NCBI GenBank assembly: GCA_028697345.1
Contig: JAQVFF010000001.1
Coordinates: 1-37,059 of the forward strand
Reading direction: 5' to 3'
Length of the DNA stretch: 37,059 bases
Source of the DNA: Candidatus Shapirobacteria bacterium
GTDB taxonomy: Bacteria; Patescibacteriota; Microgenomatia; 0-14-0-10-38-17
Shown here: one piece after another, positions 1 to 37,059 of the stretch
Numbering within the stretch: the first letter of the stretch is position 1
Layout: every line of letters starts with the position of its first letter
Program-made: the position numbers and the translations under genes
Notes under the pieces: model-generated
The model's database searches: none
Seen by the model: the letters and a program-made list of their open reading frames with translations, nothing else
What the model was told of the DNA's origin: nothing

Positions 1-151
1 TTCTTTTTCAACTCAAGAGCACTTTTAGGAGTCTTTTTCTTATCGGGAGCCTGAAGGTGACAACAAAGATAAGATGCGCTTGGCTGATTGCTTGTCTTAG
101 CAGCTAGCAGGCAAAGAAAAAACCAAAGACTAACTCTAAAATGGTTGTCAA
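1..151 (-). CDS. possible 5' part of a hypothetical exported/membrane protein (continues beyond window start)
   Basis: Own minus-strand translation: open frame from TTG at 149-151 down to position 2 with no stop. It reads LTTILELVFGFFLCLLAAKTSNQPSASYLCCHLQAPDKKK..., a hydrophobic anchor-like N-terminus. Absent from the ORF track because no stop lies in the window. Only about 50 codons are visible. Confidence 0.25.
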
Positions 152-272
152 TCGCTTTATTTTTAGAGGAATTTTTTTGATTGACTAAGCTTGTAGAAGT
201 TTTAAAAAGTTATTTTCGGACGGGAGGTCACACCTCCCCATCTCCACCAAAGTAAAATTTAAAAGTTTTAGT

Positions 273-2075
273 TTAATTTAAAACTATCTTCAGAAGCTGA
301 TCAGAGGTAGCAATCACCGCTACGGTTTCGTCAGGAGAAACAATTAACCCTTGAGCTTGATCAAGGTCAAGGGCTCTAACCTCGATATCGACTTGGCCGG
401 TTTCTTTATTAACTGTTAAAAATCGATGATTTTCTTTATCAACCAGGTAAATATTATCAAAGTCTGCGCCAGTATAAATCAAAACCTGATCACCTAAATC
501 GGCAATATGATAAGTGTCGTCCAAATAGCCCTGATAAAGACGATAAAGCTTGCCGGAAACCAGCCAAATGGCTGAATCAATGGTTATTGTTGAGCCGTCA
601 ACCACTTGGGGTAATTCTTCCTTATTCCATTTCCTGACTGCTCCAAAACCACTTTGGGTAGCCGGATATTGCCAAACAATGTTGTTCTGACTGTCTAAAA
701 GATATAAATTACCCAACCAGCCATAAAAGTCAACTATCTTTCCCCAAGAATCATCAATTTCAATAATTTTAGTTAGTTTGTTATTGGTAATTTCATAAAA
801 ACCATCATCGGCCAACAAAATGATTTTACCGGCCTGAGAAAAAAGCTTAGTGGCTTTTTTAATTTTTTCATCACCTAAAAGAACTGCTGATTTTTTATCT
901 TCCCAACCTAAAGAGTAAACCTTGCCGCTATCATTGTCTAAAATGAAAATCGTTTTACCAGAACCAGCCAAATGGGCAATTTTTAAATCCGAACTAATCT
1001 CCGACAATGAAAAAAACTCAGTCAGGCTGTCAGTTGGTGGTGGAGGAGTTTGAGTTAAGGAAGTCAGTAATTGGTCTAAGTCTTGTTTAAGATGATCGGC
1101 CTCTTGTTTGTTGGAGCTATCAAAAGAAACCGAACCCAGCAGACCTTGAGCCTCGTTGGTAATTTTAATCGCCTGATCCTTATCCAGTGAAGATAAGCTT
1201 TGGGCTTCCTGATATTTTTCCCGAACCTGGCTAATAACTTCTTGCGCCTGTTGACGACGATTTAGGTTCCTTTGCCGAAAGAAAAAATAACCTCCCAACG
1301 ATAATGCCAAAACCAATGCCAAACTAACAACAAGAACTGGCCAACGACCTGAAGAAAGAAGAGAGCTGAAACTATTGGGTAAAGAAAAAGACAGTTTCCT
1401 TTGTTGATCGCCAGAGGAAGAAGTCGATCTAGTGTTGACTGGCTCTCCTTGAGCGGCCAATTCAATCACCAAACCAGCGGCATTATTATTATCGGAAACC
1501 GACAATAAACCCCCCGATAATTTCTCGGCGGTTTTTTTCAAATCTTCTTGACTAAGAGCCTGTTGAATCAGATCGTCCCTTAGAATGTAAAAACCGGTTG
1601 TTCCCAAAACAACCAAATCGCCTCTTTCCGCCTTGCCAGAAGAAGAAACCACTTGACCATCAGCCTCACCAACTAAAACCGCCGAAATGGTTGGCCCCCG
1701 CTTAACCAAAACCTTACCTTCGCCCAAGACAGCAAAATACCATACCCCTCGCCAAAAAACACCGGCAACAATCTCAACAGAAAAATCAATTTGGCTGGAA
1801 GCAACCTCCTGAGCAATCGCTTCCAATGAATTAACCAATCTTTGCATCGGTAAACCGCTAGCTTGATCATAATATTCCTTCTGGAGTCGGTCGATTAATT
1901 CTTGCCCGAATTCTGAATTGGCTCCCTCCTGATCAGACAAAGAAAAACAGGCCAATAACGAACCTCTCTTTTCCAATAAATCTTTGTTTTCCGGAGTAAA
2001 AAAATAACTCTGGGCCCAACCAGTATCATCGCTATTGCCCAAAATTTTGGCTACTTTTAAAGAAAAATTGCTCAT
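273..2075 (-). CDS. membrane protein: N-terminal PP2C/SpoIIE-like (possibly degenerate) phosphatase domain, one TM, coiled coil, C-terminal beta-repeat (propeller-like) ectodomain
   Basis: 600-aa ORF. PP2C-like block order recognised by eye (..FAVLGEGKVLVKRG.., ..GDLVVLGTTGFYIL.., ..SDNNNAAGLVIEL..). TM segment WPVLVVSLALVLALSLGGYFFF. C-terminal half is repetitive and beta-strand rich. Confidence 0.7.
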   Translation of the reverse strand: MSNFSLKVAKILGNSDDTGWAQSYFFTPENKDLLEKRGSLLACFSLSDQEGANSEFGQELIDRLQKEYYDQASGLPMQRLVNSLEAIAQEVASSQIDFSVEIVAGVFWRGVWYFAVLGEGKVLVKRGPTISAVLVGEADGQVVSSSGKAERGDLVVLGTTGFYILRDDLIQQALSQEDLKKTAEKLSGGLLSVSDNNNAAGLVIELAAQGEPVNTRSTSSSGDQQRKLSFSLPNSFSSLLSSGRWPVLVVSLALVLALSLGGYFFFRQRNLNRRQQAQEVISQVREKYQEAQSLSSLDKDQAIKITNEAQGLLGSVSFDSSNKQEADHLKQDLDQLLTSLTQTPPPPTDSLTEFFSLSEISSDLKIAHLAGSGKTIFILDNDSGKVYSLGWEDKKSAVLLGDEKIKKATKLFSQAGKIILLADDGFYEITNNKLTKIIEIDDSWGKIVDFYGWLGNLYLLDSQNNIVWQYPATQSGFGAVRKWNKEELPQVVDGSTITIDSAIWLVSGKLYRLYQGYLDDTYHIADLGDQVLIYTGADFDNIYLVDKENHRFLTVNKETGQVDIEVRALDLDQAQGLIVSPDETVAVIATSDQLLKIVLN

Positions 2076-2147
2076 GTCTGTTAAAACTAACTAAATATTA
2101 GCAAAAAACCAACACCTATTTCAATAAGACTGTTTGCTAACAATTAA

Positions 2148-2381
2148 CTAAATCAGCCTAATCAAGAAAAAACTTAAAAAACCAAAAATAGCCAAAGCCA
2201 GTAATAACCAGTTACCACTTTTCAACAAAAAATCCATATTGGTCTTAAAAAGATTGCTCATCAGGCTAATTTGCCGACCAACAATCAATAAAAAAATAGT
2301 CTGACCCAAAAACAGAAATGGCAAAAACCATTTTAATAAAAAAACTAAACCAAAGCCGTTAAACAAGTTGTCCAATTCCAT
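2148..2381 (-). CDS. small hydrophobic membrane protein (about 3 TM), unknown function
   Basis: 77-aa ORF, almost entirely hydrophobic. Starts 7 nt downstream of the co-directional 2389-3087 gene. Confidence 0.5.
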   Translation of the reverse strand: MELDNLFNGFGLVFLLKWFLPFLFLGQTIFLLIVGRQISLMSNLFKTNMDFLLKSGNWLLLALAIFGFLSFFLIRLI

Positions 2382-2388
2382 GGTTTTT

Positions 2389-3087
2389 TTAATCGGTAGC
2401 GGCTTCCCGCAATTTTCTTAAAGTGCTGGCTACTTCAGCCGGATGGGGCACTCTAAGAAATTCAATCTGAGGCTTGGCGCCAGCAGTTTGAATATAAACA
2501 TCGCCAAAATTAAAAACAATTCCCAACAAACCGCCCATGTTATGGGTAACGTCTTCTATTTTATCTAGATTGGCATCCGATACTTCCCGGTAGATAAGAT
2601 CGTGGAAGTCAATGTCAATTACTCGCTTATCAGAGATAATACTAACATTAAAGTACCAACTCAATAGCCCCGACCAGGCAACCAGTAAAGTTAATAACAG
2701 CCAAGCATAAACAGCTGCTGCTTCCAAGCTGGAGGATAAAAAGTTTAACCAACCAAAATGAAAAGCAAAGAACATGATAAAAAACATAACCAAACCTAAC
2801 GCTACCCAGGGCGCATTGGTAATTGGATGGCGACGCAAGACTACTAAGACTTCTTCATCTTGGGCTTTATCGGCAAAATTAACTCCTCGGGGCTCAACCG
2901 ATAAACCGACCCCAGCGCGAATTTCTTGAGCAATATCATGATAAATTTCTTTTTTATTCTTTTTTTTCTTTTTTTTAAGAGAGGAGCCTGGTGGTGTTTT
3001 TTTTAAACTCGAGGTCTCCTGAGGGTGACCGCTCTTGGAGTCTTTGCTTGTCTCGTCTTTTTCAGGGGCTTTATAAATAAGGGCCAT
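2389..3087 (-). CDS. membrane-flanked bacterial PH-domain protein (YdbS/YdbT-like, DUF304 type) with a disordered Lys-rich N-terminus
   Basis: 232-aa ORF. Two TM helices (WVALGLVMFFIMFFAF.., AVYAWLLLTLLVAWSGLL) followed by ..ISDKRVIDIDF...GDVYIQTAG...IEFLRVPHP.., the typical bPH_2 layout. N-terminus contains SLKKKKKKNKK. Confidence 0.7.
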   Translation of the reverse strand: MALIYKAPEKDETSKDSKSGHPQETSSLKKTPPGSSLKKKKKKNKKEIYHDIAQEIRAGVGLSVEPRGVNFADKAQDEEVLVVLRRHPITNAPWVALGLVMFFIMFFAFHFGWLNFLSSSLEAAAVYAWLLLTLLVAWSGLLSWYFNVSIISDKRVIDIDFHDLIYREVSDANLDKIEDVTHNMGGLLGIVFNFGDVYIQTAGAKPQIEFLRVPHPAEVASTLRKLREAATD

Positions 3088-3219
3088 ACTTATAAAATTT
3101 CTAGTTCCTAATTTCTAATAAAAATCCAATTATCAATTTCCCATCTAAAACAATGAACAAGTAAGTTTAGGGTAATGGGCAAAAAAGTTTTTTAAACTTT
3201 GAGCTTATATTATTATATC

Positions 3220-4911
3220 TTATTTCTTTTCGATATTAAAAAGAGGGGAGCGAATGGCAACAAATCCTGGCGCTCGCAAATTAAAGGCCTCCAAGAATTC
3301 CGATCCTGAAATAGACACCTCGCCTTTGTTAGTTTGGAAAATAACCGTGCTGGTTTGGCCATCATTGCCATAACGAACCGAAACCGACGAAACACCTGTA
3401 TAGGCTCCGCCGTTTTCGTTGGCCTTATTCTTCATTTCCTCTAAAGAATAAGGGTCGCCGGTAACGCCGTTAATTGGACACTGGTTAATAGTGACCGGTA
3501 AAATTCGAGCGTCGTCACGATGTTTTTTCAACACCAACCAAGCATTAAGAATATCGGCCATTTCTGCTTCCGTTAGCCAAGGATGAGATCGGCCGCAGGT
3601 ACCAGTATCGGTGTTGAAACCTTTGGTGTACCAAGAGCTATAAAACCAAGGCGAACCGGCCTTGCTTTCCCAAGCTCTAGTGGCGAAACCCTCGCCTCCT
3701 TGACCGTCAGTGGTATCCCAACCAGAAGTAGTTAAATACCCTCCCGCGGTCGAGGAATAATAAGTAATCACATCTTCAATTACCTTGCCCCTGGTTTCCT
3801 GAACCGCCTCCCGCCAAGCCGAGGGCGGATTGTCCGCCTTGCTTTTAGAAAAAACCTGACAGGCCTGAGTGGTACAGATCGCGCTTCCGTTCTGTTTATA
3901 GCGGTAAGCATAGGTTCGGGCGGCAATCGCCTGAGCCTTTAAGGCTTCCTTGGGCCAACTTGAAGGCATCTCGGCAATCCCCATCAAGTAATATTCTTCA
4001 AAGTTAAGCGAACCATAACCCTGCACCTGAATATCACCATTAGTATCCTTGCCAACCGGCTCCTTGCCATAATAAGCCCTCAGAACCTCAACATAATTTT
4101 GACCCGCTTCTACTCGACCTTTGGCCCCATACTGACTCATACCCTTACGGTGAGTCCAAGCGCCAAAAGAAAAAGCGGCAAACCAAGTCCCCCCGCCCGG
4201 ATTACAATAAGAAGGACTACCCGGAGGTCCGGAACAAGCAATATTGGAAACCGGTACTTCGCCAACTGCCGAAGTAAAACTGCCGGACCGGGCGGCTAAC
4301 AATTCCTTCTGTTTGGCCGATAATTGGGCTTTATACTGTTCAGCACTTTCAATTTCTCCTTCTAAAAACTCCCGTCTTTGAGCAAAAGAAGCCTTGGCTA
4401 TCGCCAGATCCTGACGAACCTTCTCCAGGGAATCTTTGTCACGTTTTAACTGAACCAGATTCTCAGCAATAGCAATTAACTCGGTGCGATCTTTGCGAGC
4501 CGCCACTTTAGAAAAAGACACTTCCCGAGCCAAATCAGCCGCTTCGCCTTCTCCGGCAAAAATAGTTAACAAAGGAGAGGAAGAAGTGCGTTGTTTAATA
4601 TATTGGCTTCTAACCCGCTGGTCAAACATCGCTTTTTGATAAATCAATTCTTCGGTCCGCTCCTCAATTTCCCAAGCTAATTGGCGAACCCGTTGTTCGA
4701 CACCGCCAATCCGGTTTTGAACATCAACAATTTTATTGTAAAGATCACCAGACTCTTGTTTTAGAGGACCAATTGCGGCGGTAATGTTAGCCAGCTCTCT
4801 TTCAATTTCCTCCAAACTCATTTCATCGATGGATTTAGAATAAACCCCAGGGGTGTTAGCTAAAACGAAAACTGATAAAATCAATAACAGTACTATTAAA
4901 ACCTTTTTCAT
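3220..4911 (-). CDS. secreted SpoIID/LytB-domain protein with a long N-terminal coiled coil (peptidoglycan remodelling)
   Basis: 563-aa ORF. Signal peptide MKKVLIVLLLILSVFVLA. Coiled coil at about aa 30-210. SpoIID hallmarks ..EALKAQAIAARTYAYRY.. and ..YYSSTAGGYL... Confidence 0.85.
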   Translation of the reverse strand: MKKVLIVLLLILSVFVLANTPGVYSKSIDEMSLEEIERELANITAAIGPLKQESGDLYNKIVDVQNRIGGVEQRVRQLAWEIEERTEELIYQKAMFDQRVRSQYIKQRTSSSPLLTIFAGEGEAADLAREVSFSKVAARKDRTELIAIAENLVQLKRDKDSLEKVRQDLAIAKASFAQRREFLEGEIESAEQYKAQLSAKQKELLAARSGSFTSAVGEVPVSNIACSGPPGSPSYCNPGGGTWFAAFSFGAWTHRKGMSQYGAKGRVEAGQNYVEVLRAYYGKEPVGKDTNGDIQVQGYGSLNFEEYYLMGIAEMPSSWPKEALKAQAIAARTYAYRYKQNGSAICTTQACQVFSKSKADNPPSAWREAVQETRGKVIEDVITYYSSTAGGYLTTSGWDTTDGQGGEGFATRAWESKAGSPWFYSSWYTKGFNTDTGTCGRSHPWLTEAEMADILNAWLVLKKHRDDARILPVTINQCPINGVTGDPYSLEEMKNKANENGGAYTGVSSVSVRYGNDGQTSTVIFQTNKGEVSISGSEFLEAFNLRAPGFVAIRSPLFNIEKK

Positions 4912-5060
4912 AACAATTAAACTATCGCGTGGCTAATGAGTTTCTCTTAAAAAGAAATTGACTTTTCTAGTCTTATCCTATCAAACTTAGCTTTTTTTTG
5001 CTATGATTGATAAAATAAGTGACCTTGGACAAAGAGCTAAATACCTATGCTACATTAAAA

Positions 5061-5816
5061 ATGAAAAGAGGATTATTTCGACTGACGTTATTTATTGTTT
5101 TCTTTTTTTTGTTTAACCAACAGGCACGTAGCGCTTGTAATAGTTTTTCAGCCAGCACTAGTACCAATAGTGCCCACGTTTCCGTAAGGGCATCTGGGTG
5201 TGATCCTGACGGTAGATACTTGGTTCAAATAATTCAAAATGACAACGTCATTGAGGCCAATGAATTTTTTGTAAACACAGGCGAGGGTGAGGCAACTTTT
5301 TATTTAAGCGAAGAAGGAAATTATCAAGCTCGATTGTTCTTTGCAACCGATCTAATTGCTTCAACAAACTTTTCGATCCAAAATACTGTTCCCTTGAGTT
5401 GTGGTGATCCCTGTAATCCTAATGACTTAAATTGTCCTCCGGAATGTCCCTCAAGAAGCGTGGGTGCTGGTACTGCTTGGTATTGCCTTAGACCAGAAGA
5501 CTCTTATCCTGGAGAACCTGAGCCTATCGTTCAAGAAGGTTGTGTCGAAACTGCTCTTGGCTGTATTCCAGGCAATCATGAAGAGATGGTTAAATGGATA
5601 TTCCCTTATCTTTTAGGCCTGGGTGGGTTATTAGCCTTTGGCTTAATTGTCTTCTCCGGTATTCAAATATTAACCTCGGGAGGCAATCCAGAAAAAATCC
5701 AAGGTGCCAAAGAGACCATCACTTCAGCCATAACCGGATTACTGTTTATTATCTTGTCTTTATTTCTACTACGGCTGATTGGTATTAATATACTTGGATT
5801 GAAAGGGTTGAATTAA
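5061..5816 (+). CDS. pilin paralog 0: exported beta-rich plus Cys-rich N-terminal module fused to a C-terminal TrbC/VirB2-like T4SS pilin domain
   Basis: The ORF track starts at GTG 5019. ATG 5061 gives a signal peptide, MKRGLFRLTLFIVFFFLFNQQARS/AC. The C-terminal 90 aa (..YLLGLGGLLAFGLIVFSGIQILTSGGNPEKIQGAKETITSAITGLLFIILSLFLL..) aligns with the seven downstream pilin-like ORFs. Confidence 0.75.
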   Translation: MKRGLFRLTLFIVFFFLFNQQARSACNSFSASTSTNSAHVSVRASGCDPDGRYLVQIIQNDNVIEANEFFVNTGEGEATFYLSEEGNYQARLFFATDLIASTNFSIQNTVPLSCGDPCNPNDLNCPPECPSRSVGAGTAWYCLRPEDSYPGEPEPIVQEGCVETALGCIPGNHEEMVKWIFPYLLGLGGLLAFGLIVFSGIQILTSGGNPEKIQGAKETITSAITGLLFIILSLFLLRLIGINILGLKGLN

Positions 5817-5850
5817 CAAAACAAACACTTTATATTAAAATAAAAAAGAA

Positions 5851-6198
5851 ATGATCAAAAAAGGCTCTTTGTTGGCACAAACAGTTAGTTTACCTGATTA
5901 CTCCGATATCACCGGAATCGAAAGCAATGCTCCTATTAGGGGTTGGACCAACATCGGCCAAATCGTATCTTCGGCGCTTACTTATGTCTTTCCTATTGCC
6001 GGCATTTTAGTTTTTATTTACCTTATTTATGGGGGGATAAATCTTATGATCGCTATTGGCAACGAAGAAGGCATTAGGGAAGGTAAAGCCAAAATCACCA
6101 ATGCCTTGATTGGGTTTGTTATTATTTTTGTTGCCTACTGGATAGTCCAAGCCTTGGAAATAGTTTTGGGTGTTACCTTGCTCGACTGGGGTACTTAA
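5851..6198 (+). CDS. TrbC/VirB2-like T4SS pilin paralog 1
   Basis: 115 aa. Shows the helix / charged loop / helix core shared by the array (..IYLIYGGINLMIAIGNEEGIREGKAKITNALIGFVIIF..). Confidence 0.8.
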   Translation: MIKKGSLLAQTVSLPDYSDITGIESNAPIRGWTNIGQIVSSALTYVFPIAGILVFIYLIYGGINLMIAIGNEEGIREGKAKITNALIGFVIIFVAYWIVQALEIVLGVTLLDWGT

Positions 6199-6233
6199 TT
6201 TCAAAATAACTAAAAAAATAATAATCTAAACTA

Positions 6234-6569
6234 ATGAATCACGATAATATATTGGCTGTTGACATTGGGACAGATTTCAAAATTACTCCAAACATGGGAA
6301 TTGGAGAAGCTAATCAATTTAGATCTATCGGCGGCCTCATTTCAACCGTTTTGCCTAATGTTTATCTCTTGGCCGGTCTGATATTGTTGTTCTTCTTGAT
6401 TTTCGGCGGTTTGGCAGTTATATTGGGAGCAGGAAAGGGTAATCAAGAACAGGTTGAAAAAGGCAAAAAAGTTTTAACCGGCACCCTAATTGGGTTTTTG
6501 GTTGTTTTTGCCAGTTTTTGGGTTGTTCAAATTTTAGGAATTATTACCGGAGTAAAAATCTTTAATTAA
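6234..6569 (+). CDS. TrbC/VirB2-like T4SS pilin paralog 2
   Basis: 111 aa. Core ..FLIFGGLAVILGAGKGNQEQVEKGKKVLTGTLIGFLVVF... Confidence 0.8.
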   Translation: MNHDNILAVDIGTDFKITPNMGIGEANQFRSIGGLISTVLPNVYLLAGLILLFFLIFGGLAVILGAGKGNQEQVEKGKKVLTGTLIGFLVVFASFWVVQILGIITGVKIFN

Positions 6570-6584
6570 ACTAAAAATAAAAAA

Positions 6585-6929
6585 ATGAACATTCTACAGG
6601 TTGTTGGTACAATTCAACCTCCTAGTCAAATCACCCCAATAGAAGAGGGAGGCTTAGGTAGTTTCTTAAAAAATATTTTTATTCTTTTGATTGTCGGGGC
6701 GGGGATATTTGCTCTTTTTAATTTCATCCGAGCCGGTTACGCCTATATGGGTGCCAAAGACGATAAAGAAAAAATTAAAGAAGCTACTGCCATGATTATT
6801 AATAGTATTATTGGTCTACTGATTGTTGCCTCTGCTTTTGTAATTGCCGCCCTGGTTGGCCAATTGTTCTTTGGCCGTTGGGATTTTATTATCAGGCCGA
6901 CAATTTTGGGACCAGGAGCATCAGAATAG
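6585..6929 (+). CDS. TrbC/VirB2-like T4SS pilin paralog 3
   Basis: 114 aa. Core ..FNFIRAGYAYMGAKDDKEKIKEATAMIINSIIGLLIV... C-terminal tail ..FIIRPTILGPGAS. Confidence 0.8.
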   Translation: MNILQVVGTIQPPSQITPIEEGGLGSFLKNIFILLIVGAGIFALFNFIRAGYAYMGAKDDKEKIKEATAMIINSIIGLLIVASAFVIAALVGQLFFGRWDFIIRPTILGPGASE

Positions 6930-6948
6930 TTAATGTAAAATTATTTTT

Positions 6949-7314
6949 ATGAGATTTTTTATCAATAAAGTTTTCGCCCAAACTCAAATAGGAGATTTTT
7001 CAGAAGGACCATGGATAGTTCCAAGAGGAAACGATCTTGGTGGCCAAATAGCCGACATTGTTTCCGTTGTTATTGGTATTTTAACGGTTCTGGCTATTAT
7101 TTGGTTTATTATTGAATTCGTTGTTTCCGGCTATATGTTAATTAGTTCTACCGGAGACCAAGAAAAAACCGCTGAAGCCAAAAAAAGACTAACTCAGTCA
7201 CTTATCGGCTTGGTTATTGTTCTTAGCGCTATCGTCCTAATTAATGTCATTGCCTACATTTTCAATATTGATTTCTTAAATATTGGTGAATATCTTAACA
7301 ACTTAAGTTTTTAA
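6949..7314 (+). CDS. TrbC/VirB2-like T4SS pilin paralog 4
   Basis: 121 aa. Core ..FVVSGYMLISSTGDQEKTAEAKKRLTQSLIGLVIVL... Confidence 0.8.
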   Translation: MRFFINKVFAQTQIGDFSEGPWIVPRGNDLGGQIADIVSVVIGILTVLAIIWFIIEFVVSGYMLISSTGDQEKTAEAKKRLTQSLIGLVIVLSAIVLINVIAYIFNIDFLNIGEYLNNLSF

Positions 7315-7319
7315 AAAAC

Positions 7320-7697
7320 ATGGCCATCTTAACTTTAATTGCCGATCGGATCCAAAATCCACTTCTTCCTGATCAAGTATCGACTATGGACCAAACCCCG
7401 GCCATACTTAGCCAAACCTTAAGCAATGTTTTGACCCTGCTATTAATCGGTGCCGGAGTAGCTTTTTTTTTCATGTTTGTTGCCGGAGGATTAAGATGGA
7501 TTTTATCAGCCGGAGATAAAGAAAAAGTTGAAGGAGCCAAAAAGCAAATTTCTTCGGCCATAATCGGTTTAGTATTAATCTTGCTGGTCTTTGCTGTTGT
7601 CAGTTTAATTAGAACTCTTTTTGGCATCAATTTAGTGAGGTTTAACTTGCCCAGATTATTTAGTGGACCAAGTAGACTTGTTTTTGTGACCCTGTAA
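7320..7697 (+). CDS. TrbC/VirB2-like T4SS pilin paralog 5
   Basis: 125 aa. Core ..FFFMFVAGGLRWILSAGDKEKVEGAKKQISSAIIGLVLIL... Closest paralog of the next gene. Contains a T9 run at 7463-7471. Confidence 0.8.
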   Translation: MAILTLIADRIQNPLLPDQVSTMDQTPAILSQTLSNVLTLLLIGAGVAFFFMFVAGGLRWILSAGDKEKVEGAKKQISSAIIGLVLILLVFAVVSLIRTLFGINLVRFNLPRLFSGPSRLVFVTL

Positions 7698-7832
7698 CGG
7701 GCAGATGGACAGGATCAGGTTGTGTCCCAGGACAAGCAGGAGCAAACTGTCAATAATAAATATCACTTAGTTTAAAAATTAGATTCTTAGTATTTTTTAT
7801 ATTAAAATAAAGAAAGAAGGGAGGTGAAAGAA

Positions 7833-8213
7833 ATGAATAATGTTTTAAATAGGGTTGGTTCGGCTATACTGGGAGTTGTTTACGCCCAAGAAATCGCCAT
7901 TCAACCGCCAGACAGTGCTGGGACCCTAAACACCATTACTGTTGAAAATTTAATTTCCGGAACCATCACTTTAGTTTTCATTGCCGCTTCCTTGGTTTTT
8001 TTCTTTATGCTAGTGGCTGGAGGCATTAAGTGGATGATGGCCGGAGGCGATAAAGAAAAAGCCGGCGAAGCTCGAAGCCAATTAACTTCAGCTCTAATTG
8101 GTTTGATTGTTATCTTTCTGGCTTGGGCCATTTCTAAATTATTAGAAACCTTGTTTGGTGTTAATATTTTGGGAGGGTTCAGAATTCCTAATTTTTTTGG
8201 TCCAGCTTCTTAA
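7833..8213 (+). CDS. TrbC/VirB2-like T4SS pilin paralog 6
   Basis: The track starts at GTG 7824. ATG 7833 sits about 10 nt after a strong SD (AAGGGAGG, 7815-7822). Core ..FFFMLVAGGIKWMMAGGDKEKAGEARSQLTSALIGLIVIF... Confidence 0.8.
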   Translation: MNNVLNRVGSAILGVVYAQEIAIQPPDSAGTLNTITVENLISGTITLVFIAASLVFFFMLVAGGIKWMMAGGDKEKAGEARSQLTSALIGLIVIFLAWAISKLLETLFGVNILGGFRIPNFFGPAS

Positions 8214-8221
8214 AATAAGAT

Positions 8222-8548
8222 ATGACCCTTACCAGTTTTTTAACAGGTGTTAGCGTTTTGGCTCAAGATGATAGTGATGTTCATCAGATTCAAGACATTG
8301 AAGAAATAGTTAGTCGGCTTTTAGGACTTGTTGTTCCGTTTGTTGGAATACTCTTGTTGTTAATGTTAATCGCCGGGGGTTTTCAATATATTACCTCCGG
8401 CGGAGAAACGGAACAGGCTCAAAAAGCCAAAAAAACTTTAACTTATGCCTTTTTTGGCCTAGTAGTAGTTTTGGGTGCTTGGTTAATAATTAGACTATTA
8501 GAGGAATTCACGGGACTTAACCTAACAACCTTCCAAATCCCTCGTTAA
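8222..8548 (+). CDS. TrbC/VirB2-like T4SS pilin paralog 7
   Basis: 108 aa. Core ..LMLIAGGFQYITSGGETEQAQKAKKTLTYAFFGLVVVL... Confidence 0.8.
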   Translation: MTLTSFLTGVSVLAQDDSDVHQIQDIEEIVSRLLGLVVPFVGILLLLMLIAGGFQYITSGGETEQAQKAKKTLTYAFFGLVVVLGAWLIIRLLEEFTGLNLTTFQIPR

Positions 8549-8621
8549 GATTTTGCTCTTCTTGCCTCAAGAGGTTATTTTTGCTAAATTGAATTTAAGG
8601 TCTTGTGTAACTAGTCAAAAA

Positions 8622-10982
8622 ATGAAAAAAAAGTTCTCTTTTGTTTTTCCGTTGGTGCTTGTTTTTATTTTTTTATGTTCCCCTAGCCCTAGCCATGCCC
8701 AACAAGGTTTCGGTTTTAATATTCATGGTCTGGCTAAAGAGTCTGAAGATTTCATTAGTTGTACTTTGGATTGGCTGGGACAAAATTGTAATACTACTAT
8801 CGTCAGGCTTTGGGGCTACCAAAGCACTTTTAGTATAAATGGTGTTAATAACCTCCAAAAAGTTTTAGATGCCGCTCCGGCTAATATAAAATTTATTGTT
8901 GCTCTGGAAGATTTTCCTTTTGGACCTGCTGTTAGCAATTCTGGAAACTGGTTTTCCTCCGGATATAGAAGTCAATACCGAAATTATGTTCAGACAATCG
9001 TTAACAAATATAAAAATGATGATCGAATTTTGGTTTGGGAAATTATGAACGAACCTCATTGCAAGGGAGATTCGAGTTGTTTGGGAGCGCTTTATAATTT
9101 CATGTACGATATGGCCGGATTAATTAAATCCATTGATCCTTCGACCCATGTTTCTCCGGGTTTAATGGGCGGAGAAATACCTTGGTCAGAATACAACAGA
9201 ATCAATAACATTCCGGCAATTACCGCCACCTCGTGTCACTACAATGCCGATACCAACAATGTCAGCACTTGTTTGGAAGCAACAAATTACAAGGGAAATG
9301 TTAGCTTTTTTTATGTCGGGGAAGCAGGTTATTTGGGAAACGCTAATTGTTCCGGCGGCGGTTGCACTAATGATGATTGTACTAACTGTTGCGACTTAGC
9401 CAGTCTTCAGCAACGCGCCAATCAAATTAATCAAGACAGAAATACTCTCCTTGGGTCAGGAGCAAACGCTTTTTTAGTTTGGCAATTTTCTCCACCAAGG
9501 AACCCTCTTTTAATCTGTGATCGATTTTCTGTTTTTCCTTCAGACCCAGTCTGTCAAGGACAACAGCCGTTTACCTGCAGTCCTTCATCAAGCAGGGGAA
9601 TGGTTATTTCCGGTTCCAGAAATATTTGTGCCGATCTTGAAATAACTAAAACCGATAAGCAAGAGGCCACTTCTACCCCAATTACTGGCGGGACCTCCTG
9701 GGGAAAAAAGGCAGTGGCGGCGACTATCATACTTGATGATGCAAAATTTCCCGATTTTAACAGATTCCAACAATCAATGTCTCTTGGTTTAAACAAGCTT
9801 TTACCTCAAGAACTAGCCCAAAACATCAGCTTGGCTGGTGATGTTGAATTAAAATTCAAACATATTCCTTTATCCTTTAATGAAGACGGCACTCCTGTTC
9901 AGGAATATTCTGAATGTGAAGATCTTCCCAGGGGTCCGGCACAATTATCCGCTAACCTTTGGGGGAGACTAACCTCTTTAAGGGGTCTTTGCGGCTTTTT
10001 GGGAACCTGTGACCCTGTTGCCGATTTTCAATTTCAGCTGGAAGAAACACAATATCCCGGCTGTGATTATATTGCCAGCTGTGAACCGGCAGACCGGAAC
10101 TTGGCCGACAAAAATCTATCCATACCAGAACCAGAAGAGACAACATTCAGTTTTCTTGCTTGGTTTAAGAGAATAATATCGTATATCGAAGACCTTATTT
10201 CTAGAATAGGAAAAAAAACCACTGAAGATGAGGTTAGGGTACTGGTTCTTAGCCGCAGTAACCTTCCCGGAGCCTCGGTTTTAGCTGATTCTTCCAAATT
10301 TTTACAAAAATCCTTGTTTGAGGAAACAGTGGAACTGATTAGATCAAGAGGGGGGACCCAAGCTTTAAATGATGATTTTGACTATACTTTTGCCCTTAGT
10401 CCGGAAAGCAATATTCAAGAACAAGGCCGTTTTTATGGAATTGAACCCATGTGGAAAAACTATTGTCTTCATCTTTGCGGCAGTCTTCCCGAGGGAACAA
10501 TTCAAACCTTGGGCGACCAAATTTGTCCTTCTTGTAATCCCGAAGATTACAAAACTCCCAGTAGGCCCATACCAAAACCGGATAATTTGCCAGACGGATG
10601 CCACTGGGACCCTTATGTTGGCGGTTGCGACTACTACGACTGTGTTGTCGGAGAAACATTATCAGACGGAACAATCTGTCAACGAAGCTGTGAATTAGAC
10701 CCAATATGCGAAAGCGGACTTTGTACTAGAAACAAACTTTATACCAAACCCTATCTTCCTAACGGAACCTACTGCCCGAATAAATACTGCCAGCCGGGAG
10801 AGTGTTATTGGCTCCATTTTAGACACCCTAGCAGTTACTACTATCCCGACCAGGGTCTGCCGGAATCAAGTTATCCTTGGGGTCCCTGGTATACCAAGAA
10901 CCCCGATGTCTGCACCCGAGGCAACAATGTAGGCTGTAACCCGGATTGTTGCCTGGGATCAAGAACGGAACAATATGATTAA
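8622..10982 (+). CDS. secreted glycoside hydrolase family 5 (clan GH-A, mannanase/cellulase-like) with a C-terminal Cys-rich region of about 450 aa
   Basis: The track starts at TTG 8553. ATG 8622 gives the signal peptide MKKKFSFVFPLVLVFIFLCSPSPSHA/QQ. GH5 blocks: ..TTIVRLWGY.., acid/base ..LVWEIMNEPHC.., nucleophile candidate ..FFYVGEAGY... The rest of the protein is dense in Cys (..CHWDPYVGGCDYYDCVVGE..CQRSCELDPICESGLC..GCNPDCCLGS). Confidence 0.8.
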   Translation: MKKKFSFVFPLVLVFIFLCSPSPSHAQQGFGFNIHGLAKESEDFISCTLDWLGQNCNTTIVRLWGYQSTFSINGVNNLQKVLDAAPANIKFIVALEDFPFGPAVSNSGNWFSSGYRSQYRNYVQTIVNKYKNDDRILVWEIMNEPHCKGDSSCLGALYNFMYDMAGLIKSIDPSTHVSPGLMGGEIPWSEYNRINNIPAITATSCHYNADTNNVSTCLEATNYKGNVSFFYVGEAGYLGNANCSGGGCTNDDCTNCCDLASLQQRANQINQDRNTLLGSGANAFLVWQFSPPRNPLLICDRFSVFPSDPVCQGQQPFTCSPSSSRGMVISGSRNICADLEITKTDKQEATSTPITGGTSWGKKAVAATIILDDAKFPDFNRFQQSMSLGLNKLLPQELAQNISLAGDVELKFKHIPLSFNEDGTPVQEYSECEDLPRGPAQLSANLWGRLTSLRGLCGFLGTCDPVADFQFQLEETQYPGCDYIASCEPADRNLADKNLSIPEPEETTFSFLAWFKRIISYIEDLISRIGKKTTEDEVRVLVLSRSNLPGASVLADSSKFLQKSLFEETVELIRSRGGTQALNDDFDYTFALSPESNIQEQGRFYGIEPMWKNYCLHLCGSLPEGTIQTLGDQICPSCNPEDYKTPSRPIPKPDNLPDGCHWDPYVGGCDYYDCVVGETLSDGTICQRSCELDPICESGLCTRNKLYTKPYLPNGTYCPNKYCQPGECYWLHFRHPSSYYYPDQGLPESSYPWGPWYTKNPDVCTRGNNVGCNPDCCLGSRTEQYD

Positions 10983-11030
10983 CTCTCTCATTTGTTGACA
11001 AACAAAATAAAAACTTTTATTCTTAAACTA

Positions 11031-12521
11031 ATGAAAAGACAACTTCTTTTAGTTACCTTATTTATTTTTGCTTTTTGCTTCTTATTTGTCCGCAACGCTC
11101 AGGCTCTTGTTTCTGGAACAGATCTTGAGACAGAATTAGAATCCAGTAATTGGCAACTTGGCAGTCATACTTTTGGTACTGTAACCAGAATTACCGACTC
11201 TTTAAGTATTTTGATTGCTGGAAGCAGTAGCAACGAAACAGTTAACCAAGCGGTTGGATCGGGAGCAATTCAAGCAACCGGCAACCTAATTGCCGCCCTA
11301 TACTCTCATCCTCCAGCTTCATCGATAGAATATTTTGCTGACCTTGGAAGAAGTCTAGATATTATTAAGCCTACTTATGCCCAAGGAATAGGCTTTAACG
11401 GTCTAAGACCGATTTTAAGTCTTTGGAAAAATTTCCGCAACATTGCTTATTTTTTCTTTATCCTGGTATTTATTATCCTTGGTTTTGCTATTATGTTCCG
11501 ATTAAAAATTAACCCCCAAATGGTCGTTACTATTCAAGCGGCAATTCCTAAGGTTATTACTGCCCTAATTTTGGTAACATTTTCTTACGCTATTGCCGGA
11601 CTATTAATCGATCTAATGTATCTGGTAACAGCAATTGGAATATCGGCAATCGGAGGCGGAGATCTTTTCCTAGAAGGTGTTTTACAGTTCTTACAAGACT
11701 TAGGAATCTCACCAGGGGGAATAGAAAATCTAAATATGTTGACCTTTTCTTTTTTCTTTTGGGGAAGAGCCAGTAGTAGTATTAATCAAATTTCACAAAT
11801 GTTCACTCCTGCTTCTCTTATTGCTAGCATTCTTGGAATACAAATACCGCAAGCTGTTGAACAGATTTTATCAGTCTTTCCTACCATCCCTTGGTTAAAT
11901 CCCGTAGGATCCATTCTTAGGTTAGTATTATCCATAATAATACTTTTTATCTTTTTTAAAATCTTTATAAGCCTCATTCTTTGCTACATTAGAATTCTAC
12001 TATTAATAATAACCGCTCCGCTACAGTTGATGATGGGGGCAATACCGGGCTTTAATACTTTAGGTAAATGGATAAAGGAATTAGTCGTTAACCTTTTACC
12101 TTTCTCGGTTATTGTAATTTTAATTTCCCTAACCGGTGTAATTTTAAATGCCGTGGCCGGAAATTATCAAAACTTCTGGATGCCGCCAGTAATTAGACAT
12201 CCCCTTGCCAGCGCTGACACTATTGGGGCCATAATTTCATTCGGCATTCTCTTGCTATTAGCCAGGGTTCCTGACATAATCAGAAATATGTTTGAACAAA
12301 AACCATTTGAATATGGAACAGCAATCGGACAGGCGTTGGGAGCACCGGCAGCACTTGGCGGGAAAGCAATTAGGAGCGTAGCCCAAACTGCAGAATCCAT
12401 TAGTGATGCCACAGGACCACAGGGTTGGGCAAAAAGAACCTTGGGTCATTTCAGATCTGATGGTAAGAAAGAAGAGCCTCCTGCTAAGCCTGGAAATCTC
12501 GAAAGTATCAAATCAACCTAG
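11031..12521 (+). CDS. polytopic membrane protein, VirB6/TrbL-like T4SS channel component (assigned from architecture and context)
   Basis: The track starts at TTG 10992. ATG 11031 gives the signal peptide MKRQLLLVTLFIFAFCFLFVRNAQA/LV. It has an exported N-domain of about 100 aa, at least 6 long hydrophobic helices and a hydrophilic C-tail. Its size and position match VirB6-type proteins of Gram-positive T4SS loci. Confidence 0.55.
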   Translation: MKRQLLLVTLFIFAFCFLFVRNAQALVSGTDLETELESSNWQLGSHTFGTVTRITDSLSILIAGSSSNETVNQAVGSGAIQATGNLIAALYSHPPASSIEYFADLGRSLDIIKPTYAQGIGFNGLRPILSLWKNFRNIAYFFFILVFIILGFAIMFRLKINPQMVVTIQAAIPKVITALILVTFSYAIAGLLIDLMYLVTAIGISAIGGGDLFLEGVLQFLQDLGISPGGIENLNMLTFSFFFWGRASSSINQISQMFTPASLIASILGIQIPQAVEQILSVFPTIPWLNPVGSILRLVLSIIILFIFFKIFISLILCYIRILLLIITAPLQLMMGAIPGFNTLGKWIKELVVNLLPFSVIVILISLTGVILNAVAGNYQNFWMPPVIRHPLASADTIGAIISFGILLLLARVPDIIRNMFEQKPFEYGTAIGQALGAPAALGGKAIRSVAQTAESISDATGPQGWAKRTLGHFRSDGKKEEPPAKPGNLESIKST

Positions 12522-12536
12522 GGTTTTTTATCACAG

Positions 12537-14639
12537 CTATTTAATATTTCTTCCTATTGCCACAAAGACATCCCAAAGATAACCAAGACTGTTTAACAAT
12601 AACATCTGTCTTATTTCTTCCTTGTCTCTCCCAGAGGCAAAAAGAATTTCTGCTGCCTGATGAAGTTCTAACTCTGCTCCATACTTGTTATCTTTAAAGG
12701 CAAAATTCGTTCTACTACCGGAAAGCTCCCTTATAAAACCACTACTAGCATCAAGCTTTGGTCCCCAAATAAAAGTTTCCGCATTTAAGAAAGGTCTAGT
12801 CTCTTCAATTCCATGGCCCAAAAAAATCAAAGCTTTCTCTCTAAATCCTGGCTTCAACCTCTCCATCGTAATAGCAAACGCTTTAATATTAATAATCCTG
12901 GCCATCATAGCCGCAACTACATGTTTTGACTCTCGCGGATGATCCTCGGATTGTCCACCATAAACCTGATCCAATAATTCTGCAATTTCTTTCAGTCCAG
13001 AACAAGATTCTTGATCCCATTTAGGAACGCCATCTGCCCTAGAACCACCAAGAAACTTCCAAAGAGCAGCACTCCATCTAGAATAAGCTTTTAAGTCAAT
13101 TGTAGCAGAAGCTTCTAGGGGTTTTATCCTTGGATCTTCTTGAACTACACTAAAAATATCATCAGGACGAAAGGCTTTATCTATTTTGTCAAAAATAAAC
13201 TCATCTTCCGGACTAAGTCTGCCAGAATAAACACCTTTTATTCTCTTGGGGAGAAAAGAAGGTTCCAGGATTGCTCTAAAAGGATCTCCGCCCCAAGCCG
13301 CACTTGGCTTAAAGCCTGTTTTTTCTATTTGTCCTTCTTTATTTATTCTGTATTCCCATTTTGTGAAACTATCAACTAAAAAAAGATCGCAGGCTAATTT
13401 TGCTGCTCCCCATCTTTCTGCTCTACTGAACCCATTCTTTTCGTTTTCCATTAAGACTTCTTCAATATAGCTATTAATTCCACCTCTATACCTACCATCG
13501 TCGTCACTAACTAGATAATAGGCTAGACTAGCCTTATCAAAAACGCCTTTTCCTTGTTCATAAAAAATTGATTTATCAATCTCACCATCCCAATTGAACA
13601 CCCCGCTCTCTTCATCCCAAGCGCTATTTATTCCTACACTACTCATCAAAGTTTGATAATATTTCCTAACCAGCTTATTCTCTAATAATGTTCTTATTTT
13701 GCTTCTGTCTCCGTGTAGCAAGAACCTGGTCCAATCATCTTTTCTTTCTAAATTAGGGTGTTCTGGGTTTTCTGGATTGGTCATATAGCCAACATATAGT
13801 TCTGCTGAACCATTTGATTGTTCCATTGCTCTAGCAGAAGCACAAATTGCCATCGCTGATCTTATCTTTTTCTCAAACTCTTTCTTCATTTCAGTGGTAA
13901 TGAAACCAGAGTCATCACCCTCAATGCTTTCATTGGCTCTTCTTACTGCCAAATTAAAATCTGCCATCCAGGCCTCAACTATCACCTTCCACTTTCTTTC
14001 CGGATCAAAAATAACCTCTTCGCTCATCGCTGCTTCTGTGTTGCGTAAAAGCCACTCTTCTCTGTCTCTTTCTTTTCTAACATCAAGAATGTGGTTTACT
14101 ACTTCACCTTTTTCGTTTTTTTCAATAATTGCTCCCGATCTAATATCTCCCTCAAAAGACCCAAGAGAAAAAACCGCTCCCAAATAGGGAGGAAGATTTT
14201 GTCCCATCAGAAACTCTCTTCTTCTGATCAACAAGTCCTCAGATGTTTGTTCTGCTAGTTGTTCAATCTCTTCAAAAATAATCTCCTTAAGAATCCGTGC
14301 TTGCTTTTCTACCTGATCATAGTCCTCTTTTGTTATTAATCCATCTTCAACTTTTTCTAGCTTCTTGCCAAGCCAATCATTAATATTCCTGTGACCATCA
14401 AGAAGGGTTTCGGAAGAAATAAGGGGATCATTAGAAATCCTTTCTGCTGTTCCTTTTAGATATGTGTTGATTAGTATTGGGGGTTGTTCTTCTTGTTGGC
14501 CAGTTTCTGAATTTAACCCCGCCTGAGGTTTAATCAACTCAATAAGCTTATCTCTAAAAGAGACTGCCTGTTGTGCTTTCCCTTCTGGTTGTAGAATTTT
14601 TTCTTGTTCTGGTCCGGGCATATCGCCTCCTTCTGTCAT
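12537..14639 (-). CDS. 700-aa soluble orphan protein, no recognisable domain, antisense to the surrounding T4SS-like genes
   Basis: Uninterrupted 700-codon ORF. Strong SD (AAGGAGG, reverse complement of 14648-14654) 8 nt before ATG 14639. No TM, signal peptide, Walker or relaxase motifs seen. CpG-poor compared with its neighbours on sampled lines. Confidence 0.8.
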   Translation of the reverse strand: MTEGGDMPGPEQEKILQPEGKAQQAVSFRDKLIELIKPQAGLNSETGQQEEQPPILINTYLKGTAERISNDPLISSETLLDGHRNINDWLGKKLEKVEDGLITKEDYDQVEKQARILKEIIFEEIEQLAEQTSEDLLIRRREFLMGQNLPPYLGAVFSLGSFEGDIRSGAIIEKNEKGEVVNHILDVRKERDREEWLLRNTEAAMSEEVIFDPERKWKVIVEAWMADFNLAVRRANESIEGDDSGFITTEMKKEFEKKIRSAMAICASARAMEQSNGSAELYVGYMTNPENPEHPNLERKDDWTRFLLHGDRSKIRTLLENKLVRKYYQTLMSSVGINSAWDEESGVFNWDGEIDKSIFYEQGKGVFDKASLAYYLVSDDDGRYRGGINSYIEEVLMENEKNGFSRAERWGAAKLACDLFLVDSFTKWEYRINKEGQIEKTGFKPSAAWGGDPFRAILEPSFLPKRIKGVYSGRLSPEDEFIFDKIDKAFRPDDIFSVVQEDPRIKPLEASATIDLKAYSRWSAALWKFLGGSRADGVPKWDQESCSGLKEIAELLDQVYGGQSEDHPRESKHVVAAMMARIINIKAFAITMERLKPGFREKALIFLGHGIEETRPFLNAETFIWGPKLDASSGFIRELSGSRTNFAFKDNKYGAELELHQAAEILFASGRDKEEIRQMLLLNSLGYLWDVFVAIGRNIK

Positions 14640-14794
14640 TTGCTATTCCTCCTTAAGAACTATTATTACAAAAAGGAAGAGAAATAGTCAACTAAATTAA
14701 TAATAGTTACTATTATAAGATACTTTGTTTATTTTTGCCAATATCTTTAATAATCTTGCGCCAATTTGTGGTTTGTTGTAAGCTAGAAAAAGAA

Positions 14795-14826
14795 ATTGTC
14801 AAATTGTTGCATTGTTTAATTGTTAT
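14795..14826. repeat. left arm: four tandem 8-bp units ATTGTCAA ATTGTTGC ATTGTTTA ATTGTTAT, overlapping the start codon of the four-helix-bundle gene
   Basis: Read directly: ATTGT recurs at 14795, 14803, 14811 and 14819, an exact 8-bp period. It is the inverted complement of the 15189-15220 array. Confidence 0.75.
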
Positions 14827-15199
14827 GAAAAAATATTTGCAATTAAACGATATAAAAGCCTACCAAACTGCTTTTTGCCTGTCGAATTACGTTTGGAACC
14901 TTGTTATGAAATGGAAATTATTTGAAAAAAATACCATCGGAAACCAATTCACAAGGTCTGTTGATTCTATTTCCGCTAATATTGCCGAAGGTTTTGGTAG
15001 ATACTCTAAGCGAGACAAAATTAAATTTTATTATTATAGTCAAGGGTCAGTTAAAGAATCTTTAGATTGGAATGAAAAAGCCAAAATAAGGAAGCTTCTC
15101 AAGAAAGAAGAGTACCAACATATTCTACAAGAATTATGTAACTTGCCAAAAGAATTAAATTATTTAATAAGCTTCACCGATAAAAAATTAACAATATAA
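14825..15199 (+). CDS. four-helix-bundle protein (23S rRNA intervening-sequence protein / Avd-like family, PF05635-type)
   Basis: The track starts at TTG 14735. ATG 14825 gives a 124-aa protein, MKKYLQLNDIKAYQTAFCLSNYVWNLV...SVDSISANIAEGFGRYSKRDKIKFYYYSQGSVKESLDW.., the characteristic family signature. Confidence 0.85.
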   Translation: MKKYLQLNDIKAYQTAFCLSNYVWNLVMKWKLFEKNTIGNQFTRSVDSISANIAEGFGRYSKRDKIKFYYYSQGSVKESLDWNEKAKIRKLLKKEEYQHILQELCNLPKELNYLISFTDKKLTI

Positions 15200-15220
15200 C
15201 AATTTAACAGTCTAACAGTT
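15189..15220. repeat. right arm: four tandem 8-bp units TAACAATA TAACAATT TAACAGTC TAACAGTT, overlapping the stop codon of the four-helix-bundle gene
   Basis: Read directly: TAACA(A/G)T recurs at 15189, 15197, 15205 and 15213, an exact 8-bp period. Pairs with 14795-14825 as 23 Watson-Crick, 3 G-U and 5 mismatches over 31 positions. Confidence 0.75.
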
Positions 15221-15227
15221 CGTTCCT

Positions 15228-16079
15228 ATGAACCAACACCCTATTCCACAACACATTTCTTCTTACCAGTTTCGTCTGATAGGGGAGATGACTCTGGAAC
15301 AATTTGGCAAGGTTGCCGGCGGGTGTATTATCGCCCTGGTTTTTTACGCCCTACCCTTGCCAGGCTTTGTTAAATGGTTTTTGATCATTCTATCGGCCTC
15401 TTCTGGAGCCTTATTTGCCTTTGTCCCAGTTGAGGGCCGACCCTTGGAAACTTGGATTATTTCTTTTATTAAATCAATTTATTCACCAACCGAATATGTT
15501 TGGGAAAAGTCACCGGTTGATTTTTTCTTTACTAGAACCGATGACGATTTTTCTAAAAAAGAGATTTTACCCCAAAAGGAAACTGCCCGATCTTTGTCAG
15601 TAAAAGAACTGGCCCTCTTACAAGCATTGTCGGAACAAAAAGATTTTTACAGCCAAGATGAACTAAACCATGCTCAAGCACTGTTAGGGCTTTTTCAACA
15701 AACCACCGCTTCAGGAAAAAGCCCAATCAGTAAACAACCGGTAAAGCCAGAAGCGGCTCAAAAAGAGGCTAGTTTCAAAGAAAATCTGCCTTTTCCCAGC
15801 ACTCCAGATCAGCCAAATATTTTGGTCGGCATGGTAATCGATAAAAACGGCAAAATTTCTGAAGGGGCGATCGTGGAAATCAAAGATCAGGGCGGTAATA
15901 CTGTCCGGGCAATGCGAACCAACAAATTAGGCCAATTCCGATCTGTTTCACCTTTGCCCGATGGCCAATATCAAATCAGCACTGAAAAAACCGGTCTTAA
16001 TTTTGATATAATGAAAATCCAGTTAAAGGGTGAAATTGTTCCTCCAGTTGAAATTAGAGAAACTGGACTAATCAATTAA
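15228..16079 (+). CDS. PrgI-family (VirB3-like) T4SS membrane protein with a C-terminal carboxypeptidase-regulatory-like beta-sandwich
   Basis: 283 aa. N-terminus ..SSYQFRLIGEMTLEQFGKVAGGCIIALVFYALPLPGFVKWFLIILSASSGALFAFVPVEGRPLETWIISFIK.. matches the PrgI pattern. C-terminus ..GMVIDKNGKISEGAIVEIKDQGGNTVRAMRTNKLGQFRSVSPLPDGQYQIS... Confidence 0.7.
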   Translation: MNQHPIPQHISSYQFRLIGEMTLEQFGKVAGGCIIALVFYALPLPGFVKWFLIILSASSGALFAFVPVEGRPLETWIISFIKSIYSPTEYVWEKSPVDFFFTRTDDDFSKKEILPQKETARSLSVKELALLQALSEQKDFYSQDELNHAQALLGLFQQTTASGKSPISKQPVKPEAAQKEASFKENLPFPSTPDQPNILVGMVIDKNGKISEGAIVEIKDQGGNTVRAMRTNKLGQFRSVSPLPDGQYQISTEKTGLNFDIMKIQLKGEIVPPVEIRETGLIN

Positions 16080-16175
16080 AATATAAATAATAAATTCTAA
16101 ATTTCAACAAACTTAAGCAAATCAAAAATTGAACAAAAAATTAATAATTTTTAAAAATTAGAAACTTTACAAATT

Positions 16176-16880
16176 ATGCCTGCCGTTCCAATCCGTTCTT
16201 CTACACAAGATGCTCTACCCATAGAAGATATCCGCGATGATTTGGTTGTCTTAAAAGACGGTTCTGCCGCTTTAATTCTTCAGGTCAACGCCATTAATTT
16301 CAGCTTATTATCAGAAAAAGAACAAGATGCAATCATCTATGCTTATGCGGGCCTGCTTAATTCTCTTAATTTTTCCATTCAAATCATTATCCGCTCTCAA
16401 AAAAAAGATATTACCGGCTATTTATCTCTACTGGAAAAAGCTAAAGCTGGTCAAAATAATTCGTTATTAAAAGATCTAATTAATAAATATCAAGCTTTTA
16501 TTAGAGAAACGGTTACCCAAACAGAAATTTTAGATAAAAAGTTTTATCTGGCGATTCCTTTCTCGGCCCTAGAGTTAGGCACTGGTCAGGTTGCTTCAAG
16601 TGTCTTAGATCAATTCTTACCTGGTAAAAAAAAGACTAAAACAACCCTCAACTTTGACCGGGTGGTAGAAAAAGCCAAAACCAGTCTAGAACCCAAAAGA
16701 GACCACTTAATCCGATTACTTGGTCGAATTGGACTAGTTGCCCAACAATTAACTACCAATGAATTAATTCGACTTTTCTTTAGAGTTTACAACCCTGACG
16801 CCAAAATTGTTGACCATGCCCTAACCAAAGAATATACCAGTCCGATTATTAAAGATGATGATTCTATCCAAAAAAAATGA
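16176..16880 (+). CDS. stand-alone VirB4 N-terminal-domain-like protein (no ATPase domain)
   Basis: 234 aa. ..STQDALPIEDIRDDLVVLKDGSAALILQVNAINFSLLSEKEQDAIIYAYAGLLNSLNFSIQIIIRS.. resembles the N-terminal block of Gram-positive VirB4 proteins (Tn916 Orf16 / ICEBs1 ConE type), from memory. Its stop overlaps the VirB4 start (ATGA, 16877-16880). Confidence 0.5.
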   Translation: MPAVPIRSSTQDALPIEDIRDDLVVLKDGSAALILQVNAINFSLLSEKEQDAIIYAYAGLLNSLNFSIQIIIRSQKKDITGYLSLLEKAKAGQNNSLLKDLINKYQAFIRETVTQTEILDKKFYLAIPFSALELGTGQVASSVLDQFLPGKKKTKTTLNFDRVVEKAKTSLEPKRDHLIRLLGRIGLVAQQLTTNELIRLFFRVYNPDAKIVDHALTKEYTSPIIKDDDSIQKK

Positions 16881-18895
16881 TTAGTCTTCCTAAGGTTTTC
16901 AGTAAAAAAAACCAACCTGAAAAAACAGTACCCGCTAAAGGCAGCCAAGAACAACGAACCCTGGGTGATGGAGTATTGGTGATTAAGGACTTACTAGCCC
17001 CGTCAGCTATCGAGGTCGATTTCAACCACCTAAGAATTGATAATAAATATTTCCGCTCGTTGTTCGTGGCTGGCTACCCCCGATTTGTTAATGCTAATTG
17101 GTTGTCACCTCTGATCAACTTTGATCACACCATGGATTTGGCAATGTTTATTTATCCGGTAGAAATCAAAGGAACTCTAGATGATTTAAGAAGAAAAATT
17201 GCTGAAATGGAGGCTGAGATTGCCACCGACATTCAGCGAGGCAAGGTGGTTGACCCTTCAACTAAGGCAAAATTAGAAGATGCCCTTTCTCTTCAGGAGC
17301 AATTAACCAAGGGGGTAGAGCGATTTTTCCAGTTTGGCCTTTACTTAACTATTCCCGGCAACAGCGTTAAGGAGCTGGACGAGACCACCAAGGAAATTAA
17401 ATCAACCCTGGGATCACTAATGATCATCGCCAAAGATGCTACCCTGCAGATGGAAGAAGGCTTTCAAACCACTCTGCCAATAGGAGACAGCAAGCTCAAT
17501 ATCACTAGAAACATGGATACTACTTCACTGGCAACTACTTTTCCTTTTACCTCATCAGAACTGACTGCCAATGAAGGCATTTTATACGGCATTAACCAAC
17601 ATAACGGCTCTTTGGTTATTTTTGACCGGTTTAACTTGGAAAACGCTAATTCGGTTGTTTTTGGTAAATCCGGCTCCGGTAAAAGCTATATGATTAAACT
17701 GGAAGCCTTGCGATCACTAATGATGGGTACAGAAATAATTATTATCGATCCGGAAAACGAATATGAAAAATTAGCCGAAGCGGTTAGTGGAGAATATATC
17801 AGCTTCGGTTTTGGTTCCAGCGCCAAAATTAATCCTTTTGATCTACCGCAAAAATATACTGACCAGAACCAAACTCTCCAAGAAAACCATTTAGGATTCA
17901 AGTTATTATCTCTTCAGTCGCTTTTTAAAATTATGATGGGAAAAATGGATTCTGATGAAGAAGCAATATTGGATCGGGCGCTGGTAGCTACTTATAAAGG
18001 CAAGGGAATTACTCCCGATCCGGCCAGCCAAAAAAATGAAGCCCCCTTGTTAGAAGATCTTTACAAAACCCTTCTGGGCATGGAAACGGCCAAAGCCCAA
18101 ACCTTATCTAACCGACTGGAAAAATTTGTTAAGGGTTCACTGGTGGGAATTTTTGATCAACGCTCTAATGTTAATCTTAAAAATCCCTTTACTGTTTTTT
18201 CCTTAAAAAATGTTGAAGGTTCATTGCGGCCCATTGTAATGTTTATTATCTTGGATTATATCTGGACCAAGGTTCAAGACGATCTTAAAAAGAGAGTGGT
18301 TATTGTTGATGAAGCCTGGTATTTAATGCGTTATAAAGATTCTGCCCAATACTTAGAATCAATTGCCAAGCGAGCCAGGAAATATTACTTAGGCCTAACT
18401 ACCATCACTCAAGATGCTCCCGACTTCTTAGCCTCGCCTTACGGCAAATCAATCATTACTAATTCTTCTATTCAAATTCTAATGAAACAGCACCCGGCAG
18501 CGATTGACCAGATTGGAGAAATTTTTTACCTTTCTCAAGGTGAAAAAAATCTTTTGCTTTCGGCTGATATTGGTGAAGGATTATTTTTTGCCGGAGAAAA
18601 CCATGTTGCTATTCAAGTAATCTCTTCAAACGAGGAACATAAACTGGTCAGCACTGACCCAAGAGAAAAAACAGCTAAACTCAAGGTTCCGGAAGAGGGT
18701 AACAAAACTGTTCAGACCCAATATCAGACACAAATTAAACCAGAACAATCCCAAAACCAAAACCCGCCTAACCAACCAAGCAAAAGCACTCTTGGCGCTA
18801 ATGCTCCCAAACCGGATAGTCAAACAGCTAACAATACCGAATTTGTTGAAAATGAAACCCAACCCCCAATTAAAATTAACACCAATCTCGAATAG
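16877..18895 (+). CDS. virB4: VirB4-family T4SS ATPase
   Basis: 672 aa. N-domain ..LLAPSAIEVDFNHLRIDNKYFRSLFVAGYPRFVNANWLSPLINFDHTMDLAMFIYP... Walker A VVFGKSGSGKSY. Walker B RVVIVDEAW. Ends in a Q/N/P-rich low-complexity tail of about 70 aa. Confidence 0.9.
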   Translation: MISLPKVFSKKNQPEKTVPAKGSQEQRTLGDGVLVIKDLLAPSAIEVDFNHLRIDNKYFRSLFVAGYPRFVNANWLSPLINFDHTMDLAMFIYPVEIKGTLDDLRRKIAEMEAEIATDIQRGKVVDPSTKAKLEDALSLQEQLTKGVERFFQFGLYLTIPGNSVKELDETTKEIKSTLGSLMIIAKDATLQMEEGFQTTLPIGDSKLNITRNMDTTSLATTFPFTSSELTANEGILYGINQHNGSLVIFDRFNLENANSVVFGKSGSGKSYMIKLEALRSLMMGTEIIIIDPENEYEKLAEAVSGEYISFGFGSSAKINPFDLPQKYTDQNQTLQENHLGFKLLSLQSLFKIMMGKMDSDEEAILDRALVATYKGKGITPDPASQKNEAPLLEDLYKTLLGMETAKAQTLSNRLEKFVKGSLVGIFDQRSNVNLKNPFTVFSLKNVEGSLRPIVMFIILDYIWTKVQDDLKKRVVIVDEAWYLMRYKDSAQYLESIAKRARKYYLGLTTITQDAPDFLASPYGKSIITNSSIQILMKQHPAAIDQIGEIFYLSQGEKNLLLSADIGEGLFFAGENHVAIQVISSNEEHKLVSTDPREKTAKLKVPEEGNKTVQTQYQTQIKPEQSQNQNPPNQPSKSTLGANAPKPDSQTANNTEFVENETQPPIKINTNLE

Positions 18896-18906
18896 GCAAT
18901 TAAAAC

Positions 18907-21900
18907 ATGGCTGAAGCAAAAAAACTGATTTTGTCAAAGGAGTCAGCACAATTTATCCTTGAGGGCCTAAACTTCTTTAAAAAAAATCCCCAAGCCAAAG
19001 AGTGGCACAAACTAGATAAAGACACTTTTTTAGTTTTAGCCCGTGACGTTGCTCAATTTTACCCTGATAAAGAAGAAAGTTTGGAAGAATATTTGCTTCG
19101 TTTTGAATCTTTCTTGAGAAGAATTATTAATAGTCAGGAACTGGCCCCATCTATTCCTGAAAACCTGAACCAACTAGTTGAAGCTTTTGAGGCCTTCCAA
19201 AAAGAGCAAGACGCTGATATCAATTTGAAAAAAACTGCTATTGTTACCAGCCAGGATGTTAGCTTGGAAGACTGGATTAAAAACTTACAAGAGAAGCATC
19301 TGGCCCAAAGAATAGCAAAGGAAGTTGAAGAGGCGGTTGCTCCCATCGGTCTCCCCGAGGAACAAAAAGAGACAGTCAAAGAAACTTTAACCCAGGAAAT
19401 TACCGCTTCTGTTCCTATGGTGGTTATTACCAGGCCAGAACAAGAAAAATCAATAAAAGAAAAAATAAGTCGTGCTTTTGAAAAAGAAAAAACGACCGTT
19501 GTTTCGTCAACAAAACAGGCCTTAGTCAATCAACAATTACAAGAACTTGCTGATCGAGCCAGGTTTTTGACTGTCCCAATCGCCGTTAAAACTCAACCAT
19601 CACCAACACAAAAAACCCTTGAGGAAACAATTGCTAAAGTTCTTCGACAGCAAACCCCAATCAAAGAAGAGGCCGCTGTTCAAAAAGTCGCCCAGGCAAT
19701 TACTCAAGTAATCAGCCAAAAAGTACCCAAGTTAGATAAATCAGAACAGGCGGGTTTATCTGCACTAGAAAAATTTGCCCTAGTCGAAAACACGATTAAT
19801 GCTTCACTGCCAGAAATTGTTCAGGCCTTAACTAACCCTGAAATCACCAGCCTGCCAATAGAAAAAACAACCATTAATCCTCAAGACGGTCAGGAATTCT
19901 TGCAATTATTAACCGGCCAAATTAACCAACCGGTTCTTGATTTGTCCTCGTCGCTTAAAGAAGATTTAAACCGGACCAGGCAACAAAAGGTATCTTTTCT
20001 AAGACCTGAAACAAAAATCATTTTTGACCAACTGGAAGAAAATCCACTATTACCTTATCAGCTTATTCCCCAAGAAGAACTTCAGCCGCTAGGAAACCAA
20101 ATAAGGGCTGTTGTCAATTACCGCGGTATCAGTCCAGGGTCGGCGGAAATTATTCAATATCAAAACGAGGAGGCGGCTGGTTTAAGGTCCGCTATAGAAG
20201 GAAAAACCAGTTTTTGGTGGCAAAATCAAACAAACCGTTTTCAGGCTCAAGGGGCAGAAGAGGCAATTATCACGCAAACTACCAAAAGATTTAATCTCCA
20301 ATTGCATTTTGAAGAAAAATTTCCCCAATTTAAGAATTTCTATCAACAGGCTTTCAGTTGGTCCGGACCGCGAAAATGGTTTAATCAAGTTACCAGCCCT
20401 ATCGCCGGTTTAGTTAAAGAGAAAGTTGGTTCTTGGTGGCAAAAAACCGGTCTAGCTAAAAAGCTGGCCCAAAGAGCCGAATCAAAAGCAAGTCTTTTTT
20501 TCAAAAAAACCCTCGGTTCTTTTAGTATTTTTAAGGCTGGCGTTAAAAAAACTCTTCAAGAAGGAGCCAAAAAAGGTGTCACCAAGGCTATTTCTTGGCT
20601 GGCCACAAAATTAGCCGCCACAAAACTTGGAGCAATCTTGGGCTCTATTGCTCCGGGAATAGGTAATGCTATCGGGGCGGCGGTTGGTTTTGTGATTGAT
20701 GTTGGTCTTGGTCTAATTAGGGGAGGTTTTAGGTTGTTTTCCAATGTTTTGCAAAAAGTGTCCGGAGGCGAAACTGAAGCCGAAAAGACCATTAAGGCTA
20801 ATTTTGGACCCTTGGGTAAAATTGCTCTCTCTCCAATTACTTTAATTGTTATTGGTGTGCCAATATTGATTATTCTTTTGGCTTTAGGACTGTTCCAAAT
20901 CGAGGAAGGGGCTTTTGTTGTTGATGTTGCTGAGCATGCCGTTGTTTTTTATGGTTCTTGTTATGTTGAAGATATTCATCAAACTGATGTTATTACTGAT
21001 GAAAACTTGGCTATTTTTATAGCCAGAAATAAAGCCGCCTACCCTAATAGTTTAATCGAAGAAAAAATTCATCAGGTAATTGCTGAAAGTATTTCGGTCG
21101 GGTTTAATCCCGCATTGGCAATAGCAATTTGGGGCGAAGAAAGCCACTTTTCGGATTACTCTAATCCTAGGGTGGTTCCGGGAAGAGATTTTGGTTGCGG
21201 AGTTTATTGTTCTAGTAACCAACCAAGCAACTTTGATGAATCGTTGGCTTGCTTTGTCGCTAAACGCACCAGTTGTAATAGTGCCTGTCTTAGCAGGGCT
21301 ACTTTCGCAGAATTTATGGAATGCTATGGACCAGTTGCCGAAAATCCAAACTTTATCTCTAATACATTAAAATTTTATCAACAACTCGTTCCTTCGGGTC
21401 CAGGAGTAGTTGTTTGTCCAGGAGGAACCACTGGAGAGTTTGCTTCTCAGCTTCTTAACCACCTTATTGCCTGCTATGGCAATATCATTAATCGGGCAAG
21501 CTATAACGATCAGGGTGTTTGTTTACTTGGCCGAGGAGTTTCTCAATCAAGCGTGCAACATATTACCTGGTCTGTTGGTCAATTTAGCGCCCTTCAGTGT
21601 GTTGGCTTTGCCAAGGCTGTCGAAGTAGAAACCGGCGCTGGCAGCTTAGGTTTTGTTCGCGGAGCCTATGGTGATGCCGCCAATTATTATCGTCCTTTAA
21701 CAGGCTATCAACAAGTTCCCAAAAGCCAACAGAATGTGATGGTTGGAGATTTGGCCTTTTTCTCCGGGACTATTGGCCATGTTGGAGTTGTTGTTGATGT
21801 TGCTCCCGATATGTCCTGGTTTATAATCGCTCAAGCAATTGGTTACAGGAGCGGATCTGCTTACGGGTTAATAAACGAATCAGGAAGAATTCATATAACA

Positions 21901-21939
21901 TACAATTCTTTGTTGGGTTTTCTTAGACGAGCGCCATGA
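18907..21939 (+). CDS. T4SS-associated cell-wall hydrolase: long E/K/Q-rich N-region, Gly-rich/TM segments, SLT-like lytic transglycosylase motif and C-terminal CHAP peptidase (VirB1 / PrgK / CwlT analog)
   Basis: 1010 aa. Hydrophobic stretches ..LGAILGSIAPGIGNAIGAAVGFVIDVGLGLI.. and ..IALSPITLIVIGVPILIILLALGLFQI... ..FNPALAIAIWGEESHFS.. carries an SLT-type catalytic Glu context. CHAP Cys ..FSALQCVGFAKAV.. and His ..GDLAFFSGTIGHVGVVVDV... Confidence 0.75.
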   Translation: MAEAKKLILSKESAQFILEGLNFFKKNPQAKEWHKLDKDTFLVLARDVAQFYPDKEESLEEYLLRFESFLRRIINSQELAPSIPENLNQLVEAFEAFQKEQDADINLKKTAIVTSQDVSLEDWIKNLQEKHLAQRIAKEVEEAVAPIGLPEEQKETVKETLTQEITASVPMVVITRPEQEKSIKEKISRAFEKEKTTVVSSTKQALVNQQLQELADRARFLTVPIAVKTQPSPTQKTLEETIAKVLRQQTPIKEEAAVQKVAQAITQVISQKVPKLDKSEQAGLSALEKFALVENTINASLPEIVQALTNPEITSLPIEKTTINPQDGQEFLQLLTGQINQPVLDLSSSLKEDLNRTRQQKVSFLRPETKIIFDQLEENPLLPYQLIPQEELQPLGNQIRAVVNYRGISPGSAEIIQYQNEEAAGLRSAIEGKTSFWWQNQTNRFQAQGAEEAIITQTTKRFNLQLHFEEKFPQFKNFYQQAFSWSGPRKWFNQVTSPIAGLVKEKVGSWWQKTGLAKKLAQRAESKASLFFKKTLGSFSIFKAGVKKTLQEGAKKGVTKAISWLATKLAATKLGAILGSIAPGIGNAIGAAVGFVIDVGLGLIRGGFRLFSNVLQKVSGGETEAEKTIKANFGPLGKIALSPITLIVIGVPILIILLALGLFQIEEGAFVVDVAEHAVVFYGSCYVEDIHQTDVITDENLAIFIARNKAAYPNSLIEEKIHQVIAESISVGFNPALAIAIWGEESHFSDYSNPRVVPGRDFGCGVYCSSNQPSNFDESLACFVAKRTSCNSACLSRATFAEFMECYGPVAENPNFISNTLKFYQQLVPSGPGVVVCPGGTTGEFASQLLNHLIACYGNIINRASYNDQGVCLLGRGVSQSSVQHITWSVGQFSALQCVGFAKAVEVETGAGSLGFVRGAYGDAANYYRPLTGYQQVPKSQQNVMVGDLAFFSGTIGHVGVVVDVAPDMSWFIIAQAIGYRSGSAYGLINESGRIHITYNSLLGFLRRAP

Positions 21940-21953
21940 TAATATAAATAATA

Positions 21954-22358
21954 ATGAACAAAAAAGTAAAGATTTTAATCTTAGTTTTAGTAATAATTGC
22001 TATTGTTTTGTTTCTGGTCAGGTTTTTTTTGTTAAAACCAGTATCCGAGGAAACAAGTTTTTATCCGGATTCCACTCTCACGCCCGCCCCAATAACCGAA
22101 GAGCCATTAAGTATTTTTGAAGAACAAGAACAGATAAGAACTGCTAATTATCCGCTAATCGACAAGACTCCTTACCAGACAACCTTGTTTGAAATTACTT
22201 ATAGTGGGCCTCTTGAACTAAAAGTAATCATGTTTGGTGAGAACCAAAAACAAATAGCCAACGAGGTAAATATTTGGTTAAAAGAAAATGGAATTGACCC
22301 CAATAGTCACACGATTGAATTTGCCAAACCCCCTGTTTCTTCCCTTGATGAATCTTAG
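21954..22358 (+). CDS. small N-terminally anchored exported protein, T4SS-locus accessory (function unknown)
   Basis: 134 aa. Single N-terminal TM (VKILILVLVIIAIVLFLVRFFLL). Follows the hydrolase gene by 14 nt on the same strand. Confidence 0.55.
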   Translation: MNKKVKILILVLVIIAIVLFLVRFFLLKPVSEETSFYPDSTLTPAPITEEPLSIFEEQEQIRTANYPLIDKTPYQTTLFEITYSGPLELKVIMFGENQKQIANEVNIWLKENGIDPNSHTIEFAKPPVSSLDES

Positions 22359-22389
22359 CCAATATTAGAGTCAGTTAAAATAAGCGGTA

Positions 22390-22803
22390 ATGAAAAACAA
22401 ACCAGTAATTATTCTAATTGTCGTTTTGGCCTTTTTAACAGGAATGTTAATTTCTCGAAAAATTCTTTTTACTGATCAAAATTTAGCCTTGGTCTCGTCT
22501 GAGCCAAATATTTTTCAGGACAATGTTAATCCCAACTTAGAGAAAATCACTTTTCAGTTTAATCAATCATTAGATAAAACCAATCTTTCCGTTAGTATTA
22601 TTCCCGATCTTCAACACCAAATTAAAAAAGAAACCAACAATTTGATTATTTTCCCTGAAGAGGTTTTAAAAGAAGGGGAGCGCTACCAAATCGAAATAAG
22701 AGAAGTCTCTGGCGATTTCTACTTTCCGTTTAGTTTTCAAACTGGCTCTGGTTTGTCCGACCCCGCCGAACAGGAAACAGGCTTTCAGTCTGAAATCGAC
22801 TAG
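22390..22803 (+). CDS. small N-terminally anchored exported protein with an Ig-like (SbsA/Big_5-like) domain, T4SS-locus accessory
   Basis: 137 aa. N-terminal TM (VIILIVVLAFLTGMLI). ..ITFQFNQSLDKTNLSVSIIPD...LIIFPEEVLKEGERYQIEI.. resembles Ig-like surface domains. Confidence 0.5.
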   Translation: MKNKPVIILIVVLAFLTGMLISRKILFTDQNLALVSSEPNIFQDNVNPNLEKITFQFNQSLDKTNLSVSIIPDLQHQIKKETNNLIIFPEEVLKEGERYQIEIREVSGDFYFPFSFQTGSGLSDPAEQETGFQSEID

Positions 22804-24497
22804 AAAAACCTAATCAATTCCTTTTCGATTTCTTGTGCAAAAAACGGCCGGCCGTCGTCTTTTAAGATTTTTCCCATTGTCTTAATCCCTGTTTCCGATT
22901 GAATTAGAGAGGCTAGTTGACCAGTACTGTTGTTCTCGACGACAATGATTTTCTTGGCTTTAGCCAAAAATTTTTTAGCCTCGCTCGGAAACGGCCAAGG
23001 CCGAAAAAAGTGAAGACAGTTGATTAATCTTCCTTTATCTTTTAGGCTTTGATAGGTCGATAACAATGCTTGTTTGGTTGAGCCCCAACCGACCAGGGTT
23101 AATTGGGCTTCTTTGTCTCCATAAAGAGCGGTTCCCTGGTTTCGGCGATTAAGGCCCGCTAATTTTTTTAATAACTTTTTTTTCATAATCAACCTTTTTG
23201 CGCCATCTTCAATAGAAAAACCATCTTCATCATGAATATAAGAATTAGTTAAAAAAACTGTTTGTCCAGGTAACGCTCTAGGAGAGATGCCTTCAGGGGT
23301 TATTTGATAACGTTTATAGCCTTTGGGTGGTGTCTGGTTTAATAATTTACCACGATCAATTTTTAAACCAAAAGCCTTTCGATTAAGCGCTGGCGTGGCA
23401 AAAGCGCTTTCTGATAAGTGTTTGTCGGTAACAACAATAACCGGCAACTGGTAAACATCAGCCAAATTAAAAGCCGCAAAAATAAGTCGATAGGCCTCTT
23501 CTGGGTCTCCGGGAGTAAAAATAATCCGGGGGAATTCGCCGTTACCAGCCCGAATTAAAAACAACAGGTCTTCTTGTGAAGTCCAAGTGGCCATACCAGT
23601 TGATGGGCCAGCCCTCATTCCTTCAATTACTACTAGCGGTGTTTCCGTGGCTCCCGCCATAGCAAAACCTTCAATCATTAAGGAAAAACCACCTCCCGAT
23701 GTGGCCACCAGGCTTCTTTTTCCTGCAAAAGAAGCTCCGATTGCCGAATTAATACCGGCAATTTCATCTTCGGGGCGAAAAACAATCATACCGGTTTTAT
23801 TTTGTTTTTTGGCTAAATCCGCCAAAATTGAATTAATCGGCGTCATGGGATAAATGGCCGCATAAGAACAACCGGCATCAATTGATCCTAAAGATAAAGC
23901 ATCATTGCCAGAAAACAAAAAGTTTTTACTTTCCTTGACCGGTTCTTTAAGAATTTTTCTTAAAAAAGTTGATTTTCTAGTTAATTGATAGCCAGATTTG
24001 ACGGCGGCCAAATTGCCGTCAACCACTTTTTTACCCTTACTAGATAAATTAAAAGCGATTTCTTTCTCCAAAAAACCTAAGGGAAGACCTAATAGGCCGA
24101 AAATTACCCCTAAAGAAACGGTGTTTCGGGCAATTTCCCGGCCGGTATGTTTAAGAGCCACTCGAGTCAATGGCAAACTTAAAACTTTTTCTTTTTTTAT
24201 ATCAACCAACTGGTCGGTAATCAAAACGCCTCTTTTTTTTATTTCCTGTTGATGTAATAAAAAACTTTCTTTTGTTAAGGCGACAACCAGATCGGCTTTT
24301 TTTTCTGGCAAAACGGAACCGAAAAAAGAAAAAGAAACAAAAACCACATTATCACCGCCTCGAATCCGAGAAGGATACTCCGGATAAACCAATACTTGAA
24401 AACCTAAAGATGTTAGGGCCTGGCCCAATATTCTGCCTGCCTCCATAATTCCGTACCCGGCTGGTCCGGCAATCTTGACTGAATAATTTTTTTTCAT
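22800..24497 (-). CDS. 2-oxoacid:ferredoxin oxidoreductase, fused gamma-alpha subunit
   Basis: The track starts at TTG 24503; ATG 24497 gives MKKNYSVKIAGPAGYGIMEAGRILGQAL.., a gamma domain. The alpha domain follows (..GNDALSLGSIDAGCSYAAIYPMTPINSI.., ..ATSGGGFSLM..). Substrate specificity cannot be assigned. Confidence 0.85.
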   Translation of the reverse strand: MKKNYSVKIAGPAGYGIMEAGRILGQALTSLGFQVLVYPEYPSRIRGGDNVVFVSFSFFGSVLPEKKADLVVALTKESFLLHQQEIKKRGVLITDQLVDIKKEKVLSLPLTRVALKHTGREIARNTVSLGVIFGLLGLPLGFLEKEIAFNLSSKGKKVVDGNLAAVKSGYQLTRKSTFLRKILKEPVKESKNFLFSGNDALSLGSIDAGCSYAAIYPMTPINSILADLAKKQNKTGMIVFRPEDEIAGINSAIGASFAGKRSLVATSGGGFSLMIEGFAMAGATETPLVVIEGMRAGPSTGMATWTSQEDLLFLIRAGNGEFPRIIFTPGDPEEAYRLIFAAFNLADVYQLPVIVVTDKHLSESAFATPALNRKAFGLKIDRGKLLNQTPPKGYKRYQITPEGISPRALPGQTVFLTNSYIHDEDGFSIEDGAKRLIMKKKLLKKLAGLNRRNQGTALYGDKEAQLTLVGWGSTKQALLSTYQSLKDKGRLINCLHFFRPWPFPSEAKKFLAKAKKIIVVENNSTGQLASLIQSETGIKTMGKILKDDGRPFFAQEIEKELIRFF

Positions 24498-24506
24498 ACT
24501 CAAAGC

Positions 24507-24752
24507 CTAGAAGAGGCTAGGTAAAATAAGTTGTAAAAACCTAAACAACGAAGTAAATATTTCTTTAATTAAAGGGATTGAAGCAGGAACAAATAAAATT
24601 AATAACAACAACCAAAAAAAACTCTTTTTGACCAAATCAATAATTATCTTAACAAAAAAAATAAACACCACCAACGAAACCAACCAACGAATCGAGTTAG
24701 GAAATAAGGCTAAGAACTGAAGCCAAAGAGAATAAGCTTGTTCCAGTATCAT
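24507..24752 (-). CDS. small hydrophobic membrane protein, unknown function
   Basis: The ORF track gives 94 aa from TTG 24791. Internal ATG 24752 gives 81 aa (MILEQAYSLWLQFLALF...). About 3 TM. No SD, so the start is uncertain. Confidence 0.4.
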   Translation of the reverse strand: MILEQAYSLWLQFLALFPNSIRWLVSLVVFIFFVKIIIDLVKKSFFWLLLLILFVPASIPLIKEIFTSLFRFLQLILPSLF

Positions 24753-24831
24753 ATTAATATTATAGAAAATAATACCATTAAAAACAACCAAAAAAACAAT
24801 AATTGATAATAAAACTGTCTACTTTTTTCCC

Positions 24832-24860
24832 TTGACTTTTTGTGGAAAACTTTCTATTAT
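24832..24860 (+). promoter_or_regulatory. dnaA promoter candidate with a DnaA box in the spacer
   Basis: TTGACT (24832-24837), 17-nt spacer, TATTAT (24855-24860). The spacer contains TGTGGAAAA (24841-24849), one mismatch from the reverse complement of the TTATCCACA DnaA box. Lies 57 nt upstream of ATG 24917. Confidence 0.55.
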
Positions 24861-24916
24861 TGACTTACTCCTTTAAAGGGCCTGCTGGAAAAGTTTCTGC
24901 CGTTTTTAATAAAAAT

Positions 24917-26263
24917 ATGGATCTTAACCATCTTTGGCAAAATGTTCAAGAAGAACTAAAAATTTCTGTTTCTCAAACTACTTACCAAGGAATGCTGGCT
25001 CAAACCGCTCTTTTAGATTTAAAAGAAAACATTGCCACTATTGGTTGTCCTAATCCTTATCTTCGCGATTTGGTTGAAAACCGCTATTATTCACTAATTA
25101 AGGAGGTTTTAGATCGTCAAACCAAAGAAAAAAACAGTTTAGTTTTTACCATTGACCAGAAGCTGTCAATAATTAAAAAAACTAAAAAGAACCTGGGGCC
25201 ATTATTCAAAAAAAACTCTCCTGTTCAAAAACAATTGGTTGACCCTGCTTTCGGGTTGTTGCCTAATTATAATTTTACCACCTTTGTGGTTGGATCTGCT
25301 AATAACTTTGCCCATGCCGCCGCTCAAGCAATTGTTAAAAATCCTGGCCAAACTTATAACCCTTTCTTTGTTTGGGGTGGAGTAGGAGTAGGCAAAACCC
25401 ATTTAATTCACGCTATTGGCAATGCTATTGCTCAAGGTAATAATGATTTTAAAATTTTATATGTTAGCGCCGAAACCTTCACCAACGAACTGGTTGATGC
25501 TCTACAAAAAAAAACCATTACTAAATTTAAAAACAAATACCGCAAGTGCGATTGTCTTTTGGTTGACGACATCCAATTTATCGCTGGAAAAGAATACTCC
25601 CAAGAAGAATTCTTCCACACTTTTAATGCTCTCTACTTGTCCGGTCGACAAGTAGTTTTAACCTCGGACCGTAAACCGGAAGAAATTCCTAAAGTTGAGG
25701 ATCGGCTTATTTCTCGTTTTATGGGCGGTTTAACGGTTGACATTCAACCTCCAGACTATGAAATGAGACTGGCTATTATCAAACAAAAAGCTCAAGAAAG
25801 AAACTTTTCTTTACCCGAGGAGGTGTTTAGGTTTCTGGCTGAAACAATTGAGTCTAATATTCGCGAACTGGAAGGAGCTTTATTTAAATTAATGATCAAG
25901 GCCCAGAGCAACAAAAGTCCGGTTGATTTAGAATTTGCACAAAACTTTTTTGGTTCCTTTAAAAAAAGAACCCAAAGAGTAACTCCAAAAATAGTTCTTT
26001 CCCGAACCGCTAAACATTTTTCTTTTAAAACGAAAGAGCTTTGTGGAAAAAGCCGTAAATCAGAACTAGTCATCGCCAGACATATTGCTATTTACTTATT
26101 AAGAAAAGATTTAGACTTACCGCTGATGAAAATTGGTGACTTAATCGGCGGCCGAGACCATACGTCAATAATGTATGCTATTGATAAAATTGAACAGGAA
26201 TATTCGAATAATCAGTCTTTGCGCAACAATATTAACCAAATTAGAAACAGTCTGCAATTTTAG
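24917..26263 (+). CDS. dnaA: chromosomal replication initiator DnaA
   Basis: The track starts at GTG 24842, inside the promoter. ATG 24917 gives the typical N-terminus MDLNHLWQNVQEELK... AAA+ Walker A GGVGVGKTHL, Walker B LLVDDIQF, and a C-terminal DNA-binding domain ..IAIYLLRKDLDLPLMKIGDLIGGRDHTSIMYAIDKI... Confidence 0.95.
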   Translation: MDLNHLWQNVQEELKISVSQTTYQGMLAQTALLDLKENIATIGCPNPYLRDLVENRYYSLIKEVLDRQTKEKNSLVFTIDQKLSIIKKTKKNLGPLFKKNSPVQKQLVDPAFGLLPNYNFTTFVVGSANNFAHAAAQAIVKNPGQTYNPFFVWGGVGVGKTHLIHAIGNAIAQGNNDFKILYVSAETFTNELVDALQKKTITKFKNKYRKCDCLLVDDIQFIAGKEYSQEEFFHTFNALYLSGRQVVLTSDRKPEEIPKVEDRLISRFMGGLTVDIQPPDYEMRLAIIKQKAQERNFSLPEEVFRFLAETIESNIRELEGALFKLMIKAQSNKSPVDLEFAQNFFGSFKKRTQRVTPKIVLSRTAKHFSFKTKELCGKSRKSELVIARHIAIYLLRKDLDLPLMKIGDLIGGRDHTSIMYAIDKIEQEYSNNQSLRNNINQIRNSLQF

Positions 26264-26608
26264 AAGAAAACTTTGTGAATTAGTAAGGGTTGTTGTGGAA
26301 AGGTTAGAGGACAGTAATTATTTCTGTGGATAAATTAAATTCAATTTTTCCACAAATTTTAAAAAATTTTCCACAATAAAACCGTTGTTTTTCTAGTTTT
26401 TTAAGACAAACCAAAACCAAAACTAAAGACAAACTATAAGGTTTTTTTCTAAAAAATCTTATTATCCTGTCACTTTTTTAAAAATTAACAGTTTTTTCCT
26501 GTCTTAAATCAGGGTAATTCCACTTTTAAACAATCCCTAACACTAATACTACTATTTTAAATAATTTACTTTTATTATTAATAATAACTTTGATAAAATA
26601 CTTTTATT
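26264..26608. other. probable oriC: DnaA-box cluster plus AT-rich unwinding region in the dnaA-dnaN spacer
   Basis: Perfect box TGTGGATAA at 26325-26333. TGTGGAAAG at 26294-26302. TTTTCCACA at 26346-26354 and at 26367-26375, in the opposite orientation. Weaker TGTGAATTA at 26274-26282. Almost pure A/T from about 26540 to 26608. Confidence 0.75.
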
Positions 26609-27721
26609 ATGAAAGCAATTATTCTTCAAGAAAATCTAAGCAGAGGGTTATCAATTACCAATCGTTTTGTTTCATCTCGACCACAACTACCAATTTTAAA
26701 TAGTATTGCTCTCCAAGCAGAAAAAAATCGTTTTAAAATTTCAGCAACTAACCTGGAAGTTGGTGTTAATTATTATTGTGGTGCCAAAATTGAAGAAGAA
26801 GGCAGTGTAACTGTTCTATCTAAAACTTTTTCCGATTTTGCTTCTTCTCTGCCAGCAGAAAAGGTGATCTTAACCACCAAAAAAGATAATTTAATTGTTG
26901 TTTGTGGTAATTATCGGGCCAGTTTACCAACCAACACCATTGGTGATTTTCCTAAAATACCCACCAAGGTTGATAAAAAAATCTCTTTTCCTTATCAAAA
27001 ATTTATTGAGGCAATTAAAAGTGTTGTTTTTGCCGCCTCAAATGATGATTCTCGACCAGTTTTATCCGGAATTAATTTCCGATTTTCCCAGCAAAATTGT
27101 TTATTATCAGCCACTGATGGTTATCGGTTGTCTTTCAAAAAAATTAAATTAGATAAGAAATATTCTGACTTAGAATTTATTATTCCCTCGATGGTATTAA
27201 CAGAATTAATCAGGATTAAATCGGAAAAAGAGTTATCGGTTTTTGAGTTAGGTTTGGCTAATGAAGAAAAACAGGCGGTTTTTTTTCTTCCCGACTTGGA
27301 ATTTTCTTCTCGTCTTTTAGAAGGAGAATATCCTGATATTAAAAAGGTTATTCCAAAAGAAAAAGATACCACTGTTGTTGTCGACAGGGAGGAATTGTTG
27401 GGAGCAATTAGAACTGCAGCTATTTTTGCTCGAGAATCGGCCAATATTGTTAGATTAGAAATTGCCGGTAATAAGATTAAAATCTTAGCTAATGCTCCCA
27501 GTTTAGGAGAAAACACTAGTCGAATTGAAGCAAAAATAGATGGTAAAAATCAAAGGGTGGCTTTTAATTTTCGTTTTTTAATTGATCTGTTAGTTAATTT
27601 AGATGGTCAACAGGTAATAATTGAACTACAAGAATCTTTAAAACCAGTTGTTTTTAAAAATATTAAAGATAAAACCTTTTTACACATTATTATGCCGGTA
27701 AGAATTCAAGAGGAAGAGTAA
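26609..27721 (+). CDS. dnaN: DNA polymerase III beta sliding clamp
   Basis: 370 aa, immediately after dnaA/oriC. ..LLSATDGYRLS.., ..LLEGEYPDIKKVIP.., ..MPVRI.. are typical DnaN blocks. Confidence 0.9.
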   Translation: MKAIILQENLSRGLSITNRFVSSRPQLPILNSIALQAEKNRFKISATNLEVGVNYYCGAKIEEEGSVTVLSKTFSDFASSLPAEKVILTTKKDNLIVVCGNYRASLPTNTIGDFPKIPTKVDKKISFPYQKFIEAIKSVVFAASNDDSRPVLSGINFRFSQQNCLLSATDGYRLSFKKIKLDKKYSDLEFIIPSMVLTELIRIKSEKELSVFELGLANEEKQAVFFLPDLEFSSRLLEGEYPDIKKVIPKEKDTTVVVDREELLGAIRTAAIFARESANIVRLEIAGNKIKILANAPSLGENTSRIEAKIDGKNQRVAFNFRFLIDLLVNLDGQQVIIELQESLKPVVFKNIKDKTFLHIIMPVRIQEEE

Positions 27722-27760
27722 AAACAATTAAAAATTTGAAATTAGAAATTTTCTTAAGGT

Positions 27761-28504
27761 ATGGATTTATCTGATTACACTTTTTCGTCTCAGGCCCCAA
27801 CCTGGTGTCCCGGTTGCGGCAATTTTGCGGTACTGGCTGCGGTAAAAAAATCTTTGACCGATCTTACAATTGCTCCTAAAGACACAGTTGTTACTTATGA
27901 TATTGGTTGTGGTGGTAATATGGTTAACAGTTTAAGGGTTTGCGGTTTTGCCGGTCTTCATGGTCGTTCGATTCCTTTGGCAGTGGGAATAAAAAAAGCT
28001 AATCCTGACTTGACTGTAATTGCTCAAGGCGGCGACGGTGGTTTATTGAATGAAGGAGTAAATCACTTAATTCATGCCGCCCAAAGAAACGATAATATTA
28101 CTGTTTTACTGCATAATAATTTTATTTTTGCCTTAACCGCTGGTCAGGCTTCATCAGCTACTCCTAAAAACACAACAACCAAATCAACCCCTCAAGGTGT
28201 TGAATACCCTCCTCTAAATCCATTATTATTGGCCGCCTCCAGTGGAGCAAAATTTCTGGCCCGAACCAGCTCTTTTGATTTAGAAAAAACCGCTCAAATT
28301 ATCAAAAAAGCAATTGTCCACGAAGGCTTTTCTTTGATAGAGATTCTGATGCCTTGTTTAATCTGGTCAGATAAAACAAGCCTTAATTTATTAAAAGATC
28401 AAGTTTTTTCTCCAAAAGAACTTCCTTCAGAAAAAACTCAAATTTTAGATTTTTTAGCCAAAGATGAGAACCGATTAGCTTTGGGAGTTTTTTGGCAAAA
28501 GTAG
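27761..28504 (+). CDS. 2-oxoacid:ferredoxin oxidoreductase beta (TPP-binding) subunit
   Basis: 247 aa. ..PTWCPGCGNFAVL.., ..DIGCGGN.., ..IAQGGDGGLLNEGVNHLIHA.. are typical OFOR beta motifs. Confidence 0.85.
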   Translation: MDLSDYTFSSQAPTWCPGCGNFAVLAAVKKSLTDLTIAPKDTVVTYDIGCGGNMVNSLRVCGFAGLHGRSIPLAVGIKKANPDLTVIAQGGDGGLLNEGVNHLIHAAQRNDNITVLLHNNFIFALTAGQASSATPKNTTTKSTPQGVEYPPLNPLLLAASSGAKFLARTSSFDLEKTAQIIKKAIVHEGFSLIEILMPCLIWSDKTSLNLLKDQVFSPKELPSEKTQILDFLAKDENRLALGVFWQK

Positions 28505-28551
28505 TAATAAAAAAAAGACCCCGTTTTAATTTTTAAAAAAATAGTTTTTTT

Positions 28552-30288
28552 GTGATTAGTAAAAAAATTAGCCGCTTTTTTTGGTTGGGAATAATATTGT
28601 TGGTAATTTTTAGTTTAGCTTTTCATAGTTCACAAAGAGAATGGAATCAAGACTTGGGTCGTCACCTTAAGGTTGGTGAAATTATTCTGAAGGAAAAATC
28701 TATTCCTAAAACCAACCTTTTTTCTTATGTTCAAGAAGATTTTCCCTTTCAAAACCATCACTGGTTATCAGAAGTAATCTTTGTTGTTGTTTATAACACA
28801 TTTGGAAATAACGGCTTAATTTTATTAAAAACAGTAATTTTTCTTTTAATCTGGGGAAGTCTTTTTTGGTTTGTTTCTCGAAAAATACCAGCCTTTTGGG
28901 CAGTTTTTTTAGCAATTTTCCCAATTTTAGTTTTTCGGGAAAGAACCGATATTAGACCGGAGATTTTTGGCTTATTGTTTTTTACTCTTTTTTTGATAAT
29001 CCTCGCCAAAGCAAGAGATGGTAAAAGAAAATGGTTGTGGTGTCTGTTTTTCTTGCAATTATTGTGGGTTAATTTACATATTTCTTTTGTCTTTGGTTTA
29101 TTTTTAGTAAGCCTAAATTTAATCGAAAACCTTTATCAAGACCTTTTTATTAAAAAGAGGTTTGATAAAGAAACTTTTTGGCCTTTAGTAGCGGCAATAG
29201 TAATTAACATTTTAAATCCTTTTTTCTTAGAGGGTTTTTTGGCACCATTTTTAATTTGGAAGAATTATAACTATCAGATTGTTGAAAATCAATCTGTTTT
29301 CTTTTTAAGCAAACTAGGCTATAAGACCAGTATTGTTTTTTTTAAGATCGGCTTGGTTTTGGGTTTGACTTTTTTTTCGGTTGCTCGAAAGAGATTTTTT
29401 GGTTTTTTAGGCTGGATAGTTTTGTCGCTTATCTCGGCAGTTCAGATTCGTCACTTCCCTTTTTGGGCTCTATACTCTTTTTGGTTTTGGGGTGATAACC
29501 TTGATTATTTTTTGAAAAAAATTTCCGGCAAAGCTCGTTTTTATTTGAAATGGGGAATAGCTACTGTTTCTTTATTAATAATGGTTTTAATAAGTTTTGT
29601 TTATTTAAGTAACTTTTATTATCGTTTGTTTGACCTTAATCGTTCTTTTGGTTTTGGCGGGGATCAACCAGCTAAGACAGCAGTCCAATTTTTAATTAAA
29701 AATTTTCCTCAAGGCAATATTTTTAATAATTTTGATATTGGCAGTTATCTTGATTATTTTTATCCTCAGGTTAGAGTTTTTGCTGATTCTCGTCCGGAAG
29801 CTTTTGATAAAACTTTTTGGCAAAATTATCAAGAAATTCAAACTGACGAAAATTTATGGCAGGAAACAGTTGATTATTATCAAATTGAGGCGGCCTTCAT
29901 TTCTCACACCGACCAGACAGACTGGACCCAACAATTATTGATTAGTCTTTATCAAAATAGTAATTGGCGCTTAGTTTATCTTGATCAGGATATTGTTATT
30001 TTTACCACCAAAGAGAAGAATCCGCCCGCCTTGATTTTAAATGAAGATTTTGTTGGTAATTTCGCTGGTAACAGTTTTGACCTGGTTAGTTTGGGTTATT
30101 TTTTTAATTTAATTGGAGAGGTTGACTTGGCCCAGTTAAGCTTGGAAAAATCTTTAAAAATTAATCCTTATTCTTATCGAAGCAATTTAGGCTTAGCAAG
30201 AATTTATTCCCAAAATGATAACCCTGCTTTCTTGTTTAAAGCAAGAAAGATGACCAATAAAGTTAATAATTGGTGGTACAAGTTATAA
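28552..30288 (+). CDS. large polytopic membrane protein with a C-terminal TPR-like segment; possibly a GT-C-type glycosyltransferase (weak inference)
   Basis: 578 aa, GTG start. At least 10 hydrophobic helices in the first 360 aa or so, a soluble domain, then ..LGYFFNLIGEVDLAQLSLEKSLKINPYSYRSNLGLARIY.. (TPR-like). Confidence 0.6.
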   Translation: MISKKISRFFWLGIILLVIFSLAFHSSQREWNQDLGRHLKVGEIILKEKSIPKTNLFSYVQEDFPFQNHHWLSEVIFVVVYNTFGNNGLILLKTVIFLLIWGSLFWFVSRKIPAFWAVFLAIFPILVFRERTDIRPEIFGLLFFTLFLIILAKARDGKRKWLWCLFFLQLLWVNLHISFVFGLFLVSLNLIENLYQDLFIKKRFDKETFWPLVAAIVINILNPFFLEGFLAPFLIWKNYNYQIVENQSVFFLSKLGYKTSIVFFKIGLVLGLTFFSVARKRFFGFLGWIVLSLISAVQIRHFPFWALYSFWFWGDNLDYFLKKISGKARFYLKWGIATVSLLIMVLISFVYLSNFYYRLFDLNRSFGFGGDQPAKTAVQFLIKNFPQGNIFNNFDIGSYLDYFYPQVRVFADSRPEAFDKTFWQNYQEIQTDENLWQETVDYYQIEAAFISHTDQTDWTQQLLISLYQNSNWRLVYLDQDIVIFTTKEKNPPALILNEDFVGNFAGNSFDLVSLGYFFNLIGEVDLAQLSLEKSLKINPYSYRSNLGLARIYSQNDNPAFLFKARKMTNKVNNWWYKL

Positions 30289-30297
30289 ATAAAAAGA

Positions 30298-31224
30298 ATG
30301 CAAGATAAAAAAAAGATAAAAGCAATAGTTTTATTGTCTGGAGGACTAGATAGCGGCTTAGCGGCAAAGATTGTTAAAAACCAAGGAATAGCCTTAGTGG
30401 GAATAACTTTTAAAAGTTATTTTTTCGATCTTTCCGGACCAGCCCGAAAACAGGCTGAGGAATTAAAAATTCCTTTAAAAATTGTTGATATTAGTCAAGA
30501 ACAGTTAGATAAAGTTTTATCACCGGAATACGGTTATGGAGCTGGTCTTAATCCCTGTATTGATTGCCATTTATTAATGGTTAAGTTTGCCCACCAGCAA
30601 ATGGTTAAAGAAAAAGGAGAGTTTTTGGTGACTGGAGATGTTTTAGGACAAAGGCCACTGTCTCAAAACCGTCTGGCCCTGGAATTAATTGATCGGGCCG
30701 GAAAAGTTGAGGGTTTAGTTTTAAGACCTTTATCGGCAAAATTTCTTCATCCGACCAAAGCAGAAAACAAGGGTTGGATTAAAAGAGAAGATCTGTTTAA
30801 TATTAAAGGCCGATCACGTAAAACTCAAATTTTTCTAGCTGAAAAATTTGGTCTTAAAAATTATACTGCTCCGGCTGGAGGTTGTTTGTTAACCGACGTT
30901 ATTTTTTCTAAAAAGTTAGCCAGGGTAGTAAATTTTTTTCCCAATCCTTCCCCTGGCAGTTTACGATTAGCGGCTTTGGGTCGTCATTTTTGGTTGGATA
31001 AGGCTTGGATTGTTGTGGGCAGAAACCATCAGGAGAATGAACAGATTAAACAATTGGTTGAAAAAGGGGATTGTTTGGTTGAACTATCTAATATTTCCGG
31101 TCCAACCATAATAATTAAAGGAAACATTGACCAAAAGGCAATTAAGAAAGCCAGAGAGTTGACTAAAAAATATGCCAGCAAAGCAAGGAATAAATCGGTA
31201 GAATTTTTGATCGAAAAAATATAA
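30298..31224 (+). CDS. PP-loop ATP pyrophosphatase family protein, MnmA/ThiI-like (probable tRNA sulfurtransferase)
   Basis: 308 aa. PP-loop ..AIVLLSGGLDSGLAA.., ..GLNPCIDCHLLMVKF.., ..VTGDVLGQRPLSQN... Confidence 0.65.
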   Translation: MQDKKKIKAIVLLSGGLDSGLAAKIVKNQGIALVGITFKSYFFDLSGPARKQAEELKIPLKIVDISQEQLDKVLSPEYGYGAGLNPCIDCHLLMVKFAHQQMVKEKGEFLVTGDVLGQRPLSQNRLALELIDRAGKVEGLVLRPLSAKFLHPTKAENKGWIKREDLFNIKGRSRKTQIFLAEKFGLKNYTAPAGGCLLTDVIFSKKLARVVNFFPNPSPGSLRLAALGRHFWLDKAWIVVGRNHQENEQIKQLVEKGDCLVELSNISGPTIIIKGNIDQKAIKKARELTKKYASKARNKSVEFLIEKI

Positions 31225-31267
31225 CTTTTTTTGAAAAAAGCACCAACAAGATGAGGGTTTTTGGGTT

Positions 31268-32152
31268 TTAGATATTAGGTTTCTTGAAAAAATTTTTTAT
31301 TTCGGGGGCAATTTCGGGATCTTTAAGAGCAAAAACAAGATTAACCTTAAGCCAACGCAGAGGATCGCCGGTAGTTAACCATTGCCCGGAAGAGATTGGT
31401 TCAGCAATAGCAACATCGTTTTTGGCAAGTGTGTTGTTGGCGTCGGCAAGCCAAAGCTCGTTGTCGCGAGATAAGCCCTGTTTTGCTAAAACCGGAAAAA
31501 TTTTGTTCGAAATTACAAAACGTCCAAATTGGGCAATATTGGAAGGTGCCTGGTCAGCGGATAATTTTTCTAATACTTCCGTAGCGCGGTTAGGATATTG
31601 GGGATCGTTAAGATATTTAATACTGGCGTAACGATCGATTTCTTCCCAAGGAACTTCTTGGGCACCAAGGATTACCGCCGGTTGATACTGTTGATAGATT
31701 TTGATTAGACGGGATAAATAGTTACCCGGCTTATCTTCAACAACAATGTCATCACCAAACATATAAACAAAAGGGTCGTTACCAACAAAATTCTTAACAG
31801 ACAATATTGGTGAAGCGTTGCCATAAGGAAGATTAGGGTCTTGAGGGGTAAAATAAATTTTTGCCTTTTTCCAAATTTCTTCCAAGCTGGCTAAAAAAAA
31901 CTCTTTGTTATTTTCTTTTAAGAAAGACTCTAATTCTTTATCAGGAGTAAAATATTGCCTTAGTTTTTCATCGTTTGGCCGGTGGACAATATTAATTTGG
32001 TTAATGCCAGCACCAATCATCTCTTCAACTAAATATTGAATATTGGGCTTATCAAGAATAGCAATTAGTTCTTTGGGGTAAGCTTTAGTAACCGGGAGAA
32101 AACGAGTCCCTCTACCAGCGGCGGCGATAACCCCCTTAGTAACCTTAACCAT
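31268..32152 (-). CDS. galU: UTP--glucose-1-phosphate uridylyltransferase
   Basis: The track starts at 32200; ATG 32152 gives MVKVTKGVIAAAGRGTRFLPVTKAYPKELIAILDKPNIQYLVEE.., the GalU signature. Confidence 0.85.
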   Translation of the reverse strand: MVKVTKGVIAAAGRGTRFLPVTKAYPKELIAILDKPNIQYLVEEMIGAGINQINIVHRPNDEKLRQYFTPDKELESFLKENNKEFFLASLEEIWKKAKIYFTPQDPNLPYGNASPILSVKNFVGNDPFVYMFGDDIVVEDKPGNYLSRLIKIYQQYQPAVILGAQEVPWEEIDRYASIKYLNDPQYPNRATEVLEKLSADQAPSNIAQFGRFVISNKIFPVLAKQGLSRDNELWLADANNTLAKNDVAIAEPISSGQWLTTGDPLRWLKVNLVFALKDPEIAPEIKNFFKKPNI

Positions 32153-32274
32153 TAAAAGTATCCTAGCACTATTTTTATTAAAAATAAACCATTTTGGCAA
32201 AAAACTTGATTTTTAGGTTTAACCTGTTAACTTTGACTTTTTCGAGTTACAATGTTTTTAGGAGGTGATTTTAA

Positions 32275-32589
32275 ATGGATGTTGATCAACAAAGTTTTAC
32301 CAAAGAAGTTTTAGAATCAGATCGGTTGGTTTTAGTTGATTTTTGGGCACCTTGGTGTGGTCCTTGTCAAATGATGGGGCCGATTCTAGACAATTTAGAA
32401 CAGGATTTGGTCGGGAAAATTAAAATTGTTAAAGTTAATATTGACCAAAACCAAGACTTGGCCAGTCAATACAATATAATGAGTATTCCGGCTTTGTTTT
32501 TGTTTCAAAACGGTCAGATTGTTAAACAGTGGTTGGGCTTACAAAGCATAGAAGCTCTTAAAGAAGAAATTAGTGCAATTTTATCTTAA
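32275..32589 (+). CDS. trxA: thioredoxin
   Basis: 104 aa. Active site ..FWAPWCGPCQMM... Strong SD AGGAGGTG upstream. Confidence 0.9.
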   Translation: MDVDQQSFTKEVLESDRLVLVDFWAPWCGPCQMMGPILDNLEQDLVGKIKIVKVNIDQNQDLASQYNIMSIPALFLFQNGQIVKQWLGLQSIEALKEEISAILS

Positions 32590-33656
32590 TGAAAAAAAGA
32601 TTACTTTTTTTGCTCTTTTTGTTTTGTTTATTTTTTGGGTTTTTTTCTAAACCCTTAGCCCAGGAAGAAACATTAATGGAAGGGGAGATTATTGAAATTT
32701 TAGTCGAGGAAGATCATTTGGAACAAATTTACCAGCAGGTTTTGGTTTTGGTAAAAACTGGCCGTTTTGTTAACCAAAAAGTGACTGTGGAAACCGGCTT
32801 CTACGACCCCTTGTCTGGACAACGGTTTAAGACTGGAGACAAAATAATTTTAGCCTTATCAAGTGATATGGAAGGCAATAATGTTTTTTATATTGCTGAT
32901 TATGTTCGCCGACCAAGTTTGTTGCTGTTAGCGGCGATTTTCGTTTTATTAGTCTTATTTATTGGCAGGACTAGGGGGTTTTTTTCATTAATTGGCTTGG
33001 TTTTATCATTTGTGGTGATCATGTTTTTAGTTTTACCACTTATTAATCAAGGAGGAAATCCGGTTTTAATTAGTGTTTTAGCTTCAGTTTTGATGGTGCC
33101 TTTATTATTTTATTCTGCTCATGGTTTTAATCGAAAGACAACGGTAGCAGCGGCTTCAACGATAATTGCCTTAACCTTAACCGGAGTCCTGGCTCGAACA
33201 TTTGTTGTTTGGGCTAATATTTCCGGCCTATCATCAGAAGAAATGGGTTTTTTGCAAATTTCTCATCAGGGTTTAATTAATCCCCAAGGACTAGTATTGG
33301 CTGGAATTATTATTGGTGCTTTAGGAGTATTGGACGATGTTACCATTTCCCAAAGTGCGGTGGTAGAAAAGTTGAAAAAGGTCAATCCTAAAATTAATCC
33401 CAAAAGACTTTTTAAAGAAAGTTTATCAGTAGGCCAGGACCATATTGCCTCGATGGTTAATACTTTGGTATTAGTTTACGCTGGAGCGTCATTACCTTTA
33501 CTGTTATTGTTTATCAACAGCACCCAAAAAATATCTTTAGTAGTTAATTATGAAATTGTTGCCGAAGAATTGATTAGAATTTTAGTTGGTAGTATTGGTT
33601 TGATAGCGGCAGTGCCAATCACTACTTTTTTGGCGGTTGTTTTTGTCAGAAAGTAA
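32589..33656 (+). CDS. YibE/F-family polytopic membrane protein
   Basis: 355 aa. The start overlaps the trxA stop (TAATG). Signal/anchor plus a small ectodomain, then about 7 TM. ..GALGVLDDVTISQSAVVEKL...VGQDHIASMVNTLVLVYAGASLP.. resembles YibE/F blocks, from memory. Confidence 0.55.
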   Translation: MKKRLLFLLFLFCLFFGFFSKPLAQEETLMEGEIIEILVEEDHLEQIYQQVLVLVKTGRFVNQKVTVETGFYDPLSGQRFKTGDKIILALSSDMEGNNVFYIADYVRRPSLLLLAAIFVLLVLFIGRTRGFFSLIGLVLSFVVIMFLVLPLINQGGNPVLISVLASVLMVPLLFYSAHGFNRKTTVAAASTIIALTLTGVLARTFVVWANISGLSSEEMGFLQISHQGLINPQGLVLAGIIIGALGVLDDVTISQSAVVEKLKKVNPKINPKRLFKESLSVGQDHIASMVNTLVLVYAGASLPLLLLFINSTQKISLVVNYEIVAEELIRILVGSIGLIAAVPITTFLAVVFVRK

Positions 33657-33676
33657 ATATTTTAAACGATGTTGTT

Positions 33677-34528
33677 ATGATAGAGGTTATTAAACGATCT
33701 GGAGAAAAGGAAGTTTTTGATGAAGCCAAGGTTCGTCGATCATTAAAACGATCCGGGGCCAATAAAACAGTTGAAGATAAAATTGTTGAGAAGCTAATCA
33801 AGAAACTTTATCAGGGAATAACCACAGAAAAAATTTATCGTTTAGTTTTTAATTGGTTAAAACAGGAAAAAGTCTCTTTGGCCTCAAAATACAATCTTAA
33901 GCAGGCGATTATTAAGTTGGGTCCAACTGGCTACCCTTTTGAACTGTTTCTGGCCCGACTGTTGGAGGCCTATAAATTTGAAACTAAAACTTCTCAGGTT
34001 TTGTCAGGAAAATGTGTTGATCATGAAGTTGATGTGATTGCCAAAACCAAGGGGTTTGATTGTTTAAAACAAATTGACCAGCCAGCTTGTTATTTAATTG
34101 AGTGTAAGTTTCATGGTGTTGGCGGGGCGAAGGTGGTCTTAAAAACCGCTCTTTATGTTTGGGCTCGTTTTTGGGATTTAAAAGAGGTTAAAATCAATTA
34201 TTTTGGCCAAGAAGACGTTTTTAACCAAGGATTATTAGCAACTAACACCAAGATAACCAGCCAGGCTTTAAAATATTGTCAGTGTATGAATCTGGCAGTC
34301 TTATCTTGGGATTATCCGAAAGGCAACACCTTGCCGGAATTGATTGACAAGAGCCATAGACACCCCCTAACCTGTTTAAACAGTTTGTCAACCCAAGATC
34401 AACAGGCTTTGCTTAGCCAGGGTTTAGTTTTTTGTCAAGACTTGCTGGATAAAACCAGTTGGCAAAAACTGCTTGGCAACAAAAGCCAAAAGATTGTCGC
34501 CGAAGCCAAAGCGATGATTGTCGATTAA
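33677..34528 (+). CDS. ATP-cone domain fused to a PD-(D/E)xK restriction-endonuclease-like domain
   Basis: 283 aa. ATP-cone MIEVIKRSGEKEVFDEAKVRRSLKRSGA...ITTEKIYRLVFNWL. Nuclease-like core ..HEVDVIAK...CYLIECKFH... Confidence 0.65.
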   Translation: MIEVIKRSGEKEVFDEAKVRRSLKRSGANKTVEDKIVEKLIKKLYQGITTEKIYRLVFNWLKQEKVSLASKYNLKQAIIKLGPTGYPFELFLARLLEAYKFETKTSQVLSGKCVDHEVDVIAKTKGFDCLKQIDQPACYLIECKFHGVGGAKVVLKTALYVWARFWDLKEVKINYFGQEDVFNQGLLATNTKITSQALKYCQCMNLAVLSWDYPKGNTLPELIDKSHRHPLTCLNSLSTQDQQALLSQGLVFCQDLLDKTSWQKLLGNKSQKIVAEAKAMIVD

Positions 34529-34545
34529 AATGTTAAAATAAAAAC

Positions 34546-34836
34546 ATGAAAAATAAGATTATTGATTTATTAAAGAAGATCTCCGATCCGGAGATTGATA
34601 TTAATATTTGGGATTTGGGTTTAATTTATGATGTTTCCTACCAAGAAGGCAAGGCGAATATTAAAATGACACTAACCGCACCAGGTTGTCCTTTTATGGC
34701 CCAATTAGCCAGTCAAGTAGAAAAACAAGTTGGAGCACTGAAAGAGGTTAAAGAGGCTAGGGTAGACCTGGTTTTTGACCCTCCTTGGACTTTAGAAAAA
34801 ATGACTGAAGAAGGAAGAAAAAAGCTGGGATTATAG
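34546..34836 (+). CDS. DUF59/MIP18-family Fe-S cluster assembly protein (SufT/PaaD-like)
   Basis: 96 aa. ..ISDPEIDINIWDLGLIYDV...MTLTAPGCPFM... Confidence 0.8.
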   Translation: MKNKIIDLLKKISDPEIDINIWDLGLIYDVSYQEGKANIKMTLTAPGCPFMAQLASQVEKQVGALKEVKEARVDLVFDPPWTLEKMTEEGRKKLGL

Positions 34837-34896
34837 CAGGTTTCCAGTTTTTTATAAAAAATAGCAAGAAGCTTATAAATTGAAAATAGTTTGAAA

Positions 34897-35571
34897 ATGT
34901 TTAAGTTCTTTATTAACTTTAAAACTTATCCTCAAGGAACAGGAAAGCGGGCGATTGAATTGGTTAAAGTTTGTGCCAAAATTAGTTCCCAAGAGCAGGT
35001 TAAAATTATTCCCATTGTTCAAACAGTTGACGTTTTTCAGGTTAAAGAAGCGGTTGCCGGAGAAATATGGGTTCAACATCTTGATTGGCAAGAACCAGGT
35101 CAGGCGACAGGCTGGATTAACCTAGAGGCGGTGGCTGAAGCGGGTGCTTTAGGAACTTTGATTAACCATTCGGAGCACCGTTTGCCTCCAGGAACAATTA
35201 AACAAACCCTTAAAAGGATAAAAGGTTTTAATAAAAACTTTGCTACCATGGTTTGTGGGGGAACCCTGGGGCAACTTAAAAAATTAGTTTTTACCAAACC
35301 CGATTATTTAGCTTATGAAGTAAAGGAATTAATTGCCGGCTCGGCTTCAATTGCTAAAAGTCGTCCCCAATCGGTTAGAAAAGCAGTTGCTTTAAGCAGA
35401 GAAAAAAAGATCCCTCTCATAATTGGCGCTGGCATTAACAATTCAGAAGATGTCTTTTTAGCCAAAAAGATGGGTGCCCAAGGTGTTTTAATTTCCTCGG
35501 CAGTGGTTTTGGCTGACAATTCGAAAGAGAAGCTAAGAGAGTTGGTGACAATTAATAGAGGTGATCAGTAA
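34897..35571 (+). CDS. tpiA: triosephosphate isomerase, short archaeal type
   Basis: The track starts at TTG 34891; ATG 34897 gives MFKFFINFKTYPQGTGKRAIELVK... ..AGALGTLINHSEHRL.., ..MVCG.., ..PDYLAYEVKELIAGS... The 224-aa length and these blocks match archaeal TIMs, recalled from the Pyrococcus TIM sequence. Confidence 0.8.
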   Translation: MFKFFINFKTYPQGTGKRAIELVKVCAKISSQEQVKIIPIVQTVDVFQVKEAVAGEIWVQHLDWQEPGQATGWINLEAVAEAGALGTLINHSEHRLPPGTIKQTLKRIKGFNKNFATMVCGGTLGQLKKLVFTKPDYLAYEVKELIAGSASIAKSRPQSVRKAVALSREKKIPLIIGAGINNSEDVFLAKKMGAQGVLISSAVVLADNSKEKLRELVTINRGDQ

Positions 35572-35720
35572 ACAGTAACCAACTAGTAAAAAACTAAAAA
35601 AATAATTATTTAGTTGTTATATTGTACTATATTATTTTTTATCTGTTTTTGGGAAAATAAAACTAACAGTTTAACAACATGATAATAAATTTCATTAAGA
35701 ATTTAAAGTTTTAATTGGGG

Positions 35721-36158
35721 ATGTTAATTTATCTTGCCGCTGACCATCGGGGGTTTTTTTTGAAAGAAAAATTAAAACTTTGGCTTGAGAGTAAAAATTA
35801 TCAGGTTAGAGATTTTGGCAATTTAGTTTTTAACGATCAAGATGATTACCCTGATTTTAGTCGAGGTCTGGCAGAAGAGCTAAATCAAAACCCCAACAAT
35901 AAAGGAATTGTTATTTGTGGTTCTGGAATTGGAGTTGATATTGTTGTTAACCGTTTTCCCGGCGTTCGTTGCGGCCTTGGTTTTAACAAAAAACAAGTTA
36001 GCCATGGTCGACTTTTTGATAATATTAACTGTTTAGCGTTGGCGGCTGATTTTACTAATTTTATTCAGGCGAAAAAATTAGTTTGGTTTTTTTTAAAGAC
36101 CAGTTTTACCGACCAAAAAAAATATAAAAGACGCCTGGAAAAAATTAACAAAATGTAA
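35721..36158 (+). CDS. rpiB: ribose-5-phosphate isomerase B (RpiB/LacA/LacB family)
   Basis: The track starts at TTG 35715; ATG 35721 gives MLIYLAADHRGFFLKEKLKLWLE... ..GIVICGSGIGVDIVVNRFPGVRC... Confidence 0.8.
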   Translation: MLIYLAADHRGFFLKEKLKLWLESKNYQVRDFGNLVFNDQDDYPDFSRGLAEELNQNPNNKGIVICGSGIGVDIVVNRFPGVRCGLGFNKKQVSHGRLFDNINCLALAADFTNFIQAKKLVWFFLKTSFTDQKKYKRRLEKINKM

Positions 36159-36161
36159 TTT

Positions 36162-37059
36162 ATGAAAAGAATTACCGACTATTCACCTGGTTTTTTTGAT
36201 GGTAAAAGAGTTTTGGTAAGAGTTGATTATAATGTTGGTTTTAAAGATAGCCAAGGAAAGACAATTATTAATGATGATAGTCGGATTAGACTATCTTTGC
36301 CAACTTTACGGTTTTTGGTTGAAGCTGGAGGTAGGGTTATTTTAATGTCTCATTTGGGCCGGCCGGAAAAAGATTTTGACCACAAGCTATCATTGTTGCC
36401 CGTTGCTCAAAAACTAAACGAATTAGCTTTTGGCCTTATTGGTTATAAAAAGAAAGTTCTTTTTTCTTCAAAAACTGTTGGTAATATTGCTCAAGACTGG
36501 ACAAAGAAATTAGAAAAAGGCCAAATATTATTGTTAGAAAACTTGCGTTTTTATGTTGGTGAAGAAAATAATGATGCTGTTTTTGCCAAAAGACTAGCCA
36601 AGCTTGGTCATTTTTACGTTAATGACGCTTTTTCAGCTAGCCACAGAGAGCACGCTTCAATAGTGGGCTTACCAAAAATTCTTCCTTCGGCGGCTGGTCT
36701 TGCCCTAGACAAGGAGATTAGTAGTTTAAAAAAGATTCTAAACAATCCTTGTCGGCCTTTGGTTTTGGTTATCGGAGGAATTAAGGAAGATAAGCTGGAA
36801 TTTGCTAGTCAGGTAGTTGATTGGGTTGATCAGATTTTATTGGGAGGATTATTGCCGGAAAAAGTAAATAATTTTCCAAAACTAACTAAAAATAAAAAAG
36901 TTATTTCCGGTTGTCTTCGGCCTGATCGACAAGACTTGGACAAACAATCACAAGAGGGTTTTAAGAAAGTAATTAGTCAGGCCAAAACAATTATTTTTGC
37001 CGGACCAGTTAGCAACGTTGATCAAAATTATTGGCAGGGGACAAAAGAATTACTTGAAA
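36162..37059 (+). CDS. pgk: phosphoglycerate kinase (3' end beyond the window)
   Basis: Own translation from ATG 36162: MKRITDYSPGFFDGKRVLVRVDYNVGFKDSQGKTIINDDSRIRLSLPTLRFLVEAGGRVILMSHLGRPEKD.., the canonical PGK N-terminus. Not in the ORF track because no stop lies in the window. Confidence 0.85.
   Translation, partial: MKRITDYSPGFFDGKRVLVRVDYNVGFKDSQGKTIINDDSRIRLSLPTLRFLVEAGGRVILMSHLGRPEKDFDHKLSLLPVAQKLNELAFGLIGYKKKVLFSSKTVGNIAQDWTKKLEKGQILLLENLRFYVGEENNDAVFAKRLAKLGHFYVNDAFSASHREHASIVGLPKILPSAAGLALDKEISSLKKILNNPCRPLVLVIGGIKEDKLEFASQVVDWVDQILLGGLLPEKVNNFPKLTKNKKVISGCLRPDRQDLDKQSQEGFKKVISQAKTIIFAGPVSNVDQNYWQGTKELLE

Follow-up and report, generated by a model that had tools for sequence, protein, structure and literature searches.

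A chromosomal, apparently non-conjugative T4SS with eight pilins near dnaA in Candidatus Shapirobacteria

Introduction

What kind of T4SS carries its own glycanase and eight pilins and shows no genes for DNA transfer, and what could it serve? Such a locus lies on a 37,059-bp contig of a Candidatus Shapirobacteria MAG (Patescibacteria/CPR, class Microgenomatia), where the NCBI record holds proteins identical to its VirB4, GH5, Y and CHAP proteins under the same name. The contig was analysed over its whole length, hereafter the window. The original prediction read the locus as a chromosomal, non-conjugative T4SS derivative of an episymbiotic bacterium with a small genome. This reading is right but is already the published view, since the locus is a chromosomal, pilus-encoding, apparently non-conjugative T4SS of the type already described for ultra-small episymbiotic Patescibacteria.

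The published system has an MPF-FATA-derived VirB4 and no relaxase (Wang et al. 2023, PMC10633639; Quinonero-Coronel et al. 2025, PMC12102498). Epibiotic growth of the Saccharibacterium Southlakia depends on its homologous cluster and on the pilins within it, and neither a coupling protein nor a relaxase is recognisable there (PMC10633639). The catalogue of T4SS across Patescibacteria records TrsD, PrgI, VirB6, proximity to dnaA, and arrays of 2–11 pilin genes that are abundant in Microgenomatia; a T4CP lies near virB4 in only 148 cases, and T4CP homologues are found elsewhere in many of the genomes (PMC12102498).

Results

Eight pilin genes open the cluster (Table 1). As predicted for VirB2/TrbC-like proteins, all eight ORFs in 5019-8548 on the plus strand match Pfam T4SS_pilin (PF18895; E 9e-6 to 7e-13). 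Seven exceed the gathering score, the eighth (6585-6929) reaches 26.1 against a cutoff of 26.6, and two of the eight also give a weak TrbC/VirB2 match. The short pilins have a common G(D/N)xEK loop in the hairpin. Because they are 24–41% identical to one another, whereas each of the seven has a one-to-one orthologue, 62–73% identical and in the same order, in the relative locus L001, the paralogues are taken to be old, each conserved in its own right; this 1:1 orthology of seven of the eight pilins may be a locally new point. An AF2 pilin model from an eight-sequence alignment (pLDDT 72) places helices at residues 20-58 and 63-97, and Foldseek gives its highest probability (0.89) to the CedA1 conjugation pilus of A. 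pernix (8dfu), though at an E of 1.5, which is not significant. On an NCBIfam model that describes a pilin-like protein of a Mycoplasma ICE, the pilins come close with 38.8 bits against a cutoff of 40, which makes a premise that monoderm T4SSs are always without VirB2-like proteins slightly too strong.

The long first pilin begins with a signal-peptide-like stretch, continues with a predicted extracellular Cys-rich region of ~150 aa (9 Cys) and ends in a VirB2-like hairpin of two helices (TM segments 194-212 and 241-259). Its orthologue in the relative locus L003 is 307 aa long and 40% identical, and a member of at least 170 aa is present in about half of the pilin arrays among the fetched loci.

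Table 1. Features of the T4SS locus, in window positions.
Feature	Position	Strand	Basis
Long first pilin, 265 aa	5019-5816	+	PF18895 at residues 194-254, E 3.5e-9
Seven short VirB2-like pilins, 108-129 aa	5851-8548	+	All match PF18895
Short pilins 1-4	5851-6198, 6234-6569, 6585-6929, 6949-7314	+	PF18895
Short pilins 5-7	7320-7697, 7824-8213, 8222-8548	+	PF18895
X-slot secreted protein (predicted), 786 aa	8622-10982	+	Signal peptide, GH5 head, Cys-rich tail
VirB6-like polytopic membrane protein, 509 aa	10992-12521	+	At least 6 hydrophobic segments; family-profile match
Y protein, 700 aa	12537-14639	-	Convergent to VirB6; N-terminal module, then a ~550-aa body from an uncharacterised family
23S rRNA intervening-sequence protein family gene (23S_rRNA_IVP; four-helix bundle)	14735-15199	+	PF05635, E 4e-24
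PrgI/VirB3-like membrane protein	15228-16079	+	PF12666 PrgI, 30.9 bits vs cutoff 27
TrsD-like protein, free-standing homologue of the VirB4 N-terminal domain	16176-16880	+	NCBIfam TrsD NF041427, E 4e-7
VirB4-family ATPase, 672 aa, without the usual N-terminal ~185 residues	16877-18895	+	P-loop_TraG, AAA_10, CD1110
VirB1-like cell-wall hydrolase (predicted), 1010 aa	18907-21939	+	CHAP 28.4 bits vs cutoff 26, residues 896-974
Pair of small proteins with N-terminal anchors, 134 and 137 aa	21954-22358, 22390-22803	+	One N-terminal TM segment each

Protein X fills the gap between the pilin array and VirB6. The mechanical ORF begins at 8553 and the likeliest start is 8622 (Met24, signal peptide), the same Met24 start as in NCBI MDD3679247.1, named 'cellulase family glycosylhydrolase'. 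ORF 8553-10982 matches PF00150 Cellulase/GH5 (30 bits, cutoff 23.5), and the solved structures nearest to the GH5 head are GH5 endo-beta-1,4-mannanases (PDB 3ziz, E 1e-9). The GH5 signature residues are present in NEP (E167) and GEAG (E257); the nucleophile and substrate assignments, drawn from motifs only, are putative. What X shares with the same-slot proteins of L001, L003, L005 and L008 is confined to a conserved Cys-rich module at the C-terminus (ORF residues ~390-793; 40 Cys in all), and among 17 X-slot proteins scanned GH5 was found in this one only. The combination of a conserved Cys-rich tail with exchangeable heads, GH5 being the head here alone, may be locally new, and the GH5 head on this one accessory protein is the sole unusual local feature of the locus.

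ORF 10992-12521 has no direct match in Pfam, NCBIfam or the PDB. Its family profile aligns with same-slot Saccharimonadia proteins of 800-1100 aa (hhalign probability 99%, E 9e-18), and 4 of 12 of those proteins match PF04610 TrbL/VirB6 (best E 1.3e-6). Because this same-slot family links the ORF to PF04610, its predicted assignment as a VirB6-like polytopic protein holds, transitively only.

The cluster, first described as co-directional, is interrupted by protein Y on the minus strand, and a minus-strand gene fills this slot in most fetched Microgenomatia loci. No TM segment or signal peptide was found in Y, and searches of Pfam, NCBIfam, PDB and PHROGs gave no match. Over 134 aa at the N-terminus, Y and the same-slot protein of L008 share 34% identity (E 3e-14), and their bodies are unrelated. 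Among same-slot proteins, the N-terminal module (~110-120 aa) sits on at least four unrelated body families; such a shared ~110-aa module on unrelated bodies may also be new locally. Clustered at 50% identity, the family of the Y body amounts to about 100 clusters in a set of 1.84 billion proteins. L005 and L008 have the neighbouring IVP-family gene (likely start, ATG at 14826), L001 and L003 do not, and relatives of it occupy different positions in 14 further T4SS loci; it is probably a sporadic insertion and no part of the machine. A DGR reading of this gene is unsupported, as neither a reverse transcriptase nor TR/VR repeats were found.

The PrgI-TrsD-VirB4 triad occurs in most of 80 genome loci, across Microgenomatia, Saccharimonadia and Dojkabacteria. 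The PrgI/VirB3-like protein has a TM hairpin (residues 26-66) and a near-threshold C-terminal match to a CarboxypepD_reg-like beta-sandwich (PF13620, 31.3 vs 32.3 bits, residues 199-256), and is 64-68% identical in L001 and L003. The TrsD-like ORF, unnamed in the original prediction, has a stop that overlaps the virB4 start (ATGA). Its product matches N-terminal parts of VirB4 profiles (VirB4_plasma positions 103-233, CD1110 2-118) and, weakly, Pfam TraC_F_IV, and PF26593 TraC-like is recorded on its orthologues. VirB4 itself reaches 391 bits (cutoff 325) on the NCBIfam model 'VirB4-like conjugal transfer ATPase, CD1110 family', a match that spans profile positions 185-735 only; it also matches P-loop_TraG (E 5.5e-30), AAA_10 and the VirB4 C-terminal domain in the PDB (4ag5, E 1.8e-43). 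Its Walker A motif, GKSGSGKS, lies at residue 263, and VVIVDEAW is present. More than 8000 homologues have E below 1e-20; the best 120 listed are 65-90% identical, and every organism-named match among those listed is a Patescibacterium.

The first ~580 aa of the hydrolase lack a signal peptide and are followed by TM segments (~585-662), an insert termed CHmid (residues 671-845) and a C-terminal CHAP domain with QCVGF (Cys898) and GHVG motifs. It had been predicted as an SLT+CHAP enzyme: profile searches support the CHAP half, as they do the PrgI/VirB3-like, VirB4 and GH5 assignments, and none confirmed SLT. CHmid has an E-E-S motif and is putatively lysozyme/SLT-like; even as a 16-sequence profile it gave no match in Pfam, PDB or PHROGs. 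Hydrolase relatives (848-966 aa) are without residues ~677-842, and CHmid is homologous to a domain in X-slot proteins of L003 and 33 metagenome loci. The second of the small anchored proteins that follow (137 aa) has a weak Big_5 Ig-like match (E 1.8e-4). The pair corresponds to one gene of 214-225 aa in relatives, and BLAST against L001, L003, L005, L006 and L008 places its halves in swapped order.

Housekeeping genes flank the locus, with SpoIID upstream and POR (pyruvate:ferredoxin oxidoreductase), dnaA and dnaN downstream. The locus ends ~3.5 kb from dnaA and the likely oriC; the cumulative GC-skew minimum falls at ~26 kb in the window, and three DnaA boxes lie at 26325-26375. G+C, taken per 2 kb, is 0.37-0.43 in the locus and 0.40-0.44 upstream and falls gradually to ~0.32-0.36 downstream, with no sharp boundary at the locus. 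The order pilins, X, VirB6, Y (minus strand), PrgI, TrsD, VirB4, CHAP, Ig-like, POR, dnaA recurs in L001/L007, L005, L006 and L008, with an origin-proximal rearrangement in L003, and order and flanks are kept in other Shapirobacteria-clade genomes, in which VirB4 is 77-88% identical. A Pfam scan covering all large ORFs of the 37-kb window bears out the predicted absence of relaxase, VirD4/T4CP, VirB9/10/11 and integrase. Walker A occurs in the window in VirB4 and DnaA only, and a VirB8-like component was not recognised.

Discussion

The best explanation overall, and a likely one, is a Patescibacteria-type chromosomal T4SS that descends from MPF-FATA conjugation and is no longer in a mobile element. 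We are more confident still of the identity and non-conjugative nature of the locus, which we regard as highly probable. The locus encodes a membrane platform of PrgI/VirB3, a VirB6-like channel protein and VirB4 with a separate TrsD-like N-terminal domain, together with a membrane-anchored CHAP hydrolase, eight diverged pilins, one with an extra extracellular domain, and a GH5/Cys-rich protein with a signal peptide. By established T4SS biology, VirB4 would pull pilins from the membrane and a hollow pilus would be polymerised on VirB6/VirB3; the CHAP enzyme would open the cell's own wall for the machine, and the long pilin and secreted enzyme would act at the host surface. To our knowledge, GH5 enzymes do not cleave peptidoglycan, and the GH5 target would for this reason be some other glycan in the host's envelope or matrix. 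From the literature on relatives, the whole would be a host-contact organelle that serves epibiotic growth and not conjugation.

The chromosomal, non-conjugative reading draws its support from the housekeeping/oriC setting, the conserved flanks and the window's lack of mobility genes. The reading as an ordinary ICE or conjugation module whose relaxase, coupling protein and integrase lie beyond the 37-kb window is very improbable. Its case is that VirB4 belongs to the CD1110 conjugal-transfer family, that TrsD, PrgI and a CHAP hydrolase are typical of MPF-FATA conjugation, and that a few Patescibacteria genomes do carry relaxases; these are, however, only 103 genomes, with the relaxase close to virB4 in only 15 cases (PMC12102498). 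Relaxase, coupling protein and att sites, named in the original prediction as marks of an ICE, were looked for in the window and none was found, nor was an integrase, a tRNA or flanking direct repeats. Housekeeping genes on both sides, dnaA/oriC adjoining, the same flanks in several species whose VirB4 has diverged and the smooth G+C profile also argue against it. Somewhat less improbable, though still doubtful, is that the pilin fibre mainly holds the host, with no transport and with hydrolases that serve assembly only. A set of eight conserved pilins, of which one bears an additional surface domain, and the Ig-like anchored proteins at the cluster end would suit an adhesion filament, but type IV pili already serve Patescibacteria adhesion and motility according to the literature, a VirB6 channel with a full VirB3/VirB4/TrsD motor exceeds the needs of a fibre, and a non-peptidoglycan glycanase suggests envelope penetration beyond attachment.

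Effector export is the main alternative to uptake, and we consider it rather unlikely. The T4SS would then translocate proteins into or onto the host, with the divergently transcribed Y, whose bodies of ~500 aa are interchangeable, as cargo or cargo adaptor and secreted X as a second, Sec-dependent accessory. Wang et al. (PMC10633639) and reviews since then favour protein export or leave room for it, and Y lacks a TM segment and signal peptide, keeps its slot inside the locus and resembles polymorphic secreted proteins in carrying one N-module on at least four unrelated bodies; a modular cytoplasmic protein of this kind would suit an export substrate and counts against a pure import model. On the other hand, the coupling protein, the usual substrate receptor, is absent in or near the locus, no toxin or enzyme domain could be recognised in the Y bodies, no small gene resembling an immunity partner turned up next to Y, and its export outside the cell is itself a proposal. 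The Y module is moreover N-terminal, whereas the signals of T4SS substrates known to us are C-terminal.

Because neither relaxase nor coupling ATPase accompanies the apparatus, the organelle would most likely be a pilus conduit through which the cell reaches host material; uptake as its direction, of host nucleic acid or cytoplasm, is our tentative preference. In a cultivated Microgenomatia parasite, strain OT8, tubular structures enter the host and host RNA is taken up, and its authors suggest that the tubes could possibly be T4SS pili (bioRxiv 10.64898/2026.06.21.733656). With MPF-FATA conjugation the locus shares TrsD, PrgI and a CHAP hydrolase, and differs in that relaxase and coupling ATPase were not found in the 37-kb window. 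Uptake through the conduit would resemble that by the archaeal Ced/Ted importers, which operate without a relaxase and combine VirB2, VirB4 and VirB6 (PMC9905601).

Gene content and genomic setting

The window is a clean, complete Microgenomatia example in which every part of the system lies within one 18-kb block beside the probable oriC. The original prediction had read this block as a single co-directional cluster; this does not hold, as the gene for Y, a 700-aa cytoplasmic protein, sits on the minus strand, convergent to VirB6. Its VirB4, GH5, Y and CHAP products match NCBI proteins of a Candidatus Shapirobacteria MAG exactly, which sets the window in Patescibacteria, class Microgenomatia. 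Cumulative GC skew in the window reaches its minimum near 26 kb; coinciding with it, three 9-mers resembling DnaA boxes, including a perfect one, fall within 50 bp (26325–26375) in the dnaA–dnaN spacer (26264–26608). This spacer is probably oriC, so that the T4SS locus ends ~3.5 kb from it. Counted window-wide, DnaA boxes do not exceed chance, and only the 26325–26375 cluster is suggestive. Promoter and terminator scans of the window gave the same counts as shuffled sequence, with the best promoter-like site upstream of Y.

Within the window, a Walker A motif is found in VirB4 and DnaA only. The 578-aa polytopic membrane protein beyond dnaN lacks a Walker A motif and is therefore not a hidden coupling ATPase. 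In L001, a locus from a Shapirobacteria-clade relative, a gene with an annotated 579-residue product occupies the same position after the TPP-enzyme gene and runs past the end of that locus; the two are likened by position and size.

Features of the window and of the related loci compared with it (L handles)
Feature	Coordinates	Strand	Basis or remark
tmRNA gene, 3′ part, truncated by contig start	1–249	+	Rfam RF00023, 66 bits, model positions 122–374; not reported by ARAGORN
600-aa protein, DUF5657, bPH_2 protein, SpoIID	273–4911	-	Pfam/NCBIfam scans; upstream flank
Eight consecutive T4SS_pilin genes	5019–8548	+	PF18895
GH5 Cys-rich secreted protein (X)	ORF 8553–10982, likely start 8622	+	Start as in NCBI record
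VirB6-like 509-aa polytopic membrane protein	10992–12521	+	At least 6 hydrophobic segments
Y, 700 aa	12537–14639	-	ORF listing
23S_rRNA_IVP-family gene	14735–15199	+	PF05635
PrgI/VirB3 protein with TM hairpin	15228–16079	+	PF12666; CarboxypepD_reg match near-threshold
TrsD-like protein	16176–16880	+	NF041427
VirB4	16877–18895	+	NCBIfam/Pfam/PDB matches
CHAP protein, 1010 aa	18907–21939	+	PF05257
CHmid domain	Window 20917–21441 (residues 671–845 of the CHAP protein); L003 33–800; L085–L117	+ (window)	Compact, ~140 aa, extracellular
Two small anchored (Ig-like) proteins, end of block	21954–22803	+	TM segments
Pyruvate:ferredoxin oxidoreductase (POR)	Downstream of T4SS block	-	Pfam scan
dnaA	24842–26263		Pfam scan
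dnaN	26609–27721		Pfam scan; further housekeeping genes beyond
578-aa polytopic membrane protein	28552–30288	+	No Pfam match
Y-slot genes of related loci	L001 6242–8173; L003 5619–7550; L005 4708–6534; L008 3566–5644; L091; L104; L112

Conservation and absence of mobility genes

The Shapirobacteria-clade relatives L001/L007, L003, L005, L006 and L008 carry a VirB4 77–88% identical to that of the window. The synteny check proposed with the original prediction came out positive in these relatives: L001/L007, L005, L006 and L008 share the order pilins, X, VirB6, minus-strand gene, PrgI, TrsD, VirB4, CHAP, Ig-like, POR, dnaA and dnaN. L003, a 597-kb contig, has the same layout in split form, with the long and one short pilin gene across dnaN/dnaA, beside SpoIID (15968–20817), an arrangement consistent with an inversion across the origin. 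Among 80 species-representative loci, the PrgI–TrsD–VirB4 triad recurs in Microgenomatia, Saccharimonadia and Dojkabacteria and does not recur in those labelled Gracilibacteria or Peribacteria.

As read from motifs earlier, the 37-kb window holds no relaxase, VirD4/TcpA coupling ATPase or integrase in Pfam scans; nor do the precomputed Pfam lists for L001 and L003 include a relaxase or a coupling ATPase (T4CP). The absence of these two speaks against conjugation, and equally against export of the classical, T4CP-dependent type. The window also contains no tRNA and no meaningful direct or inverted repeats, only chance-level 30–40-mers, and an ICE is made very unlikely by the lack of att-like repeats, integrase and tRNA there. 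The view of the locus as a chromosomal, non-conjugative derivative is thus supported, and is the same as the published one.

Motor and membrane platform

The VirB4 ATPase is unambiguous, scoring 391 bits against NCBIfam conju_CD1110 (cutoff 325) in an alignment restricted to model positions 185–735. More than 8000 homologues were found at E <1e-20, the best 120 of them 65–90% identical, and all organism-named homologues among the matches listed are from Patescibacteria; judged by its sequence, this VirB4 would belong to the MPF-FATA-related Patescibacteria clade. Both a TrsD homologue and PrgI/VirB3 are encoded beside virB4, the latter, as predicted, passing PF12666 (30.9 bits, cutoff 27). The TrsD-like ORF matches NF041427 (E 4e-7) and also the N-terminal parts of VirB4 models, so that the N-terminal domain absent from VirB4 is supplied by the preceding ORF.

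The VirB6-like protein stood in part. Direct searches of Pfam, NCBIfam and the PDB (single-sequence, and with a 19-sequence profile) returned nothing, and support came through another family: the VirB6 family profile aligns with 800–1100-aa Saccharimonadia same-slot proteins (hhalign probability 99%, E 9e-18), 4 of 12 of which match PF04610 TrbL/VirB6. By this transitive evidence only, we class the product as putatively VirB6-like. When iterated, the VirB6 profile recruits pilins via profile positions ~85–160. The same drift turned up fused pilins, with 3–5 tandem pilin-like hairpins in single proteins, in some Saccharimonadia-type loci (L077 17164–18063, 299 aa; L074 17963–19345, 460 aa).

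An old array of eight pilins

All eight predicted VirB2-like pilins match PF18895, seven of them passing the Pfam gathering score, which the eighth misses by 0.5 bit. In alignment they appear as a hairpin of two helices whose loop reads G(D/N)xEK, and the AF2 model built on the eight-sequence alignment has helices at 20–58 and 63–97 (pLDDT 72). Foldseek gave no significant E-value for this model, the two-helix hairpin fold being too simple for such a test; the most probable neighbour was the Aeropyrum pernix CedA1 conjugation pilus 8dfu (probability 0.89, target-normalised TM-score 0.70, non-significant E 1.5).

Arrays of 2–10 pilin genes are common among the loci compared. The seven short pilins of the window have 1:1 orthologues in kept order in L001 (VirB4 87% identical), with 62–73% identity, whereas paralogues inside the window array share only 24–41% with one another. 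This marks the array as old, with every member kept up individually, and speaks for a heteromeric or staged pilus rather than for antigenic variation. The termini of VirB2-type pilins face outward on the pilus. If this applies here, the fibre would show the Cys-rich N-terminal region (~150 aa) of the first pilin as an adhesin-like decoration.

Against NCBIfam NF045849 (Mbov_0395 family pilin-like conjugal transfer protein, from Mycoplasma ICEs), window pilins reach 38.8 bits with a cutoff of 40 (8222–8548 and 5019–5816), and the TrsD-like ORF has its best score against the Mycoplasma ICE VirB4 model (NCBIfam). VirB2-like proteins are therefore not wholly missing from monoderm MPF-FATA systems, a slight qualification of the earlier claim that these carry no large VirB2-like pilin arrays.

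Differing heads in the X slot

X denotes the secreted protein encoded between the pilin array and VirB6, here a GH5 head followed by a Cys-rich C-terminal module. The GH5 call proved sound: PF00150 scores above cutoff, aligned only over profile positions 61–200 of 272, and the nearest solved structures of the head are endo-beta-1,4-mannanases. The NEP motif, with the acid/base E167, aligns to PDB GH5 mannanases, and E257, in a GEAG 90 residues after E167, is the nucleophile predicted from this motif only.

X and the same-slot proteins of relatives have only the C-terminal module (residues ~390–793) in common, and the head differs by genome. In the window it is GH5; L005 has an unknown ~400-aa region in its place, L001 and L008 hardly any head at all, and L003 and 33 metagenomic loci a ~140-aa domain with an invariant E-E-S and four conserved Cys (CHmid), a previously undescribed domain that is the head in most genomes. 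Across 17 X-slot proteins scanned, the GH5 of the window is the one Pfam-recognisable domain, the other 16 proteins having none. The C-terminal module has just 3 homologues among 5.8 billion proteins, none with Pfam domains, and the two that bear an organism name are from Shapirobacteria; the module may dock the protein to the pilus or the machine.

We know of no GH5 enzyme that cleaves peptidoglycan, so the target of X is probably another glycan, of the host surface or matrix. The accessory slot can take up a non-peptidoglycan glycanase, which points at host-envelope glycans as a target. In the available portions of Quinonero-Coronel 2025 and Wang 2023, no GH5 domain is described for the protein encoded between pilin array and VirB6.

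The CHAP hydrolase and CHmid

The hydrolase had been predicted to combine SLT and CHAP domains. The CHAP part is confirmed (PF05257, 28.4 bits, cutoff 26), with catalytic-type motifs at Cys898 in QCVGF and at the His of GHVG; the SLT part, which corresponds to CHmid, found no match in Pfam, the PDB or PHROGs. The protein begins with a ~580-aa region without signal peptide, followed by TM at ~585–662 and then the enzymatic domains. CHmid is here an insertion (residues ~677–842) that close relatives lack in their CHAP protein, and it is otherwise found almost exclusively in the protein between pilin array and VirB6 of Microgenomatia-type T4SS loci. Its consensus reads WPNSKI...GWNPAFVIALWIEESGASG...YDLGC...FEEFMC..NPNFP, with the E-E-S invariant and the four Cys conserved.

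Pfam yielded nothing for the full protein, the isolated domain or 16 homologous domains, nor did PDB sequences with a single sequence or with 2- or 16-sequence profiles; a large-database search with the C-terminal 370 residues of the CHAP protein gave none at E <= 1e-3, and the AF2 single-sequence model of CHmid (pLDDT 35) is unusable. The E-E-S is followed shortly downstream by a conserved Gly-Cys, with a spacing that by eye is like that of SLT motif I, and CHmid is possibly a very divergent lysozyme/SLT-like domain.

Downstream of the CHAP gene, each of the two small proteins has its own N-terminal TM, and relatives have one 214–225-aa anchored Big_5-like protein instead. One of the two corresponds to the C-terminal half of that protein and the other to its N-terminal half, with their order swapped, which points to a local duplication or rearrangement.

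A modular protein family in the Y slot

Most Microgenomatia loci have, in this slot, a gene on the minus strand running towards VirB6. In the window Y an N-terminal module of ~110–120 residues starts MTEG..M.GPEQ, and genes with this module are without exception convergent to VirB6. The same-slot proteins of L001, L003, L005, L008, L091 and L104 have only this module in common with the window Y; the L112 protein alone shares the body too. The bodies (~500 aa) fall into at least 4 unrelated families, and that of the window comprises ~100 clusters at 50% identity among 1.84 billion proteins, occurring alone or fused to other N-termini. Function searches by Pfam on 35 family members, PDB profile and PHROGs were all empty. 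Neither the minus-strand gene nor the shared module is mentioned in those parts of Quinonero-Coronel 2025 and Wang 2023 available to us.

The 23S_rRNA_IVP gene next to Y (~120 aa, four-helix bundle) is sporadic in T4SS loci, in the manner of a small itinerant gene. It is also found in L005, L008, L010, L068, L078, L081, L087, L089–L092 and L095–L097, in varying positions (X/VirB6, Y/PrgI and TrsD/VirB4 gaps). A DGR for this 23S_rRNA_IVP/Avd-like gene is not supported, as neither a reverse transcriptase ORF nor a pair of template/variable repeats turned up in the window.

Proposed mechanism and direction of transport

By sequence, TrsD and VirB4 form the cytoplasmic motor, PrgI and the VirB6-like protein the membrane parts, and the eight pilins a set of membrane hairpins, alongside the hydrolase, X as a Sec-type secreted enzyme and the two anchored Ig-like proteins. 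Following general T4SS biology and a 2025 review (PMC12857230), pilins would be dislocated from the membrane by VirB4 and polymerised on the VirB3/VirB6 platform, with the CHAP enzyme remodelling the cell's own wall. The same review treats these systems as without parallel among monoderms in being essential and in potentially making conjugative pili. Secreted X probably acts on a non-peptidoglycan glycan of the host surface or matrix.

As to direction, we tentatively favour uptake of host nucleic acid or cytoplasm, because of the Ced/Ted precedent and the OT8 observations. The archaeal Ced/Ted importers, built of VirB2, VirB4 and VirB6, import DNA and have no relaxase (Beltran et al. 2023, PMC9905601). 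OT8, the first cultivated Microgenomatia, grown on a Chloroflexota host, extends tubular structures 'that may be T4SS pili' into the host and takes up host RNA (2026 preprint, bioRxiv 10.64898/2026.06.21.733656). Effector export seems unlikely to us, and in its classical T4CP-dependent form has the lack of relaxase and T4CP in the window against it; the modular cytoplasmic Y family inside the locus would be the most concrete candidate substrate or adaptor. A mainly adhesive role, to which the Cys-rich region of the first pilin, decorating the fibre in an adhesin-like manner, might lend itself, is improbable.

Beside uptake as the favoured direction, we put forward the hypothesis, itself doubtful, that the X and Y slots of the Microgenomatia T4SS locus are exchangeable host-specificity modules. 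If it were true, the GH5 head would be the mark of a lineage living on a host with a sheath or matrix rich in mannan or beta-glycan, and in the Y N-terminal module there would be, for the first time, a candidate recognition tag or adaptor for the cargo of a monoderm T4SS that lacks a coupling protein. The Patescibacterial T4SS is among the few machines shown essential for epibiotic life in a large, mostly uncultivated radiation.

Comparison with known systems

With the MPF-FATA class (pCF10 Prg, pGO1 Trs, C. difficile CTn2/CD1110, ICEBs1 Con, Mycoplasma ICE), the locus shares the VirB1/3/4/6 core without outer-membrane complex, a TrsD-like protein (pGO1), a TM-anchored CHAP hydrolase and a VirB4 past the CD1110 cutoff. 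Unlike that class, the window has no relaxase, T4CP, integrase, oriT-type element or PrgB-like surface adhesin; it encodes eight pilins rather than zero or one, and the locus is fixed beside oriC in a position kept between species.

The component set is analogous to that of Ced/Ted (VirB2-like pilin, VirB6-like channel, VirB4-like ATPase), and the system is likewise chromosomal, domesticated and without relaxase in the window. The CedA1 pilus is the most probable neighbour of the pilin model (at E 1.5), and the drift of the VirB6 profile echoes the VirB2–VirB6 N-terminal homology noted by Beltran et al. (PMC9905601). In contrast to Ced/Ted, it is bacterial and keeps PrgI/VirB3, TrsD, cell-wall hydrolases and eight pilin paralogues; by sequence VirB4 is not a CedB member (54 bits, cutoff 700). 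The Bartonella/Anaplasma VirB T4SSs, as discussed in the accessible text of PMC12102498, likewise have tandem VirB2 paralogues and are host-associated and non-conjugative. Antigenic or host-range variation is the role proposed for their paralogues, whereas the short pilins of the window have ordered orthologues, which points to stable and non-redundant subunits.

The likeness is to the Patescibacteria T4SS as described in the portions available of two studies. In Southlakia epibionticum, the homologous cluster SEML1_0006–0019, including a pilin series, is essential and resembles Gram-positive conjugative T4SSs, with neither coupling nor relaxase proteins recognisable in it; this is the one organism in which a T4SS requirement for epibiotic growth is known, by Tn-seq (Wang et al. 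2023, Cell, PMC10633639). A survey (Quinonero-Coronel et al. 2025, Microb Genom, PMC12102498) reports that the VirB4 of Patescibacteria are monophyletic and related to those of MPF-FATA; the commonest neighbour of virB4 is TrsD, and PrgI is also present. It counts 441 VirB2 arrays of 2–11 genes, especially in Microgenomatia and Saccharimonadia, with ~25% identity inside arrays. Relaxases were limited to 103 genomes, a T4CP lay close to virB4 in just 148 cases, and closeness to dnaA/dnaN is noted.

The window shares with these systems an MPF-FATA-type VirB4 with adjacent TrsD, PrgI/VirB3 and a divergent VirB6, a tandem divergent pilin array, a peptidoglycan hydrolase downstream of virB4, the lack of a nearby relaxase or coupling protein, a chromosomal site near dnaA/dnaN and a Microgenomatia host. 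It departs from the survey's Microgenomatia, at least in the text available, where VirB6, of 'extreme sequence divergence', and VirB1 are scarce or unlinked to virB4; here both are linked and too divergent for standard profiles. The locus is a further member of the described Patescibacteria T4SS, the basic discovery having already been published. The differing X heads with GH5, the modular Y and the link of the VirB6 profile to pilins may be new locally, and the remaining interest lies in the exchangeable X/Y modules and the stable eight-pilin set, offered as hypotheses.

What the first reader, a model, noticed from the sequence alone, without database searches (positions are those of the whole stretch)
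5061..8548. Eight tandem, strongly diverged VirB2/TrbC-like pilin paralogs
Eight consecutive same-strand ORFs, with gaps of 5-35 nt except one, share a helix / G-G / charged loop (..GD.EK...AK..) / ..IG(L/F).. helix core. They are otherwise highly divergent. Only paralogs 5 and 6 are close: about half of the core positions are identical by eye (FFFM(F/L)VAGG(L/I)(R/K)W..GDKEK). Classical T4SSs encode one major pilin. An eight-gene array suggests a heteropolymeric filament, minor or tip pilins, or a repertoire for host-range or antigenic variation.
Basis: partly seen in the sequence, partly recalled or inferred. Interest (0 to 1): 0.75.

Follow-up and report, generated by a model that had tools for sequence, protein, structure and literature searches.

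The report
Known eight-gene Patescibacterial T4SS pilin array
The eight small genes are a real tandem array of VirB2-like pilins beside a type IV secretion system in a tiny Patescibacterium, but such arrays were described in 2023 and 2025, so this is another example, not a discovery.

Summary
Eight same-strand ORFs (5061-8548) all match Pfam PF18895 (T4SS_pilin). Seven score above the curated cut-off and one falls 0.5 bit below it. Paralogs are 21-44% identical in the core. The closest pair is the 6th and 7th genes, not the 5th and 6th.

The contig is a public Candidatus Shapirobacteria (Microgenomatia) MAG whose genes NCBI already names "pilin". The array lies 7-10 kb from PrgI/VirB3, TrsD, VirB4 and a CHAP hydrolase, and about 16 kb from dnaA. 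This matches the Patescibacterial VirB2 arrays described by Quinonero-Coronel et al. 2025: 441 arrays of 2-11 genes, mean identity 25%, common in Microgenomatia. The six-pilin array of S. epibionticum scores essential (Wang et al. 2023).

This analysis adds four points:
- All eight slots have collinear 1:1 orthologs in related genomes (48-77% identity), with dN/dS of about 0.25 or less.
- No paralogs share DNA repeats longer than 23 nt.
- The first gene fuses a variable FN3-like ectodomain to a conserved pilin anchor.
- Only slot 7 carries a canonical Shine-Dalgarno site.

These points favour a fixed set of non-redundant subunits over an antigenic-variation repertoire. Interest is low to moderate.

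The parts
5061..5816 (+). Slot 1: Sec signal peptide, FN3-like beta-sandwich, Cys-rich linker and a C-terminal VirB2-like pilin hairpin (251 aa; alternative GTG start at 5019)
   Evidence: PF18895 scores 37.2 bits over residues 180-240. The AF2 model has pLDDT 86.7, with a beta-sandwich at 28-106 and helices at 173-205 and 210-239. Foldseek matches FN3 domains at E 4e-4, prob 1.0. Homologs keep the pilin domain at 70-84% identity, while the head varies and total length ranges from 138 to 433 aa.
5851..6198 (+). Slot 2 pilin (115 aa)
   Evidence: PF18895 37.4 bits. Orthologs are 67-73% identical at the same array position in L001 and L003.
6234..6569 (+). Slot 3 pilin (111 aa)
   Evidence: PF18895 27.3 bits. 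Orthologs are 73-75% identical. dN/dS is 0.09-0.17.
6585..6929 (+). Slot 4 pilin (114 aa)
   Evidence: PF18895 26.1 bits, just under the 26.6 cut-off. Orthologs are 69-77% identical at the same position. dN/dS is 0.06-0.21.
6949..7314 (+). Slot 5 pilin (121 aa)
   Evidence: PF18895 38.8 bits. NCBIfam NF045849 (Mycoplasma ICE pilin-like) scores 45.7 bits, above its cut-off of 40. Orthologs are 68-74% identical.
7320..7697 (+). Slot 6 pilin (125 aa); closest paralog of slot 7
   Evidence: PF18895 41.2 bits. Core identity to slot 7 is 44%. Orthologs are 66-71% identical.
7819..7826 (+). Shine-Dalgarno GGAGGTGA before slot 7, within the only long (126 nt) intergenic gap of the array
   Evidence: Slot 7 is the only array gene with an SD. 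Slot-7 orthologs in L069, L005, L008, L014 and L015 also have one. Only three gene starts in the 37-kb window combine GGAGG with an ATG.
7824..8213 (+). Slot 7 pilin (129 aa from the GTG; the likely start is the ATG at 7833, 126 aa); candidate most-translated subunit
   Evidence: PF18895 44.2 bits. Orthologs are 58-71% identical.
8222..8548 (+). Slot 8 pilin (108 aa)
   Evidence: PF18895 49.0 bits and TrbC PF04956 20.6 bits. The database copy (P0001) is 100% identical and NCBI names it 'pilin [Candidatus Shapirobacteria bacterium]'. AF2 predicts a helical hairpin, 20-58 and 63-97.
8553..10982 (+). Secreted Cys-rich (40 Cys) GH5-like protein, syntenic just downstream of the array (probable start ATG 8622)
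   Evidence: Pfam Cellulase/GH5 at E 4.7e-7. It has a signal-like N-terminus and 40 Cys. A large gene occupies this position in L001, L003 and L005.
10992..12521 (+). Polytopic membrane protein (about 6 hydrophobic segments, no Pfam hit); candidate VirB6 analogue
   Evidence: Hydropathy profile. No Pfam family. A similar-sized gene is syntenic in L001, L003 and L005. The VirB6 role is an inference only.
15228..16079 (+). PrgI/VirB3-like protein
   Evidence: Pfam PrgI PF12666 at 30.9 bits, above the cut-off of 27.
16176..16880 (+). TrsD / TraC-N-terminal-like protein (resembles the N-terminal part of VirB4)
   Evidence: Pfam TraC_F_IV at E 1e-5. Orthologs hit PF26593 TraC-like.
16877..18895 (+). 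VirB4-type ATPase
   Evidence: P-loop_TraG 104.8 bits, AAA_10 and DUF87.
18907..21939 (+). 1010-aa protein with a C-terminal CHAP domain (VirB1-like cell-wall hydrolase)
   Evidence: Pfam CHAP at 28.4 bits, above the cut-off of 26.
24842..27721 (+). dnaA and dnaN, marking the chromosomal origin region about 16 kb from the array
   Evidence: Bac_DnaA 224.5 bits and the three DNA_pol3_beta domains.

Best explanation
The region is the pilin array of the chromosomal, origin-proximal type IV secretion system of a Candidatus Shapirobacteria (Patescibacteria, class Microgenomatia) genome. That system resembles the conjugation machinery of monoderm bacteria.

Shown here:
- Eight genes encode PF18895/VirB2-like two-helix membrane proteins.
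- The eight are ancient, non-interchangeable paralogs. Each slot has a collinear 1:1 ortholog in related genomes and is under purifying selection.

Inferred mechanism:
- The proteins insert into the cytoplasmic membrane with the N-terminus outside.
- The VirB3/TrsD/VirB4 machine extracts them and assembles a heteromeric VirB2-type filament or stalk.
- Slot 7, the only gene with a strong ribosome-binding site, is the bulk subunit.
- The other short pilins are minor, initiating or structural subunits.
- Slot 1 displays a variable FN3-like head on the outside or tip, for contact with the host bacterium.
- By analogy with S. epibionticum, where the homologous array scores essential for epibiotic growth, the structure serves host attachment or exchange and not conjugation. 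The window holds no coupling protein or relaxase.
For: All eight ORFs hit PF18895. PrgI, TrsD, VirB4, CHAP and dnaA/dnaN form the surrounding context. NCBI names the slot-8 protein 'pilin [Candidatus Shapirobacteria bacterium]'. Eight-gene arrays with the same order and flanks occur in L001, L003, L066, L012 and L013, and L069 has the same array plus a second slot-1-type gene. Every window paralog finds its best hit at the matching slot in L001, L003 and L013. In L012 slots 6 and 7 are barely distinguished. Orthologs are 48-77% identical against 20-51% for off-diagonal pairs. For slots 2-8, pN is 0.13-0.25 against pS 0.54-0.83 (saturated), so dN/dS is about 0.25 or less. Slot 1 has pN 0.34-0.41 against pS 0.74-0.85. 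No inter-paralog DNA repeat exceeds 23 nt. The slot-1 model is an FN3-like head plus a pilin hairpin at pLDDT 86.7, with a conserved anchor and a variable head among 143 homologs. The first gene carries an extension of at least 100 aa in 19 of 57 arrays. The SD is found only on slot 7 and its orthologs. No T4CP or relaxase domain was found. Literature: Patescibacterial arrays of 2-11 pilins, mean identity 25% (PMC12102498). SEML1_0014-0019 all score GD/ES/ES in Tn-seq (PMC10633639 Table S1).
Against: No filament has been seen for any Patescibacterial T4SS. The fold is a bare helical hairpin, and Foldseek gave no significant PDB match (best E 1.7; a conjugation pilin ranked only 34th). Homology to VirB2 therefore rests on HMM profiles alone. 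The TrbC/VirB2 Pfam model itself is below threshold. Slots 2-8 have leaders of only about 10-22 residues, unlike the long signal peptides of VirB2 or TraA, so processing is unknown. The SD argument for a 'major' subunit is indirect and fails in L012 and L013. Polar effects could inflate the Tn-seq essentiality of upstream array genes. dS is saturated, so the dN/dS values are only upper bounds.
Confidence: 0.6

Rival explanations
1. The array is a repertoire for host-range or antigenic variation. The paralogs would be alternative, interchangeable major pilins, expressed one or a few at a time or diversified to match different hosts, as proposed for Bartonella trwL and Anaplasma virB2 arrays.
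For: Paralogs are highly divergent, at 21-44% core identity. [quoted passage not shown] The slot-1 head is variable, and slot 1 is duplicated in L069.
Against: Number, order and identity of slots 2-8 are fixed across related genomes, with 1:1 orthologs at 58-77% identity and dN/dS of about 0.25 or less. There is no recent duplication, and no shared DNA segment longer than 23 nt for recombination or gene conversion. Gaps of 5-35 nt and no terminator signal above background suggest co-transcription, not individual switching. All six array pilins score essential in S. epibionticum. Variation is confined to the slot-1 head.
Confidence: 0.12
2. The proteins are not filament subunits. They would be membrane-embedded structural or channel components of a monoderm T4SS: small two-TM proteins forming a heteromeric ring or stalk base in the membrane, with no extended pilus.
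For: Gram-positive-type T4SSs generally lack pili (PMC12102498, PMC12857230). All eight proteins also match NCBIfam NF045849, a pilin-like conjugal transfer protein of wall-less Mycoplasma ICEs. Only slot 5 exceeds that model's cut-off. No filament has been observed. The fold search cannot tell a pilin from any other helical hairpin.
Against: Membership of PF18895 and sub-threshold TrbC similarity. The slot-1 architecture puts a secreted FN3-like, disulfide-rich head at the N-terminus, which makes most sense on an exposed structure. A strong SD on one paralog fits one bulk polymer subunit.
Confidence: 0.22
3. One functional pilin plus decaying duplicates or spurious ORFs.
For: Slot 4 is just below the Pfam cut-off. 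Most slots lack a recognisable SD.
Against: All eight ORFs are intact and have intact orthologs in at least five other genomes. Purifying selection acts on each one. Most genes in this window lack an SD anyway.
Confidence: 0.02

Closest known systems
Patescibacterial VirB2-like pilin arrays (Quinonero-Coronel et al. 2025, Microb Genom, PMC12102498; the S. epibionticum ML1 array SEML1_0014-0019, Wang et al. 2023, Cell, PMC10633639)
   Same: The protein family is PF18895, in tandem same-strand genes. The count of eight lies within the published range of 2-11. Identity (mean 29% in the core, maximum 44%) is close to the published mean of 25% and maximum of 54%. The neighbours are VirB4, TrsD and PrgI, the locus is near dnaA, there is no relaxase or T4CP, and the class is Microgenomatia.
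   Different: Nothing differs in kind. This work adds details I did not find in the passages I searched of those papers: collinear slot-by-slot orthology, an FN3-like head on the first pilin, and an SD restricted to slot 7.
VirB2/TrbC/TraA conjugative pilins of diderm T4SSs (Pfam PF04956; T-pilus, F-pilus)
   Same: A small protein with two hydrophobic helices joined by a short charged loop. It is encoded with VirB3 and VirB4. The inferred topology has the N-terminus outside.
   Different: The PF04956 model is below threshold (best 20.6 bits against 27.9). The host is a monoderm with no outer-membrane core complex. There are eight divergent paralogs in place of one major pilin. Leaders are short, and no VirB5 tip protein is recognised.
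Tandem virB2/trwL amplifications in Bartonella (Trw) and Anaplasma phagocytophilum
   Same: Multiple VirB2-family genes sit in tandem next to a T4SS that mediates interaction with a host and not conjugation.
   Different: Those arrays are cited as supporting antigenic or host-range variation (PMC12102498). Here the copies are ancient, each with 1:1 orthologs and no recombinogenic repeats.
Mbov_0395 / MMCAP2_0565 pilin-like conjugal transfer protein of Mycoplasma ICEs (NCBIfam NF045849)
   Same: All eight proteins match this profile over the whole two-helix core (E 4e-12 to 9e-3). Slot 5 exceeds the curated cut-off. The host is also a monoderm with an MPF_FATA-type system.
   Different: Seven of the eight are below the equivalog cut-off. 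As far as I know, it is a single gene in a mobile element and not a chromosomal array.

Membership tests
Pfam PF18895 T4SS_pilin | Score at or above the gathering threshold (26.6 bits) | tested here: met
   Seven of the eight score 27.3-49.0 bits. Slot 4 scores 26.1 bits, at E 9e-6. Database copies of slot 8 and slot 1 carry a precomputed PF18895 annotation.
Patescibacterial VirB2 pilin array (PMC12102498) | Two to eleven pilin genes in tandem, or separated by one non-pilin gene | tested here: met
   There are eight contiguous genes with gaps of 5-126 nt.
Patescibacterial VirB2 pilin array (PMC12102498) | High divergence within the array (mean about 25%, maximum 54% identity) | tested here: met
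   Core identity is 21-44%, mean 29%. Mean column identity over the full-length alignment is 26%.
Patescibacterial VirB2 pilin array (PMC12102498) | Located near virB4 and other MPF_FATA-like components in a Patescibacterial chromosome | tested here: met
   PrgI, TrsD-like, VirB4 and CHAP proteins lie at 15.2-21.9 kb, and dnaA at 24.8 kb. The taxon comes from NCBI's name for the slot-8 protein.
VirB2/TrbC pilin (Pfam PF04956) | Score at or above the gathering threshold (27.9 bits) | tested here: not met
   The best scores are 20.6 bits (slot 8) and 15.9 bits (slot 2). The others give no hit.
VirB2/TrbC pilin (Pfam PF04956) | Helix-loop-helix hairpin fold resembling solved conjugative pilins | tested here: inconclusive
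   AF2 predicts a hairpin. Foldseek against the PDB gives no hit at E of 0.001 or better. The archaeal conjugation pilin 8dfu ranks 34th with TMt 0.69. The PDB sequence-profile search found no pilin.
VirB2/TrbC pilin (Pfam PF04956) | Long N-terminal signal peptide removed before assembly | tested here: inconclusive
   Slot 1 has a classical Sec signal peptide. Slots 2-8 have only 10-22 residue leaders, several ending in a conserved ..(L/F/Y)AQ. Cleavage cannot be tested here.
VirB2/TrbC pilin (Pfam PF04956) | Polymerises into an extracellular T4SS pilus | not testable with these tools
   This needs imaging or biochemistry. The reviews describe it as only a possibility for Patescibacteria (PMC12857230).
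Antigenic/host-range variation pilin arrays (Bartonella trwL, Anaplasma virB2) | Lineage-specific amplification and turnover of copies, with similar copies able to recombine | tested here: not met
   Collinear 1:1 orthologs occur across genomes. The longest shared DNA segment is 23 nt at 74-87% identity.
NCBIfam NF045849 Mbov_0395 pilin-like conjugal transfer protein | Score at or above the equivalog cut-off (40 bits) | tested here: not met
   Only slot 5 passes (45.7 bits). The others score 15.7-38.8 bits. The proteins are related to this family but are not members.

The most novel reading that the evidence does not exclude
The array encodes a truly heteropolymeric VirB2-type filament in a monoderm bacterium. 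The eight subunits would have fixed, non-redundant roles: an SD-boosted bulk pilin (slot 7), several minor or initiating pilins, and an FN3-headed adhesin pilin (slot 1). The variable head would set host specificity, replacing the missing VirB5 tip protein and PrgB-type adhesin. This would be the first T4SS pilus with a built-in adhesin-pilin fusion and a defined multi-subunit architecture.
Probability: 0.3. Interest if true: 0.7.

Novelty: already known. Interest (0 to 1): 0.3.

Why it matters
Patescibacteria are a large part of bacterial diversity and live attached to other bacteria. Their T4SS is the only one reported as essential for survival of its bearer. Its pilin array is the one feature that sets it apart from all other monoderm T4SSs (PMC12857230). 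What the many pilins do is still open. This locus adds no new phenomenon. The comparative pattern (fixed orthologous slots, a head-bearing first pilin, one strongly translated slot) narrows the hypotheses toward a multi-subunit structure with a dedicated host-contact subunit. It also indicates which genes to tag or delete first in the tractable Saccharibacteria.

Tried and rejected
- Foldseek of the slot-8 model against the PDB gave no significant match, because a helical hairpin is too generic.
- An HMM profile of slot-8 orthologs against PDB sequences gave only chance-level hits, to an archaeal flagellin and phage coat proteins at E 0.007 or worse.
- tblastn of slot 5 against 72,556 plasmids found nothing. 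I therefore could not support a link to conjugative plasmids of monoderms beyond the NCBIfam profile hit.
- The promoter and terminator scan of the array gave counts no higher than shuffled sequence, so operon structure remains an inference from the short gaps.
- dN/dS: synonymous sites are saturated in every available comparison (pS 0.45-0.85). Only an upper bound can be given, and site-specific positive selection on exposed segments could not be tested.
- I considered alternative genetic code 25 (UGA as Gly) to explain the short leaders. I rejected it because TAA stops lie immediately upstream of the starts.
- Rfam found nothing in the array. It found only a tmRNA fragment at the left end of the window.


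Full report
**Observation**

The ORF list shows eight consecutive + strand ORFs between 5019/5061 and 8548. They are 251, 115, 111, 114, 121, 125, 129 and 108 aa long. The intergenic gaps are 34, 35, 15, 19, 5, 126 and 8 nt.

It has a hydrophobic helix ending in GG, a short loop G(D/N)xE(K/Q)..(A/G)K, and a second hydrophobic helix beginning ..(I/L/F)(I/T/F)G(L/F). Core identity between paralogs is 21-44%, with a mean of 29%.

- The closest pair (44%) is the 6th and 7th genes (7320-7697 and 7824-8213).
- The first gene carries about 170 extra N-terminal residues.

**Family assignment**

[quoted passage not shown] Seven exceed the 26.6-bit gathering score and slot 4 scores 26.1 bits. The classical TrbC/VirB2 model PF04956 is seen only below threshold, for slots 2 and 8.

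All eight also match NCBIfam NF045849. This is a "pilin-like conjugal transfer protein" of Mycoplasma ICEs. Only slot 5 exceeds its cut-off.

AF2 predicts a helical hairpin for slot 8 at pLDDT 73.8. Foldseek and a PDB sequence-profile search gave no significant match. Structure is therefore compatible with a VirB2-type pilin but cannot prove it.

**Context and origin**

The window is chromosomal, with these genes:
- A SpoIID-like gene lies upstream on the opposite strand.
- Downstream come a secreted Cys-rich GH5-like protein and a polytopic membrane protein without a Pfam family.
- A T4SS block follows: PrgI/VirB3-like (15228-16079), TrsD/TraC-N-like (16176-16880), VirB4 (16877-18895) and a 1010-aa CHAP-domain protein.
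- Further on are pyruvate:ferredoxin oxidoreductase subunits, dnaA (24842-26263), dnaN and housekeeping genes.

No coupling protein or relaxase domain was found. The slot-8 protein is in the public collection at 100% identity on a 37,059-bp contig, where NCBI names it "pilin [Candidatus Shapirobacteria bacterium]".

**What is already known**

Quinonero-Coronel et al. 2025 (PMC12102498) searched 3,035 Patescibacteria genomes with PF18895 and PF04956, among other profiles. They report:
- 441 VirB2 arrays of 2-11 pilin genes in 383 assemblies.
- A mean within-array identity of 25% and a maximum of 54%.
- T4SS genes frequently lying next to dnaA and dnaN.

Wang et al. [quoted passage not shown] Their Table S1 scores all six PF18895 genes, SEML1_0014-0019, as growth-defective and then essential. 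The 2025 FEMS review (PMC12857230) highlights this array as the unique feature of Patescibacterial T4SSs. The finding is thus an instance of a published phenomenon.

**Comparative analysis done here**

*Arrays in relatives.* Contigs carrying slot-8 relatives show the same locus with the same flanks. L001, L003 and L066 have eight pilins. L069 has nine, including a second slot-1-type gene. L005 and L008 have six.

In a scan of one genome per species, 57 loci carried four or more pilin ORFs, typically 5-9 per array. These include a few duplicate records.

*Slot orthology.* Each window paralog finds its best match at the same array position in L001, L003 and L013. Orthologs are 48-77% identical, against 20-51% for off-diagonal pairs. 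In L012 the diagonal also holds, except that slots 6 and 7 are barely distinguished.

The eight-fold duplication therefore predates the divergence of these Microgenomatia lineages. Slot orthology fades toward Saccharimonadia.

*Selection.* Nei-Gojobori counts for slots 2-8 give pN 0.13-0.25 against saturated pS of 0.54-0.83. That puts dN/dS at about 0.25 or less for every slot. Slot 1 has pN 0.34-0.41. None of the eight is a decaying copy.

*Recombination substrate.* The longest DNA segment shared between paralogs is 23 nt at 74-87% identity. There is no substrate for cassette recombination.

**Two finer features**

*Slot 1 is a fusion protein.*
- It has a classical signal peptide, a seven-strand beta-sandwich, a Cys-rich linker and the pilin hairpin. 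The AF2 model has pLDDT 86.7.
- The sandwich matches FN3 domains at Foldseek E 4e-4, prob 1.0.
- Among 143 homologs, the pilin anchor stays 70-84% identical. The head changes in sequence, and total length ranges from 138 to 433 aa.
- In 19 of 57 arrays the first gene has an extension of at least 100 aa.
- A secreted, disulfide-rich head immediately before helix 1 implies that the N-terminus is outside the cell. That is the topology of VirB2-type pilins.

*Slot 7 alone has a canonical ribosome-binding site.*
- It is the only array gene preceded by a canonical GGAGGTGA, and it follows the only long gap.
- Slot-7 orthologs in L069, L005, L008, L014 and L015 share this, with weaker versions in L001, L003 and L066. 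L012 and L013 do not.
- Only three gene starts in the whole window combine GGAGG with an ATG.
- This suggests that slot 7 is the most strongly translated subunit.

**Interpretation**

The best-supported reading is a fixed set of non-redundant VirB2-like subunits for a T4SS-associated filament or stalk in a monoderm epibiont. It would have one probable bulk subunit, several minor ones and a head-bearing host-contact subunit.

Family membership, synteny, orthology and purifying selection are shown. Assembly into a filament, subunit roles and host contact are inferred.

The rivals stand as follows:
- A membrane-embedded, non-filamentous role cannot be excluded.
- An antigenic or host-range variation repertoire is disfavoured for slots 2-8. 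It remains possible for the slot-1 head.
- Pseudogene decay is refuted.

**Verdict**

The phenomenon is already in the literature, and this very contig is annotated accordingly. Interest is low to moderate (0.3). The residual value lies in the slot-orthology, FN3-head and single-SD observations. I did not find these in the passages I searched of the papers I consulted.

Noticed in passing
window 5061-5570 (N-terminal 170 aa of slot 1): The first pilin carries a signal peptide, an FN3-like beta-sandwich and a Cys-rich CGDPCNPND..CP.ECP linker ahead of a highly conserved pilin anchor. The head varies in length and sequence among 143 homologs. PMC12102498 reports that no adhesins were detected in Patescibacterial T4SS loci, so this head is a candidate for the missing adhesin.
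   Followed up: partly
window 7698-7832: This is the only long intergenic gap in the array, and it ends in a canonical GGAGGTGA Shine-Dalgarno site before slot 7. An SD is otherwise rare in this window (three gene starts). Slot-7 orthologs of several related genomes keep it.
   Followed up: partly
window 5851-8548 (all short pilins): All eight pilins match NCBIfam NF045849, a pilin-like conjugal transfer protein of Mycoplasma ICEs, and slot 5 is above its cut-off. This hints that VirB2-like proteins do exist in monoderm MPF_FATA-type systems. The Patescibacterial pilins may therefore not have been co-opted from diderm T4SSs.
   Followed up: partly
window 5851-8300 (N-termini of slots 2, 5, 7 and 8): The N-terminal leaders are very short (10-22 aa). 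Several end in (L/F/Y)AQ, and this A is nearly invariant among slot-8 orthologs. A variable, indel-rich segment follows. This may be a short processed leader, unlike the long VirB2/TraA signal peptides.
   Followed up: no
window 8553-10982: A secreted 809-aa protein with a GH5 cellulase-like domain and 40 cysteines sits directly after the array. A large gene occupies this position in relatives. It may be a host cell-wall or glycan-degrading factor linked to the T4SS.
   Followed up: no
window 10992-12521: A 509-aa protein with about six hydrophobic segments and no Pfam family, with a similar-sized gene at this position in relatives. It is a candidate for the VirB6 homologue reported as scarce in Microgenomatia (PMC12102498).
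   Followed up: no
window 14735-15199: A '23S rRNA-intervening sequence protein' (PF05635) gene sits inside the T4SS locus, just upstream of PrgI. L003 and L066 have the same arrangement, and L066 also has a second copy on the other side of the array.
   Followed up: no
window 1-249: The 3' part of a tmRNA gene (Rfam RF00023, 66 bits), cut off by the window edge. smpB lies nearby in the related loci L001 and L003.
   Followed up: no
L069 4968-6612: A close relative has two slot-1-type head-bearing pilins in tandem (270 and 246 aa), giving a nine-gene array. The head-bearing slot is the one that duplicates and diversifies. In the six-gene arrays of L005 and L008, a slot-1-type gene is encoded elsewhere on the same contig (P0103, P0077).
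   Followed up: partly

Follow-up and report, generated by a model that had tools for sequence, protein, structure and literature searches.

A polymorphic antisense gene at a fixed position in a Patescibacterial T4SS locus

The T4SS locus and its antisense gene

The window, i.e., the whole 37,059-nucleotide stretch of Candidatus Shapirobacteria DNA analysed here, carries a Patescibacterial MPF-FATA-derived T4SS locus with VirB4, PrgI/VirB3, a TrsD-like protein and a pilin array, near dnaA (24842-26263) and dnaN (26609-27721). On the plus strand lie a VirB2-like T4SS pilin array of eight PF18895 genes (5019..8548), a secreted GH5-like protein of 809 aa (8553..10982; Pfam Cellulase, 30 bits), which is 21–27% identical to most relatives, and a polytopic VirB6-like protein of 509 aa with several predicted TM segments and no Pfam match (10992..12521). 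Beyond the antisense gene considered here (P0001; 12537..14639, minus strand), the plus strand resumes with a 23S_rRNA_IVP four-helix-bundle gene recognized by Pfam (14735..15199) and then the conserved half of the locus (15228..21939): PrgI/VirB3-like (15228-16079; PF12666, 30.9 bits), the TrsD-like protein of 234 aa (16176-16880), the VirB4 ATPase (16877-18895; PF19044, 104.8 bits) and a CHAP cell-wall hydrolase assigned by Pfam (18907-21939). The TrsD-like protein scores 25.2 bits against TraC_F_IV, under the 28.1 cut-off, and is 43–88% identical to the protein which, in the relatives examined, precedes VirB4 or is joined to it. The cluster contains no relaxase or T4CP; the same genome (G000) has two T4CP-like ATPases, both on other contigs, at C5 10742-12856 and C31 4646-6988. 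No integrase, transposase or repeat boundary was seen among the ORFs of the window.

The antisense gene, hereafter the slot gene, encodes 700 aa from an ATG start and reads against the rest of the cluster, toward the 3' end of the VirB6-like gene. As an earlier note on this DNA had it, this is the sole credible minus-strand gene of the T4SS cluster between 5019 and 22803, the remaining minus-strand ORFs being frames of 102–131 aa nested within larger plus-strand genes. The note's 15-nt convergent gap is equally real, running stop to stop from the end of the VirB6-like gene to that of the slot gene (12522..12536), and no terminator-like hairpin was found in it. On the other side of the gene, the minus strand of 14640..14741 holds the consensus SD that the note had described (AAGGAGG, 8 nt, then the ATG) and two sigma-70-like hexamer pairs, at 14741-14712 (11/12) and 14691-14662 (10/12); this stretch is a putative divergent control region common to the slot gene and the IVP/PrgI side.

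Composition, constraint and protein architecture

The CpG depletion reported in the earlier note is real: its 2103 nt contain 35 CpG, a density of 1.0 per 60 nt compared with 1.2–3.3 in the other genes of the window, where two short ORFs are as low; the lines with 4–7 per 60 nt that the note used for comparison are, on the other hand, local peaks, and the contrast at the level of genes is about 2-fold. The observed/expected ratio is 0.48, whereas the window as a whole has 0.78 and the genome averages 0.87; across the 628-kb genome no other of the 255 ORFs with 300 aa or more is as low, and of the 444 ORFs with 150 aa or more only three are lower. By codon position, 1-2 is the most depleted (0.22), followed by 2-3 (0.60) and 3-1 (0.62). 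Arginine is encoded mainly by AGA/AGG, just as the note had deduced: the AGR:CGN count is 40:4 (91% AGR), set against 3004:4465 genome-wide, and the gene shares this tendency with the GH5-like (21:9) and VirB6-like (13:3) genes, the three forming a fast-diverging AGR-rich block. The GC content of the slot gene (0.388) equals the genome median, and its sense strand is loaded with purines both at replacement positions (0.62, the 99th percentile) and at four-fold sites (0.47 versus 0.35 +/- 0.06). The CpG/AGR oddity belongs to this wider enrichment of the sense strand in purines (A). As purine-rich, AGR-biased slot genes are also found in other genomes, the bias is a trait of slot genes rather than a mark of recent import; thus, even an anomaly as striking as the lowest CpG of a genome's longer ORFs with 91% AGR can characterize a class of genes and not foreignness. 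Replication-strand bias does not account for it, the window's four other minus-strand genes being unbiased (AGR:CGN 27:57), with four-fold-site purines of 0.31–0.39. Avoidance of restriction sites was considered too: TCGA occurs 0 times versus about 6.4 expected, which is not significant once the low CpG and the number of motifs tried are taken into account.

In two close pairs, dN/dS of the slot gene is 0.20 and 0.29, i.e., purifying selection, which indicates that each allele is functional and leaves no case for positive selection. The slot proteins of these pairs are 86% and 70% identical, against 50% and 53% for VirB6-like, and a secreted 900-aa protein, at 71% in the one close pair tested, likewise falls below the slot gene; therefore, the slot gene is not the fastest-changing member of the locus at short range. 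Between close strains, dS amounts to 1.7 for VirB6-like versus 0.37 for the slot gene.

The protein is soluble and Trp/Glu/Lys-rich, as had been noted (E 11%, K 7.3%, W 2.1%), acidic (net charge -26) and mostly alpha-helical. No TM segment or signal peptide is predicted in it, unlike the locus's exported proteins, which have predicted TM segments or signal peptides. Two modules can be distinguished. The N-terminal module, or N-module (14235..14639, minus strand; aa 1 to ~135), is helical, starts MTEGGDMPGPEQ and represents a conserved unit of ~130 aa that is specific to the window's family and present in a single copy per genome. The core of "body A" (12537..14198, minus strand; aa ~148-700, ~550 aa) includes the conserved motifs M-A-x-x-A-S-A-R-A-M-E and W-G-G-D-P-x-R-x-x-L-E-P-S-F-L-P, its conservation extending over profile positions 155-700 (94 matches below 1e-30). 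An AF2 model of a body-A protein reached a pLDDT of 87.2 and a pTM of 0.82, while one built from only 4 sequences was unusable (pLDDT 53). The note's statement that no motif could be placed holds against Pfam, NCBIfam, PADLOC, PDB sequences and Foldseek: the pTM 0.82 model found nothing significant in PDB and BFVD (best E 0.2–0.4, TM 0.1–0.17), TPR/RRNPP proteins included; neither an HTH nor any other DNA-binding domain appears in Pfam/NCBIfam; and there is no enzymatic or toxin motif in Pfam, NCBIfam or PADLOC. The weak, non-significant top Foldseek matches are alpha-solenoids. Matches of the body and the N-module to designed TIM barrels in PDB sequence profiles (E ~1e-3) were taken as spurious, with no domain stretch passing alone.

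The same position in related genomes

The gene is no orphan, as the earlier note had called it: a profile search recovers 122 homologue clusters at 50% identity. Comparison of gene order shows 12537-14639 (minus strand) to be this genome's allele of a slot gene which is polymorphic but fixed in position within the chromosomal, MPF-FATA-derived T4SS locus found in Patescibacteria. Wherever context exists, the slot gene converges on VirB6-like and diverges from PrgI-TrsD-VirB4 (L001, L002, L005, G001, G002, G025, G203, G234, G357, L019 and L020), and VirB6-like homologues adjoin it in 10 of 11 tested genomes; a related-locus search with a 14-sequence alignment yielded 4 loci only. Other families of the class supplied another 20 loci, of which 14 show VirB6-like on the plus strand, an antisense TM-free gene directly next to it and then PrgI-TrsD-VirB4, and one more is interrupted by a contig end; the antisense genes of those 14 are purine-rich, encode 590–1678 aa and mostly belong to unrelated sequence families. 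The convergence is tight elsewhere as well, ranging from a 4-nt overlap to 88 nt, and the divergent region between the slot gene and PrgI measures ~100–150 nt in loci with no inserted gene. The IVP gene that lies there in the window is present in G002, L005 and G357 and absent in G004.

BLAST leaves the proteins at this fixed position in at least 12 unlinked groups. Within the window's own genus, body A is found in G000 and G001, body B in G002 and G004 and another body in G003, even as VirB4 is 87–89% identical in the congeners G002-G004 (the VirB4 of G001 being left out) and TrsD 83–88% identical in congeners. Bodies A and B are not diverged homologues (hhalign probability 1.3%), and alignment places the N-module in front of non-homologous bodies A, B, C or D in relatives. 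It occurs in 8 of the 401 genomes of the class, namely G222 and all the f1-family members tested (G000-G005 and G007) except G006, which is 82% complete; in G000-G005 and G007 there is one copy each, always in the slot. The G005 N-module, attached to body B, shares 73% identity with its counterpart in P0003 (body A) and 66% with that in P0116 (body C), and has thus been shuffled between bodies. An MP(T/G)PEQ tag in the N-module was seen in slot-position ORFs only, with none among the 443 remaining ORFs of G000 or the ~320 remaining ORFs of the loci, the regex having been built from the same slot sequences on which it was scored. Body A itself occurs in 5 of 61 relatives and 7 of the 401 genomes of the class; many of its members have no N-module or bear other N-extensions, and those of the window's family that do have it form one clade (SH-aLRT 100). 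No C-terminal tail is conserved in common among bodies A, B and C, and a tblastn search of the entire G000 genome with bodies B, C and D and further slot proteins returned nothing beyond the slot gene, i.e., no silent cassettes or shufflon. As these sequence comparisons show, recombination has replaced the occupant of the slot by non-homologous bodies among closely related genomes.

The earlier note took the gene for horizontally acquired cargo or the remnant of an inserted element; on this reading it would merely hitch-hike in the locus. In codon and dinucleotide usage it stands apart from the rest of the genome, body A is patchy, and the IVP cassette adjoining it looks mobile. Yet its GC content is at the genome median, the slot is filled in nearly all loci examined and occupied in all relatives with context, some of them with other bodies, the N-module-bearing clade tracks the taxonomic family, the gene is under purifying selection and shares its bias with slot genes of other genomes, and neither integrase, transposase nor repeat boundaries were seen among the window's ORFs. 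The note had named flank-like composition and synteny across distant relatives as what would speak against a foreign origin: the composition does differ from the flanks, whereas the synteny is conserved, and it is this synteny that largely refutes the foreign reading, now highly improbable. What survives of the earlier interpretation is the exchange of alleles within the slot. An immunity factor, which the note had also suggested, has no support, since no partner toxin was recognized and the protein is a single-copy one of 700 aa.

Candidate roles and parallels with known systems

In the one species tested, the Patescibacterial T4SS is essential for epibiotic growth (PMC10633639). It has no relaxase, and the slot protein, being single-copy, soluble and polymorphic, is a concrete candidate for what it carries or for a channel partner that confers host specificity. 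The preferred reading, a plausible one, is that of a substrate or effector: with a probability of roughly 0.4, the slot protein would be a polymorphic protein dedicated to the T4SS, most likely cargo recruited through its N-module. Made in the cytoplasm as a soluble, acidic, helical protein of two modules (N-module and body A), it would be handled by the T4SS, the conserved N-module docking it on the conserved cytoplasmic part formed by VirB4/TrsD/PrgI or on a remote T4CP-like ATPase—the two encoded in G000 are possible recruiters—and the exchangeable body would act as a payload that reaches the surface or the interior of the host cell and suits the host type. The fixed position, the swapping of bodies within one genus despite closely similar VirB4, the confinement of a shuffled N-module to the slot, the predicted solubility set against the exported proteins of the locus, and the combination of constraint with a confident model all favor such a role. 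According to PMC10633639 and PMC12102498, moreover, the Patescibacterial T4SS, with no relaxase and T4CP nearby, is suspected of moving proteins. Against it, known T4SS signals are C-terminal and the conserved module here is N-terminal; there is one such gene per genome, which is not the fastest-changing at short range; many body-A members have other N-termini; neither an enzymatic or toxin motif nor an adjacent immunity-like gene is present; and body A is restricted to a few genomes of the class. A bolder version, in which slot proteins are the missing T4SS cargo, a recombining, fold-novel helical repertoire with N-terminal recruitment whose bodies set the exploitable host, is possible but doubtful.

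The main rival to cargo is a cytoplasmic partner of VirB6 that stays in the cell, e.g., an accessory or adaptor equivalent to the large hydrophilic helical domains of extended VirB6 proteins, detached from the fast-evolving VirB6-like channel and binding its cytoplasmic face, or an assembly platform or chaperone for VirB6-like; taken jointly, these variants deserve tentative consideration. The slot gene always stands tail-to-tail with VirB6-like, both belong to the variable block, the VirB6-like protein here is short (~500 aa) whereas S. epibionticum has extended ones and no antisense slot, and the slot protein is all-helical, with its weak top Foldseek matches among alpha-solenoids; those matches are, however, non-significant (E > 0.3, TM 0.1–0.17). 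Further, co-evolving partners drift together and are seldom swapped for non-homologues, as bodies A and B have been. The unequal dS of the two genes between close strains implies that they were not inherited there as one unit, and in L002 a body-A slot gene is paired with a VirB6-like protein matching that of G000 over 145 aa only. A regulatory role is unlikely: the protein might control the two T4SS operons at the divergent promoter, or convergent read-through might interfere with the pilin-VirB6 operon, in a layout comparable with prgX/prgQ of pCF10. The short divergent region, the gene's own promoter-like sites and the 15-nt convergent gap with no terminator-like site would suit this, but no DNA-binding domain emerges from Pfam and NCBIfam, a regulator of 590–1678 aa would be very large, the filling of one slot by unrelated bodies fits it poorly, and dN/dS of 0.2–0.3 indicates that the protein sequence itself matters.

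The chromosomal Patescibacterial T4SS, described for S. epibionticum (SEML1_0006-0019) by Wang et al. 2023 (PMC10633639) and surveyed by Quinonero-Coronel et al. 2025 (PMC12102498), is the same machine as that of the window. The VirB2-like array, VirB6-like, PrgI/VirB3, TrsD, VirB4 and a cell-wall hydrolase are common to the window and the Patescibacterial T4SS, as is a cluster with no relaxase or T4CP beside dnaA/dnaN. The portions of these two papers and of the 2025 nomenclature review (PMC12857230) that were consulted make no mention of any polymorphic gene running antisense from the PrgI side toward VirB6. The S. epibionticum locus has no such gene and instead encodes extended VirB6-like proteins, of which SEML1_0011 and SEML1_0013 (998 and 1088 aa) are essential and bear C-terminal ARM-repeat-like helical domains. 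Like the hydrophilic domains of these two, the slot protein is large, helical, hydrophilic and genetically tied to the VirB6 channel; unlike them, it is a separate opposite-strand ORF with no TM segment, no detectable similarity in sequence or fold, and a swapped body. Other extended VirB6 proteins are TraG of the F plasmid and RvhB6 of Rickettsia.

A parallel can also be drawn with the LXG toxins of the T7SS, polymorphic effectors delivered by a conserved N-terminal module, in that the helical ~130-aa N-module stays conserved across the different C-terminal bodies to which shuffling has joined it. The secretion systems differ in type, however, the slot bodies (~450–700 aa) have no recognizable toxin domain, and the N-module matches neither LXG nor any Pfam family. 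Of the features of polymorphic toxins, the slot protein displays a conserved N-terminus with alternative C-termini (bodies A, B, C and D) and not a toxin domain with a downstream immunity gene, what lies downstream being the convergent VirB6-like gene at 15 nt. CagA and the X-Tfe of Xanthomonas, with their C-terminal XVIPCD, are signature effectors encoded inside a T4SS island. The slot protein differs from them in having its conserved part at the N-terminus and in sharing no sequence similarity with them; like them, it is large, soluble, fold-novel and variable, and is encoded within the secretion locus.

Layout of the locus and conservation of the slot

The genome of the window (G000) measures 628 kb at 92% completeness, and the window, one entire 37-kb contig of it, carries dnaA (24842-26263) and dnaN (26609-27721). 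A replication origin is likely near 26.5 kb, because the cumulative GC skew of the window reaches its minimum there. Left of this putative origin lies a monoderm-type T4SS cluster, with eight pilin genes (PF18895; 5019-8548), a secreted GH5-like protein (8553-10982), a polytopic 509-aa VirB6-like protein (10992-12521; assigned by topology and position, with no Pfam match), the minus-strand gene studied here (the slot gene, 700 aa; 12537-14639), a 23S_rRNA_IVP four-helix-bundle gene (IVP; 14735-15199), and the PrgI/VirB3-like, TrsD-like and VirB4 genes together with a CHAP hydrolase (15228-21939). Given the skew minimum, replication meets the plus-strand T4SS genes within 1-26500 head-on and runs in the same direction as the slot gene.

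The sequence-level claims of an earlier note on the slot gene were all borne out: it opens with ATG, preceded at 8 nt by its own Shine-Dalgarno sequence AAGGAGG; its stop lies 15 nt from that of the VirB6-like gene; and no other ORF of the cluster is a credible minus-strand gene. Two promoter-like hexamer pairs lie upstream. The antisense gene goes unmentioned in the passages and term matches of two papers on Patescibacterial T4SSs (PMC10633639; PMC12102498) and of a 2025 nomenclature review (PMC12857230).

The gene has a dedicated, conserved position. All homologues of its core (body A, residues ~148-700) with genomic context converge on the VirB6-like gene and diverge from the IVP gene or PrgI. 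VirB4 occurs in 60 of 61 genomes of the class sample, and the region upstream of it was surveyed for 20 members of the class that belong to other families. Fourteen display the full pattern of a polytopic VirB6-like gene, an antisense gene free of TM segments (590-1678 aa, a few bases from the VirB6-like gene) and PrgI-TrsD-VirB4; one more shows it cut by a contig end, and five are organized differently. The earlier note proposed checking for the gene at the same position in relatives; an antisense slot gene stands there in the body-A loci and in 14 of the 20 others.

The slot region also accommodates extra genes in some loci: G003 and G007 (L042 6116-6967; L044 5308-6162) have a member of a soluble 283/284-aa family upstream of the slot gene, and G022 and G234 (L051 5071-7704; L046 3578-4804) have Walker-A ATPases of ~400 aa. 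In nine loci (L001, L002, L003, L004, L006, L016, L020, L069 and L070; equivalent to window 14640-15300), independently assembled contigs run out 186-664 bp upstream of where the slot gene starts, so the divergent promoter/IVP-cassette region seems to be a place where assemblies repeatedly break, through strain heterogeneity or repeats. Three TPA MAG records (L018, L019, L020) hold a Patescibacteria-type T4SS locus under the titles 'uncultured Gammaproteobacteria' or 'Atribacterota', which are probably wrong.

Base composition as a trait of the gene class

The CpG depletion reported earlier is real: with an observed/expected ratio of 0.48, where the genome averages 0.87, the gene ranks lowest among the 255 genome ORFs of at least 300 aa. 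Arginine is, as claimed, encoded mainly by AGA/AGG (40 AGR to 4 CGN codons, versus 3004:4465 genome-wide). The deficit is strongest at codon positions 1-2 (0.22), though also present at 2-3 and 3-1, and hence largely reflects arginine codon choice. It is one facet of a broader purine loading of the sense strand, mainly with A: purines make up 0.62 of replacement positions and, at four-fold sites, 0.47 (genome 0.35 +/- 0.06); GC content, at 0.388, is the exact genome median. Replication-strand bias was rejected as the cause, as neither a purine nor an AGR skew appears in the window's four other minus-strand genes. The tetranucleotide TCGA is absent from 12537-14639 against ~6.4 sites expected at the genome rate; the expectation falls to ~3 after allowing for CpG depletion, and the absence alone is not significant.

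Slot genes of the other-family loci are likewise purine-rich (0.53-0.65), and most use more AGR than their neighbors, as do the body-A homologues. The compositional oddity is therefore a trait of the gene class and no mark of import, contrary to the earlier reading of foreign acquisition.

Exchangeable bodies in a mosaic locus

The gene is no orphan, as had been supposed: a word-indexed search retrieved only three relatives (35-40% identity), and a profile run against 1.84 billion representative proteins yielded 122 homologue clusters, 94 of them below 1e-30, sharing a core of ~550 residues (profile positions 155-700) behind N-termini of varying length. That it has no placeable motif was upheld by Pfam, NCBIfam, PADLOC and PDB sequences, none of which matched. 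An AlphaFold2 model from a 71-sequence alignment predicts with confidence a mostly helical fold (pLDDT 87.2, pTM 0.82), for which the best Foldseek hit in PDB and BFVD had E = 0.2.

Slot proteins form at least 12 groups without BLAST links to each other, and body A, with carriers in 7 of 401 genomes of the class, is rare. Within the window's family they always open with a helical module of ~130 aa (N-module; M-x-E-G-E..M-P-T/G-P-E-Q..S-F-E-E-x-L-R-x-L-I-E-P); G000-G005 and G007 each encode a single copy of it, the one in the slot. It is joined to body A in G000, G001 and proteins P0002, P0003 and P0055, to body B in G002, G004, G005, G007 and P0107, to body C in P0112 and P0116, and to another (D) in G003. 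Bodies A and B show no detectable homology (hhalign probability 1.3%); G002-G004 belong to the genus of G000, with VirB4 87-89% identical to its own. The module of G005 (body B) is 73% identical to that of P0003 (body A) and 66% to that of P0116 (body C), so shuffling has moved the N-module from body to body. No silent slot-gene copies were found in the G000 genome. In the body-A tree, the module-bearing members fall into a single clade (SH-aLRT 100), whose branches are long; hence body A is inherited and fast-diverging within the family, and no fresh import.

A regex for an N-terminal MP..PE tag, derived from this family, matches only slot-position ORFs (0 of 443 other G000 ORFs; 0 of ~320 other locus ORFs), with two matches outside the family. 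One is a separate 224-aa ORF in G025 (L014 9139-9813), whose tag, MPDEIGKENMLTPEQ, resembles the start of the family N-module; it lies just upstream, on the same strand, of a body-A gene without the module (587 aa; L014 10065-11828), and the pair may be a split form of the two-module protein.

Between G000 and G002, the PrgI-TrsD-VirB4 half is conserved (75%, 88% and 89% protein identity), as compared with IVP at 90%, dnaA at 84% and the CHAP hydrolase at 60%. The block at 8553-14639 diverges fast: 21% for GH5-like, 38% for VirB6-like and 34% for the slot N-module, with the slot body replaced. This block is also AGR-rich (AGR:CGN 21:9, 13:3 and 40:4 for GH5-like, VirB6-like and slot genes), and PrgI, TrsD and VirB4 are CGN-rich (2:6, 3:7, 7:13). 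Between G025 and a near strain (L014 versus L069), the slot gene is 86% identical (dS 0.37), the VirB6-like gene 50% (dS 1.7) and a 900-aa secreted protein 71% (dS 0.92); a second close pair (L046 versus L070) gives 70% for the slot gene and 53% for VirB6-like. Slot alleles are replaced, and the dN/dS of 0.20 in the G025 pair places the protein under purifying selection. The several-fold spread of dS between adjacent genes in near strains indicates a T4SS locus shaped by mosaic recombination, in which VirB6-like turnover can outpace that of the slot gene.

Possible role of the slot protein

The slot protein is soluble, made in the cytoplasm and modular. Our tentative reading, at a probability of about 0.4, is that the T4SS machine handles it: through its conserved N-module it would dock either on one of two T4CP-like ATPases or on cytoplasmic parts of the apparatus that are themselves conserved, and the exchangeable body would go to the host. 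Both ATPases score above the TraG-D_C cut-off and have the Walker A motif GKTGTGKS; their genes lie well away from the T4SS locus in G000 (contig C5 10742-12856, minus strand; contig C31 4646-6988, plus strand).

A regulatory or transcription-interference role for the antisense gene is unlikely, and a hitch-hiking foreign gene, given the class-wide composition and the inheritance of body A, still more improbable; each ranks below both delivery and a partnership with VirB6. The latter, with the slot protein as a cytoplasmic partner of VirB6, is the main rival, conceivable though doubtful. The analogy would be with the hydrophilic, ARM-like domains found in S. epibionticum on two extended VirB6-like proteins that are essential; the T4SS locus of this species differs in having no antisense slot. 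Delivery of the exchangeable body, in turn, fits the suspicion voiced in passages of two papers that relaxase-less Patescibacterial T4SSs move protein (PMC10633639; PMC12102498).

Follow-up and report, generated by a model that had tools for sequence, protein, structure and literature searches.

The element at about 14790-15226 of the window, by which is meant the whole 37,059-nt stretch of Candidatus Shapirobacteria DNA analysed here, is probably a selfish gene cassette of the type known from rRNA intervening sequences (IVSs), lodged in an mRNA leader instead of in 23S rRNA and predicted to work through an RNA stem and RNase III. A build that is shared family-wide, arms that covary, a slot of variable content and a true IVS of the same build together argue that the cassette is IVS-type and evolutionarily mobile. 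The initial annotation had proposed an IVS-like, possibly mobile cassette in a protein-coding locus, and this is supported by recurrence in 73 loci, by the covariation, by the variable slots and by the Azospirillum locus L254. The features of the locus are as follows.

14755-14794, forward strand: host block (CTTGCGCC...TTGTAAGCTAGAA) upstream of the insertion, conserved among relatives
14790-15226, forward strand: replaceable cassette slot with both arrays and the ORF, from BLAST against L243 and the empty L236
14795-14826, forward strand: left arm, four 8-bp units of ATTGTNNN, the final unit overlapping the ATG
14825-15199, forward strand: gene for a 124-aa four-helix-bundle (4HB) protein of PF05635 / TIGR02436 ('S23p', 23S rRNA IVS protein), from profile matches
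15189-15220, forward strand: right arm, four 8-bp units of TAACANTN
15221-16079, forward strand: 7-nt spacer, then the PrgI-family gene, with which the host operon opens and which is outside the cassette

The left array consists, in order, of the units ATTGTCAA ATTGTTGC ATTGTTTA ATTGTTAT (14795-14826) and the right array of TAACAATA TAACAATT TAACAGTC TAACAGTT (15189-15220), sequences and coordinates which had been annotated exactly to the base, and Tandem Repeats Finder returns a period of 8 at both sites. At the RNA level the repeat units are (AUUGUUNN)4 and (UAACAAUN)4. A hand count of 14795-14825 against 15219-15189 reproduces the pairing first described, with 23 Watson-Crick pairs, 3 G-U pairs and 5 mismatches of 31, and the ATG (14825-14827) and the in-frame TAA (15197-15199) do lie within the arms as claimed; the first unit of the right arm encodes a conserved C-terminal L-T-I while the second holds the TAA stop. 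Two hallmarks of IVSs are thus present in the window, namely terminal complementary arms closing a stem around the insert and short tandem units beside the ORF start (four units of 8 bp to each arm). The stem, broken about every 8 bp, is AT-rich.

Comparison of the whole-cassette fold with dinucleotide shuffles was uninformative, and arm-specific duplex and ensemble tests were used instead. In the fold check that the initial annotation had suggested, the whole-region energy proved ordinary (z=-0.64). The arm-arm duplex of the window amounts to -29.6 kcal/mol, against a family-wide mean of -14.8 (sd 4.1) for shuffled arms, and the ensemble of the 470-nt cassette RNA contains 21 expected arm-arm base pairs but only 5.7 when the right arm is shuffled. 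Scored simply as an inverted repeat (30 nt, 80%), the arms stand only modestly above the AT-rich background of the window, which has further inverted repeats of similar length at 70-73%. Because of this modest excess and the fold z of -0.64, significance derives from the periodic arrays and from their conservation in other genomes. The pattern ATTGTN3ATTGTN3ATTGT, with at most 1 mismatch, has 3 matches in the 37-kb window, all inside the two arrays, where 0.02 are expected; 0/100 shuffles reached 3.

The 4HB gene encodes a clear member of its family, matching PF05635 with E=2.5e-24 (85.9 bits against a cut-off of 33.8) and TIGR02436 with 87.2 bits (cut-off 24). To our knowledge, no function has been assigned to PF05635, the 'four helix bundle protein' family, which has thousands of members. 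Relatives of the window protein share 62-90% identity across phyla, with 44 invariant alignment columns and a conserved C-terminal KLTI, and comparison of the codons of the window with those of locus L001 gives 34 synonymous and 13 non-synonymous differences. An exact-sequence search found the window's own protein on no other contig. The R-x3-S-x3-N-x2-E core (...TRSVDSISANIAEGFGR...), reported as the conserved motif of the family (PMC3936711), is present; S48, N52 and E55 are invariant in a 32-sequence alignment, and the G that opens the published motif is offset. Sequence matches in the PDB are the five-chain entries 2GSC and 2RLD, which are weak (E about 0.01). An AlphaFold2 model built on a shallow alignment came out all-helical, but with a pLDDT of 60 its quality is too low for surfaces to be read from it, and a Foldseek search of the PDB with that model returned nothing meaningful.

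The arrays are a property of the family and not of the window alone. In 73 non-redundant relatives from at least eight phyla, nearly all have (ATTGTTNN)n before the ORF and (NNAACAAT)n across its stop codon, with a modal array size of four units per side, and nearly all of 80 GTDB loci likewise read (ATTGTTNN)n ... (NNAACAAT)n, these being drawn from Bacteroidota, at least 12 Patescibacteria lineages, Ignavibacteria, Gammaproteobacteria, Planctomycetota, Omnitrophota and Bdellovibrionales. Both arrays are kept in orthologues at 90% and 72% identity as well as in Bacteroidota and Paceibacterota copies in other gene contexts. Absence of the arrays around orthologous 4HB genes would have spoken against the initial annotation; they are clearly present and recur across phyla. 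Other PF05635 subfamilies have inverted 7- or 8-mer arrays too, and every 4HB subfamily shows a unit of its own: ATTGTT in family 1, TTAAAAAT in L243, ATGGAAAA in L168, AAGGTTYA in Riemerella, CAGAGGA in Azospirillum and GACAGAT in Coxiella, and among Cyanobacteria GGGTGTR (Nostoc, Calothrix), GCAGAAG (PCC 7120, Stanieria) and GGTGACA (Anabaena 90).

Could the arrays be chance products or slippage microsatellites of an AT-rich genome, unrelated to the ORF? The similar inverted repeats elsewhere in the window are in keeping with this, as are at least 120 viral contigs with (ATTGTTNN)3 loci, mostly intergenic leaders in giant-virus MAGs (metagenome-assembled genomes) and some of them ORF-less hairpins, with no 4HB gene near the array among the matches listed; outside bacteria the motif alone is therefore not diagnostic. 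Against it, a 4HB ORF lies no more than 160 nt away from 134 of the 169 arrays counted in 452 kb, arrays are retained beside the ORF, to varying extent, in 73/73 lineage-diverse loci, and the arms covary. A chance or microsatellite origin is refuted by the expected counts, the 73-locus conservation, the arm duplex tests and the proximity to 4HB genes, and we give it next to no credence.

Covariation is what ties the two arms to each other. The duplex formed with a cassette's own arm has a mean of -29.8 kcal/mol; foreign arms reach only -23.0 (permutation p<1e-4) and shuffled ones -14.8. The variant units ATGGTT/AACCAT and ATTGTC/GACAAT change in step between the arms (Spearman 0.55 and 0.53; p<2e-6), and such joint switches are scattered over the protein tree, at about six points. 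At least 15 arm-arm base pairs are expected in 62/73 full-length cassette RNAs but in only 14/73 when the right arm is shuffled. The transition variants ATTGCT/AGCAAT and ACTGTT/AACAGT are uncompensated between the arms. No strand asymmetry was found (-29.8 kcal/mol for sense and -30.4 for antisense, p=0.32; 228 vs 246 G-U pairs), and since there is no G-U versus A-C strand signal this comparison cannot show constraint acting on the sense RNA; a constraint on the sense strand at the RNA level only should favour G-U over A-C. Across phyla the ATTGTT core is more conserved than pairing needs, which hints at sequence-specific recognition. The L-T-I codon anchor could alternatively account for the conservation of this core.

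These observations bear on a second reading, which we consider possible without favouring it, that the 7-/8-nt units are iterated binding sites, in RNA, ssDNA or dsDNA, for the cassette's own, putatively ring-shaped 4HB protein. Translation would then be autoregulated, the left array overlapping the start codon, and/or the complex would move or maintain the element, and arm complementarity would be secondary because one protein recognises both ends. The pairing of every 4HB subfamily with its own unit, the retention of the core motif across phyla and the absence of sense/antisense asymmetry would all fit, although common descent by itself would also produce a correlation of motif with subfamily. 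Purifying selection acts on the protein, many of whose polar residues are invariant, its homologues crystallise with five chains per entry, and ORF-bearing and ORF-less copies occur together like autonomous and non-autonomous elements; yet the modal unit count is four and not five, the arms differ in sequence on any one strand so that a single-strand binder would see one arm only, and sites 8 bp apart would not readily be contacted in series from a single face of dsDNA. Avd, which is related to the 4HB protein, binds nucleic acid and reverse transcriptase. Repeat binding and an RNA stem can coexist.

Insertion and mobility are indicated by the slot itself. The host operon runs PrgI / TraC-like / VirB4 / CHAP and is interrupted in the PrgI leader, the cassette lying between a divergent 700-aa gene and prgI. 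The 14755-14794 block is shared by the window, L001, L011, L236, L237 and L243 regardless of slot content and probably serves the PrgI operon as promoter or leader. A scan for the sigma-70 consensus found no promoter-like forward-strand site upstream of the cassette, the sole forward match (15012-15040) being within the ORF. A metagenome scan with the PrgI protein gave 10 loci, including decisive empty and alternatively filled slots. L236 has the same flanks and is empty at the insertion point. In L243, where the PrgI N-terminus is 98% identical, the slot holds a different 4HB gene with arms of TTAAAAAT-type units; BLAST of the window against this locus gives 83% identity up to 14789 and 82% from 15227, with no homology between. 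L237 has a 229-bp ORF-less hairpin in the slot, and L235 a cassette other than that of the window. The empty site for which the initial annotation had advised a search thus exists, in L236, and the slot is otherwise differently filled.

The same comparison weighs on a third reading, which we regard as rather doubtful, in which the arms act at the level of DNA, as terminal inverted repeats or as hairpins for recombination, akin to MITE/REP ends, integron attC or IS200/IS605-like elements. A trans-acting recombinase or homologous recombination from array to array would exchange cassettes at existing arrays, the RNA stem being incidental. Such exchange would fit the one slot that has housed different cassettes, where the L237 and L243 inserts keep remnants of type-1 units (ATTGTTTA, AATTGACA) at their left edge, and also the tandem or chimeric cassettes in L220; the strand-symmetric arm constraint and the spread of the family across phyla at 62-73% identity would fit as well. 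ORF-less ATTGTT/AACAAT hairpins, found in L164, L193, L178, L198 and L230, are MITE-like, and such arm-only hairpins share genomes with ORF-bearing cassettes. Against this, no transposase or recombinase was found in or beside the cassettes and no other mobility mechanism was identified, and no clear target-site duplication is seen at the window, L237 or L243 junctions relative to the empty L236. Neighbouring genes are co-directional with the cassette in 66/73 cases upstream and 66/71 downstream, a 90% co-orientation with host genes that recombination at DNA ends would not lead one to expect, barring selection for ORF expression or against antisense insertion. The arms are identical within L001-L010, L011-L020 and L021-L030 (three populations of 10 contigs each); they are therefore not hypervariable contingency loci, and give no sign of ongoing rearrangement.

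That the cassette might gate expression of the PrgI/VirB4 apparatus had been raised in the initial annotation, and in its strongest form it would be a dedicated regulator of this secretion apparatus recruited for the operon. Its position would fit, the right array closing, as noted at the outset, near the PrgI start (array end 15220, PrgI ATG 15228, 7 bases between), and the 4HB-PrgI adjacency recurs in L205 and in L001 and L011, 28 nt separating the 4HB stop from the PrgI ATG in the last two, while L031 has a copy between PrgI and the TraC-like gene. Most family members, however, lie in unrelated operons, such as atpG-atpD, bamA-skp, cas10-cmr3 and sufA-sufB, with further contexts including glycosyltransferases, hydrogenase-HypA and LigA, and close relatives of the operon either lack the cassette (L236) or have a different one (L243, L235, L237). 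An old insertion that was inherited, together with a second, independent one in L031, accounts for the recurrence beside PrgI. A gating role thus finds no specific support, the slots that are empty or differently filled largely refuting a role particular to the type IV secretion (T4SS) operon, and we hold a dedicated regulator to be very unlikely. Spacers around the cassettes are short, about 24-60 nt upstream and 18-60 nt downstream, which together with the shared direction of the neighbours points to reliance on transcription from the host; two MAGs contain two cassette copies each.

For the IVS-type cassette that we favour, the following course can be proposed. The unit at ~14790-15226, a promoter-less 124-aa 4HB gene between inverted arms of four 8-bp units each, would be co-transcribed with the PrgI operon, whereupon the arms would pair into an interrupted stem of ~30 bp with the ORF looped out and its start and stop codons buried. 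The tandem units would allow pairing in several registers, for which the C-terminal codons TTA ACA ATN (L-T-I), forming the first right-hand unit, may serve as anchor. By analogy with rRNA IVSs we infer that the stem is an RNase III substrate, cleavage of which would free the cassette RNA from the host message; such separation is proposed as the reason why insertion is tolerated inside operons. The strongly conserved protein would bind the repeats and serve processing or spread by acting on the arms in trans, and this is likewise proposed to be why ORF-less copies persist. Stem length is alike for 4 x 7 or 4 x 8 nt, in keeping with a possible demand on dsRNA length. Stop codons in all three frames occur within the right array in 40/73 loci, a modest enrichment over the 34% found in shuffles.

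The closest known counterparts are the rRNA IVSs with an S23p ORF (Coxiella burnetii, Leptospira, Azospirillum), which have the same protein family in the loop. We know of no explanation offered for rRNA IVSs since about 1990. L254 is a genuine 23S IVS, within an LSU rRNA gene (Rfam, 622 bits), and its 4HB ORF stands between the inverted heptamers CAGAGGA CGGATGA... / ...CTGTCAT CCGTCTT. The Coxiella IVS has a 28-bp terminal stem that is cut by RNase III in vitro and two to three tandem GACAGAT heptamers directly upstream of the S23p ATG, the copy number differing between strains (PMC4990558). Complementary terminal arms of about 28-32 nt, short tandem units arrayed immediately before the ATG (in Coxiella and Azospirillum L254), the existence of ORF-bearing and ORF-less forms, and a sporadic distribution suggesting horizontal transfer are common to the rRNA IVSs and the cassette family. 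The window element differs in lying in the 5' leader of a protein-coding operon and not in 23S helix 25 or 45, in having units of 8 nt instead of 7, and in a strongly conserved ORF, the Coxiella counterpart being in decay and probably not translated; the rRNA IVSs have been shown to be cleaved by RNase III, whereas cleavage of the window stem is inferred. The slot is not in an rRNA helix, Rfam finding only a tmRNA (1-249) in the window, and no rRNA was found in 20 related loci scanned. The open-access literature yielded no earlier account of 4HB cassettes outside rRNA whose arms are built of octamers or heptamers.

Resemblance to other systems is less complete. Avd of diversity-generating retroelements has a homologous pentameric four-helix-bundle fold, and the relationship of PF05635 to cd16375 has been noted (PMC10053308); however, there are no template/variable repeats near the window gene and no reverse transcriptase, such a domain being absent from every scanned window ORF of at least 90 aa, the neighbours in the 73 related loci are ordinary operon genes, and Avd genes are not described with bracketing inverted 7-/8-mer arrays. 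Intergenic heptamer arrays (TAACTGA; the cyanobacterial STRR/GGGGA(C/T)T; Xanthomonas GGGAATC) are likewise short-period direct repeats of 2-6+ units in operon spacers and, like the right array, often end one to a few nucleotides before a start codon. TAACTGA arrays, in Beggiatoaceae, Cyanobacteria and Bacteroidetes, are tandem heptamers of unknown function (PMC4679880), and heptamer arrays vary by whole-unit indels with horizontal spread suspected by a mechanism that is not known (PMC4679880); in Xanthomonas 70-75 convergent 'inverted pairs' were counted (PMC4692102), and heptamers have been described as the commonest periodic repeat between genes in prokaryotes, their function being left with 'no clear clue' (PMC6344855). 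Those papers draw no link to PF05635. The arrays of the window have a period of 8 and not 7, lie 7 nt from a start codon, and are paired and inverted around a 4HB ORF, and the family also has ORF-less hairpins of the same units; heptamer versions flank 4HB genes in cyanobacterial plasmids. With MITE/REP hairpins the cassettes share the form of short inverted-repeat elements in spacers, autonomous and non-autonomous, that break short-read assemblies. They differ in having neither transposase nor RAYT and no clear target-site duplication, in arms that are tandem arrays and not unique inverted repeats, and in their strong co-orientation with the host.

The data join the PF05635 family, the rRNA IVSs and the intergenic heptamers into one type of element, a small ORF in a hairpin with tandem 7-/8-mer arms, co-directional in operon spacers or in rRNA, for which RNase III cuts in mRNA leaders and recognition of the repeats by the protein are predicted. 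We tentatively suggest, as a conjecture that may well prove wrong, that PF05635 genes with their inverted 7-/8-mer arrays are the autonomous members of an unrecognised pan-bacterial class of hairpins ('IVS elements') in rRNA helices and operon spacers, that their putatively ring-shaped protein recognises its own units and drives processing or spread, and that ORF-less derivatives make up a substantial share of the STRR, TAACTGA and Xanthomonas GGGAATC repeats. For annotation, 4HB genes with arrays should be read as insertions and not as operon components: the PrgI/VirB4 operon of the window has a passenger in its leader that is absent from relatives. Genes for 23S_rRNA_IVP have been reported as 'associated' with cas operons (PMC3936711), for which insertion into spacers is the simpler reading.

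The 4HB (four-helix-bundle) gene of the window is bracketed by two inverted arrays of 8-bp units, whose sequences and positions were borne out exactly on inspection (all on the forward strand):

14795-14826, left array, four units: ATTGTCAA ATTGTTGC ATTGTTTA ATTGTTAT
14825, ATG start codon, overlapping the last left unit
15189-15220, right array, four units: TAACAATA TAACAATT TAACAGTC TAACAGTT
15197, in-frame TAA stop codon, inside the second right unit

The 124-aa ORF matches PF05635 (E=2.5e-24) and TIGR02436, the 'S23p' or 23S rRNA intervening sequence (IVS) protein family. The period of 8 was confirmed, the arrays are unique within the window (3 overlapping matches vs 0.02 expected), and a hand count of the arm pairing likewise gave the 23 Watson-Crick pairs, 3 G-U pairs and 5 mismatches of 31 first reported. 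Comparison with shuffled sequences, proposed in the initial annotation as a check on this stem, gave the fold of the whole region no extra stability (z=-0.64), and the arms, taken simply as an inverted repeat, rise only somewhat over the AT-rich background of the window. The stem taken alone is thus weak evidence, and the case rests on the periodicity of the arrays and on comparison with other loci.

Close relatives of the window protein number in the thousands, 3637 clusters having been returned, the best 120 of which are at least 67% identical. Many lie on contigs of 1-2 kb, which is the expected outcome where repeats break an assembly. In the orthologous loci L001 (90% identity) and L011 (72%) both arrays are kept and 28 nt separate the 4HB gene from prgI downstream. 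Arrays as in the window also surround a Bacteroidota copy (L021; neighbours, a hexapeptide transferase and FmdE) and a Paceibacterota copy (L031; neighbours, prgI and a TraC-like gene). A GTDB scan with one genome per species yielded 80 loci from Bacteroidota, at least 12 Patescibacteria lineages, Ignavibacteria, Melioribacter and Chlorobi, Gammaproteobacteria, Planctomycetota, Omnitrophota, Bdellovibrionales and Ca. Hatepunaea. Nearly all present (ATTGTTNN)n ahead of the ATG and (NNAACAAT)n over the stop codon in the 70 nt printed per side, the first right unit encoding the conserved C-terminus K-L-T-I (TTA ACA ATN TAA); the number of units per side has a mode of 4 (35/73 and 34/73) and ranges from 1 to 11. 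The arrays therefore belong to the gene family and not to the window locus alone. In lineages using Shine-Dalgarno sequences a GGAGG separates the left array from the ATG (e.g. L192, L198, L179), which, with 34 synonymous and 13 non-synonymous codon differences between the window and L001 ORFs, indicates from sequence that the 4HB protein is made and under selection. Arm polarity is reversed at L189 (2700-3905), with (TAACCATC)6 upstream and ATTGTTGG units downstream; 400 bp past this element there is an array of 15 AGCAATCC/AACCATCC units.

The left and right arms co-vary across the family. Among 73 non-redundant elements for which arm duplex energies were computed, an element's own arms gave a mean of -29.8 kcal/mol vs -23.0 for arms of different elements (permutation p<1e-4) and -14.8 for shuffled arms. 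The variant ATGGTT switches jointly with AACCAT in the other arm (rho 0.55, p=3.5e-7), as does ATTGTC with GACAAT (rho 0.53, p=1.7e-6), these switches being scattered over about six positions of the protein tree. 'Variable' dinucleotides are matched between the arms in several elements (including L199, L209 and L192), and the match in L222 is perfect across 24 nt. In full-length cassette RNAs at least 15 arm-arm pairs are expected in 62/73, vs 14/73 with the right arm shuffled (21 vs 5.7 pairs for the window cassette). Sense and antisense duplexes do not differ in stability (p=0.32; G-U counts 228 vs 246) and transition variants are uncompensated between arms, which argues against a purely sense-RNA constraint. 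This absence of strand asymmetry keeps alive two further models, both compatible with a stem, in which the units would be protein-binding iterons or the arms would be sites of recombination at the DNA level.

The upstream neighbour is co-directional with the 4HB gene in 66/73 cases and the downstream neighbour in 66/71, with gaps of about 24-60 nt and 18-60 nt respectively, so that the arrays make up essentially the whole of the intergenic spacers. The flanking genes are mutually unrelated (upstream/downstream): BamA/OmpH(Skp), ATP synthase gamma/beta, RadC/patatin, NiFe hydrogenase/HypA, a cupredoxin/SLH-domain protein upstream of LigA, glycosyltransferases on both sides or radical SAM genes on both sides and, in other PF05635 subfamilies, cas10/cmr3, cas6/cas4 and sufA/sufB. 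With neighbours this varied, the 'association' reported between 23S_rRNA_IVP and cas operons (PMC3936711) can be read more simply. The gating role specific to the type IV secretion apparatus (T4SS) that had been envisaged for the right arm is not supported.

Relatives of the window locus, found by searching metagenomes with PrgI, share with it the divergent 700-aa gene and a conserved block, CTTGCGC...TTGTAA(G/T)CT. The site is empty in L236, where this block continues directly into the PrgI ATG. L237, with flanks 88-91% identical to those of L236, carries a 229-bp hairpin without an ORF, inserted 2-3 nt ahead of the ATG. In L243, whose PrgI N-terminus is 98% and flanks 82-83% identical to those of the window, the slot corresponding to 14790-15226 is occupied by a different 125-aa TIGR02436 protein with arms CAGTTAAAAATTAAAAATTC... 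/ ...TTTGACTTTTAATTTTTAACTG. These differences mark the cassette as an insertion that evolution has gained, lost or exchanged; neither a transposase nor a clear target duplication was seen for it. It is not hypervariable, since in three populations the arms are identical over 10 contigs apiece. Before another PrgI orthologue (L244, 1930-2100), inverted AAGA-rich/TCTT-rich arrays without an ORF end at the ATG, a different unit in the same layout. A GC-rich palindrome, CCGCCAGC...GCTGGCGG, lies among AT-rich repeat units in both the PrgI-TraC spacer of L011 (7247-7387) and the ORF-less insert of L237 (930-960), and is possibly a further small element lodged within the arrays.

A 4HB ORF adjoins 134/169 of the ATTGTT/AACAAT arrays in 452 kb of loci. 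The remainder include hairpins consisting solely of one left and one right array, 10-25 nt apart, which likewise end 1-10 nt ahead of the next start codon (L164, L193, L178, L198, L230). L220 (2960-4370) holds tandem or chimeric cassettes: a family-1 cassette (family 1 being the ATTGTT/AACAAT subfamily of the window), after it another TIGR02436 ORF of a different kind and, further on, a left-type array and the first seven family-1 codons fused to a third 4HB-like ORF. The coexistence of ORF-bearing and ORF-less copies also keeps the iteron and recombination models in play, as do the subfamily-specific units. Other PF05635 subfamilies have inverted arrays, each with its own unit:

L168: ATGGAAAA / TTTTCCAT
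Nostoc punctiforme and Calothrix: heptamers GGGTGTR / YACACCC
Geminocystis: AAAAGGG / CCCTTTT
Stanieria: GCAGAAG / CTTCTGC
Picosynechococcus: GGAGATA / TATCTCC
Anabaena 90: GGTGACA / TGTCACC
Riemerella: AAGGTTYA / TRAACCTT

Exceptions are L245, with no arrays, L255, with direct G-rich arrays on either side, and L189, with its reversed polarity. On cyanobacterial plasmids (L246, L247, L248, L251, L252, L253) the inverted tandem heptamers around 4HB/'S23 ribosomal protein' genes are STRR-type in appearance, which suggests that some STRR arrays are arms or relics of 4HB cassettes. Four IMG/VR loci, several labelled as giant-virus MAGs (L058, L067, L085, L104), hold (ATTGTTNN)n and (NNAACAAT)n arrays lacking a 4HB gene, some as ORF-less hairpins and some, in divergent intergenic regions, directly 5' of the ATGs of both strands. 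In the window itself, the triosephosphate isomerase-RpiB spacer (35600-35670) contains a weak two-unit relic, AGTTGTTATATTGTA ... TAACAGTTTAACAAC, which resembles a family-1 ORF-less hairpin and whose halves are paired in the MFE fold.

A cassette within rRNA, a possibility raised initially, is present on plasmid AZO_p2 of Azospirillum lipoferum 4B (L254, 13889-15137), where a 4HB ORF lies in an IVS of a 23S rRNA gene (Rfam bacterial LSU, 622 bits) between inverted heptamers (CAGAGGA CGGATGA CAGAGGA CGGAGGA ... CCGTCCT CTGTCTT CTGTCAT CCGTCTT). This ORF is unannotated, the PLSDB table having no feature there. The build of this real rRNA IVS is identical to that of the cassette family, and the window element has all the structural features of an IVS except the rRNA host. 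The terminal stem of the Coxiella IVS measures 28 bp and is cut mid-stem by RNase III in vitro, and two to three tandem GACAGAT heptamers, their number strain-dependent, lie directly ahead of the S23p ATG (PMC4990558); rRNA insertions of CPR bacteria sometimes contain an S23p/4HB ORF (bioRxiv 10.1101/2024.02.27.582315). To the family-wide architecture, co-varying arms, co-directional spacer position, polymorphic slot and ORF-less derivatives established by these comparisons a mechanism can be fitted, in which the cassette would be co-transcribed from a promoter of the host operon (candidate, the conserved block 14755-14794), a stem of about 30 bp would enclose the start and stop codons in the transcript and be cut by RNase III, after the rRNA IVS precedent, and the conserved protein would act in trans on the arms. 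Arms of 4 x 7 and 4 x 8 nt are similar in total length, which fits a dsRNA-length requirement.

IVSs with S23p ORFs and inverted termini were already known, as were the Avd homology of the family (PMC10053308) and intergenic heptamer arrays of unexplained function (PMC4679880, PMC4692102, PMC6344855). In the open-access literature we found no description of PF05635 genes forming cassettes with array arms in the spacers of operons and no link between heptamer/octamer arrays and these genes. The finding connects three unexplained phenomena.

Elsewhere in the window, the chromosome probably has its replication origin at 26270-26600 (between ORFs 24842-26263 and 26609-27721), where dnaA (Bac_DnaA, E=1e-66) and dnaN lie on either side of a 345-bp AT-rich spacer with DnaA-box-like motifs TGTGGATAA and TTTTCCACA(A) at about 26320-26380. 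At 1-249 the window edge truncates a tmRNA gene, of which the 3' part is present (Rfam RF00023, 66 bits). Each of eight consecutive genes at 5019-8548, one of 265 aa and seven of 108-129 aa, matches T4SS_pilin (PF18895); together they form an unusually large tandem array of paralogues 5' of the PrgI/VirB4 genes.
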